Assembly: GCA_030265395.1 (NCBI GenBank)
Contig: JARFYF010000054.1
Coordinates: 11,458,795 to 11,522,794, forward strand
Direction of reading: 5' to 3'
Origin: Rhina ancylostomus
Lineage: Eukaryota
Length of the DNA stretch: 64,000 bases
This document shows, one piece after another, positions 1-64,000 of the stretch. The notes below the pieces were generated by a model. That model saw only the letters and a program-made list of their open reading frames with translations, was not told where the DNA came from and searched no databases. Numbering within the stretch: position 1 is the stretch's first letter; every line of letters starts with the position of its first letter. The translations under genes and the position numbers were made by a program.

Positions 1-9
1 GTCTGGAAT

Positions 10-125
10 AACCTCTCCTGACAGAGCACTGCTCCCTCTGCACTGCCCTAATGTGACTACTAACAACCTTAAATCTTTGAACTCCTCTGGTGTGACTCAG
101 ATGACAATGTGACAAATGAACCCAA
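10..125 (-). mobile_element. Degraded Deu-domain SINE fragment (SacSINE1-like)
   Basis: gacagagcactgctccctctgcactg...tgactcaga resembles the 5' part of the shark DeuSINE (recalled consensus). Confidence 0.4.
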
Positions 126-754
126 ATCCAAAATACGGCAAAAACAGAAGAAAATATAAAAACTAAAAAGGGCAAAAAACACAGATGCTGGAACTCTGAA
201 ATCAAAATAGCATTTCTTCTTGTTATTTCAAAGTTTAAAAAAATGGCAGGTTATGTGGCGATGTGCCCAATCATTACTTGGCACTGTGCACGGAGTTTCT
301 GTCATGTTAGTGGTTTTCCTCTAGATGACTGCCAGATTTTTACTGACTGACTGTAGGTCGAGACCATCTTTCTCTACCAGAAATAGACTGGTCTGGGTCA
401 AATCACAAGAACATATACACATATATAGCCTTACTTTAACAAAGAAAACAGAACACTTGTCCAAGTCACTGTAGTCACAAATATCCATTCCAGGTCAGCA
501 ATAATTTCTAAACAGCATTGTCCCAAAATTACCCTCAGATATCTGCCTGAGATGACAAGGCAGGAATGGTAGCATGTGTTTGCTTTTGTTTAAAAAAATT
601 CCTCTTTCTAAACTCAAATAATCAAAGCATCCATTAAAATGTCAATTAATATGACTCTTAAATCCATGTCCTGTTCAGAGCGTGCCACAGGACTTGGCAG
701 TCATAAATACTTTATAAGCAGTCAGTATTGCAAAGTTGGAAACAGGGCAAAGAA

Positions 755-975
755 TCTGTGTACAGCAAGCTCCCGCCAATGGCAATGTCAGAAGAACCAG
801 TTTCTTTAATTTTTTTTTGAGGGATAAATGTTGGCCAGGGCAACAGGGATATCTTTGCTTTTCAAAATGGTGCCACCAGATCTTTCACATCTACCTGAAG
901 GAGGAGACAAGGTCTCAGTGTAATGCTTCAGCCAAAGGAGTGCAGTTAAACTTGGTCAGGTCTCCTCAGTGAGTT
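755..975 (-). mobile_element. Degraded Deu-domain SINE fragment (SacSINE1-like)
   Basis: ttgagggataaatgttggccagg...gatctttcacatctacctga motif (recalled consensus). Confidence 0.55.
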
Positions 976-1367
976 GAGTGGATTGCCAAGCCACAGCTGA
1001 GCACCCGGACAAGGAATTGCTTGACTGTAGGCTCAAACCCAGCTTAACACCCACTTTCCAGCTGGTGTACAGCTTTAACTGCCTCGGTTAGGGTCTCCAT
1101 TCAATTTATCTTTTAACTCCTTCCAACTGGAGGTGCACCAAACCCAACTATGGAACCCAACATGCATAATTCCATATGAAACCAACTGCCCTACATGCAC
1201 TTATATTTAATCACTGCAACCAACACCAGAAAGAGAAATAAGTTGACATACTTACAGTACATTTACAATCATAAGTCACTTTTTATTGATGTGAAATACA
1301 AATGACACCTCTTTCCAATGAGCGTTCAACTGCGAAATAATAGTGAGGCAAGAGTCACGGGAAATTA

Positions 1368-1656
1368 TAAGATATCTTTATTGGTCACACGTACATCGAA
1401 ACACAGTGAAATGCATCTTTTGCGTAGAGTGTTCTGGGGGGCAGCCCGCAAGTGCCCCCACGCTTCCAGCGCCAACAATAGCATGCCCACAACTTCCTAA
1501 CCCGTACGCCTTTGTAATGTGGGAGAAAACCGGAGCACCTAGAGGAAACCCACACAGACACGGGGAGAACGTACAGACTCCTTACAGTGACTGGAATTAA
1601 ACCCCGGATGCTGGCGCTGTAATAGCGTTACGCTAACTGCTACACTACTGTGCCTG
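1368..1656 (-). mobile_element. Near full-length tRNA-derived V-SINE, apparently young
   Basis: Minus strand starts ggcacagtagtgtagcagttagcg (A box), has GGTTTAATTCC (B-box-like) and the V-domain core gtgggtttcctctaggtgctccggttttctcccaca. CpGs are retained. Confidence 0.85.
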
Positions 1657-3197
1657 GCCATAACAAGCAATTAATGATAACAATTAACAAACAATAAAGC
1701 ATAAATTAACAAGCAAACATCATATAATCAAACCACAGAGTTGGTCAATTTGATTCAGAACAGAAAAAAAACATTTTTGGAGTAGGTGGTAGTCAGTTAC
1801 GTCTCCAACCACACATTAAACTGGATGGTTTGGATTTATCAACAAATCCTGACTATGATGGAAATGTGTCTGACAAATGGATGAATTTTCAATCCCACTT
1901 CTGGGACCTGAATCACAGGAACATACATAGTCATAGGCACAGGTCATTCTGCCCCTTAAGTCTACTGGGTCATTTAGTAAGATCACAGTTGATCTGATTG
2001 CAATTTCAGTCTTTAGAACTGAACGCCTTAAGAGCGAAAAGAACTGGAATTGGCGTCAATGACAGCNNNNNNNNNNNNNNNNNNNNNNNNNNNNNNNNNN
2101 NNNNNNNNNNNNNNNNNNNNNNNNNNNNNNNNNNNNNNNNNNNNNNNNNNNNNNNNNNNNNNNNNNAGCAATAAATTCTGACAAGGTTTTATATTTTGCA
2201 TCTGGTTGGTTCATAAAGTTATAAATAGCCAATGAAATATTAATAGGGCATCAGGAGCCAAGGTCACATTTACAGTCGATTCAAATTGACAAGGTTGGAA
2301 TTGGGTTACCAGAGAAAGAGAAGCAGCCACTTATTTGAACCAATATTCTCATGGGGACCTCAAGAAATTCACTGTTCTGGCCTTTTTAAATTGCTCCCAA
2401 TTCCTGTGCTGAAGGTCTCCTTCACTAAGGCAAAGGCACATTGATGGGAGTTACGTTATGGAATCGTACCGTAGCTTGAATTATTCACTATGAACATCAA
2501 CAGGTTAGTGCACTGCAAAGGAGATCACGTGTTCAATCTTGCCTCTGTGTACACACACTATTCCCAAAGGTGGTTGCTGGCACACAGTGTGGAGCAGCAA
2601 TCCAAGTTTCCACTCCACAACCCATGGTACTGTAGTACCCATACCATCTCTTATACTGCTCTGGATCAAATAATACGACAGAGACAAGGAATGAGTACAA
2701 AGCACAACTTTCTGCTCAGTCCCCACACAGAACTAGAGGATCAATATTCTTAAGTGCAGACTTGGCTGCTTATACATCACTGGCTTAAATTGGACAGCTA
2801 CTAGTATATACAACTGGACAGTTCATCCGATATCAAACCTCTTCAGATAACTGTAGATACAACTGATAGGTCAATTATCTATATGATAAGTCTATTCCAA
2901 CTGAAAATAATTGATCCTGTTCTATAGAGGATAAAGTTGATCATTTCCAGCCAGACAAATCATTAAGATCATTCTTTGGTAGAAAGAACAATTCCAGAGT
3001 AGACATCTGCAGGATTTTCAGCTTCCTGTTACTCAAAGATGGCTTTCAGCTCAAGGAGACTTCAAGCTCCCTTGTGGGATCCCACTCATTATCTCAAGAG
3101 CCTTTAAATCCCTGGATGGATTAAAGAATAATTGCATTATTGTTTTTGTCTCTGGCAGTTGCCATCTTTCCTTACTGCAGGACACTACTAATACATA

Positions 3198-3990
3198 CGC
3201 AGAAAATGTTAGAACAACTGGGAAAATGGGCAAGGGAATGGCAGATGGAATTTAACCCAGATAAGTGTGAAGTGATGCTGTTGAACAGAGAGACCTTGAG
3301 GTACAAGTTCATAATTCCCTCAAAATGGGAACACAGGTAGACAGGGTGGCGAGGAAGGGGTATGGCATGCTTGCCTTCATGGGCTGAGGCACTGAGTAGA
3401 AGAGTTGGGGCACCATGTTACAGTTGTACAAAACACTGGTTGGCTGCACATGGAGTGCTATGTGCAGTTCTGGTCACCACAGAAGAGAAAGTTCATGACT
3501 AAGCTAGAGATGATGTAGAAAAAATTCTCAAGGGCGATGCCTGGATTGGAGGGCTCCAGTTATCAAGAGAGATTGGACAAGCTAGGTCTATTTTCCCTGG
3601 AGTGAAGGAGGCTGAGAGGTGACGTGAGAGAGGTATACAAAACTACGAGAAGCAGAGATAGGATAGAGAGAGTCTGTTTCCCATGGTAGCAGTGTGTAAA
3701 CTAGAGGACACAGGTTTAAGGAGATAGGGAGGTGGTGTAAAGGGGATTGGAGGGGTAATTTTTTTTTCAACACAAAGTGTAGTTGGTACCTGGAATGAGG
3801 TGTCAGACATGGTGGTAAAGGCAAGAACAATAACAATTAAGAGGTATCTTGTCAGGTACTTGAATGAGCAGGGCATAGAGGGATATGGAATTAATGCAGG
3901 CATGGGATTAGTATAGACAGGCATGATGGTTGGCTTAGAAGCAGTGGGCTGAAGGACCTGTTTCCATTCTGTACAGCTCCATGACTAAAT
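3198..3990 (+). mobile_element. 5'-truncated CR1-clade LINE (RT C-terminus and 3'UTR)
   Basis: LGKWAREWQMEFNPDKCEVM remnant; typical tail gggctgaaggacctgtttccattctgtac. Confidence 0.88.
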
Positions 3991-5876
3991 GAGAAGCTTC
4001 AGCACTAAGCTCTGGTCACTATTGGTACTCGAGCTATAAACTATCACCTGCTTTTTAAATGATTCTACTCCCTTGTACACTCCAACGACAGTCGCTTACT
4101 CTCGTTAGACTCTTCCAGCCTGGAGTTGGTTTCAGGACCTCTGCTCCAGACATTATTGATGGTGTGCAAATCTTGTCACACTTCCAGGTTAACAAGGCAT
4201 CAGGAATGATCCTGCTAAGCATGGGGCCTCCCTGAAAATAAAATCCTGTTACAGCTGGGGACCTGGTTGACAACACCAGATTTGAAATGAGAGTCAGAGC
4301 AATGACAAGGTGCAGTTTCAATAAGTACAAGCCAAGAGAACGTGGGTATTCTTCTCCAATCACCATCCTGTAACTGGATCAAGTTATATTCATTTGTGAC
4401 TCAGAATTATTCCTCCGGTTCCCGAGCCTGCCCGTCCTCCTTGGTACCTTACAATGCAAAAATCACTTTGCCAGACCGACAGTTGGCAACCCCAAATTTA
4501 TCTGCAGAACAGAAAGGGAAAACAAATGTTTCTGCCCAACCTCACACCATCTAGTGGCTGATTACCGAGAAGCAGAGCCTTGTAGTGCTCAGGTATCAGA
4601 CACATTTTAAAAAAAATCAGCTTGGCATTGAGTGAACTAGAGATCCACTATTTCTGCATTGCCCCACTTAAAGATTTGGTTTTTTTTTTGTAGTCCTCCC
4701 TCCATTCCCCTTTCCAATTTTAAACACCAAACTATTTCTTTAACTACATCCTTCCCTCCATCTCTTATCAAGTCTCCATCCCTAGGGCCCATCTTCTAAT
4801 TTGAAAACCTAGGCGTTGAGTCATTTAGATAGAAAAGGTCACACCTAGTAACAAAAAAAAAATTTATTCAAAGTTTCAATAATACATACTGAACGGGTTA
4901 TCTACAAATCTATGGTCAGGTAACATTTTCTTCCTGCTAAAAGTTACACTGAATATACAGCACAAGATATAAAAGCCAAAAAAAATTGGAACAAGAATAT
5001 AACAGAAAATCATTTTTTTTATCATGACAGTTTTGTACTATATGCAAATACTAGGCAGAGCAGTAGACACAAAAGGTAGTTTTAAGAATTTAATACAAGC
5101 AGACAGAGAATACGGCAGCAGGTGTCTTCACTGCATACAATGTGGCTTGATAGCAAAACACAGTAAATCTAGTATGTTCAAAAACATGATAATCAATTAA
5201 AAATACATTTTAAAAAAACATAGGCAATGATTGAAAAAGCACTGACTAAGTGCTGATGACCCCGTGAGTGAAGCTGTATGTGTGGCTAACAGTGCAGCAA
5301 CTATCACAAATGGTTCACTACAGATGTTATCGTGGAAGGTTTCTAAGACAACACTACTCACGAAACCACAGTTGCTCCTCACAGTCCAACAGACCAAGCA
5401 AGAGAACCAGGAGCTGGAAGTGTAAATCTGATCAGGGAGAACTGACTGTAAAAATGAACCCTAAAAAAAAAATCACTTCCAGGCATTGATTTTCTTTTTA
5501 ATATATTTTACTAGCAGGTTGCAGTTTTTAAGGTTAGGAACTATTTTAGTTTCTAGGAGAGCTTCAAGGTCTGTGCTGTGATGTTCATATCCCTTTAAGA
5601 CATCACTGCAAAAATAGTAGACAAGAAAAAAATTATATATACAGTGCAAGTATTAAACTGCCCTTGTAACACTCACGTTAAGAACTCTATTTGTAAATTA
5701 GCATCTTACTTTGAGATGCAGCAAACCTTCATAAGTTGATTTCAACACCATGTTGCTTACCAGTGGTAAACTTCATGGAGTAGAGTGTAAAGTCTTTGAA
5801 TTAGTGTCCAAAATTTAATATTGTGGAAAGCGAATGGTTTGCTGATGTCACGTATTAAATATGGATGTGTAATATA

Positions 5877-5929
5877 CTTAATATTACCTCAGGAAAGGTA
5901 AGTATCCTTAATATTACCTCAGGAAAGGT
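5877..5929. repeat. Local duplication, 23-bp exact repeat with 30-bp period
   Basis: cttaatattacctcaggaaaggt at 5877-5899 and 5907-5929. Confidence 0.9.
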
Positions 5930-8900
5930 TAGCAAAATTCATTTCAAATTTTAAAAAAAGTACTAAAACCCAGTTTCCTACAATAGCTGTTGTACTTTTA
6001 TGAAAAGATTTCAGCACCATGATCAAAGTGATGTTTTCAACATGCCTTATTATTTACAATGGTGATGCTTATTCTAACTTTGGTACAATTTCTGGTTCAA
6101 TTGGGCCCTGTATTGCTCATGAAACTAGCTAGAGGTCATCTAAAAGAGCAGAGAATGGATGTAGGTAATCCACCATCTATCTGCATGCCAAATAAAGAGG
6201 CAAACACATTTACAAACTACCAGGGTAAAAATTAATAAACCAAATTTGTACTAAATATCAACAGCTGAAGAGCTTACAACATCTGATGCTAGATACTGGG
6301 AACTATTATATTGCAATCCAAGAATCTTTTTTGAAAACTGATTTGAAGGCAGATTTGCACTCTTTTGTGATTAACATTCCTTGCAACAATAAACAATTTT
6401 TTCCTTCACAAGTTACAGCATTCCAGGCTCATGCGGAAAAAAGTTGGGCAGTTCTCCCTGAAGGAAAAATTTTTAGGCTCATTCAAATCAAAAGCATGAA
6501 TGAATGTACAAACAATGCTGCTTAGTAACTTAGCTCCTTGCAGCAACACCTAAGAAACATCATTAGCAAATAACCTCCAAGGCCATGTTTAGAGTCAGAT
6601 GTATATCATTTTGAGGAGGTCATAATGGGACATATATTCAACCGTGAAGGTAATGACTATTTCAAGCAGACTTTTTCTTTGCTGGTGGTCACCCATAAAC
6701 AAAAATAGACAATTTAAAAACACAGACTGCAAACTATGAGTTCCCTGACCCCCCTCACCTCTTTCATTTTCCAAGTTTATCATTTCCACAAATGACATTA
6801 AAAATTCCCAGCAAAAGTTTTACTGTTTTAAGTAATTTAGTTTCATTTTACAATTTAACTCAAGGAGGAAACCTAAATAACAGACATAGTTATAGCATTA
6901 CAGTAACACTGAAGTATAGGAACTCTGACAGTAAGGTACGCATTTCTGACAGTCAGTCCAAAGACGTGTTTTACTTAAAAATTCCCATTCCACTTTTTTA
7001 AAAAAATAGGACTTGGAAAGGTTATTGCAATGTTTGTACATAGGTCTAAATGTCAAATAGTGTAAAGCTCACTTTAGCAGAGGCTGATCAATGGAGATGC
7101 TAAAATATCTGGTCTATATTTCCTGGTAAGTGGGTTGTAGCATCTGTGAACAATGGTTCAATAACATGCATTTCAACTCCTGATCTCTCCAATTCATTGA
7201 CATTTGGCAGCAATAACCTTTAGAGATCTACAGACAAAAGCACGCCATATACTCGCCTGATCTGCTCTATCATCCAATTAGATCTTGGCTAATTTTATTA
7301 CAACTCCTTATCCCTGGTTATCCTCACCTAAAGAGAATGTCCCAAATTGTTGGTCTTGAAGGCTCAATTACCCCTGCAGCCTAACCATTTTGGGGGAGGT
7401 GATACTAAACTTCTACCATCTTGTTAGAAAAAGTGTTTCCCAGTTCTAATTTTAATTCTCTTATGAAAGCTCAACATCCAATAAAACCTTCAAGGCAGCA
7501 CTTCACTGATTTTGCGGGACCAGTATAATAGGGGAAATGTAATTCTGCCAAAGTTAGGCTTAAGTATTCACTAGTTGCATACATATTTCAATTTTTATAA
7601 CTATAGGGAAATCCATACTGCTCAAGCAAATCCTTTACCAGGTCAAAGATCAAACAGTTCTCTTTAACTCTAAACACAGAACAGCACTTTTAGCAGAGGG
7701 AAAATGTCAAAATGTGACGTTACTTTATGAGTTGATTTGAATAACTGAAAAACAAAATCAATGTCACTTCTTTCAAACTTGTTTTCTTTCTCATTGTTAG
7801 TGCATGTGCATTGCAAGTAAGGTTGCCATTTATAAATTATTCTTAGTTGCCCTATATAGAATCAACAGATTAGTGTGGGACTAGTAACAAAGATCAGACC
7901 AGATATGAATAGTATATTCCTTGCCTGAAAATATTAGTCAAGTTTTTTTTTGTTAATCCAGTTGCTTTCATAATTTTATCTCGTGCACAATCAATACTTC
8001 TGTTTTAATCAATTCATTTTCCTATTCTTCAGTAGCATTTGAACTTGCAAACCCTGAACTACTTGTTTGACACTGAACATCAAGCCTCCCTTGTATCAGC
8101 CATAAATTGCTGCAGATTATAAGTATCCACCTGCACAAGACAAATTAAAGAAATCCTCTGAACTGTAACCAGTTGACAACTACTGAGCACCCAGAGAGTG
8201 GGGCACAGCATGGTCAATTTACTCCAAGTTAAACCACTATTTGGCAAATGAAAATGCATTATTATTCATTGTCCGTGAAGGTTTTGTCATCAAATGCATA
8301 GTGAACTACACGCAAACATGGCGACAACACACCTGAATAGAGGAATGGTCAATAACTGTCTTAAATTCTATTTTTTTTCCTCTGTAGGTGATACAGAAGT
8401 TTCAGTTCCTTACAAAAGCTGACAATCTTTTTCTTCCCCAAAACCCAGATCACCCAAAGTTGATATCAATTAGGGAAATAAGGCAGTATCTTGGACAGCA
8501 AAATAGTAATCTTTTTCATCTGCGATTAAGTCATAAAGCAGATTATAAAGTAAAATAAAAATACTGAAGCAATGCACTACATATTATACAGAATGCATAA
8601 TTTTAACAAAATAAGTCTGTGAAAACATTTTTAATTTACAACAGGGTGCATAATTCTTCAACAACTTTCAAAAGTGTACAACGGGTCACTATGTTTTATT
8701 TCCCAACGAGGAAAGTAAGAAAAGGTTGCTGAGGTAGTAAGCAGCATTACTGTACAGAGCACAGTTGTAAACAGTATTTCAACCTATGCACATGAAAAGC
8801 AATGATGAGGAAAATTGGCCATTTTCTCTATTTTACAATCATTAATTTCATGAAAGACTTGGAGATGTGGCAAAACTGGTTTCCAATTCTAAAGATTACA

Positions 8901-10779
8901 GCCAATACATTAGCTTGCCTTTCCACTTTCTGCATAGTAGAGGAATGGGCTGTATGTTTTCAGTACTTGTGCCTTTATTTTACATTTCCAGCCTTTGACA
9001 TTTTCCTTTTTTCTTGTTGGTTCCCTTCGTGTGATTTAAAAAAATAAGACCTTCTATTTGAACCCAGGACTTTTCTATATCCTTTACACTAGTTGGTTTA
9101 ATTCCAATTTTTTTCTCTTTAGGAGAATACTCTCAAAATACAATATTTCATCTTTTAAAAGATTATGCTTTATCCTTTCAAAAAGTACTTTCCCAATAAT
9201 CCACTCAATCCTTTATGAAGAATTGGAAAAGGGGCCAAATTTGGAGGAAAGCCTTATCTAGGCTACAAACACAAATTCAGATACAATGTACTGTATCAAA
9301 GCCAACTTGATACCGAGACAATAAAGAAGTTTTTTTTTTACAAAATAAAAGTTACATTGAGTAATGAGAGTCCCAGTATTCCAAAAGCAATAGAAATTAT
9401 TGAAAAGGTTAAGTAAACCCTTATGTACTTGTGAGAATTTTTAATTATGGACCATCCCATAAGTGCAATCACCAATCATAAAAATGAGGCAGACCAGTCC
9501 TCCTCTGTACAAAACTACAAGCTATAGTACTGTATGATTTANNNNNNNNNNCTACAGACTATCACCACATGCAGTGGCATAAAATTAAACCACAGCATAT
9601 CAGTACTGTAGCTCACTAAAATGTAAGACAATTCAAACAAAGTAAAAGACTGAATTGTAAATCCAGAACACTAAAGTGTAACCATCTCTTCTAGAAATTT
9701 AATATTAGCAAATAATTCCCAAAATGCTGCACATTTAAGAGTCAAACGAACAAAGTTACATCTGGCCTTGGACACCACAGGTTGGTGGTTAAACTTGAGT
9801 AAAACCTAAGTGAGTACTTTTCTTGCACTGTTTGGTGTACCATACAAATGGAAGAATGACTATGGCCAATCAACGTTTCAATCGATCACGGAAAATAAAT
9901 TGAGCAACTCAAAAACTAAAGTGCACAATTCAGTTAGTAATTTTTCTCCTACATTTCTTCTTGCTCTTGAAAACACCTGCTGCCCTACCATTGCAGGCAA
10001 TTCACATCCATTTAGTGCCTCAAACCACCTGTTCTTCATGCATGACCCTAGACAATGAGCACCAGCTGGCTATTCTAACACATGGGGCATCTCATCAATC
10101 CCAATCCACATGCAGAAACAGCTAGGCAGTAATCAGATTAGGAGTGGGAACTGCCTCGTTTACCCTTCCTCCAAAGAGACCCTTCTTTTTTTGCATGGCT
10201 CAGGACAGTTATCCACTGGCCCACAAAACAATTTAATCTTATCTACTATTTTACACACTCATAGTTGCTTTTGGAGTGTACTGCAAGTGCCATCAGGAAG
10301 CAAAATAGCAATCCAACATAACAGAAGCATGCAATGCTCAAAGAGAGAGATTCTGTTAATAAGAACACAGAAAGATGGATCCATCTCACTTGAAAGAAGT
10401 GTTTTATTCCGTTAAAATAAAAAGACATGATTCTGTAAGGTTGGATGAAATAAATGCTGCGAGCAATGTAAAATTCAGTTTAGAGAATCCCAAGACTAAT
10501 CACTTTCACTTTTCTTGATATCATTAATGATGTCAGGAGAAACAGAGCTGAGACAATGTCGACCATTTCCTCTATTTAAAAAAAGGCTATTTCAGTTCAT
10601 GACCAGGACTTAAGGGGCATGCTTCCTTGAAACTACTGCCAGTGTGTTAATGTTGCAGTAGAACAATTTAGTGTAACATTATAAACTATTTGTTTCTAAG
10701 ATCTGCAGAAACACTATCCACTGGCTGGAACCAAAATTACCAGCTCCAGAATGCTGGACTTTTCAGACCTGAATTCGAC

Positions 10780-11495
10780 GACATGTCCCAGTACTTATGG
10801 TTATAAAATGGCCAAATTCTACATTTGAAGAACTCATTCTAGAGAGCATAATTTAAAAAATGGTAAAGCAACAGACAGATCTAGGGGCACATGTGCAAAA
10901 CTTGTAGGAAGTTGCAGGGCTGAGAAAGCAATTACAAAAGCATAGAGTCCTAGACTTTATGAATAAAGGCACAGAGTACAAGAGCAAGGAGTCATGATGA
11001 AGTTTGATAAAATACTGTTCAGCTATAACTGGAGTACAGTGTGCCTATTTAGGCATCACACTTTAGGAAAGAAGTCAAGGCATTAGAGAGGCTGCAGAAG
11101 AGATTCAATTGAGTGAATCCAAAGATGAGCAACTTCAGTTCTCTAGAGAAAGTGGAGAAGCCAAAGTTGAGAGGTAATCTGACAAAGAGATATTTAAATT
11201 GATGAAGGATCTAAACAGAGGAAATAGAGAGAAACTGAGCCAACTGGCGATAAGGTGAAGAACTGGAGAATGTTAAATAGAGACGACAGGAAAAGGAACC
11301 AAAAATGAAACGGGTTAATTTGGTTTTTGAAACACAGTCATGGCCTAGAACCTGGATTGCACTGCTAGAAGGGGACAAGTGGAAGGAAAATATGTGCTGG
11401 GCTGTGGGGAGAGAGACTAGTTGGATTGCTCTTGCCTAGCACTGGCACAGACTCCAAGGGCCTCCTTCCAAGCTGTAACCTGCCTGTGATTCTGA
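10780..11495 (+). mobile_element. Degraded CR1 LINE 3' fragment
   Basis: ctggagtacagtgtg, ttagagaggctgcagaagagattc and the tail aagggcctccttccaagctgtaac; similar to the copy at 3198. Confidence 0.75.
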
Positions 11496-12348
11496 AAAGC
11501 ACAAGGTGGATGTTTTTTTTAAACAAAGAACAAATGGCAAAACCAAAAACTGTAGCCACAGAAGAAACAGTAAAAACCAGCACCTTCTTGTATTTGATGC
11601 CCATTTTCAAGCCCTCATTAATATAGGGGAACTTATACACCAGTGCAATGTAACACCAATGTGACTCAGAGCATTCTTTAAAACAAGGTTGCAACTTCAC
11701 ACTTGCTTATATAGTAAATGACAATTTATGAGAATACAGATTCTAAGATAAGTGCAGGTACTATATAACATTTTAAACACCGGCACATTCCAGACTGTCC
11801 ATCAAGGAATTGTTATTTTTCCCCCTCTTGATTTCTATCCTTCCCCAGTGTAATCAATTTCACTTGTACAATTAGATTCAACATTTATCAGTGGTGACAC
11901 TGTACAGCAAAGCACATCCAAATGCATTTCCTCAATTTTCCACTAATTGCAATCAATTTCATGTTCCTGTTCTGACAGAACAGCATCCATCAGTATAATT
12001 GCTTAGTGAATTTTTCAGATGTTTGTACTAGTGTCCATTTCTGCAACACGAAACAGCAACCTATTCCCAGATGGAGATACAGGAATGATACAGACAGATG
12101 TATAACCTACTTTTAACTAGTCATTAAATCCAGAGTCTGGACATTAGACCACAATTTTACATAGTCAGTAAAACCACAAACCGATTCTTTTTTTCTCCTT
12201 GGAGAAAAACCACAAGATTTTCTTCTTCTTCTTGATAGAATTAACTGAAGATCCTGGGTTTAATTCATTTTGGGGACCAGCAAACCTGCTGGTTGATAAG
12301 GTTCTAATTCAGCCACGGATAGCATGGCAGCTGTTTTTCCAAAGTTTT

Positions 12349-12473
12349 TCACCAAGGTGGAGACGTTGGCAAGACCTGGGACAGAAAAGGCACACTATCC
12401 ACAGGTCTAACTGTTATATTCACTGGACTTGGAGCAGGAGCTGGAGCTGGAGTATGGCAAACCTCAGCGGTGT
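12349..12473 (-). CDS. vezf1: Terminal coding exon
   Basis: Acceptor ttttttatttttccag|, phase 1: (D)TAEVCHTPAPAPAPSPVNITVRPVDSVPFLSQVLPTSPPW-TGA. The C-terminus resembles VEZF1 RPVESMPFLPQALPTSPPW. Confidence 0.93.
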
Positions 12474-12764
12474 CTGGAAAAATAAAAAATTGTGAGGGAG
12501 GAAGAGAAAATGAAGCCCATTAGCAAATAAATACTCTTTAGAAAGCAAAGTTTAATACTACAAAAAATACCTCCTCAATTTAAAGATGGTGTTTATCTGT
12601 TCCATCCCAAATAAAGGAAAACAGACTTTTATCAATGTTCCCGTCTCTAAAATTTGGTTTCTGGTAAAATCTAGGACAATATTTCCATTGCTAAAGCAAC
12701 GATTTGGTATCAAGGGGTTGAAGATTTAAAGAAATATTATGAGCCAGTTGAAACTCAAAGGCTG

Positions 12765-12897
12765 GCAGGATATCTTGCACCATTGTTATTTTGCTGTATT
12801 CGCTGTATTTATTATTACCATGCACACTTTACTCTGTGAGCTTCATGCAAGGAATTTCATTACACCCTGGTGTATTATGACAATAAACTAATCTGAA
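12765..12897 (+). mobile_element. LINE 3' tail fragment (related to the 31815 element)
   Basis: tcttgcacc...caaggaatttcattacaccctggtgtattatgacaataaac parallels 32159-32313. Confidence 0.55.
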
Positions 12898-15884
12898 ACC
12901 AAGTGACTGTCATCCAAAATATGCACAGAATATTTACAAAGTTTTTATCTTAAAAAAATTGTTCACAAACTTAATCTCACTTTGAATTTGTCTTTGGGAA
13001 CTGGATACCAGAGAGCTATGAACAAGTTAAAAAGTTCCATTCAGAAATATGTAAAGGCACATGTGAAATCAGTATCACATTGTTGTACAAGGAAATAATC
13101 ATTAGTGTAATGTGCCAGGTTCCAGCAGGGGACTATGAAACATTAATCGTAATGATCAATACATTTTACTATTTATAAGCTATAAAACAGTTGGCTCAGA
13201 TACAGATATATAGCATTTTATTCTTTTAAAATTAACCCTGCAGTAATGAAGCATGAGCAATGTTATATTTAAAATAAAGGAAAGTGGAAATGTAATTTGT
13301 CAAGTAAGACAAACACAATCGATAATTTATAGAAGGAGTTAGAGCAATATTTATTTACAAAACATGGGTTGTGTATTTGCGAGCACAAAACCCGTCAAGC
13401 AAAGATCTTGAACTAGGTTATGCATTCTGTTTTCTATGGGGAAGGGAGGTGTGAAGAGCAAGTAGTGAGATAGGGAAAAGGAGAGATGCTAAGCAAAGGC
13501 CAAATAGTTTCCCATTAGGGCAAAATAATGATGAAGATAAGTCATCCCTTTCCCACACATCCAAAGGGTAAATACAAGTAGTCCTGGAGCTCATCCAGTT
13601 GGCCAACTCGGAACCATACTGAAGTGGCAATGGAAAAGGAGTTCAAAATTAATTGGATATATTCAAAAGTCTTGCAAGAACAACCAACAGTAGTTACTTA
13701 TAAGGAGTGGGGCAGGGGGTAGAAAATAGTTATACTACTATTTTTCCCTCCTGTGGTAATCTCATTTATCCTCCATATTGAATTTATTCGGCATCTCAAA
13801 AAAGAACCAGCAAAGGTATGAAACACCCAAAAGTTTGAGAGTGAAAGCAGCTGTTGACTTCAAAGGAGTTCCAATGGCAAGAAAACAGCTGAACTTATTT
13901 TCAGATTCACCAGACCTCCTATGGTGCTGTCCATGAAAGGTCAAAGCAAATTTTCCTCAGTGTAATAGTGGAGTTGTGAACATAAAAACAAGACTTTGCA
14001 TCTTTTTGGCTTACAGAAGTCCACCTAAAGGCAAAAGTACAAAGCTTATATGTTGTCTTACAGAATGACGATGTCCAAGTAAGGATCATTAAATAAGGCA
14101 TATATTTATACTATATTGAAGTTTACCACATGCACACACTTATCAACTTCTTCTCATAACAAATGCCTTTGGGTACATTTATAAAACACTTGTGACACCA
14201 TAATTACGATTGTATCAGTTGGGCATGCAGCATAACAATTTATAATGGTAATATAAAAAGGATATAATAAATGACTTTAAAATGGTTATTGAATTACAGC
14301 TGTGAACCATGGTCCAATTACCCATGCATTAACTGCTTCACCTGCAAACTCAGAGGAGATTTCATTTAAATAGTTGGGTAAAATTGAAACATGAAGAATT
14401 AGGCAGATTTGTACCTATCATTAAAATTAATAGTGGCTAAAAAATATCTTCTTCAGATTAATCAAATAAAATTCACATTTAGGAATTCATGAAATGGGCC
14501 AGGGAGCCACCCAACTGAAATCTCAGGGAAAGCCAAAGTTTATGCCAAATTATTACATTCCACTGAAATGCGCCCCATTATCAGGCAGTATGTTGCAGGA
14601 ACCCTGCCAGCTACAACCCCTCAACTTTTCTGCAAGTCCACTCCCTCCCCTTCATGAAAGACCACAGGCAACCCAACAGCCTTGCAAACAAAGCTCGCAG
14701 GTTCGAGTCCCAAGACTGCCTGTCACTCCAACTCACTTGCCTCAAGCTTGGTAAGTTTTGTCAGTTCTCAACTGGGCTGCTAGATGAAGCGCCACGCAGT
14801 ACCAATGCATTCCATGTCAGGTGGGGTGAGGTGGCAGGAAAGCAGGCAGAATCCAACTCGCCCCATTTCAATTGCGCTTCCTGCTGGCCAATTGTGGAGT
14901 GGCATTGACAGTAGCTGTAGTGAAGTCCTCCCCTGAAGGGAGATGCGAGGGAAAAAGTGGCATCCATGGGAGGAAAATCTAAATTAAAAAAGCAAACTCA
15001 GGCAATTGAAACTATTAAAGTTTGTCATAACACTAACAAAAATAATAAGCAGTGTCAAGTTTTCGTTTCTAATGTTTCTAACTTGGGTTAGTGGATTGAA
15101 AATGGAAATTTAGAACTAAAGTTTCAAGATTTACTGGACAGTATTTTAGGAGACGTACATGAAATAAAATGTGGCAACCGCAAAACACAGCGATCCTTAA
15201 CTTATAGTAAAGTCTTCCATGCAATACAGTAGTTACCAGGTAGAAAACTGGATATTAAAAAGCATACATGGAAAAATATAAATAGGCATTAGTATACAAT
15301 ATATTCAAAGCTACCAGGACAATGCTCTCACTCCCAGATCACTTTTAAAGCCTTGTATTAAAAAATCAGCCGTGTACCCAAAGTTGTTAACACTTAAGTT
15401 TAAAATCAGTCGATGAGCATCAATATATGGTGTACTGAATAAATTTGTAAAGCTGCAGTTATTCAAGCCAGTATTTCAGCTTTTATCGCTAGAGGCCTTG
15501 AGAATTAGCCGTTGATGGCAGAGAACTGACAGTTTGAGCAGATTCTAACATCATCCTTTCAACCAGTTACAAAAAAGCAGCTTGGTTTCAATAAAATTGT
15601 GATGTTTAAAGATGACTGGTTCTGCTGCTTGTTACCTGCAGACTTGATCTAGTGTACAACTAACTGCCAGCATCATGATCTACAGTTACGAACATACTTT
15701 AACTGCATAACTTTGCTTCCTTTGAATCAAAGACTTCAACCTTCTACAGGTGGACAACTCGATGTTGAGGTATGATTTATTGCCTGAAAGAGCAACAACT
15801 GAAAAGTTCCACTGAAATTATCATTGACATTTTCCCAAAGTCAGATACATGTGGTATTTCAAATGCTTCCTCACCCTAATGTCA

Positions 15885-16110
15885 GAGAACACAAGAACAC
15901 CAGGAAACAGGAAGCATAGACCACCTGGCCCTTCAAGCCTGCCCTGTCATTCCATATGATCATGGTTGATATGCCCCAGGCATCATCTCTTCTTCTGTGC
16001 CAGTTCCCCATATCCCTTAATTCCCTGATCATTCAAAACTTTACCTTACCTCCTCTCTAAATGCTTCCAATCATCCAGCCTCCACAATCCTCTGGGTCTA
16101 GAATTCATAG
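15885..16110 (-). mobile_element. CR1 LINE 3' end
   Basis: agaacacaagaac...ggcccttcaagcctgccctgtcattc is the reverse complement of a CR1 tail. Confidence 0.7.
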
Positions 16111-17520
16111 AGCACCCACTGAACAAAAATGGCAACTTGTTACAAGCTGCAAGAGGTTTGCCACTAAGGGCTTAAATCCAAAGGAATAAGGCTGCCCCAT
16201 TTCATTTCATGTAGATCCCTTATGATTAAGGGCAGAAAGTATTCAGATTGGAATTTATACTCAGTTCCAGAGGAACAAGTGTAATGTGGAAATATGACAA
16301 ATCATCCAGTCTTATANNNNNNNNNGATTCAAAATAAAAATTTCTCCACACATTTCAAACACCATGTTGTAAGTACATGATTCAACTCAGTCTTCCTGCT
16401 ACTCAATCAACAGTCATTAAATAAAAGACAACTGTTAAGTAGTACTCCTCCAGCACATGAAAAGCTTGTCCTCAACTCAGCAGTTCATAATGAAAGGATA
16501 GCTGACTCTGACGCTACATAGGGGAATTCTGAGTTAAACTAATCACTCTATAATACTTTATTATAGAATGTGAATGTAGTTCACCAGAGCACTACTGGGT
16601 GAACACAATATAGCAACCAGACAGGTGTCTATAGTAAAACCAATGTAATATCCCATGCGTTCTAAAGATTAAGTTTAGTTATTAAATTAAGAATACAAGG
16701 ATTCACAATATAGCTGTAAAAACATCAAAACTCCCAAGTTTTATGTAAATACAACAAATTTTAATTGTATACAAATCACTTAATAAATTGTAAAGTGTCA
16801 TTGTTATGATTTGATTTGCAAATATCAAGGATAAAGCTTTGGGTTTTTTTTGCAAAGGAAACCAGAGCTCTCTAAATTACAACAGAGAAGGTTACCAGAA
16901 TTCAGAATTATGTATACCTTTTATAAGGGAAAAGATAAATAATTTCCATTTGTTAACCAGTCAATTATCCTGCAGGCACAGATTTAAGATTGCTGCCTAA
17001 ACAATTCAAGAAGGGATTGAAATTAGTTTAATGAGAGGAATTTTAGGGCATAAAACTAGTGAAAATAGAACTCACAATAGCTTTTAAGGGTAGTAAATAA
17101 AAAAAACATTAACAAAGCAGGTGAAGGAGTCTTAATGATTATCTGCAATACAGGTCCAACATGCACAATGAACTGAATGTATTTCTGAACTCAGTATTAC
17201 AAGATTCCATCATTCTATGGAATAATATTTATCAAGGCCCAGCTGGAAAAGCTATTGGGAGTATTAAGTGACAAAATGTTGCATTGTTGAAGTGTGAAGG
17301 GTGTGTTGGGGAAGAATCAACATCAGCCGGGTTTCTGGTAAGTAGTCATTACTTAGTCACACTGAAAAAGTTTTGATGAGTGGAGTAACCTATCAACACC
17401 CAGCCTCACAGACTAAAAACTGCCACTTGTAAAAGAAACTAGACATTGAACAATATTGTGGAAGTGTATAATTGGATGAATCTACACTTCAATTTTTGCC
17501 CAAGTTGTACAGGCATTTTT

Positions 17521-17568
17521 ACCAATCACTTCTGGGATCCAACAACCAATCACTTCTGGGATCCAACA
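17521..17568. repeat. Perfect 24-bp tandem duplication
   Basis: accaatcacttctgggatccaaca x2. Confidence 0.92.
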
Positions 17569-18384
17569 GAGCACTTTCAATCAAACAAAGGTGCAGATTA
17601 AATGGGTAAAGAAAGCAACCACGATTAGAATATGTGAAGCACTCAATCAAGGAAACAAGTAAGGGAACGAGACTGATGGCAATGTTCTGAGTGTTAACAC
17701 ATGACTCAATGGGCCAAATGGCCTCCTCCTACAGCATAACGAAACATGGTACAATTAAATTTGCTGAATGGACTTCAAGATTTATTGAACAAAAGCCATA
17801 GACAAAGTAACTTCCATCAACTACAAATGGGAATCATTTATCTGCAGATTTTTATTGCAGTCCTTTGCTTCTGACTTTCCCATTTTCCCTCAAGGGCATT
17901 TTTCAGAACAGTACTTTGCTCAAGTGGCTGTACTTTGTGTGTCAATGTAGAGTGTTACTGGGCTCTTCACCGATACAGATAAAACACCCATCCAGTNNNN
18001 NNNNNNNNNNNNNNNNNNNNNNNNNNNNNNNNNNNNNNNNNNNNNNNNNNNNNNNNNNNNNNNNNNNNNNNNNNNNNNNNNNNNNNNNNNNNNNNNATCC
18101 AGTCCCGATATCCACTAATGACAGATGCCTCAGAAATACTTCAGTCACCTCCCCCCACCCACTCCCCAAAAAGGATTTCTAAGAGATTTTCTATAATGAA
18201 TTTTATCAGGGACCACTGCACTTTAATCCAAAAATACAACTGTTAATTAAAAGTTGAAAGATAACAATTGCAAAATTAAAGATCACCTCGTCAAGATGAT
18301 TACGACCAAGCTCCCAGGATAAAAGAGCATTTATATACCATGATATTACATCTCTTAGAATTTACCAAAGCACTTCAAAAACAA

Positions 18385-20085
18385 GGGAAAAGGCTAACAA
18401 TGTTGCCAAGAAGAGCAATAAGCCTAAGGATTAGGAACATTTCTTTCCGATAAAAAAAAGTAATGAGAGTAATCAAGCAAGGAACATTAGAGTAGACTGT
18501 GGGTACACAAAAATGATCAACAAAAGCTAGGTGGGACCTTTACATACCAATGCAAGAGAAATTACAATGGGAAAATGGAAAAGAAACTAAGTAATTTTTG
18601 GTTCATCTTCATGGACGAATATACAGAAAATTTCTCAGAAAAAAAGAGATCCAGAGTGAATGAACTGAATAAAATTAGCATGAAAATGATAGGGCTAAAA
18701 GTTGGAAAATCCCTAGCACCTGATGATCTACATCACAAGATTTTGTAAGAGGTGCCTATGGAGATGATGGCCGTCTTTGTTTCGAATTCAATAGATTGTA
18801 AAATGAGTTTCGCAAATGCAGAGGCAGCAAATGTAAATTCCACTATTTGCAGAAGGGAGAAAATGGGAAACTACCCTATCAAGTTTCATAAAAATTCTAT
18901 ATATTTCTTTGAGATCACCTCTCATTCTTCTAGACTGTAGTATAGGCCCAGTTTCTCAGATATCACCAGGAAAAATGCTTCAATTATCAAGGACATGGGA
19001 GCAGGAAACTTAAAAGATAGCAAACGGGCACAGCCGACAGAGTAAATCATCTTTGACAAGTCAGCATTTTTTTTTGAGGGGAGGAACCAGTGGACGTCGT
19101 AAATTTGGACCTTTAAAACATCTTCAGTGAGGCACCACATAAAAGGTTATTAAACAAAATTACAGCATATAGGATTACGATTAAATTACCAGGCATACTA
19201 AGGATTGGTTAACAACGAATCAATAAATGGCTCATTTCCTGGTTGGGAGACAGTGAATTGAGGGGTGCCACAGGTATATATGCTGGAGGCCCAAATGTTA
19301 ACAGGTTATAGTAATGATTTGGATGACAAGTATATCGCAAAAAACAAACTGCTAGAGGAACTCAGCGGGCAGGCAGGATCTGTGGAGACAGAGGAATAGT
19401 CAACATTGCAGGTCGCATCAGGAGAACATCGACTATCCCTTCACCTCCACAGATACTGCCTGACCCACTGAGTTCCTCCGGCAGTTTGCTTTTAANNNNN
19501 NNNNNCTCCAGATTACATCTGCAGTCTCTTGCATCTCCACAGATATATCAAGTTAGCTGATGATACAAAGTTATTGGGGGTTGTAAGGAGCTCTCAGGGA
19601 GATATCAACAGGCTATGTGAATGAGCAAGGCCACAGCAGATGAAATATAATGTAAAAATGCAAGGTCATCCATTTTTGTAGAAAAACAAATGGTGAAAGA
19701 TTGAAAGGTGTTTGTGTTTAAAGGCATCTGAGTACACTTGCACATGAGTCACTGAGTTAACAAATATGCAAGCAATTAGAAAAGCAAATAGCATACAGGT
19801 CTTTTTTGCAAGAGAATTTGAGTACAAAAGCAAAACTGTTTCACTGCAATGTACGTAGGGCCCTGAATATTGTGTGCAACTCTGCTCTTCCGACCCAAGA
19901 AAGCTGCAATGGTGACAAAGGGAGTGCAACAAGGGCTCACCAGAATGATTCCCGGGAAGGGAGCATGTACTGAGGAAAGAAAAAGCAAACTTGGCCTATA
20001 CTCTCTTGAATTTAGAAGAGTGAGAGATGATCTCATTGAAATAAAGAATTCTTATGGATTTGACAGGGGGATGCAGGGAGGTGAG
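18385..20085 (+). mobile_element. Degraded CR1 LINE ORF2 fragment interrupted by a hairpin element
   Basis: RT remnants ggggtgccacagg (GVPQG), gctgatgatacaaag (ADDTK) and KLGLYSLEFRRVRDDLIE. Confidence 0.82.
19338..19540. mobile_element. Penelope-derived non-autonomous hairpin element
   Basis: Inverted arms gaggaactcagcgggcaggcaggatctgtggag / ctccacagatactgcctgacccactgagttcctc, inserted in the CR1 RT region. Confidence 0.75.
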
Positions 20086-20089
20086 GTAA

Positions 20090-21378
20090 GAGTGATTCCC
20101 CTTAACATCCAGGCAGCATTTAAATGAGTGTGGCATCAAGGAGTCCTGTAAAACTGACATCATTGGACATCAATAGCTTAACAGTCCCATGGTTGGCGTC
20201 ACAACTTGCAGAAAGGAATATGGCTGTTGTTCTTGGAGGACAATCATCCCAGCGCCAAGACATCATAGCAGGAGGTCCTCAGGACACTGTCTTAGGTCCA
20301 ACCAACTTCAGCTGGTTTAATGACTTTCCTTCCATCAGAACGTCAGAAGTGAGTATGTTCACTGATGATTGCAATGTCCATTTCCATTTGCAAATGCTGA
20401 GAAAGAGCAATCCAGCCAACATGCAACAAGACCAGACAATATTTAGGCTTGTGCTAATTAGTTGCAAGTAATATTGATGCTGAAGTATCAGGCAACGACC
20501 ATCTCCAACAGGAGAGTCTAACCATCTACCCTTGACTATCACCAGATCAGCTACCACCAACATCATGGGGGAGATGGGGTGGTTACCCCTGACCAGCCAT
20601 ATAAATATTGGGCTACAAGAACAGGTCAGAGACTGTGTGTCCTGTGTCGAATCACCCACTTCCTGATACCCGATAGCCTTTCCATCATCTGCAAGACAAG
20701 CTTGGAGTGTGATGGAATACCTTACACTTGCTTGGATGTACGGAGCTCCATAATGCAAGAAGCTTGGCGNNNNNNNNNNNNNNNNNNNNNNNNNNNNNNN
20801 NNNNNNNNNNNNNNNNNNNNNNNNNNNNNNNNNNNNNNNNNNNNNNNNNNNNNNNNNNNNNNNNNNNNNCCACTACAGAGTGGCTGAGGTATGTGCCATC
20901 AACAAAATGCAATGCAGCTAACTAGGGTACTGCAAATCTGCAACCTCTACTGCCAAGAAGGACAAAAGCTTTGTGGACATTGGAAACTTTCACCTGTAGA
21001 TTCCCCTCCAAGACACACACCATGCTGAGTTGGAAATATATCACCATCGTTTTGTCATTCACTGGGTTTAAATAGCACCACAGAATCATGCAGCACATAC
21101 ACAGGCCCTTCAGCCCATCATGTCCATGCTGACCATTAAGCACTCATCTATACCAATTCAATTTACCAGCATTTGCTCTGTAGTCTTCTAATCCTTGCAA
21201 TTCAGGTGATCTACCTACTTAATTGTGGAACTCCCAACGCAACAACATTGTGGGACTACCTTCACCAGAAGGACTGCAGTGGTTCACAACCATGATTCAC
21301 CACCACTGTCTTTTCAAGGACAATTAAATGGGCAATAAATGCTGGCCTTGCCAGCAACATCCAGTTAGCAAAAATTAA
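20090..21378 (+). mobile_element. Second CR1/L2-group LINE family, RT and 3' tail; small antisense CR1 end nested at ~21080-21220
   Basis: GGPQDTVLGPTNFSWFNDFPS...MFTDDC is a decayed GVPQGSVLGP...FADD; tail gggcaataaatgctggccttgccagc. Confidence 0.8.
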
Positions 21379-22066
21379 TTTGAAAACCACAGGCAGTACT
21401 TCTTGGTGGAATTTAGAATAGCAATGGTAATTTAAATAAGCAGTAATATTTCTATAAACTCAATATAAGACACAAAAGGAATTAACACTTTGTATTGTCA
21501 ATCCCTCATCATGAATATTTCATGCAACAGCTAACTACTGCAATTAAAGGCAAAATTGTATGTTATTTTAAATGCAAGACTGTAAAGAGTTAATATAAAA
21601 TCTGAGATACTGGGTACTCAATTCCCTACTAAAATACCTATGGCAATTCCAAAATCACTGTTCCATTTAAACTGGAGGGATAGTTCCACAATTTATGCAA
21701 GGCTCTCAAAAGAAAAGATGGAAAATATGTGATATGAAATAATTTTTGCAACCAATCTTTTAACCAGAGCCAAAAATACTGAGGCAACAGAAAGCATAAA
21801 CAGCTTGAATTAAACACGATTAGGTGAAATTGACTTTAAAAAAAAATGTTGCTCTCTGGTCCCAGGTGAATAAATACTGAGTGATCCAATCACACTAAAA
21901 AGAAATTTTTCCTCTTTTAGCAAAGGGTTGACGTAAGACTGCAATCTTCAGGATTACCCCCACTCCCAACCACCACCTCTCAAGAATCCCAAAGGGCTGA
22001 CTTTGGTTACAAAATGACCTGGTAGGAGTGGAGCTTTCTCCAGGTGACATTTATGGAGATGCTTGC

Positions 22067-22261
22067 CTTTTAAAGCCACTGCTGCCACAGAGGAGGCACT
22101 GGAAGTTGGGGTCTCTCCCATGTGACTTTTCTTGTGGCCAATCAGGTGATTGTGGGACTGACACTGCAGGCCACACTGCTCGCACACAAATCTTTGAGAC
22201 TTGTAATGGACACCATGGTGATTTCGAGCATGGACCCGAAGGTAGGCAGCCGTGGTGAAAC
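22067..22261 (-). CDS. Optional exon 5 completing ZF7 and adding ZF8 (like the extra exon of MAZ isoform SAF-2); 3' boundary uncertain
   Basis: Acceptor ctttgtgtag|G, in phase with exon 4: GFTTAAYLRVHARNHH-GVHYKSQRFV-CEQCGLQCQSHNHLIGHKKSH-MGETPTSS. It ends either at a GC donor AAG|GCAAGC (22067; 195 nt, frame-preserving) or reads on to TAA at 21954-21956. Confidence 0.85.
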
Positions 22262-24282
22262 CTACACAAAGATAGGGATTTCAGGTGATAAAAACTAAAC
22301 ACAAACAGCTTCACATCCACAACTTCAGGGGCATTTAAAAGCCTTATTTCAAAAGAAGTTCATAAAGTTAAACACGTTAACACATTTTATCACAAAACAT
22401 CAAGATTACATTAATGAAAATTATATTGTATTTTAACTGGATACAAATTTCCCTGAGAATTCTTATACAACTGCAGCATGCAGTCATTCTGATTTACTGT
22501 GCTAAAAATGTTCTTCAGTAAATTGTTATCTCACTGCACAAAAACACACAATATGTCACAATTATTGTTCTGCTGTGAAACTGTCTGTAGGTAAGAAAGA
22601 GAACCTAAGTCTTTAAAATAATGAAGCAACAATTACATTCTGCAGAAGATTTGGGAACTCTGACTTCAGGAAAAGGAGCTGGAGAGGAAAACGGCCGTCT
22701 CGCTTTATCAAATATAGTGGGGAAGTTGCAAATATTTTTGATATCATACTAGAGTCAGGAATTGTGTCCTTGGATTGAAAACTTCCTCTGTTATTTGAGA
22801 CGAAAAGTTAAGATGAGTTGAGGAAACTATAAAACAATCTAACTTTAGTTTTAGGAAGCTGTTGCAATATGTTATTGGGAAAATAACTGAGCACTTATGC
22901 TAATGTGGACTGATCAGAAAGTTAGTACAAGGAGGAAATGGCTTTATGGATGTCACCAGCCTTCTCCACATGCTCATTCTTTGGGTGCAGACAAGCGAAT
23001 ATGGATAGGCCATTGAAAAGAGATGAGCCTTCATCTGACGTTCACATATCGCACTTCTCACCAGAGGGTACTAAATTGGAAATGGCAGCGCAAATCATGG
23101 CCGATACATTTTTCATCTGTTCCCTAGTTTTATGCATCTGAAGGGCCTAACAAACATCCGACCTAAGACTAATTACTTCAGTAATGAGCAGGGGAAAAGA
23201 CAGTACATTCTTCAGCAATGTAACTTCAGGAAGAACACTTGTATACTGGCCCACAATGAGAGCTGCAAACATTCTAATCCCATGAGGGAACAAGATGACA
23301 CTCCACTTGGAGGAGCAACCTTTGTACAGGATTTTACTGCTCAATGAATTTATTATACAAGGAAATCAAACAGCAGGGTATTGTTTTAGGAGAACTGACT
23401 GAAAAAAATTATTTTCTCTTTGTGAAATATTTATCATCACTTATCTTTTATAATATGGAAAAGGACACATTGGTGTGGATTTCTGTAAACTAAAACTTTT
23501 AATTGGATTGCAATTGGATTGGCAAGAACATAATTCATATGGTGCAATATCAGAGTGTTTCTTCTCAAAAAAAGTGACAAATAGTCTGACCAGCAAAATA
23601 TTTAGGGTTTAATTGAGGAACATCAATGGAACTCCAACCTGGAACTTTCATATGAACACCTAAGGACTCTACTGCTTAAATGTATAATAAAATTCTCTGG
23701 GGATGGGCTGGGAGTTTTTTTGATGTATATAACATGCCTAGTTACACTGTAATTAGGTAAGAAAAATACCGCATCGCCACTGTTCAAACTTGCTCTCATT
23801 GCATTCCAATTTACCAACACCTGACTTGAGGATGACAAGGAACTGGTACAGGGCAGCACCCGATTATTTATGCCAACAGGTGGCAATATTAGAAGAATTT
23901 TGACTTCCTAAATTACACTTCAAGCACAGTCTAAAAGCACTCAGTTGGCATGATGATTGTTGACTAAAAGTTCTCCAGTTAAAATAGCAACCAATTTTCT
24001 CAACAAACACCTACAATAAAGGCAATTTTTTTTCAGTTGATTTCACAAAAATAAAATGTTGGGCTAAAGCTTTCCCAGTTTACATTATTAGAGTTCGAGC
24101 TTGTAATTTGGGACTTACCGAGAAAATTGTGATAAGAATACACCTTTTACTATAACACCTTCATCAAGAGGTGCAGAAATCTTTTGTTCAACTCCACAAA
24201 CTGGGAACAATAACTTTTAACACTACCTAAGGAATGACCTCTAAAATATTTTCATAAAGCCTTTTCCCACATTTATTAATAT

Positions 24283-24465
24283 GAAGACAAAAATGCTGGA
24301 ACAAATTGGCCAGCCAAACAGCAGCTGTGGAAAGAGAAACTAGCTAATGCTTCATTGACCCGAAATGTTATCTGGTTTCTTTCCACAGATGCTGCTTGAC
24401 TGACTGAGTTGTTCTAGCATTTCTTATTTTTGTTTCAGATTCTGGAATCTGCAATGTTTTTGTTT
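24283..24465. mobile_element. Penelope-derived hairpin element
   Basis: aaatgctggaac...ctgtggaaagagaaac / gtttctttccacagatgctg...ttctagcattt inverted arms. Confidence 0.7.
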
Positions 24466-24508
24466 TCCTTTTAAAAGGTATCTAGGAATTCTACCAAAAA
24501 TGCCATAC

Positions 24509-24680
24509 CTTTGTTACAGACATTGCAGTTGTGATTTTGATTGTGATTATGCATTTTGATGTGGTTGGAGATGTAAGCTGCACTCAGCAGTTTGCCACAG
24601 ATGTGGCAGGATACCTTTCCTTCGTGGCGTATCATGTGTGAACGCAGGCGATCTTTGGTGGCAAAAGCTGCATCACATGT
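24509..24680 (-). CDS. vezf1: Coding exon 4 (172 nt): ZF5, ZF6 and the CxxC half of a seventh finger
   Basis: Acceptor tcctcatag|, donor AAG|GTATGG. Translates TCDAAFATKDRLRSHMIRHEGKVSCHICGKLLSAAYISNHIKMHNHNQNHNCNVCNK. Confidence 0.95.
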
Positions 24681-26684
24681 CTATGAGGACACAAGACAGC
24701 CATTAATGACTTAGTTTGTTTTACTAAATGTATTATACAAATCATGTTATCAAATTCACTTTGACAATGATACCATTAAGTAATTCAATCATTTTAGAAA
24801 TGCAATTCTATATATTAAACACAAAATTTATTTCCAGGACCGTCAATGTANNNNNNNNNNNNNNNNNNNNNNNNNNNNNNNNNNNNNACAAACACACAGC
24901 TCTTCTAGTTTCATGCTTGCACTTGTCTGCAGGACTAGTTGCTAACCTCGGTTGCACCAGCTTCAGACGAATCTGAGCAGATGTTGAATAAACAGGAATA
25001 TTTTTTCTTATCATGAGAGCAACATGACTGGTTACAATGAAACTGACAGAACCCCAGTAGCTGGACCCTGTTGGAAAATGGCAGTTAGCTCAAATGTGAA
25101 AGGATATGAAACCCTTGTGCATTTGCTGACATAAAAAAAACAAAAGCTCTTATTTCATCACTATGAGAAGTATGGTAGAACTGAAAGTTTTTTTTAAAAT
25201 ATAAACTCCACCCATGGTTGAAAATATTTAACGGTATTAAGGAATTGGTTGTTGAGTGATTTTTGATGATCAATACTATTTTCTATTAAAGGGTTCAGTA
25301 TATTCAGTTCTGGCGTTCAGGTGACGTCAGATATAGAACAGTCAAACAAGTGGCATTTCAGTACACGTACAGGAATGTGGTACTCACCCCCTCACTTCTA
25401 TTCAATTACGTCACGACTTACCTGTTTGATAACACCACTTGCTCACCTTAGTTCTGATACTTCAACCAACAAATCCCAAATCCTAATTTAGAATCTTTCA
25501 GTCAATCGAATCTAAACAATTTTTATTTTGTGTGCGTGGGGTATAGGGGCAGGGTTGGGGGAGGGGCTGTAAACATTCTAATATTGAGTTAAGTAGGAAT
25601 TCTGATATCACTCCTGATGATACAAACCCTTGTTTTAGTCAATCACAGGGATAAATTATCATTTCCGTTTGTGATAGCAAGTAGGGAGACTTTAGTATTA
25701 GGTCCAGGATATCCTACAATAGAAATATTCTTCACATCAATCATTCGTGTGGAGCTCGAAGGTGCCAAATAGGGTGGAGAAATAAAATAAACAGTAGATA
25801 TATTCTAATAAGGCACTTGTCTGTAAAGGTTTTGTTTAAAGATCTCTAGTTCTGGATACCATTCCCTCTAGCACACTTATTTCTCCTTTATCCAATATTG
25901 TTTCATGAAGTATATTCACAATTACTCGAATTTCCACACCCCACTCAAAAAAGAAAACCTTCTAGTCTTTAAAATCAGTGGGAATGTAATTCTCATATTT
26001 ATCTACCAGTTCAAGAAACATTCCCAGTAATCTATTTTCCCTCAATTTCATGGCACATACTTGCTTAAATCTCAGTTTTTAAAATCTTCTTCCATTGCAC
26101 AGCATTAACTTTGAAGAATCTTGGAAGAGCAATACTCACAAAACCCATTTAAAGATGTTCATTTCTATAATACTTTTCCCCAAACCATGAGAATATCAAT
26201 TAAACACCACAAAGCAAATCAAGCAATTGTGATCCCCAGTGAGCAACAGGTGGACACTAGAGCACTTGGCTTGCAACTGGAAGCCCTCAATCAATATTCC
26301 CACTTTACAGTTGTTACATCAGTCTTCCCAAAGAAGGGGAGGGGTGAAGTAAGGGCAGGTTGTGGGGGAGGGGGAGTGGGGAAGACAAGACAGGAAATGG
26401 AGTTGGGCAAAGTTGGGATGGCAACCCTTCCCCGCATCCCTCAAATGAGCTAGCAAGTAACCCAAGGAGTTGCCCTGGTAGCACTTGGTAATGGACCACT
26501 TCTTCACCTTCTTCCCATGGGGATCGCAAAGATGTGCAGCAAGAAAATGATAAAATACACTTTGAGTTAAAGAACAGTTTTGGAACTTTTGACAACCTTT
26601 TGAAATTGACAATCTTTGAACATTTCTTTATCCATTTGGACAACACCTCTTAACTGGCTTTAAAACAGAAAAATAGGAAGTTAC

Positions 26685-26748
26685 TTGGCATTTGAAGGGT
26701 CTCTCTGTGGAATGAACATGTTTGACATGACAGCTCAGATGATCTGGC
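26685..26748 (-). CDS. vezf1: Coding exon 3 (64 nt): end of ZF4 and linker
   Basis: Acceptor tttcctctccag|, donor CAA|GTAACT. Translates (R)PDHLSCHVKHVHSTERPFKCQ, as in VEZF1. Confidence 0.95.
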
Positions 26749-27860
26749 CTGGAGAGGAAAAAAAAAGGCCATGGATTAGATCTAAACAGAATAAACACCA
26801 CATTTACATTTTGAAATTAACTATCAAAAGCTCTGATGACTTTATAAACACATGCACACTCTAAGACAACATCAGCCCATATTACAAGAAGCTCCAAAGC
26901 ATCAGCCGGTGGCATTAGCTGATTTTGACTGGGACAGCAATAGTTGCTTTTATTGTCCTCAGTGCCTCTGCACTGTCCACAAACAATTCGCATACCCGCA
27001 GCTTAAGCAGAGTTAAAAATGAAAGGGTTAAACAAAGACAAAGATGTCCAATCATGTACCAGGATGCCTTGTCAACCACATTGAACTTGCATTACTTTCC
27101 TATTCATGTTTCAACTCATTGGCACTGATGTTTATTAAATGTCAGCCAATAAAAAACAGGCTTTGAAACTGTTACGTTCATAAAATTGCATTAGGACAAA
27201 GTGATAAACCCTTTTGCATTCTATTTTGCAAACATTTCACATTCAGTTTGTATTTACCAATTTCTTTTAAACAAAAACATTAGAAAGCATACAATATAAT
27301 TTCCTGATAAAAGCACGAAAGATCGCAGAATGTCACCAAATCTATTTGGCTATTATATAGGGATGCCATAATGTTATGTGTTTTTTTTTGTCCCTCAAAA
27401 CAAAAACCACGAACTTGCAGCATTTTGCACAGCACTGCTGTTGGCAACCAAAACAGACAAAGAAGCTAGATTAACCTTCCAAATGCCCCATTAACCCATT
27501 TCACCTGGCCTCACCCCATGCCACCTACTCTCCAATTTAAAACCACCTTTTTTTAAAAGACCTTTTTTCCAGTTCTGACAAAGGGTCTCCGACTGGCAAA
27601 AGTAACCATTTCTTTCCACAGATGTTGCCTGACCTGCTCATTATATGATGCTATGTGCCTATGATGCTGTTGCAGTTAACCTGTGCACACATGTACTTGT
27701 GCATACGACAATAANNNNNNNNNNNNNNNNNNNNNNNNNNNNNNNNNNNNNNNNNNNNNNNNNNNNNNNNNNNNNNNNNNNNNTGTACTTTATCTGCAAT
27801 GGTCCCAATTACCACCTCCCCTTCTTTTCCATACCATCCCCTAAACCTTGTAGTTTTTAC

Positions 27861-28537
27861 CTGGAGAATCCCTTTCCACAAAGGCTGCAGATGTAAGGTT
27901 TGTTGATGCCCCCTTCGTGTGACCGCACGTGATAACTCATGCGATCCTTTCTCTTGAAACGTTGCTGGCAAACTGGACACTCAAACGGCTTTTCGTCCGA
28001 GTGCGAAAGTTTGTGCCGGTTGAGGTGGTAAACGTCACGGAATGCTTTGCCACACAGTTCACAGCCATGATTCTTCTTCACTCGCCTGTTTGCATTCTTG
28101 TTGGCTGTGACTGCCGAGGTGCTGCTGGTGACAGTGGAGGTTGAGGCGGCAGTTGTAGTCAGCATCCCTGCAACAGTCGACACCAGTGATGCCGTACCAC
28201 CCACACCGGGCGCTGATGACATCAGTGAAACCATGGTCGGCACTTTCCTCGGCCGTGAGACCAACTTGATTCCTGTGTGGCATGACTCATGTCGTCGCAG
28301 GTGATAACTGTCTCTGAATGCCTTGCTGCAGTAACTGCAGATCACTGGTGTTCTGGTTTTCTCCTTCTTCTCTACGGTCACTGTAGGTTTTGGTGCTTCT
28401 TTGGGATCGGGGGTTTTTGGGGCTGCAGGCAACGTGGTCACGGGGACTTGCTCACGTGGTTCATTGACTGAATGCAGTATCGGTAGCAGGTTATTCTGCA
28501 CATGTTGCTGGTGTTGCTGCTGCGAGACATCAGCTGC
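27861..28537 (-). CDS. vezf1: Coding exon 2: ZF1-ZF3 and first half of ZF4
   Basis: Acceptor ttgtgttttgtag|GCA, donor CAG|GTAAAA. Encodes AADVSQQQHQQHVQNNLLP..., CSYCSKAFRDSYHLRRHESCH, CELCGKAFRDVYHLNRHKLSH, CPVCQQRFKRKDRMSYHVRSH, CSLCGKGFSR (track ORF 27857..28501). Confidence 0.97.
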
Positions 28538-28735
28538 CTACAAAACACAAGTGAGAGTCAGCTGAACACTGCTGTACTTCATAACTGCCTCTTTCTATAC
28601 GGATGAACTCATCCCGACTGCATCTTGTGAACTTGATACTTATGTTTGAAGCCTTCCACATTGGCTCTGTAGTTACAAACACTTCTGGTTCTCCTTTACC
28701 TGCAATGCCAACTGATTGGACAGTTAACTGTAATA

Positions 28736-28962
28736 TGGAGACACAAGGGACTGCAGATGCTGTAATCTGGAGCAAAGAACAAACTGCTGGAGGAACTCAT
28801 CGGGTTAGGCAAAGGGAAAGTCAAGGTTTTGGGCTGAGACCCTGCTTAAGGACTCCTGATATCCTGATATAGGGTCTTGACTCCAAACGTCAACTATCCC
28901 TTTGCCTCCAAAGACGCTGCCTGACCCACTGAGTTCCTCCAGCAGTTTGTTTTTTTTTGTTT
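28736..28962. mobile_element. Penelope-derived hairpin element
   Basis: Perfect 22-bp inverted repeat 28778-28799 / 28930-28951, plus imperfect inner arms. Confidence 0.8.
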
Positions 28963-29399
28963 CAAGCACCCTGAACTTGTAACAGCAATGGAACATTGGT
29001 GAACGTCTATAACCAATGCAACCAAAGTCTAAACAACCATTTTTACAACACACTCCCAAATGCCACTCTCCAATCTGCAGACTTCCACCCCCAAATTCTA
29101 TTCAGAACCAATCTGTTTTAGTTGACACAATTTAAGACTGTAATAATTTCCAGCTATTATACTGACAATGTTTCAGACCATAATTTTGATGATAATCAGA
29201 GTCTAGACATTTGGACATGATACTGGCAGGCTACAAGCAATAGCACCCAGTGCATCTTTAAAATAATGAATTCTCCAGACATGGACGATGCTTTCAAGGC
29301 CAAGTGTAATGTCAGAGTTAACTGAAAAGCTGGCAGTAGGTCTTCTCCAACATAAGCTGCAGTCCTTCTAGTGAATGTGAGCTCACAGATTACTGACTC

Positions 29400-30420
29400 A
29401 ACAGAAACAACGGGTAGCAAAATGCATCAAGGTTAGAACTGTGTGCAGTTTGGGGGTGATAACATTCCCTTGACTTTATTACTCAGGAGGATAACAATAG
29501 AGTTCAAGGGGCTCAGTATCTTGGTGTCTGTTGAAGTTATCTTGGCGAGTCACTATAATATATACTGCAGGTCACACACACTATAACCAAAGTATGGTAG
29601 TATGGTGGTGATGGAGTAGGTGGATACAGAGTAACAACCAAGTGTACTGGCATATCCTGAATGGTGTCAAGCAACTTGAAAATAACCTAATTTTTAAGCA
29701 ATCCAAGCATTTTTCATCATGCCACTGCTTGATCTAGAGCACTTGAAGAGCTAATGGCTTTGGTAACCTGGGTTAAGACAACTCTGCTATGCTTTTGGTC
29801 AACATTACCAAATGGGAATTTAATGGCCTTCCACTTGTTTAAGACTGTCATTAATTGGTATGAATGCTACCAACACTCATCTGCTGCTTTAAGGGTCACT
29901 GTGGCAGCATCATTATCAGAGAATGATACCAACACTCAAAGTCCTATTTCTGGCCTTACCAATAATTAAGCAGTTGAAAAAAAAATTAGACTGAGCACAC
30001 TGTCCTGAGAACTCCTGGGAAACTTCCACAGAACTTTTTCAGCTTCAGTATCAAATGCGACTTCAGCCAGAGGGGTTTCCTTTGTTCACCAGTCACTCTG
30101 AAAAGGGATTCCTTGGTGCCCTTTTCTTTTGATGACCACCTTGATGTCAAAGGCAATCATTCTCACTCCTTCAATGACATTCAGATCTTGCATCCACAAA
30201 ACCTACCACTTTTTGCAGAAAGTGAATTAAGGATTGATGAGATTATTGTAGTATAGATGCTACTGAAGTTGTCAATGACATTATCACTTCCATGATAAGG
30301 TGGTAACCGCCCAGGTAATATTAATCTTAATTGTGGATAGGTCACATCTGGGTTATCTTCATTACTGTTGGGTGGATCCCAATTATTGCTGTACTGAACA
30401 GTTTATAGAAATTTAGGATT
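29400..30420 (-). mobile_element. Degraded LINE fragments, antisense to the 20090 family
   Basis: gaccaccttgatgtcaaaggcaatcattctcac is complementary to the RT region near 20100. No intact ORF. Confidence 0.5.
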
Positions 30421-30519
30421 AGGGTAGGAGGAACTTTCACTCCTTAAACTTGTCGTCATTCATTATCTTAAGTGACCTCATACTTTACATCTGTCTTTGC
30501 TCCTAATCCTCAGGCATTC

Positions 30520-31570
30520 TAGTTAATCTCAGATTGAAAATTATCAACCAGCCCAGCATTTATTATAGTTTGCCGAAGACTATTCTAAACTTCCACCACA
30601 ATTTTGTAGAAATATTCCTGCTTTCGCTTGTTAGAGACCTTATTCAAATTTTTAAGCTGTGCCCTCGTTGCTAGCCTCCCCCACCAGTGGAAACAGCTTC
30701 TTTTTATAGGATTGGTTTGTCTTAAATATCTTGAAAACTTCTAATCATCACTTCATATTCTTAATTTCAAGTAGTACACATCCAGCTTGTGTCCAAATAA
30801 CATTGTGGCAATCTACCCTCAATCCCTCGAAGCACTCTCCCCAATCAACACACTTCTCAGGACTGCTGACTTTACTCTCTCGACATGGCTTAGCCAGGGC
30901 CTTGTATAGCAATAACATAATTTCTACCTTCCTTGTACTTCAGTCCTCCAAATACAGTGACCAGCATTCACAATCTTTATTTTTAGTACCAGATCACTGG
31001 TAGATAAGCATAGAATACCATCCCATCCCCCAATATCTTTGTCAAACCTTTATCATCACAAGTTTTTCACCATTTATCCATTTTAGGTCCAAAATGAATG
31101 ACCCCATATCTATCTATACTGAAACCCATGTTAGTTTTGCTCATTCATTTAAATCTATTAATTTATACTTCCATCCACACTGCTTACAATGTAGCCCATC
31201 ATTGTGGCACAGCCAAACTTAGATGTGGCTTTCTATCACACGATCCAAGTATAAATATTAGTTGCAGCTTCAACACTGATCCTGGCAGGAAACCACAAGT
31301 CACATCATGCCAATTTGAGCACTAGACCATTAATCCTACTATCGTCTGCCACTCAGCCAATTTCCTTAACAGGTCAACAATCTGGCTTCAATTCTACCAG
31401 TTTAACTTTAGCTAATGGCCTTTTATGCAGGACTTCACCAAATACTTTCTGCAAGTCCATTTGAATGACATCCATGGACATTCCCTGGTGTACTACTTTC
31501 ACCATCTCTTTAAAAAAAAAAGGCACTGCTATTAGACAGGACCCACTCTTCTCTGATGCACTGAAAATTT
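30520..31570 (-). mobile_element. Degraded CR1 LINE
   Basis: Reverse-complement CR1 RT and 3' motifs (cagccaatttcctt, aatactttctgcaagtcca, ccagtggaaacagcttc). Confidence 0.65.
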
Positions 31571-31814
31571 AAGGTATTTATGTGCTCTGTTCTTAATTAC
31601 ATACCAAAGCAGCTTCCCACCAGATTTACAGATTCATTGGTACCCTTTTATCACTCTCACCAGCAAAAAAAATTCTACCAACCTTTTACTCCAGTTCTCC
31701 AAGAGTACAGTTNNNNNNNNNNTCTAATGAAATGGTTCCCCGATCAGGTGAACTTTGGAAGGTTATTGGAGCATCTTTAACATTCTCACCTCTCTAAAAT
31801 CTTACAATAGAATT

Positions 31815-32325
31815 ATCTATCTGGATGAATCACGGCTTGGTATGGCAACTGCTCTGCCTAGGACTGCAAGAAACTGCAGAGTTGTGGACACAGCCCAGCA
31901 CATCACAGAAACCAGCCTCCCCTCCACAGACTCTGTCTATACCTCTTGCTGCCTTGGTGAAGCAGCCAACATAATCAAAGACCCAATCACCCGTGTCATT
32001 CTCTCTTCTCCCCTCTCCCATCAGGCAGAAGATACAGAAGCCTGAGGGCACATACCACCAGGCTAAGGATAGCTTCTATCCCACTGTGATAAGACTATTG
32101 AACGGTTCCCTTTTCCGATGAGATGGACTCTTGACCTCACAATCTACCTTGTTATGATCTTGCACCTTATTGTCTACCCGCACTGCACTTCCTCTGTAGC
32201 TGTAACGCTTTACCCTGTACTACCTCAATGCACTGCGTAATGAATTGATCTGTATGAATGGTATGCAAGACAAGTTTTTCCACTGTACCTTGGTACAAGT
32301 GACATTAATAAACTGATACCAATCT
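31815..32325 (+). mobile_element. Well-preserved Rex/Babar-type LINE 3' end
   Basis: Encodes TAWYGNCSA...RVVDTAQHITETSLPS...AANIIKDP, typical of the region after RT in Rex1/Babar elements. Ends aataaactgataccaat. Confidence 0.8.
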
Positions 32326-32759
32326 GGTCATAGGGATCACTCACTTGTGCCACTATTTCCTCTTTACTCCTATTTTTGCTAACATTAATCTTGCCAAGTC
32401 CCCGCCAGATACCTTTTGTTGTTTCTTATGCTAGACTGAATGCATTACATTTTTCATCACTATTAGATAAATATGTTTACTGCTAAATTTAATAAATATG
32501 AATTATTAAATTTAATATGGCTTGCCCTACATCTGCTCTGGGATACTCTTTTGTGGAAAACTCTCCTGAATATCAAAGAAATTTATTTGATAAGGGGATA
32601 GCCAGTACAGGTCTTTGGTAAGGAAGTCAAATCCTTGGCATCTGTTAAGTTGCATCCAACCAATATTAATATGAAGTGGAACAAACCATATAACCAATGG
32701 ATTGCAACCCATGGTGAAGTTCTTCCTGGAGAATCATCTACTCAGAACTTTTAAGGTAA

Positions 32760-34010
32760 TGCTTCTCAAAACTTGACCATGAATTGCAGCATACCTAGTT
32801 GTCCACCAGCACCCGCAACTCAGCGGAGTACAGCAATAGACCTTTGCTTTATTGGATTTAGAGACATTCAGCAAGTTTTGGCTTGTTGCTTATGTTTGGT
32901 ATTCATGCAGTCAGAAGTCAATCACTCATGATAGGCATGATGTCGCTCCTGCAACATCTTCTGATCAATCCTTCATCAAGTTTCAAAGCTGACCCTCTGG
33001 TTTGATGATCAATTAGCGGAAGTGGGAGGTAGCAAGGTACAGATTGTAAAAAGTTCAGGCTACTACTGATGGCCCACGGACACTCAGCCTTAGGACTGCA
33101 GGTATACTCTAATGTACTGTGCTGCTGCTGTAAAAAGCTAATCTTCATGGCACCCATCCCGTGTATGTACGCCTATGCCAGTAAACTTGACTCTAAGGCA
33201 CTGGATGCCACAATGTTCCACTAAAAGGAGTTTGTCATCACATGGACTGTGTAATGGTTGCTCTTATCAAGACGGAACCCAACAGATGGATGTTAAATAG
33301 GTGGGAATAAAACAAGTGTTGGATCCTTCATCAGATGGCCCATGTGGGCTCTGGAACTCAAGTCATTCAGGATACTTTTGTACGACCAGGCGCATTCTCA
33401 AATCTCCTATGAAGAGTCTCTAGCAAGTCAAATTCAACATGGGTGAATATGAGTTGCCAGTTAAGATTTGAGAGACTGGAGAGGATGAGGGGTGAAAAGA
33501 AAATCAGGAGCTTCCTTGAATTTGTTTGCCCTGAAACCATGAAACTTCAAGGGGTCAAGAAACAATGCTGATGCTGCCAGGATCACTCCTACTTTGCTAT
33601 GGATCTCACTGCAGGGGAATTTTCTTACAGTTAAGGTGCTGCTTCCTGTTGCTTGCAGCTTGAGATGCAAGACACTGAGAGGTGCTGGCACCACAGCCAT
33701 GTAAACATCATGCATAACATAAGAATCCATGACACAGCCAATAAGGTGAATATGATGCTACAAGTACAATGTCAAGCTGTTGCTTGGTCAGCTTAATGAA
33801 GGAGAAAAGAGAAAGAGAAAAAGACAAAAGGCAATCTGGTGGGTAGTGAAGAACATGGCTTTAAGAAGCATGGTGTCAATGTACTGACTTGCCTTATCCA
33901 CATGACTAATGCTGCAGCAGGATACATTAATCTTTTGAGCAGTTACAATCACCTACACGCTAATCTTTCTGACAAAATACAATCAGAATAAAAATAAAGC
34001 TTTTGTGGAG
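32760..34010 (-). mobile_element. Degraded LINE internal (endonuclease-side) fragment
   Basis: Composition and motifs resemble antisense CR1-group ORF2. No intact reading frame. Confidence 0.45.
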
Positions 34011-35464
34011 TATCTGCACTCAAAAAGTTACCTCAGGGCATAGGCCATCAAATAAAATTTTTATTAATAATTTAAAGGGGGTCTAAGAGAGTTTACATGG
34101 AGGTTCTGTTTCTATAGATGCAGCCAAGTTTGGAACAACATAAGCACCTTTTTATAAAAAGTACATAAAACTTTTTTATTTATACCTCATGAACTTGCCT
34201 GACCTTAGCTGTGGTGCTATTTTCCGAGTACTCTTCAGTGCTCGGAAAGATGGGGAGACCGTAACAGTAGCCAGGGCTTTAACTTTCTACCATCCACTAC
34301 AACAATGTATAATACATCCATCGTGGAATAACTTGGCTCACATTCACCGTCTAGGCTGATACACAGGAGAGTAGTTGTTTCCATGAAATGCAATTGGCTG
34401 CTGCAGACACACTTGGAAAAATACCCAGCAACAGTTACTATGTTGAGGAGAGTTGACAAGAAGATTGCACAGAGAAAAGATCAGTAGATGTTTAAGGTTA
34501 CTGATTACATCACTACACTCAATCATGCCAAATGTCATCTGAACCACACAAACAACCAGAGTTTTAAAGCAGGCTCTTCATGAGAATTGCAGTGTGATCA
34601 TAATAACGGCTGCAATTACATCTGAAAGAAAACATAAGCTATGTTTGTGTACTTGCAAGTCCTGTATGCCCAAGAGCAAACAAGCATCGCTCACCTGTGC
34701 CACAACATTTTATCCATTTAAGGTGCCAGATCAAGGCTCCGAGTCTGGAAAGCTACCTCTGTGCACCATTATCTTGTATTAATGCAATTAATTGATTCCG
34801 GTCTCTACATTGGTGAGCTCTGAAAACAACGACCCATTGTTCCATACATGTCCAGATGCTGTATGTTGGCACTATGAGTGCTTCAATGATCTGAATGCAC
34901 GGAAAGCAACTGATATTGTGCCAGTTTTCTCTATTAACCTCTGTGCGTCAAAGCAGCATGTTAGCACAGCAAGTTGGATCAACACATTCACAAGGCCTCA
35001 ACTGAACTGAAATTCTGACTTTCTACAGGGACTTTTTAAAAAAAAGCTTTCTGCAATGCAGGTCTTTGAATGAGATGTACATTTTGATTGCACTGCAGGC
35101 AGGAAAAGAATGCTCATTTGACCTGACAAAAAAGCTGCACTTTCTTCTCCCCATGAATTCAAATTTAAACTGTTATCACTTGTCAGCGGTTAATAGGACA
35201 GAGCTGGTGGGTGGGATCTGCATTTTCAAACAGCAGCCTTGATGAACTAAATTGTAAATTACAAATTTCAAATTATCAATGAAAGTTGATTTAGGAAGAG
35301 AATGCTTTCTAAACAAATCAATTCCAAAATGTATATTAAATATAGGAAATACTCAAGTCAGACAACTTTGGGGGGGGGGGGGGGGGAAAGACAAGAACAA
35401 AGGTNNNNNNNNNNCCCCCCCCCCCCCCCCCCCCCACCCCAAAGAGAAGAACAAATGTTTTATA

Positions 35465-35592
35465 GCAGTGACCATTTATCAGAAACCTCAGAAGCATTCT
35501 GATGAAAAGTCATCGACCTGAAACACTAATCTGATTTCTCTCTGTCCAGATCCTGCCCGGTCTATGGATTATTTCCAGCATCTGCAATATTT
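35465..35592 (+). mobile_element. Penelope-derived element with a hammerhead-core relic
   Basis: CTGATGA-aaagtcatcgacct-GAAAC at 35499-35524, followed by the family arm ctctctgtccagatcctgcc...atttccagcat. Confidence 0.65.
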
Positions 35593-36469
35593 CACTGTTC
35601 AATTATGTACACAGTTGAACTGATTCAAAATTAACATACCAGGAGTTGCTTTCACATGCTAAGCTGGGAATGCATAGCAACATAGAAGACTGGAGACTAG
35701 TTATGATACAAGCCTCAACTACAGAGAATGCAAAGAGATTAAACTCCATGGAGGAGAAAAGAAGCCTCTGGATTCTTTTTGTACCCATTACTGTGGGAGG
35801 TAAGATCCACTCTCCTTCAAGGCAACCTCAAAAGGCCATGACAAGAAACATAAGCTTCACTGCAAATGTCTGAAGTAACACAAGTTCGGACATCACGAGA
35901 ATGTGAAAAGCAGGCATCGGCATTAGAGTCTTAACATTGTGTTGAAATTACGTACGTCTTTGAAGCCTCCCAACAAGTTTTTTGGCATAGGATTCACCTA
36001 TGCATACAGAATAACAATGACTCACGTAATACTTGATGTGAACATGTGGCCCTTCGGTAAACTTTAAGACAGCTGCCATCCTCTCTCACGCTGTCACCCA
36101 GCTCAGGAGGACTCCCTCGCTTATACTTCTGCTTAATTAATCATTGGCAGAACATGTCCAGCCATGACTGTTCCTCTTTGGTCCCCTTTCCATCCTCAAA
36201 TATGTGCTGCTCCCTAGCAATCCTGTACAAAGACACTGCCGATTCCATGCTGGTGACACACAATCTCCATCCTCTTTGATCCCTCCCACATTAGCTGTCA
36301 GACACCCATTCTTGAATTAACTACAATTTTTGCCCTTGCACTGTACCTTTAAGACCAATCAGCACCCCTACCTCAGACCCCATACTGTCTTTTTAAAAGG
36401 TAATTTGATCAGCTTTATCTTCCACTTCTTCAGCATTGCTCACCTGGCCTGTGTTGGCTCATCTAACAT

Positions 36470-36742
36470 TTGAAAAGCTATCACTAAGGACCCTCATCAT
36501 CCAGAACATGCCCTCTTCTCGCTACTACCATCAGGGAGGAGGTACAGGAGTTTGAATTCACTCAGCAATTCAGAAACAGCTTCTTTCTTTCCGCCATTCA
36601 GACCGATCCATGAACACAACCTTGTTATTTTTTTGCACTATTTTGTGATTTATAGTAATTTTGAGTCTTTGCACTGTACTGCTGCCACAAAATAACTGAT
36701 TTCATATCATATAAAACAGTGATAATAAACCTGATTTTGAAA
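36470..36742 (+). mobile_element. Rex/Babar-type LINE 3' end
   Basis: aaggaccctcatcatcca...ccatcagggaggaggtacaggag parallels 31978-32043; ends aataaacctgatt. Confidence 0.7.
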
Positions 36743-36759
36743 TATTTGCCAACAATAGG

Positions 36760-37110
36760 TTGGACAATTTCTTTACTCTCCTGGCCAGCTTCTCATCCAT
36801 TATTCTTATAAACTACACCTCATCCAAAACTCTGCTCTCACTAACCCACATCAAATGACCTCATTCTTTCTTATCTACATTTGCTCCCAGTCTCACAATT
36901 TCTCCATTAAAATCCTGTGCTCCTGTTTATGTCACCTTGTGGCCTTAAAAAAACTTGTCTAAAACTTCAGCTTCAGCCTCTTTTGCACAGTTCCTCTTCC
37001 TTGTGGTCCTTTGGCCACAGTGCTTATGGTTGTGCAGATCTCATTCACTGGCATCCCCTCCTTAACCCTGTCTCCTGTACCCATCAAAAGGAATAATTTT
37101 GAACATGAGT
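36760..37110 (+). mobile_element. Old L2-like LINE fragment
   Basis: ctacatttgctcccagtc...aaaatcctg resembles the LHWLPV...KI region of L2 ORF2. Confidence 0.4.
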
Positions 37111-40100
37111 TTGGCCATATGTTCTTCACCTTTTGTTTGGTTGTGCCTTATGTGCAAGATGGCTTGTTAAAAAGCAGAGAAAAATATTTACGCTTGCAAA
37201 GCATCTTTTCAGATTTGCAGTCAAGAGTCAACTTAGTCCCTGAAATTTTGGAAAAAAACAGCACACATGAAATTTCAACTGGTCCATTTCACCAGAATTT
37301 ATGCTGTAAAAATATGGAAAATTACAAATGATGGCTATCAAGGAAACACAATGATTGGAATTGAATATTGTTTAGAAACAGGTGCTCAAACATTTGTCTT
37401 TCATGGAGCTTTTCAGAGTGAACTGCAGTCAGAGCAAAATAGCCAACAATTTTATTTCTTTCATTTTATTCTTTGCAATTCCATAGCGAAGGCATTGATT
37501 CATGCAATATTGCTGAAGTAATTTCTGGGTGGGTCAATCTTCACCAAACAGCATAGTTTTAAACCATAGGGCTGAAGCTCAAACTTTGTAATCTAANNNN
37601 NNNNNNNNNNNNNNNNNNNNNNNNNNNNNNNNNNNNNNNNNNNNNNNNNNNNNNNNNNNNNNNNNNNNNNNNNNNNNNNNNNNNNNNNNNNNNNNNCTAA
37701 CTTTAACAAAGAAACATTTTCCAGGAATGACTGGTAAATTTTTCTCTCAATGGACATATGTTTATATATCCGAGCCCAATGGGTGCACTGAGATCTTTCC
37801 AGCTGGCACATCTTGGTACCAAAACAGACACAGTCAGCCACTGAACCATCGGGGAACTCGTTATATTTTTGTAGAACTGGTTACTGTATTTTCAAAATAA
37901 CTGCAAAAGGGGAAGATAAGGCTGATCAAATAAACTTTAAAATTAAGACACCAATGTGCCCAAGCGGTTATATACTCAATTTTTTGTGTGCATCTTGCTG
38001 CATCGCAACATGGGGAATTATTACATTTCCAAAAGGTAGTGCCTTTCTGATAGCTGCAAGACCCTGCCTGGTTGTTCTGAACATTACAGATGCCATAACA
38101 ATGCCGACAGCAGCAGAGACAAATAGCTCAGCTACCATTATTCATCTCACTGTTGTAATGTGGTCTCCGTGTCAAGTGGCTGCCACATATGCCAACGTAC
38201 AAGCAACAGTTCAAAGTAATTCAATATATTTTTGCAATGTTGAGTCCTACTAAAAATACAGTTTAAAATGCAGAATTCATTTTCATCCCTTGCTTACCCA
38301 AGTGCCAACATTCTACTTCACTGTCATATCATGGAGTTACCAGCTGCCATTAAATTCAACGTAAAGTTTTATTTAAGAGAAGTCCAACACCAAAATGGGT
38401 AGATTGCACATTGATGAACATTTGTTACTGAATTAGAAGCTAATTATCAAACTAGGGGAGTGGGTCCACATTTGGGCAGGAGGTACCAATGTAAGTAACA
38501 GATAGCGTGATACAGCAGCAAAAAGGACTGGCAAATGTAGAGATACACAGCAGGACTAATATCTCCAAAACTTCAGCCAATCCTGTGACCATTGTACATT
38601 TAGGTCAATTGTTCACACCAAGTTAAACAATTCAAAATGTGCCAATTTGAAGCATTTTTAATAAGAATTTTCCTTTAAGAAAGTGTGCTTGTATTTTGTA
38701 ATGACACTGTAAGCAGTCACACAACACTAAAGTAGTATACATGGGCGCATGGGGAACAGTATGCCGTTTGAGCTCAATATAATTTGATGACAGTCCCTAG
38801 AGTTCAGTTGAATCTGGTGATAAAGAGCATGGTGTAGTGCCTTGCAGGGTTTGCTCTTTGGTGGGTACCAAGGGTTTTGTTACTGTGGAGCTCTATTACA
38901 TACTCTAACTTAATGTGTCCACACAGATGATTTGAATGTGCTCCAGAGTGCCTGATATCTACCAGCTTGTAGGTATCACTTCTACAGGCATAAGTTCTAC
39001 CGAAGTTTCAGTCATATTTTATTTGAGATGGAATTACAAAGCACCACAGTTACTTCAGTTTAACTATTATGCCAGACAACACATTCCACTCAGGGTGTTA
39101 CTCACAAGTGAACTAATGTAGGGTAAACTCCATAGGGATTGGGAAGGATGTTCTCTGTGACCTTCTGCACTGCCACCCACAGTAGCTAAGTGCACAATAT
39201 GACATGGGAGCGTGTCCAGGAAAGAAGCCTGCACACCCTTCAAAATGCTTCTGCATTATTTGCTCCTTTTCCTAATTTGATGCAGTGGGATCCTCCAAGA
39301 AACTTGCTTCCTAACTTAACATCAAAAGGCACTGTCAAATATTTTGTTTACAAGTAACAAAAAAACCACTATTACATCCAAAAAATTTCAGTTTTTCCAC
39401 ACCATTCAAACTAAACACTGCCTCCATAGCTAAAGTCTGATCTGATGACATCATTAAAAGAAAATTACAACTTGAGCCAATCAACTCGGAACAAAATCAC
39501 TCCCTGGTAAATCCCCACAAATATGTGTCAACCAAATTTGCCTTCAGCTCATAAAAAGGCAGTGCAGGAAAGCCTGGTTGTTCGACAAGGCTCTGAGATA
39601 ACAGCAGCAAAGGAAATCCAGAGAGGCACGACCAAATTTACCAGCTTCAACAGAATCCACAAGGCCAGTATTGGTTATCAAACCACAATAAACATTTCAG
39701 CGTGAATTCTACTATGAAGTGGGAAACCATAATCAGAAACCTATACCATTTGTTAAACAAAAAGATTATCCTCAAATTAACTTAGCTTTCAGTCTGTTAA
39801 AAACAACTGGGCCAGTTAGTCCTGACTGAAATAATTTTAAGTTTTTATGATTCTGAAAAGTCAGTTGTCTACATTACATGCTTAAGATTTAAAGTGAAAA
39901 ATTGCTCCTTAATGGTTTGAAAGGCAAATATCTAAGGGCAGGGAACTCATTTCTCCTGGCAGGGATATTGTCCACTCCGATATGGATATGTCTGCTGGGC
40001 AATGCTTCATCCTGGATGACAACAGCTTCAAATGTTCAATATAGCCCAGAGTGCAGTTTCAGTAAATTTGTAGTCATTTTTACAGGATTTGTTGCCCAAG

Positions 40101-41091
40101 TCCAACATTTATTATCCTATTTCTAATTGTCCTAGAGAAGGGGATAATGAGCCATCTTGGCCCTTCCCAACCTTCAAGTAACTTATGAAAGTATGTAATT
40201 TGATCTGATCAAGAGTTCGAATTCAGATGCGGCACTAAAACCTACTAGAGGAATTAACAGAAAAATCCTGCCAGGATTTCTGCTGCTATAAAGCAACAGG
40301 ACCCATGAAAGTACAGGAATAAATCTGTTTCTCTTTCCACAGACCTTGCCTGACCTGCAGAATATTTCTAGTATCTTCTAATTTTATCTCAGATTTGCAG
40401 CATCTGCCGTATTTAAGATGCAAGTAAAGCAAATGGATAAGGATATAGTCAATCCACATTGGAATCGTCATCCTTTGCCCTCCAGGTTAAAACAATTTGC
40501 TATTTACTAGAGTCTAAAGTCAGACATAACTAACTGCCAATGCCAAAATTTTCAAGAGCAAAAGGTGACCCAAGTAAAATAAGATTACTAAGTTCAGAGC
40601 AGTGGCGAAAACAATAAACGTCTACAAGTTTCCTATAACTAGTAAGAGGATTTTTGTCAACAGGTTAAATGTTTATTAACATTCTAGTTAACAGAGTTTT
40701 CCTATCAGCTTTTCTTGAAAAGAATTCTCATTGCAATTTATTTCCCAGCATTCCCAACATTAATTTAAATTAGATGCTAATGATGTTGGCAGAGAACCTC
40801 TCTAGGACAAGTTACTGAGCCAGATGGTACAAAGCAACCAATCAATCCACTGGACCAACATCCTTCAGCAACTTTCAATTATATCAAACTGGTACAGTAG
40901 CTCCTCCCTCACAGAGCCAGACTAGGTAATTCCACAGAGGTCACTAACACAAAACAAAATTCAGAAAAATGAGGGAGATCAAATCAGTCTTGATCTTTCA
41001 GTTTAATTGCAATAAATATGCAGTTTCCTCTGTAATTAACTTTGTGACAAGCAAACAATGAAAGACTGATTGAAGGAGGAGAAACACCAAA

Positions 41092-41215
41092 GGAGACAAG
41101 AGACTGCAGACGCTAGAATCCAGAGCAAAAACAATCTACTGGAGAAAGTCAGTGGGTCAAGCAGCATCTGTGGAGGCAGATGGTTGACATTCTGAGGTAA
41201 GACCCTGCATGAAAC
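41092..41215. mobile_element. Penelope-derived element (single arm)
   Basis: gagacaagagactgcagacgctagaatc...gcagcatctgtggaggca matches the left arm of the 28736 copy. Confidence 0.7.
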
Positions 41216-41594
41216 ATCAAAGGAGCTTCCAGGTTAAAAGCTCAGTGGAACTGACCAACAATATGGCAGAGATACTATAATTACTCTCAATAAGACTAAT
41301 GAGGAGAATGGAATGGGGGAGACATAGGAGAAGAGGATAGGATTCCAATTACCAATTTTTACTTGCTGATGATAGGGAAGAACATGTTCTCAATGGTGAG
41401 GTATTCTACTAACACAGGTCATCGGGTCAAGTAATTCAAGGCCACTTTGGTCACTGCAGTACAGAGGCTTGCCAGCTGCCATGAAACCATACTCCAGTTT
41501 GCTATTTCCTTTGCCAGAAGATGAAACAAAACTGGACAAAAATGAAAAACAAAAATGCACATGCTAGAAATCTGAAATAAAAATATGGAACAAG

Positions 41595-41912
41595 CTGCCA
41601 GAGGAAGTGGTTGAGGCCAGTACAACAACAACATTTAAAAGATTAAAAAAAGTACATGACTAGGAGGGGTTTAAAAGGAATATGAGCCATATATGCAGGC
41701 AAATTAAACTAGCTTGGTGGGCACCATGGCCAGCATAGGTAAATTGGGCCAAAGAGCCCATTTTCATATTACTCTATGACTCCAAAGACAGAAAATACTT
41801 GGTAGGTCAGGCAGCATCTGTAAAGAGATAAACAGGATTAATATTTCAGGTTGATGATCGGCCACTAACCTGAAATATGAACTCTGCTTCAGCTCCACAG
41901 ATGCTTGCTGAA
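41595..41912 (+). mobile_element. CR1 3' end (to ~41782) followed by a Penelope-derived hairpin fragment
   Basis: ccagaggaagtggttgaggc...gggccaaagagccc, then caggcagcatctgt...ccacagatgc. Confidence 0.7.
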
Positions 41913-42879
41913 CAATTCACTCCTTAACAGAAAAACTGTAAATGTTCTTGCAAAAAGTATGCCTGTTGCTTTAATACAGCAAACAAGTTAGATTTACAAA
42001 GAAACACACACTAAGGCATTGATCAACTTCTCAAATATGTCTGCTAACATCTTGAGCTCTCCATACAAAGCCCCTAGAGAAATGGGGTCAAACTCCATGC
42101 ATCCTTTAGGTCTCATTCACCCAGCATCTTCATTCTCAGTAACTCTAAATCTTTCAAAGATTGAGAGTTTTCCAAACTTTCAACCATTCTACATATTCAC
42201 CAGTCCTGGGCTGTTCCTTCCCAAGGCTCTTCAGTACCAGAATTTCAGCCCACCTTCTGGAATCTCCTGGCTTGGTCACGCAATATCCCAACTGCCTTTG
42301 ACCAGACAGTCCCCCTCCCACTCAGCCTCTTCCCAATCTGTTCTGCCACTCATCCACTACAACTAGCTCAGCTTGTCCTTCACCAACAAGTTGTTTGACC
42401 CATTTCTTGGCCAAATTAGGGTGAATTATGCTAAGACCCCCCCCCCCCCGCCCTCACACAAGCACAAGCTGCTGTAACACATCAAAATAGAGGAAGACCT
42501 GTAGGCCATTAAGCCTCTCAAACCAGTCCTATCATTTAATGACATGATTGAACTATGGCCTCACTCTATTCAACCTGCCTTTACCCCAATTGCACTACAT
42601 CAAAAATTCATTACCAGTTAAAAAGTATTAATTGGTCTTGCATCACCTGCTTTTCACAGCAGAGTTCCAAACAGCTACAACTGTTCCACATGAAAAAGTT
42701 CACTAACTTTTAACCCTGAGAAGGTCCAATTTTCAAACCAGTTCTTCTTGCCCTAATTTCTCTGGAGGGTGGAGATAGTTTTCCCAACTTGCCAAGAGTT
42801 ACTGATAGTATTTTGACAATTTTTTTTAAAGACAGTCCAAGTTTATGTAATCCAAGGCAATCTCTTTCCTAAAGGATTT

Positions 42880-43312
42880 GGTTCTTGCCCTATGCAATTC
42901 TCAGCAAAGCAGCCCACCTATTTGGTACTCCATCCACACCCTGAACATTCCTGCCCTCCAGCAGCCCACTGTGGCTGGAATGCACACCTTTTTGCAAAAT
43001 ACACTTCAGCTATTCACTCAGCTACTTCAACATCACCTCCCAAACCTGCACTCTCTACAAGGAGCAGCAGGTACAAGGAATAGCTGCACCTGCAAGTTCC
43101 CAAGTTGTAGATCAGCCTGATTTGGATATATATCGCCATTCCTTCTTTGTCGTTGGATCTAAAGTCCTGGAACTCCCTACCCAACCCAACAGCACTGAGA
43201 GAGCAACTCCACAACACAGTCTGAAGCAGTTCAGCAGCTACTCACCAGGTTGTCAAAGGCGATAAATATTGGTCTTAACAGCACTGCCCACATCCTGAGA
43301 AATGAATAAATA
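42880..43312 (+). mobile_element. LINE 3' tail of the 20090 family
   Basis: cacctgcaagttccc...gataaatattggtctt parallels 20990-21350. Confidence 0.7.
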
Positions 43313-44597
43313 TGAAACAATAGTGGAAGCTCATAACTCAGGAACAGATGCTATTTTCCCTCCTCTTGAATATGGTATTTGGTTCCACACCTATGCTTCA
43401 CCAAATTATTTTATATCTGACAATATTGATCATAAGGAAGCGTGCTCCTGAATCCAATTCACATATAAAAGTTGCAACTAACATGTATACTCACAGGTGA
43501 GGCTGCTGAAGAGTTTTTGCTTGATATTTTTTCTCCTTCCTAACTCATGAGCACTAATGCCTGATTATTTCTACTCCTTCACTAGCTGATTCAACAACCG
43601 ATATCAAAGCTGGTCAAACATGACTAAGGCTGCAGCTAAACCTACTCAGTCACATTCACAGTCTCCTACATTTTATGTCAAAATGCAGAAACAAAACACC
43701 AGCTAATACCATAAAGAGTGGAAGTGCAAAGATGTGTAGGGTTTGTCATGGAAAGGTATGCTGGCAGATTTACACAAATTATGCACACACACTTGTGGAT
43801 ATCCCAGTCACAAGGAAAAACTGATCACCAAGCACTACAATACAGACTTTGGATTCCTTGGTTGTTTAATCACATCAGTTGTACACAATACACACAGAGA
43901 GAAGCAGTGTTAAGGTCTAAGAAAAACTGCATTAAATTAATGAAACTGGAAAGTTGGAAATTAGCACCAATGCATAAATCTTAACTGAGAGCAAGCAGAC
44001 TTGCATCAATAAAACAGATCCCTATTGACAAGACCATCACAATTTGATATGTTTTGAAAAGCAACAAAAGCCATACATTTCAGTAAACTAGTTTTTTTAA
44101 AGCGATTCTACTCACTCAGAACAAAGGTGAACTTTCAACAGCAAAAATTCTGGAATTAACTTGTTTAGTGTGTACGAAATATTTCAATCATCAGTTCAAA
44201 GATCATGGCACATGAAGAAAATTTAAAAAGCATATTGCTTGCCATCAACAGATTTAAACCACAGAAGAAGTGTATTACCAATATTTTGCATACTTAGAAA
44301 AGCACTAAACCAGAAAACTAAAATAATGGATGATTTGCATAATTCTTAAAACAAACTAAATAAAATTGTCGTTCAGCTGTGTAGTGAAATCAAATGCATT
44401 TTTTATTGTACAGAATCAAAAGATTTAAAATATACACAACAGGATCAAAAATGGTTGTTGACATAAGAATGGGTATGTTTGAGTATGGGTTGGATGCCAT
44501 TTGACTGAAATTATTCTGCCACAGAACTCAGTAATGAATTGAAGCAGTTAATGCTTAAAAATAACAGGTATTTGCTTTTACAAATAGAGAATTTAAT

Positions 44598-44900
44598 GCA
44601 AAGTTAATTGTTGGCCTGCAGTTTAGAGTAAATAAATACACTGCAAATGTTGGGCTGCAGTTTGGAAAAACAAATGCACTGCAACTGTTGGATTGCAGTT
44701 CAGAGTAAATAAGTACACTGCAAATGTTGGGCTGCATTTAGGAATAAATAAATGCCCTGCGAGTGTTGGGACTGCAGTTTAGAGTAAATACCCTGCAAAT
44801 GTTGGGCTGCAGTCTGGAAAAACAAATGCCCTGCAATTGTTGGGACTGCAGTTTACAGTAAATAAATGTATTGCATTTGTCGGGTTTCAACTCAAAATGA
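44598..44900. repeat. Minisatellite, ~8 copies of a 36-40 bp unit with two alternating variants
   Basis: Repeated gcaaatgttgggctgcagttt followed alternately by agagtaaata... or ggaaaaacaaatgc... Confidence 0.9.
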
Positions 44901-45157
44901 ATGCATTACATTCTCGCGTGTTTTGGTGTGCGGAGAATGGAAGTGTTCTGCTTGGCGAGTGTTGCACTGCCGGGTTGGAGCCCAGCTGGGTGCCCGCCTG
45001 GGCCATTATGCCGCTGCCTGGCCGGGCTCGTCTGCAGCTCAGCCCAGGCAAAGCGCACACACACACACAACAAAAAACCTCCCTCCTCGCCGCCGCCTCC
45101 TGCAAATCCCGCCTCCCCCGCCGGCCCAACCGCCGCGCCCGCCGTCCGCGGCCTCAC

Positions 45158-45190
45158 CTGGAATATAAAGGCGCCCCAGGTCGCCTCCAT
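45158..45190 (-). CDS. vezf1: Coding exon 1 (MEATWGAFIFQ)
   Basis: ATG at 45190-45188 has G at -3 and +4. 33 nt, then donor CAG|GTGAGG. Resembles the VEZF1 N-terminus MEANWTAFLFQ and lies inside the CpG island. Confidence 0.92.
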
Positions 45191-45191
45191 T

Positions 45192-45260
45192 TCACCCGCC
45201 GAACACGGAGGAGAAGGAGCCACAACAAAGCTGCTGGGAACACGGCGCTGGGGCAAACAT
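45192..45260 (-). promoter_or_regulatory. Upstream ORF (22 aa) in the presumed 5' leader
   Basis: GGCGGCC-ATG at 45260; MFAPAPCSQQLCCGSFSSVFGG-TGA, stopping 1 nt before the main ATG. Depends on the TSS lying upstream of 45260. Confidence 0.5.
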
Positions 45261-45519
45261 GGCCGCCGCCGCCACTTCCTGTCACCTCTCACCCCTCCCC
45301 CGCCCCGCCAATCACTCCAAGCAGCAATGCAGCATCCTCAGAGGCAGTGCACACATGCAGCGGCTTCTGTGTCTGCATGGCTGCACTGGCCGAAAGCAAT
45401 GCAATGAAGAGTGTGTGTGCAACGCAGCTCATATTCTAAAACCCTGAGGACAAGTTCGACCACTCGGTTTTGAACCAACCTGCACAATCTTGATCACTAC
45501 CTCGGTGTGGCAACACTGT

Positions 45520-45560
45520 GGACTTTGCATTACAAGGGACTTTGCATTACAAGGGACTTT
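45520..45560. repeat. 17-bp tandem repeat (2.4 copies) at the start of a LINE-tail fragment (~45545-45715)
   Basis: ggactttgcattacaag x2, then ggacttt. Confidence 0.85.
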
Positions 45561-48500
45561 TGTTTTGTTTCAGTTGTGTTCTTTCTTGTTCAATTTACGT
45601 TTTTCTTGTGAATGTTGTGTAGCTGATGCCCTGTGCCAGTGATGCTGCGGGAAGTAAGTTTTTCCACTGCACCTGTGCATACATGTACTTGTGTATATGA
45701 CTTTAAACTCGACCTTTTTGACATTTATAAAATACAAATCACTGATCAACTGATTATTTAAACTTACAGATTAATTTCTATAGTTATCATGATGGGATCC
45801 AAGCCCATGTTTCCAATAGATGGAAATTTCAAGTAACTGACCAACCTCCATGTCTTCTCAATATTAGGGGACGAAGGCATAAAAGTTCAATATTNNNNNN
45901 NNNNNNNNNNNNNNNNNNNNNNNNNNNNNNNNNNNNNNNNNNNNNNNNNNNNNNNNNNNNNNNNNNNNNNNNNNNNNNNNNNNNNNNNNNNNNNCATAAA
46001 AGTTCAATATTAAATTCTTGACCAGAACAACTCAAATAATTCCACAGACTCGCTCGCTCCACATAATTGTTCCTTCCTCATTTCAAATAATTATTCAGTT
46101 ATTTCTCCAAAGATTAAATGTTCTCTGCCCCAACTACTCTTTACGACAAGACTTTTCAAGGTGGTCCCTTGATATGAATTCATGATCTACTATTTCTTGT
46201 AAGCCCAGGGCGGCTTCAAAAAAACTTTGGGGATGGCCAATTAAAGTTTCAAAGAAAATTAAGAAAAATAGGAGAAAAATAGATACAGGCAAGTTGATCA
46301 CAGCTCAAACACTAGGGTACCCAAGATTAAAAAAGTTACTGGTAGGGCCGGGCAGAATATCATTCTCCTTTCAAATGAAAATAATTGAAATAAATTACCA
46401 GAAACAGGTAGTTGAAGGTATTTCAGGAGAGAAAAGAGAATAATTTGCATTTCTAATATTCTAAGTTCCGAATTGCAAAAGTTGTAACAGGCAGAGAACA
46501 CTTAATCCTCCATATCATATTTTAACTCCTAACTGAAATCATTAAAAGCTAACCTCCCACTGGCTGCATTTTTGTCCATTTCACATGCTTACCCAAATTT
46601 CTGACGCACAAGATAGCCCATCCCTTTAAAAGGATTTTAGATTCTTTAAATCAGAAGTGTCAATCTGACCACGTCAACAGACAAGAGCTTCGCAGTCAGC
46701 TGTGAAAACATTGTGTTGGTCACATTTCCTCTCCCTCCATCTAGAGAATTCTCAATAGGACACGGGTGCTCTATTTTATCTTTCGTTCACACAGCAGAAA
46801 ATGATAATACACAAGAACCCATTTTGTCACCTCAGAGCCTCCAAAGGGGTTATTGAGAAAGCAAGTAACATTGTTCTTGTCTGGTGCATTATGCAGTTTT
46901 CCCACAAGAACATACCTCATCTGCTAAGGACAGCATGTTTGGAATCCCATGTCTGGTTATAGATATTGTTTGAGTTGCTTACATTTTGTCAGCTAAAACT
47001 GCATAGCTTACTAGTACAGCTACATTTCCCATTGCACTTGTCCAGTAAAGACCTTTAAGTTTTAAGGCACTGGCTTGCACTGTTATGTACAGGCCATCCC
47101 TGGATTACTAATACCTGATTTATGGACACACCTACACACAAACAAGCTATAATTAAAATCTCTGAGGTACATTTATTCCTACAAATGGCAGAACTAGTTT
47201 CCCCCCACTCTCTCTCCACTTTTAGTAATCTTTCTTCCTTAACAGTCTTACGTATTTTTGATGCCATTCATTACAATACTGTGGAGGTGTGGTTACCATA
47301 TTGTGAGATTTTTACATATTTTCCAACTTATAGACAAAAATCAACTTACATACATCTGTAAAAAGGGCACCCATCCATTACCTGGGGTCGGCCTATAAAA
47401 CAAAATGAGCAGAATCTGATCTCCAAAGGCATGGAGAGGTAGGCTTTTTGCTATTAGACCATGCTAGACACCATGTGATGAAGCATGGATGGTGATTCAA
47501 AATCACATTCTGGAGCAATAACTTGCAGTTATAAACCACCTTTTATGTAGAAAATATCTCAATGCTTTTTCTGAAGTACAAAATAAGGAATAAGATGACC
47601 ACTGAATTATGGAGAAAGAATCAGGAAAGGTGTCCAAGAGGTACAATTTAATCTTACCCTTGAAGAGGCAGAGAGTGTATGACAATTCTATTTTGTAAGA
47701 CTGAAGCATCTGAAACCTCTGCCACCAATCTCAGGGTAAAGGAAATGCACTAAAGACCAAAGTTAGAGAGCTAAAGAATACAGGAAAAGAAGAAAAGCTA
47801 AAGAACATAGGGGGAAGACCTTGGAACTATTTCAGAATGATAATTTTAAAAAGTGCTATCAACACTTTCTTGGCTCAATCATCAGCTATAAACAGCTCCG
47901 ATGTGATCTCCAATTGTCAGTCACATCGTTATCCATCCTCCAAGCAAATAAGAAACACTGAGAAATAATATTAAGCTCTTTCTAGAAGGGCAAAACATAC
48001 TGGGAATAGCATACGTGTGTGGTGAGCAGTCAACCCAACTGTAGAATAATCTCCACATTGAATAATCACAGTACACACACAACTTGTATCTCACTAGAGG
48101 TACAAGAGAAACTACCTGACTTTCTGCAGTCCCAAATCAACTATAAGCCACACACACACGTACTACCGTCTGATATTTTACAACTTTCTTTTGAACCGAA
48201 GATACTTACCTCCAGTGTGGGAAACAGGAACATCATTTTCAACCTCGCTGGTCTGTTCCATCATTCAATGACAACATTGCTGATCTGTGTGACCTAGTTT
48301 CACATGCCTGTGTTTTTTTCCATAATCCTTATTGAATATTGGTTTACAAATATCTGACAGTCTCTCAGTCATATTGATCAGTAGACCAGGTTGGACCTGC
48401 AATGAACCTGACTGTCATCTCATCAGCTGCAAAACCACTCAACAGTAAAATCATCTGGATATAGAAGGCTGGCTGAGCCGTCTCTCTGTCCAAAAGACTC

Positions 48501-48744
48501 CCGGCTGAGTGGAATAGGCTATGAGTGGTAACCACGCCTATTGTAGTGAATACAGAGGCCCTGCCCCCAATTCCCTGATGGCCTTGTGACCATTGGCCAC
48601 TGTCAAAGCCTTTGAAACTGTCCTTAAATGTCTCTAGTTAATCAGATGTCTGTCTGATTAACTAATTACAATTAATTGAGAACAGCCAAAAGTCTTAGAA
48701 ACATAAAGCTATTAAGAATAAGCAAAATAAAGAAAAATAACATT

Positions 48745-49180
48745 TAGAATAAGAATAATTACAGGATATCATTTATTCTGTCATGTCAGTACTGCCTCAC
48801 TATCAGAGCAACCCACTCGTTCCACTCCCTGGCCCTTTCTCTGTAACCTTGCAAATTTTTCCTCATCATACATTTACCCAATTCTATAATGGAGTCTGCC
48901 TCCATCACACAGACATTCCAGACTCCAGCTATATAATGCATAAAAAAAGATTCTCCTCACATCACTCTTCATTCTCCTCCCGTTTATTTCACACCTGTGA
49001 CCTCTAATCCTTGAGCTTTCCACTGAACCCTGCCACAACCCAGTCCTCCGATCTTTTCTTTTACTTCCATCAAATCTTCTCTCAACCTTCACTAAAGCAA
49101 CCAGTTCCAGCCTCCTTAACCAATTCTTGTACCTGTAGTCCCTCAACCCAGGAACTATTCTCATCAATCTTTTCTGTACT
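48745..49180 (-). mobile_element. Degraded CR1 LINE 3' fragment
   Basis: The minus ORF MMRIVPGLRDYRYKNWLRRLELVAL...RIRGH resembles the CR1 ORF2 C-terminus. Confidence 0.7.
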
Positions 49181-49920
49181 NNNNNNNNNNNNNNNNNNNN
49201 NNNNNNNNNNNNNNNNNNNNNNNNNNNNNNNNNNNNNNNNNNNNNNNNNNNNNNNNNNNNNNNNNNNNNNNNNNNNNNNNCTTCAAGCCATATTTACCAA
49301 CCAGCAAAAAAAGTTTCTGTTTACTTTGTTAGTTAACTTTGAAACCTTGAAAACTACTGTCAAAACACTCCATATCAGGGAATGAGCCATAGCTTGGAGT
49401 GTAATTCTTGGACTGCAGGTACTCTTCCAGTTAATCTATATTGTTCTCTCTCCAAGACCAATTAATTCTTCCTGTGATTTAGTTTCGAAAGTTGAAGGCA
49501 CAAGACAAGTCACAGACCTGATAGATGCTCCTTAAGTTACTGATTATTTCCAGCACTTCCTATTTTTATTAGAGCCCTCCATGTGGGGTTGAACCAGGAC
49601 TTTACATAGATACAACATAAGTTCTAAAGCCTTTGATTCTAGTCCTCTAGATATAAAGAGGAACAAGCCATTGGCCTTTTAATTATTTACTATACCTGTC
49701 CATGAAATTTTGATACTCTGAATTCATATGGGCCCCACTAACTCTTTGTCCCTTCCAGCCTTTCTCCATTTACTCTAAGTATTCTGGTCGACATTGCATT
49801 TCAAAAGTGATGACCTCATATATCAACATTGAAATCCACTTGGTGCAAGTTTGCAAATTCATTCAATATATTAATGTATCCTTGAAATTTGATGCATCCA
49901 TCAACACTGTTTACAATGAT

Positions 49921-50462
49921 GCCTGGCACACTGGCCTTCATTAGTCAAGGCATTGAGTTTAGCAGCTGGGACATTATGTTGCAGTTGTTCAAGATTTTGG
50001 TGAAGGCACACCTGGAGTATTGTGTACAGTTTTGGTTACCGTTACAGGAAAAATGTCATTAAGCTGGAAAGAGGGCAATGAAGATTTACAAGGATGTTGC
50101 CAGGATTCGAGGGCCTGAGTAATAGGGAGAGGCTGGGCAGATGAGGACTTTGTGTGTAGGAGACTGAGGGTGACCTTATAAATGTATATAAAAAGACCTC
50201 ATAGAGGGCAAAGGCTTAAGGTGAAAAATTTAAAAGGGACCCAAGGGGCAACTTCTTCACAAAGGGTGGTGCAAATATTGAACAAGCTGTTAGAGGAAGT
50301 GGTTTAGGCAGCTACAAAAACATTTAAAAAGACAGTTGGACAGGTACATGGATGGGAAAGGTTTAGAGGGATATGGGCCAAAGGCAGGCAAATGGAACTA
50401 GCTTTTATGGGCACCTTGGTCAGCATGGACGAATTGGGCCAAAGGGCCTGTTTCTATGCTGC
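49921..50462 (+). mobile_element. CR1 LINE 3' end
   Basis: cacctggagtattgtgtacagttttgg...gggccaaagggcctgtttctatgctg. Confidence 0.88.
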
Positions 50463-50464
50463 AT

Positions 50465-51405
50465 GTGGAAGGGCGGGTTAGTAAGTTTGCAGATGACATG
50501 AAGGTTGGTGGTGTTGTGAATAGTGTAGAAGGTTGCTGTAGGTTACAACAGAACACTGATGGGATGCAAAGCTGGGCTGAGAAGTGGCAGATAGAGTTCA
50601 ACCTGGATGAGTGTGAAGTGATACACCTTGGAAGATCGAATTTGAAGGCAGAATGCAAGGTTAAAGGCAGGACTNNNNNNNNNNNNNNNNNNNNNNNNNN
50701 NNNNNNNNNNNNNNNNNNNNNNNNNNNNNNNNNNNNNNNNNNNNNNNNNNNNNNNNNNNNNNNNNNNNNNNNNNNNNNNNNNNNNNNNNNNNNNNNNNNN
50801 NNNNNNNNNNNNNNNNNNNNNNNNNNNNNNNNNNNNNNNNNNNNNNNNNNNNNNNNNNNNNNNNNNNNNNNNNNNNNNNNNNNNNNNNNNNNNNNNNNNN
50901 NNNNNNNGTGGAAGCTTCAGAGAGGGTGCAGAGGAGATTTACCAGGATGCTGCCTGGATTAGAGAGCATGTCTTATGAGGATAGATTGAGCAAGCTGGGG
51001 CTGTTCTCTTTGGAGTGAAGGAGAATGAGAGGTGACTTGATAGAGGTGTACAGGATGATAAGAGGCATAGATTGAATAGACAAGCAGAGACTTTTTTCCC
51101 AGGGTGAAAATGGCTCACACTGAGGGGCATAATTTTAAGATGATTGGAGGAAGGTACGGGGGGAATGACAGAGGAAGTTTTTTTTTAAAACACAGAGTGG
51201 TGGGTGTGTGGAACACACTGCAGGCAGAGGTGATGGAGGCAGATATACAGTATTAGGGACATTTAAGAGACTCTGAGGCACATGAATAATAGAAAAATGG
51301 AGGGCTATGTGGGAGGGAAGGGTTAGATAGATCTTAGAGTAGGATAAAATGTCAGCACATCATGGGCTGAAGGGCCCGTATAGTGCTGTAATGTTCTATG
51401 TATTA
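50465..51405 (+). mobile_element. Well-preserved CR1 LINE 3' portion (contains an N gap)
   Basis: VSKFADDMKVGGVVNSVEGCCRLQQNTDGMQSWAEKWQIEFNLDECEVIHLGRSN; tail gggctgaagggcccgtatagtgctgtaatgttctatg. Confidence 0.92.
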
Positions 51406-52964
51406 ATCTATGCCTGTCCATGTGCCAGCGGTAGACTTGAATGTGTGACTTTCCGCCATATCACTTACGTAATTTAATCACATCCTGCCAATTTGATTAC
51501 TCGCCCATCACCCCCACTCTCTGCCTCCTGCCATTCAGCCAATTTCCTAATTGTGTCCTTAATTCACCTTCACTTCCATAAGCTTTAACTTTAGCCATCT
51601 CTCCTGAGGGACTTTACTTTCTGGAAGTCAATGTAACTAATATCCATCAACTGCTTCAGTCACCTCGTCAGAGTCATCAGGCACAACCTGCTCTTCACAA
51701 ACACAGACTTCCCTGTGGAATGTCATGCAATTTTCCCATCTGAATATTTCCCAAATCGATAACCCAAAGATCCAAAACCAGTTGGAAATGTTGACCAGGG
51801 GAAATGTGAATACTTGCTCAGGCAGCGACCACTCACTCTGACCCTGAATTTGATTTATTGTCATTTCTTTGGTCTACAGGGCAAATTTACATATGGAACT
51901 TAAGGGATTTGTCAATCGTTATCATAATGGTGATTGTAACACAACTTCTGGTAGATGAACAGTGTGGGACACCCATATTTTGAGGCTGGAGTAAGCTTTG
52001 GGAGAGCTTGATTGCTGATTAATATTTTCCTGAAGTGACTGAGGAGATTGCCATTATCTAATTTTAAATCTAATTTCAACAGTTTGACATATCCACCCGC
52101 AAACAGATGACCCCTTGTAATTTACAATAGGAATAAAATTATTTCAGTTACACAACTACACCCATTCATGATTGTGTCTCTATGACCCCATGACTTGCTG
52201 AATGATTATCTATAACTGTACACGAGTATTATTTTTGCATTAGAATTAATCACATATGGCCACTAACCAAATTCTTAAATGAATTTTGGCCATTCTTTTG
52301 AAGGCCAAGATCATACGAGTTGGATATTAGAGTTGTTCAGCTATTGACTCTTTCTCAGATACACAACTGATTGTGAATGCAAGGCTTTAAAGCTTAACTT
52401 TACACTGAAAGAGAGTAAATGGCTGGAAACAGGTTTTGAGGAAACAATCTGGAGTGCTTAAAACCTAGTGTGAACAATAACTGTATGGAACACTTTTGTG
52501 TACTTATTAATCTCAATCAGCATTTCGAAAAACAAAGTGAGTGCAATTGTTGCACAGATTACGATTCCTCAGCACATTGTGGCAAACGTTGCAATTCCTG
52601 ATGTTGTAGTTAAGTCAATGGTGTTTTGAAACAGATTTTAGATGCAAGTAAAATTTTGCAATTAAGTAAAATCTGGTACTTATTGTCTTTTTTTAAAAAG
52701 CAGTTCCATTTAACATAATCAACCTGTCTTATACTCCATCCTTGAAGCTCCACTTTGGTCATCCAGCAATAGTTGAGTTACAAGCAGCATCATAATGATG
52801 ACTGACAAATCCCTTAAGTTCACTATACAAACTTGTCCCATATGCCAGGTACGAACAAAGGTATCTGCAACAAACCCACCAGTATCCATAAGTTCTTCCA
52901 CATTTCTGCATTAATGAAAGGATAACACTTCTGACCAAGCAGCCTTTCTTGCTGATGAACAACA

Positions 52965-53345
52965 TTCAGAGTCATAGAAGCAGATAGCACAGAAACAGAT
53001 CCTTTGGCCCACCATGTTCCTGAAAACATTAAGTCCCCATTTTACATACAATTCTATTTTTTCCCCCATTGACTCCCCCTCAGGCTTCTACCACTCATCT
53101 AGGCAGGGCAGGCAATCTACAATGACCAATTAACCAAATCCATTTATCATTGGGATATAGGAAGAAACCAGAAGACCTAGAGAAAACCTGTGCTCTCACA
53201 GGGAGAGCATGCAAACTGAGTGGAGAGCACTGAAAGTCAGATTGAACCCAGGTTACTGGTGCGGTACTAGGGCAGCACAGTGGCAATCAAGAGCTGCTGC
53301 CTCACTGCTCCAGCAACCCAAGTTCCATCCTGATCTCTGGCTGCA
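52965..53345 (-). mobile_element. Degraded V-SINE with a CR1-type tail (HE1-like), plus an opposite-strand tRNA-like SINE head at ~53270-53340
   Basis: agcacagaaacagatcctttggccc tail; gaaaccagaagacctagagaaaacc V-domain (compare 1525-1550); ggcagcacagtggc head. Confidence 0.65.
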
Positions 53346-55014
53346 CCTAGCAATACCTTGTGTCTTTAAGCATCACGTGCATCAACTTCGCTCCTGACTC
53401 AAGAAAATCTATGTTCCTTAATTTCTCTCAACTGATGACCCAAGTCATGGCCCTCAAAAATCTATCTGCACTGTTGCTTTGTTGCATGTACACTTACCTC
53501 AGTAGAACAAGTCACCTGCTTCATCAGGTCTCTTCCCAAGACATCTTTACTCACCTTCCCATATAAAAGTGTAGTATTCATTTCTTCATTCTCCAGAACC
53601 ACTCTGGTAGACTTCCAGCTAGTGGTCCTGGTGAGGCTGTGTGTGAGAGCTCTAGGTTCCTTGATACACCTCTGGAGTTCATCTGGCCAGTTGTGTTCTT
53701 GGGTAGGGCTGATGCACCCCACAGCTTGAGTGGCTCCAGGATCTCATCACCACAATTCTTCAAAGCATGCAGTCCCTTAATTCAAAGGGCTCAGTCTAAT
53801 CAAGACCATGAATGCTGGAATACAGCACTGGGCCATCATCATTTAGATAACTGGACTCATTTTATTCCACTGGCAAACCAACAGAATAGGTCCCCTGAAT
53901 CTGGAGAGTCCCTCCTGCATTGGTGCTTAACACTAATTTACTCTGCCTCACTGAAAGGTTCTCGAAACATTGCCCTGCAACTGATCAGCTTGCAGCAATG
54001 TCAATGTGTATTCTGTATTCAATTACAAAGACTGCCAATATATTATTGCCAACTGTCCATGGAGATGGCCAGCAAATTTCATTTAACATACCAGACTCCA
54101 CCTCTTTGCTCTCCGATTCCAGCATATGGATGGAAACCCAACAGGACTCTTCTGCATCTTTGGCCCTTTCATCTAACACAAACAGGAATTACCATCCTTA
54201 TCAGAAGCTACCTTCTTGAGGGGCCTGCCTCCTGGTACAATGTGCCGTTTGGTCACAATAAAAATACTGGAACATCCTGAACTGGCAATCTGAGGCCAAG
54301 TGGCTTCCAGAACTCAATGACATAGTCACTCTTCTGGTTCCTCATCGTGTTTACTGAATGTGTTTCAAAAGTGTCCAAAGTTGCTGGATTCAAATGCGCT
54401 TTGAAAGTTATTACACCACCACCATCTCTGATTTGTAGTGCTAATAAACTCACGAGTGTTTTATCTCTGGCCCAAATAACAGTAGTATTGGCTTCCTCTT
54501 TTCATGGCTAATTGGCTCTATTTACTGTCCTCCCCTGGACTTTAACATCACTTACTCTCAGGAACAATGCCATCTATTCCATCTACAGAGAAAACAACTA
54601 CAACCTCATTATCCAGCTCACCAGCCCATCTGCCATTGCTGCTACTTCCCCCTTGCACTCAATCACTATCCTACTCCTCCACTGCTCCTCCAGCAGCAAC
54701 ATCCCATCCTCATTGTCAACATGGTGTCCATACTCTGACACTGCTGTTCAGCAAGGCAATTAAAGGTTAGAGCTACTGACCAAACATTACTTTTTATTGA
54801 TGGTGAACAGCACTCAATAGTAGTGACTGATATATATTTTTTCATTATTCTTGAAATGGATCTTTCAATTGCAATTATTTTCCATTCATGAAAAATGGGC
54901 AATCTCTCAATCTCAGATCTTCCCAGCCTCCAACTACAAGCTTCTAAAGACTGATTGCACGTTCATAATTGTGGAATCTGTAACCTGCCTGCACAAGTCT
55001 TATTAATAGTCTTA

Positions 55015-55190
55015 TCAGACTCAGGTTTATTATCAATGACATTTGTGAAATTTGTTTTTCAGCAGCAGTACAGTGCAAGACACAAAACTTACTATGTTAT
55101 GAAATAAATAATAGTGCAAAAGAGGAATAAAGACATAGTGTTCACAGACCATTCAGAAATCTCATGGCAGAGGGGAAGCTGTTCCTTGGA
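55015..55190 (-). mobile_element. Rex/Babar-type LINE tail, antisense to the 36470 copy
   Basis: tcaggtttattatca...cagcagtacagtgcaaga is the reverse complement of 36667-36735. Confidence 0.7.
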
Positions 55191-56696
55191 AAATAAAAAT
55201 CCTGGAAGTGGAAGTAACTGGACTGCTCTTTAAAAGTGACAGTGGGAGCAAGATTGGGCAAATCATTTATATTATTCTCCAATAAACTCAAGGATCAGAC
55301 CACAGATAGAAAATGCTGCCTTAAAAGTTGAATAACTTCACTGATTTTTAAAATTACATTACAATCATTGTATCAGTGGCAAGTGATCAGATTATTCAAG
55401 AAAGTGCCCGATGCATTTTTTAAAAAGTCACTTCACCTGTTTTTCTTTTCAAGAACAGTAACAAATGCAAATTGGGATTAAGCTAAAAGGAATACTACAG
55501 ATAGTCTACATCTTCCAGAATGCCATAAACTCTGGGGAAAAGACTGTTACCATCCACCTGATCTATGCCTCTCATAAGTTTAAACATTTCTAAGGTCACC
55601 CCTCATTCTCCTACAATTAGTAGAAACAAAGTATTTCATTCAGAATTGTTTATCTTTTAATAATATTACAATCTTACTATCCCTTTTACTGATAAATGCA
55701 AGTTGAAAATGCTTAAATAGTGGCTTGACCCAATTTTCTTTGATTTCTTGGCTGCATCCTGCTAACGTGGACGCTAATTGAGACTCACTGGGCATTTTGA
55801 ATCAGTCAATTAGACTTAAAAATTCTCATTTTGGTATTAAGAGCTTTTTCCTCCTCAGGACCAATGGTACCTACAAGTGATATTTGTATATACAATGAGT
55901 TTGTACAGTTTAATAATGTAAAATGCATAATATTTATTCTACAGTAAACCAACAAGAGAGGTGTGACAAACATTAACTAACTCTGCTAATGCTTTGAAGG
56001 CATAGCATTAAAACTTATTAGGGAAACTCACTCTTGACAAACCGTCCAGTGACTACATTCACAGAAATATGGGGTTGGATAAGATTTGTTTTTCTGTACA
56101 GCAGTAGCTTAGAACAGGGAGGAATCACCAGCTTTCGAAGGAAGTGTTATTCTGTGAAGAAAGTTGGTTGCCGTGATAACAATAAATAAACAGAGCTATA
56201 TTTAAAAACAAATCACCTAAGAGTATCAGGCAGTATAGTCTTTTGTTTGTAATGGTTCTGTAACTACATGCTCACTACATCAAATTCAATCTGTTCAGCT
56301 ACCAATGGGGATGTACAATCACAAATGATATACTGGTGTAATAGGTTTTTAATCAGGGTAGTGTACATTAGGCACAGTTACACTAAAATTGTGGCTGTGA
56401 AGTAGCTTCTGCAAGACAGAAACTGTACATCAAGATGAATTTCAATTAAGAATAACTGTTCACTTGCAAGTCAAACATGCAACCACACACTGTTTCACTA
56501 AAATTTACTACCAATTTATTTGAAACATAGGCATTTATTATGAATTGAGCCCACAATATCAACTTCATACTGTAGCTCATTGGTAACCCACCTGAAAGTA
56601 CTTGAATCCCTTTTCAGCTTCACATTGAACAACAAATTTGTGCAAAAAGTTGCACTAATCAGAGGAACTTGATTAGTTGGAGATAATTTAAAAAAA

Positions 56697-58205
56697 TTTA
56701 GATGCTGGAAATCAAAAATAAAAACAGAAAATGCTGGTCTCAACTGATTATCCCACATCTGTGGGGAAAGGACAGTTAAAATTTTAGATTCCCTTTGTCA
56801 GAACTAGGAAGGAGATAAGTTTGTTAAGCCACAGTGAAGGTGGGAAAAGTCTCTGATGGGGGCTACCTGGGTGACCATGGGGATAAACTGCAAACAAGAT
56901 CATCTGTCCATGAATCAATGGGAGCAGTTAAGAGAGTGAGGACATAGACTAAAAGATGGGGTGGGTGGAGGAAAGTGTGTGAAAAACATTCTTTGAATGA
57001 TTTCTCCTGCAATTCCACTATCTCCACATCAAAGGTTAACTATGGGCCCAAGCTATTCCTGTCTTTTTGTGGGATATGTAGGAGTCTTTGTTTCATCCTT
57101 CCCAGGCCCACTCCCTCAGCCTTTTACAGTACATGACTGCATTGGTGTTGCTTCCTGTACTCATGCAGAACTCGACTATTTCATTACTTTTCCTGTCAAT
57201 TTCCACCCTGCTCTCACTTTCAACCTCAGAGGTCAAGCTGGCTAACATCCACAACAAGCCGACTAAATCCGGCTACTATTCCAACTAGTCTTCATCCAAA
57301 CCTGCCTCCTGTAGGCACTTTATTCCTTTCTCCCATTTTCTGTTTTTATATTTGCTGTGACCACCTTTACTCTCAACCCATTCCACACCCCCCTCCCTTT
57401 NNNNNNNNNNNNNNNNNNNNNNNNNNNNNNNNNNNNNNNNNNNNNNNNNNNNNNNNNNNNNNNNNNNNNNNNNNNNNNNNNNNNNNNNNNNNNNNNNNNN
57501 NNNNNNNNNNNNNNNNNNNNNNNNNNNNNNNNNNNNNNNNNNNNNNNNNNNNNNNNNNNNNNNNNNNNNNNNNNNNNNNNNNNNNNNNNNNNNNNNNNNN
57601 NNNNNNNNNNNNNNNNNNNNNNNNNNNNNNNNNNNNNNNNNNNNNNNNNNNNNNNNNNNNNNNNNNNNNNNNNNNNNNNNNNNNNNNNNNNNNNNNNNNN
57701 NNNNNNNNNNNNNNNNNNNNNNNNNNNNNNNGCAATACTTGTCCTTTCACCTCTTCCATTCCCATTAGCTAGGGATCACAAAAACTTGATGAATATAACC
57801 TTGCTACCCACCTGGACTTAATATAGAATCCTACAACTTCAGTTAACCTGATTTTCCTGCCTTCATCAGTTGTCCATCTGTGATATTTACTCAGCTTTTG
57901 TCCCCTTGTCTCTGGAATTGGAGGACCTGGCAGGCATGTATTCCTGCTCTGCATTTTGCAACTTACATTCTCTTGTCTATGTTCTCATTCTCTAATTGCT
58001 CCCATCCACATATTGACCATATAATCTTTACAGCTTATTCCCATTGGGTAAAACCAGGTGGGAATCAGGTATTCCTCCCCCCCCCCCCCACACTTCCTGC
58101 AGCTTAACAAGCCAACTCTGAATGGTTTTTCACTTGAAACGTTAACCTTTCTCTTCCCACATATGCTAACCTGACCTAATGAGCATTTCCAGCAATGTTT
58201 TAAAA
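56697..58205 (+). mobile_element. Decayed Penelope-like retroelement: RT remnant between inverted terminal repeats
   Basis: ORF 56997..57245 contains MGPSYSCLFVGYV...DCIGVASCTHAEL..FI.F..NFHPALTF, the PLE RT motif region. The ends (56697-56806, 58115-58200) match the two arms of the hairpin family. Confidence 0.8.
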
Positions 58206-59077
58206 TTTTAGTTTGGGTTTAGTCAGTTTGCTAGTTCAAGAATCTTTTGGAAATCTGCAGATAATTGACACATGAAATTTATGAACTTTAATTCAGTTTT
58301 GCACAGTACATCCTTCAATTATATTTTATTTAAATGAAGCATGTGTTGGTGCGATAGCATTATTACACTTATTTTATAAAGAATTACACAGGGTGAAAAT
58401 TGAAAAGGTGAAATTTGTTATGAACTAAGTTTGGGCAAGTACTCTGCACCATTACGTTCACCATGTTTTAAGATAATGGAAAATTGCAACAAATATTCTT
58501 AACTGATATGTACTAAGAGATTATAGCTATCAGAAAAGACTGAACTGACTGGAGCTCTTTGCTCCTGAAAACTTATTGGACTGAAGGAAACAATAGTTCT
58601 ACTTTTGGGGAATCTAATACCAGGAATTACAAGTATAATTATTATGATATTCAGAATCTTCTTTATCCAATGCAGTGTAGGGAAAACTATTTATGTATAA
58701 ACAGTGACAAGTGATGCAAATGGAATTGACGGTCTTGAATATTGGCATTGACAATTTTAACCAAATGACCCACATCAGTGCTTCACTTCCATGTATCCTA
58801 TTCATCATCCAGTGGCACAAGATATTATCCAGTAACCATCAATGTAGTGTACACTGTTCCCATGCAATCTTGGGTATTTACCTGGAACTTCAGCAGGGCA
58901 TCAGATACTCTGCACTTCTGGGAGCAGCTGTGGATGCTGAACAAAAGAAAATATAGAAACATGACAGCTGGGTTACAACTGCAAGGTATTGAAATGTGTG
59001 TGTTGAAGGTCTCAAAAGCACATGTTGGTCTCCAAATAGAGAGAAAAAACCTAAACTTGCACAATCAGAAAGGAAAC

Positions 59078-59508
59078 CATCTTAGATGCTGTAATTCTGA
59101 AATAAAACAGAAAAAATCTTCATATTCAGCAGAATGAGGCAATGTTTCAGGTTAATATATCCATGGTGTTTTGCTTTTCAATCCTTGGCCTGTTCTTACT
59201 GTATAACCTAGCCCCCACCCCCACAGATGATTTTTGATCTACTTGGCTTTCCCACAATTATTAGATTTCAGTAACTGCTGTTCTATATTGCACGGTCCCA
59301 ATAGTTCCACTACTGCCCCCCTCTTCATAATTTATATCTCCAAGCAGATTCGATGCCATTAACATGCCTTTTCTGCTGTCAACACCAATCACCCATTTTC
59401 TTTTGATCACCATTAGGTCTTTGCGTGTCCCAACCTTCCTCCTCTGCAACTTAAATCATTGACTGCTTCCCTCTCCACAGATGCAGCCTAGCATTTTCTG
59501 CTTTTATG
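59078..59508. mobile_element. Penelope-derived element with inverted ends
   Basis: agatgctgtaattctgaaataaaacagaaaa...aatgtttcaggtt and ctctccacagatgcagcctagcattttctg. Confidence 0.6.
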
Positions 59509-62500
59509 CACGAGAACAGTAGATACAATGGTGAAATACAATGTGGCTGTTCATAAAATTAGTAAAATTTCCAAATGTGAAATACTTGCTTCCATTGTGC
59601 ACAATAATGTAATTTAAGCAGCCATGTTTTCCTGTAAAATAATTTTAACAGCGTGGCCTTATTTTACCATTTCATTTTTGTAGATTATCTCAAATTCCAA
59701 TCACTCCTGCAAATGGTCTACAAAGCAGTCAGCATTTTCCTCAATACTGCACAGAGGAAGAAATTTTGAAATTATGTGAAGGCAAAGCTAGGGTTAGATA
59801 AGCAAGTTTGCCATCATTGAAAAAAGTTCTCAAAAGATCACTTAAAACATTAATCACATTTCAAAATTACTTCATCGGAAAAGCACTTCAGCTTATTTTT
59901 CCACAATAAAAACCACACCAATCCCAGTTCTTCAGGGCAATGTCTAAATGAAATTTGGCTCATCTTGCTTTGAATCCATTTGTGCAACAACATAAACCAA
60001 ATATACAATGTTGAGCTTTCTACCTGATAGCATTTCAAGCAAAATCTTGGAAATGCAAGTCAATAAGTTGTTTTATTTAATAGAACATGAGAATATAAAA
60101 TTATTGATGTTATATTAATAATGCATGCATTTGTGCTACATGTGAACTTTGCTTTCTGTGTATTTTCAAGTTCTGAGTTTCAAAGCTTTTGTACTCAGAA
60201 TATCCTGTGACTTCTGAACATCAGAAAAAGGACTAATGAATGTTATAAGCATTATTATATAAATCTAATAAACAATTTCATATTTGGAATAAATTATATA
60301 GAGAACTGATCTGAAAAAATTATAATCAGCAATTGTTTAATCTTTCCATTGATGAGAGGATAGTAATAAAAGGGAAAACTGATTTGGCATAAATTGCACA
60401 GTGCTCCTCAAGGACCAGATTTGGAATTTCCTTTACCCCCAAAACTGAATGCAACTAATAACTCAAGTAGCATTCATGCCTCTTCCAAATTTTCAGGTAA
60501 CTTGATGTTGGAAGCCACAGTAACTTAGGTAATTAAAAAATGCTACAAATACTCAGGTCAAGTATCACCTGTGTAAATGGAGTTAAAATTTCAAGTCAGG
60601 AAGAATTTATTCCACCCAGCAAGTTGGCAGAGGGTAGAAAAGAACAATAAAAAGCAAGTTCTCTAAAAGGATGGAAAACACAAATGTTGGAAGGAAAGAT
60701 GCAAAGCAAAAGGTCTGGTGAGATTCAAAACAAAAACTACAGAGGTTGAAATGGAATTGTAAAAATGAGGCAGTGCCCCAGGCTTCACAAGCCATTAACA
60801 AGTAACCAAAAACAATGAATTAAAACAGCATGCACCTGGAAGCCTTCTCTCATGAACACCTAGGAAAGACAGTAAATTTAAAGATATGAGAAGTTATTGA
60901 TCTACTTGGAAGGAGCATTTGACTTTACTAAACCACCCAAACAATTAAGGAATCATCTTAACAATTAAGAGCAGAATCTGGGTGACAATGTGGCAAATCA
61001 TTTCCATTTAAAGCAAAAAAAAATGTTTCTTCAACCTGGACCACTGCTCCCTCCAACCAATGTGTAAATATTCAATAAACCACAATTCACAGCAACATAG
61101 ACAAGCACTGGAATTACCAAGGCACAGAAAGCTACAAAGCTTGTGCTGTAAAATGGAATTAGTTTATCATTGGTGTAGCTTCCATAATTTCCCACTGAAC
61201 ATCATGAACCAAACTTAAGTGGCTTTTTAGTTAAGTGTCTTGTTTGGTGCTAACATTTGCAGGTAGAAAGGGTAAATTTCAAAAGATTTTTTCCAGCTAC
61301 AGTTCATATTTCTGCAAACTTATTGAGAATACAATAATGCTCCATTGTGTAGCCAATCAATTTGCATTTATGGTGACTCAAATTCAAATTATTTACCTTT
61401 TAATTTCACATAACTGCTCTTAACCTTCAAAGTTCTATTGCAATGTTGTGGAAGATGCCTATTGTAGTCTTCTCTGGATTTTATCCAAAACTGTCAATGC
61501 TTATCCCCAATGAAGGTTTTTTGACACAATTGTTAAGTCTTTGAAATAAAAATATGTATTTGCAGTAAAAGGTGAAGCTAGAAAGGATTATACACTAATG
61601 GAGTTGGATGAAGGAAGTTGGGCAAAGCCTCCAATAAGCATACACACTGGCATTTTCTTGAGATAGCTTCCACCCTCCTTTAAACAAGTGGACTATAAGC
61701 TATAATCCCCAGTAAAAACCATGCAAAAAAAATGCTGACTGAAACTACTTCACAAAAATTAAATACCAAAGTTCATCCTAATCTAGAAAGGTAGTCACAG
61801 CAGGTCGAGTCTGTTTAAGGAACATGGTAACTTCAGTCACAATTAATTAGTCTGTCAAGGCACAGCCCTGAAACTTGCTTTCCAGACAATTGCAATTAAG
61901 TTATTTGAATTGCAGGAATCAAATAACTTAAGTTCATATTTCATCCCTCAGTTTTTTCCAAAGTCAGGGTGATGCCTTCATGAGATATGGTCAAAAAGCT
62001 CCACTGATGCTGCCCATGATCCCTGATGACTGGACCATGGCACTTAAAGCCTTGGTCCATCAAGCAGAAACTGAATTGCTACAGCTTTTCAAGTGGTCAT
62101 CTGGGCACTTAAAGTGTGATGGCTTTTGTCCTCCAGTTATCAGACTCTTTGCCAACCAAGTCCAGGCCCCTCACAGCTTTGTATCCTTCATCTTCCTCTG
62201 ACTTCCTTGTTCTCTCTACATTAATGTCATAGAAAAGGCCCATTGCTGAGCCTTGCAGTGTCTCAAAGCAATAGCCCTCATCAGTAAAACTCAGAAACCT
62301 TGCTAAAATTTACTCCCACTATTATTCAGATTGGTCTGATATGACTCTCCCTTAGCAAATGCATGCCAGTCCATCAATCTACAACTCTGCAATTGTTATC
62401 CTAGTATTAGGGTGCTGCTGCTGCCTTTTTTTTTAAAAACCTACAGTACGAACTGCCTTCCAATCTCCAATGCCACTTCTAGAGCCAAAGATGAATGGAA

Positions 62501-64000
62501 AATGATTCCCTCTCAACCAGGCAGCAACTACCAACTTCAACCGTCAATAAACTTTTCACTGGAAAAATGCCTCTCCCTAATGCAGCACATTAGTAATGCA
62601 TGCATGTGAGAAGAAAGAAACCACATCAGCAAAGATCAGGTGATACAGCAAACCTAGGATAAATAATCCAGTCTACTCAGGAATTAAAAAACACTTCAGT
62701 AATCTTTAAATACCTCTTCATACTAGTTTATTAATTTACGTATAGTAGTAACTGAAATTGTCACAAATTCCCACAGTATCTATGGAGGATACTTTAACTT
62801 TCAAGAATTCTCTCTAAATGCATTGCAGCATATTGCAATTCATGCACTAAACCCAGTGCCAAGTGGCCACTGTTGCTTGGGTGCCCAACTCTTGCATTCA
62901 CAGCAGCCTTGAACTAAATGTTAATGTAAATCTATGTTTCCATTTACTCTTTCCATGTGACTGTTTATACTTTGATCAAATGATTCAGACGCTAAGGGCA
63001 GTTCTCTCCAAGGCACTCAAATTCAATCATGGTAAACTATAAAGTAAATATATTCAAATGCCAGAGTTTGTTGTCACTTTATTAACTGGCTTTGGCTGTA
63101 GTATGTACATCTGTACACTCCACTAGTGATTAAAGCTCAACCAATATTTGCATAAAAACAAAAAAATCTTCAATACCCTCATGAAAAAAATGCACTCTTC
63201 CAGCGTCATTACTCAAAAGCAAGTGGATCCAGTACACTTATTATCGATCTATGGTAGAAACGACATAAGATTTTTATCTGTTGTGTTTATTTTGAATTAG
63301 ATTGGATGGAATGGGAGTCTAGGTGGTGGAAGAGCAAAAGATTAGTCACAAAATATTTTCAAATGATTAGCATATCAATCACACATGCAGGGTCCAGCTG
63401 TCAGCATTGCCCCAAATCAGTTTAACTCAAGAAATTACATATTCAGGGACTTGTGACTTGTAAATTTCTTTGAAAACACTTACCTTTTAATATTTTGTTA
63501 CTACAGGAGGGCATGCCAATATGAAAGTTTTTTAAAAAATGCATGGCCTTTCAAAAAAAATTTCTCTCTGTAGATTCACAAGAAATCAAAATTCATATTT
63601 GCTAGTGCCTATAGAAACCCAGCAAAAGATGTTTGCTTCAGAAGCAATATTTGACACCTTGAAACTCAGTGGAATGAAGTGCAGATTTTTAAAAATCTTC
63701 ACAGGGTACAATAGACTTTGAAGTATAACCCTTTGCTGCAGGGAATGTGCATGTGATTTGATTGTAGCTACTTGTGAATGTTGCTTTAACAATAACAACA
63801 TTATACTATAACATTTAAAATCAGGATACCAAGATTTATAGGACAGCTTTGAATGGTCAAAATACTTAGAGGTCAGGCATCTTTATGAATTTTCTTCTAT
63901 ATTATTTATAACACATGTAACTTTCAACAGCTGCAAATCATCTTTCATGAAATTCAACTTTTGCAATTTAGAAGAGTTTTTTAAATTCCTTGAAGCCAGA

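Follow-up and report, generated by a model that had tools for sequence, protein, structure and literature searches.

The gene on the minus strand from position 45190 to position 12349 of the window, i.e., the 64,000 nucleotides of Rhina ancylostomus contig JARFYF010000054.1 studied here, raises the question of which member of the VEZF1/MAZ/PATZ1 family it represents. An earlier note, whose motifs were located on this strand by motif search, had described a mosaic of VEZF1-like and MAZ-like parts and a possibly near-ancestral form of the family, either a chondrichthyan MAZ or an ohnolog lost in mammals. We conclude, with a probability of roughly 0.9, that the gene is the ordinary VEZF1 ortholog of cartilaginous fish and carries a likely ancestral, alternatively spliced exon whose use decides whether the protein has six or eight fingers. 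The locus comprises the following features:

45001..45400, no strand: CpG-rich, GC-rich stretch over exon 1, likely promoter island
45158..45190, minus strand: coding part of exon 1 with ATG, 11 codons and GT donor, like the N-termini of elasmobranch VEZF1-like models
27861..28537, minus strand: exon 2, N-terminal region, fingers 1-3 and first half of finger 4
26685..26748, minus strand: exon 3, end of finger 4 and start of finger 5
24509..24680, minus strand: exon 4, fingers 5 and 6 plus the Cys pair of finger 7
22067..22261, minus strand: exon 5, cassette of 195 bases in phase 1-1 with the His pair of finger 7 and the whole of finger 8, GC donor AAG/GCAAGC
14761..14978, minus strand: exon 6a, alternative last coding exon of 72 amino acids with no Pfam family, absent from the earlier note
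12349..12473, minus strand: coding part of exon 6b, short tail to SPPW, then a long 3' UTR

All introns are bordered by GT-AG with the exception of GC-AG after exon 5, and the spliced frame, with exon 6b as tail, is open over 421 amino acids with exon 5 and 356 without it. Exon 3 codes for PDHLSCHVKHVHSTERPFKCQ, exon 6a was found in nine shark and ray records, and a Pfam scan of the near-identical protein P0122 returned zinc-finger families only. The two 200-base bins of the putative promoter island have GC contents of 0.69 and 0.62 and CpG observed/expected ratios of 0.99 and 0.53, while fully sequenced flanking bins have GC contents of 0.30-0.49. Transcript evidence comes from a closely related species, with three raw RNA runs and two contig sets. 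There, the exon 3-exon 4 joint (24680-26685) is spanned by 2, 12 and 20 reads in the three runs, exons 2 and 4 are joined on one spliced contig of run X1, and a 5846-base X1 contig begins at exon 6b and continues past position 11000; the exon 1-exon 2 joint lies outside the stretches covered by RNA mapping.

With regard to its neighborhood, the gene sits between CUEDC1 and SRSF1/DYNLL in the surroundings typical of VEZF1, for which the earlier note had named SRSF1 and CUEDC1. Both CUEDC1, about 97 kb downstream (best PDB match CUE domain-containing protein 1, E 3e-30), and SRSF1, about 24 kb upstream (98% across its first RRM exon), lie on the minus strand; beyond SRSF1, on the plus strand, comes a dynein light chain gene that was assigned to DYNLL2 rather than DYNLL1 by position. 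This order is that of the duck, Mrps23, Cuedc1, Vezf1, (one Loc), Srsf1 and Dynll2 (PMC13255704), and the same genes are listed for human 17q22 (PMC4256931). In Rhina ancylostomus, MRPS23 is 4 Mb off on the same contig. The flanks of the window gene hold CUEDC1, SRSF1 and DYNLL rather than the MAZ neighborhood, for which the earlier note had named KIF22 and PRRT2 and to which MVP and PAGR1 also belong; MVP was found on a 660-base contig of the same genome, and a genome search for PAGR1, run with no positive control, was blank and is uninformative.

Phylogenetic analysis (47 rows, 245 columns, PATZ1 as single outgroup row) placed the window protein within the VEZF1 clade, together with bony-vertebrate VEZF1 (support 99/98) and to the exclusion of MAZ and PATZ1, the window clade being sister to bony VEZF1 as expected from the species tree. 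AU tests on 23 rows rejected a union of the window clade with all MAZ (p 0.0101) as well as with shark/ray MAZ (p 1.1e-13); PATZ1 is a long-branch outgroup that, as the tree tool warned, joins the VEZF1 side, and the rooted AU test (p 0.010) is subject to the same pull. The VEZF1 sets were free of chimaera, lamprey, gar and lungfish sequences, and the zinc finger protein 91-like record P0058 was left out of all counts. Two teleost records named VEZF1 were placed inside MAZ by the tree, so that family names are unreliable.

Bony VEZF1 and MAZ are told apart by 17 columns, at ten of which the window protein has the VEZF1 state, at two the MAZ state and at five neither. Since PATZ1 has the MAZ state at six of those ten, these are shared derived changes of the window gene and VEZF1. 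The MAZ state occurs at RMSYH, where PATZ1 agrees with bony VEZF1, and at one more column. In fingers 1-4 the four contact positions are those of VEZF1, whereas MAZ differs in fingers 1 and 4; the contact residues of finger 5 are as in bichir VEZF1, and finger 6 differs at one. Bony-vertebrate VEZF1 (DB1/BGP1) has six C2H2 fingers and is described as binding G-rich elements at the HS4 barrier of chicken (PMC2795164). Judged by its contact residues, the window protein likely recognizes the G-rich elements to which VEZF1 of chicken and human binds and would function at promoters and at chromatin barriers. Ten PDB matches at E 1e-25 included no solved structure of VEZF1 or MAZ.

Among the motifs formerly listed as MAZ-like, RMSYH held up, as it is present in 49 of 124 MAZ proteins vs. 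none of 136 bony VEZF1. Several others are not specific for MAZ: CPVCQQRF also occurs in coelacanth VEZF1, the TAEVC-type start has a counterpart in the last exon of bichir VEZF1, which begins DTSEVC, and a CNK-type end of exon 4 is found in 69/136 non-chondrichthyan VEZF1 records. The FTTAAYLR exon does have a homolog in MAZ, but another is present in PATZ1, and the exon does not define MAZ. The gene owes its mosaic look to this optional exon, which it shares with MAZ and which is missing from the VEZF1 proteins of bony vertebrates that were examined. A finger-7/8 exon as in MAZ-2, RMSYH and a short last exon would fit a chondrichthyan MAZ that evolves slowly and is wrongly labelled VEZF1-like by similarity. 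This identity is contradicted by the tree and AU tests and refuted by VEZF1 synteny together with a separate MAZ locus, leaving it a negligible probability. Proteins named MAZ were found in nine shark and ray genera, and Hypanus, Mobula, Narcine and Stegostoma each possess the window-type gene and a distinct MAZ. In Rhina ancylostomus itself, the finger-7/8 exon of MAZ resides on a 657-base contig (G000:C49830), with 48/52 residues identical to stingray MAZ vs. 28/52 identical to window exon 5. A loss of MAZ from this species was considered and rejected when a later genome search recovered this fragment.

That the gene is an additional ohnolog, lost from bony vertebrates, and that the true VEZF1 lies at another locus is very improbable. 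The identity of exon 2 to bony VEZF1 is only about 60%, the assembly is split into 65,984 contigs and only the best candidates are scored in genome searches, all of which would leave room for such a gene; however, it is the window gene itself that occupies the CUEDC1-SRSF1-DYNLL slot, the sister position of its clade to bony VEZF1 is that of the species tree, and three in-frame searches of the genome for another VEZF1 locus matched nothing but the window gene, PATZ1 and the MAZ fragment. Of the findings that the earlier note had named as refuting its reading, nesting within VEZF1 and VEZF1 synteny were both observed. The suggestion of a near-ancestral form holds for the exon layout, i.e., the finger-7/8 exon and the short tail, and fails for both proposed identities; a false lead is removed, the gene being neither an extra paralog nor a disguised MAZ.

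The VEZF1 ortholog of the window owes its six or eight fingers to exon 5. Joints between exons 4 and 6 were counted at a higher likeness threshold over a shorter stretch in order to avoid repeats. In two RNA runs of a close relative, the exon 4-exon 5 joint is covered by 4+4 reads, the exon 5-exon 6a GC-AG joint by 3+5 reads and the skipping of exon 5 by 3+4 reads plus one contig, i.e., by three to five reads per joint and run from a related species, showing that exon 5 is both skipped and included through the GC donor. The exon 5-exon 6b joint is not among the listed reads and is based on two RefSeq models and contig ends. Because finger 7 is divided between exons 4 and 5, skipping yields six fingers and an unpaired Cys pair, while inclusion makes finger 7 whole and brings in finger 8, for a total of eight; Pfam matches of exon 5 to C2H2 fingers are weak and under the cut-off.

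These isoforms are already modelled in RefSeq as VEZF1-like. The model of Pristis pectinata (XP_051891882.1) is identical to the window gene product at 451/452 residues, and stingray and devil-ray models, e.g., XP_059829373.1 and XP_059829376.1 of Hypanus sabinus, at 413/421 and 348/356. The elasmobranch models, including XP_032901507.1 of Amblyraja radiata, represent the same gene and its isoforms under names that are silent on extra fingers. Among the openly accessible papers listed by literature searches, none dealt with the retained exon, with cartilaginous-fish VEZF1 or with the phylogeny of the family.

The gene agrees with bony-vertebrate VEZF1 in its locus, its place in the tree, the contact residues of fingers 1-4 and the SPPW end and differs in its optional fingers 7-8, its second last exon, the lack of a polyQ exon and a tail that extends about 54 residues past finger 6, compared with 135-206 in bichir, coelacanth and bat VEZF1. 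An optional two-finger exon after finger 6 is likewise found in human MAZ-1/MAZ-2 (SAF-1/SAF-2; PMC12102611, PMC5622404); in that different gene, the protein terminates at a stop carried by the exon, whereas window exon 5 reads via its GC donor into either last exon. By analogy with what is reported for MAZ-2, the form with eight fingers probably departs from the shorter one in how it binds DNA or in its activity. PATZ1 (MAZR) resembles the window gene in its finger array and a homologous finger-7 exon, but lies on another contig (C46) and carries a BTB domain and an AT hook, both absent from the spliced window protein.

Exon 5 is likely ancestral, since homologs exist in MAZ and PATZ1. On the MAZ side, 120/124 records contain it, in a set biased to exon-bearing proteins because the query carried the exon; in Rhina ancylostomus PATZ1 it occupies the same position and phase, with a GC donor predicted from sequence. 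As the PATZ1 exon completes finger 7 and encodes no intact finger 8, seven fingers are a safer assumption than eight for the ancestor of all three genes. Finger 7 is complete in 11/15 chondrichthyan vs. 0/134 scorable bony VEZF1 records, the absence in bony vertebrates being judged solely from protein records, among them many isoforms from one and the same species; a query with the exon-5 region returned two candidates, too few to bear on absence elsewhere. Coelacanth and tetrapod VEZF1 keeps the orphan Cys pair of finger 7 in every scorable record (65/65). The exon probably goes back to the gene ancestral to VEZF1, MAZ and PATZ1, and bony vertebrates would then have lost it from VEZF1 and lengthened the Pro/Thr tail, while amniotes likely gained a polyQ exon in its slot. 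A later gain from MAZ in cartilaginous fishes by gene conversion or exon shuffling, which would make the gene a true mosaic, could explain why residues 1-12 of exon 5 are identical to ray MAZ and why the exon is missing from bony VEZF1 records. It is nevertheless improbable: overall only 28/52 residues match ray MAZ, PATZ1 has its homologous exon in the same position and phase, the orphan Cys pair is expected after loss, and the MAZ exon ends in a stop where window exon 5 ends in a GC donor like that predicted for PATZ1.

It is more likely than not that the six/eight-finger splice switch known from human MAZ predates the VEZF1/MAZ/PATZ1 duplications, its weak GC donor being kept in VEZF1 and PATZ1. 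The six-finger VEZF1 would be a truncated derivative, with the whole switch in sharks and rays, the orphan Cys pair in coelacanth and tetrapods, neither in ray-finned fishes, and the slot refilled by the polyQ exon in amniotes. Such a history would be a clean case of differing exon loss among three duplicated insulator-type factors, and sharks and rays provide a naturally occurring eight-finger VEZF1 with which to probe fingers 7-8, the role of which is left open for MAZ-2 in PMC12102611. The gain is modest and chiefly concerns specialists of the VEZF1/MAZ/PATZ1 family.

In agreement with the earlier note, the window protein has no long Pro/Thr tail and no polyQ/LRLWE exon: five such exons, compared by tblastn with positions 9001-24600 of the window, gave a best E of 0.065. 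An LRLWE-type motif is present in 58/59 amniote, 0/5 amphibian, 0/1 coelacanth, 1/69 ray-finned and 0/15 chondrichthyan records. Judged from these sequences, the polyQ exon is essentially restricted to amniotes, lineage-specific rather than family-defining, and therefore nothing need hide in N gaps, which makes the concern that such a gap conceals it moot; N bases between exons 4 and 6b number only 219. The ray-finned exception with an LRLWE-like stretch is P0040. A derivation of the amniote polyQ exon from a decayed exon 5 was rejected, as 447 and 457 of 500 shuffles scored as high; the polyQ exon and exon 5 are without similarity and so have only their position in common. In the stingray, vole and lungfish MAZ controls, 0/500 shuffles did so.

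The window gene is an ordinary VEZF1 ortholog in which a single, probably ancestral feature is of modest interest; it and its isoforms are already present in RefSeq, where they are named VEZF1-like, and no paper on cartilaginous-fish VEZF1 or the retained exon appeared in literature listings. The motifs named in the earlier note are found on the minus strand of the window, where six exons (45190 to 12349) join in a continuous reading frame that encodes 421 residues and eight C2H2 fingers. A second last exon had been overlooked. The exons of main concern are:

22261-22067, minus strand, exon 5, optional cassette for fingers 7 and 8
14978-14761, minus strand, exon 6a, alternative last exon
12473-12349, minus strand, exon 6b, alternative last exon

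The introns have GT-AG ends throughout save the one following exon 5; this exon offers no GT donor in frame and has its 3' boundary at AAG|GCAAGC. The protein formed via exon 6a comprises 452 residues, 451 of which are identical in a sawfish RefSeq model. Exon 6a is strongly conserved across nine shark and ray records and has no match in Pfam. A GC-donor-like GAG|GCAAGT lies 20 bases past its stop (window 14978-14741), exactly where a contig of X1, an RNA run of a related organism, terminates; exon 6a may double as an internal exon, though no such joint occurs among the RNA joints listed. The 3' UTR extends beyond the last exon (window 12349 to below 11000); it shows conservation in RNA of the related organism, where a contig of 5846 bases carries it.

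Phylogenetic analysis used 47 rows and 245 columns from the segment that every isoform shares, which starts at finger 1 and runs through exon 4. In this tree, the window gene clusters with the VEZF1-like proteins of sharks and rays (support 94/78), this clade joins bony-vertebrate VEZF1 (99/98), and shark and ray MAZ form a clade of their own. AU tests on 23 of the 47 rows rejected two alternative placements of the window clade, one uniting it with every MAZ (p 0.0101) and the other with the MAZ of sharks and rays (p 1.1e-13). These results carry the caveat of an outgroup formed by a single long branch. Of 17 diagnostic columns, ten show the VEZF1 state in the window gene, two the MAZ state and five neither. 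Among the motifs previously considered MAZ-like, RMSYH truly represents a MAZ-like state, while CPVCQQRF, the CNK end and EVC are found in bony VEZF1 too. Database names are unreliable in the VEZF1/MAZ/PATZ1 family; two teleost records named VEZF1 nest within MAZ, and a stingray record named PATZ1-like is located in the MAZ cluster (P0169, P0213, P0140).

Family members found in the Rhina ancylostomus assembly are the window gene, PATZ1 on contig C46 and an exon for MAZ fingers 7 and 8 on a small contig:

C49830:1-657, MAZ finger-7/8 exon, 48 of 52 residues as in stingray MAZ, 65% GC, flanked by tandem repeats
C49628:1-660, fragment of MVP, a neighbour of MAZ, 67% GC

Location of both fragments on tiny GC-rich contigs suggests that the MAZ region is simply badly assembled, and an unassembled region of this kind can mimic gene loss. 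Proteins named MAZ are on record for nine genera of sharks and rays, and in four of these the ortholog of the window gene occurs as well. The proposal that the window gene is a disguised MAZ is therefore abandoned, and there is no sign of a fourth family member that would correspond to an extra paralog.

The neighbourhood was searched for named genes, such that order on contig C54 is given relative to these only:

7443200, MRPS23, 4 Mb from CUEDC1
11373946, minus strand, CUE-domain exon of CUEDC1 (best solved-structure match)
11458795-11522794, the window
about 11528100-11530900, minus strand, SRSF1
11569009-11570554, plus strand, dynein light chain gene

In a table for duck the genes run Mrps23, Cuedc1, Vezf1, a single Loc gene, Srsf1, Dynll2 (PMC13255704), and a table for human 17q22 contains the same genes (PMC4256931). 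A tree-shrew protein model, P0066, is a fusion of SRSF1 to VEZF1, which likewise implies that SRSF1 is located upstream of VEZF1 on the same strand. MRPS23 and CUEDC1 are adjacent in the duck and human lists but 4 Mb apart on C54, which is likely due to local rearrangement.

Among the best 120 of 695 matches plus cluster members, the polyQ/LRLWE exon is present in 58 of 59 amniote VEZF1 records and one ray-finned model; it shows no similarity to exon 5. A long Pro/Thr tail occurs in VEZF1 from bichir, coelacanth and bat and neither in shark VEZF1 nor in shark MAZ. Based on this distribution, both parts are likely later additions, and the 219 N bases between exon 4 and exon 6b need not hide an exon.

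Finger 7 is split over two exons, the Cys pair closing exon 4 and the His pair opening exon 5. A homolog of exon 5 is present in 120 of 124 MAZ-side records, a set biased by a query that itself contained the exon; the four exceptions are shark models skipping it. VEZF1 records were counted among the same best 120 of 695 matches plus cluster members, isoforms included, with taxa assigned via source names and after removal of one unrelated match and of two records that lack finger 6. On this basis, finger 7 is complete in 11 of 15 chondrichthyan records and in none of the ray-finned (0/69), coelacanth (0/1), amphibian (0/5) or amniote (0/59) ones, and the orphan finger-7 Cys pair persists in 65/65 coelacanth and tetrapod but 0/69 ray-finned records. 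The simplest reading is a single ancestral exon that VEZF1 of bony vertebrates lost. The slot of exon 5, after exon 4 and before the last exon, carries a short optional insert in ray-finned VEZF1 and a separate one in amphibian VEZF1 (P0048, P0086, P0049, P0053 and others). In PATZ1 of the Rhina ancylostomus assembly, the homologous counterpart of exon 5 (C46:3096977-3096795) completes finger 7 without an intact finger 8 and likewise has an in-frame end at AAG|GCAAGC, the sole in-frame route to the last exon found in the sequence; a GT site 31 bases further on yields a stop. VEZF1 and PATZ1 possibly share a GC-AG intron. One source mentions four splice forms of PATZ1 but does not specify their exons (PMC12425865).

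Splicing was assessed by aligning raw RNA reads from three runs, together with two sets of contigs, all from a related organism, to the locus, in stretches that did not include the exon 1-2 joint.

Reads spanning exon joints in the three RNA runs
Exon 3-exon 4: 2, 12, 20
Exon 4-exon 5: 0, 4, 4
Exon 5-exon 6a, GC-AG ends: 3, 0, 5
Exon 4-exon 6b, exon 5 skipped: 3, 0, 4, plus one contig

First mates over the exons lie mainly on the plus strand, as minus-strand RNA in a stranded library would give. The exon 5-exon 6b joint is absent among the read joints listed; support for it comes from two RefSeq models, P0122 and P0133, and from an interpretation of X1 contig ends.

The product belongs to the C2H2 transcription factors. 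Published work describes VEZF1 as a six-finger protein whose binding sites at the chicken HS4 barrier are G-rich elements, with MAZ as its closest relative (PMC2795164), and the similarity of both VEZF1 and PATZ1 to MAZ has been remarked (10.1101/2023.04.25.538167). Base-contact residues of fingers 1-4 are identical to those of VEZF1, with MAZ differing in fingers 1 and 4, and core DNA binding would accordingly be expected to match that of VEZF1. Skipping of exon 5 leads to a six-finger form and its inclusion to an eight-finger form, just as one retained exon takes MAZ-2 to eight fingers (PMC12102611). Reports on MAZ-2 activity vary, with opposing effects on one reporter and activation of another by both forms (PMC5622404). 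The GC donor after exon 5 may tune inclusion.

Elsewhere in the window, open reading frames at 53567-54280 and 37792-38253 have no match in Pfam, and frames at 50402-50962 and 48874-49293 resemble retroelement remnants.
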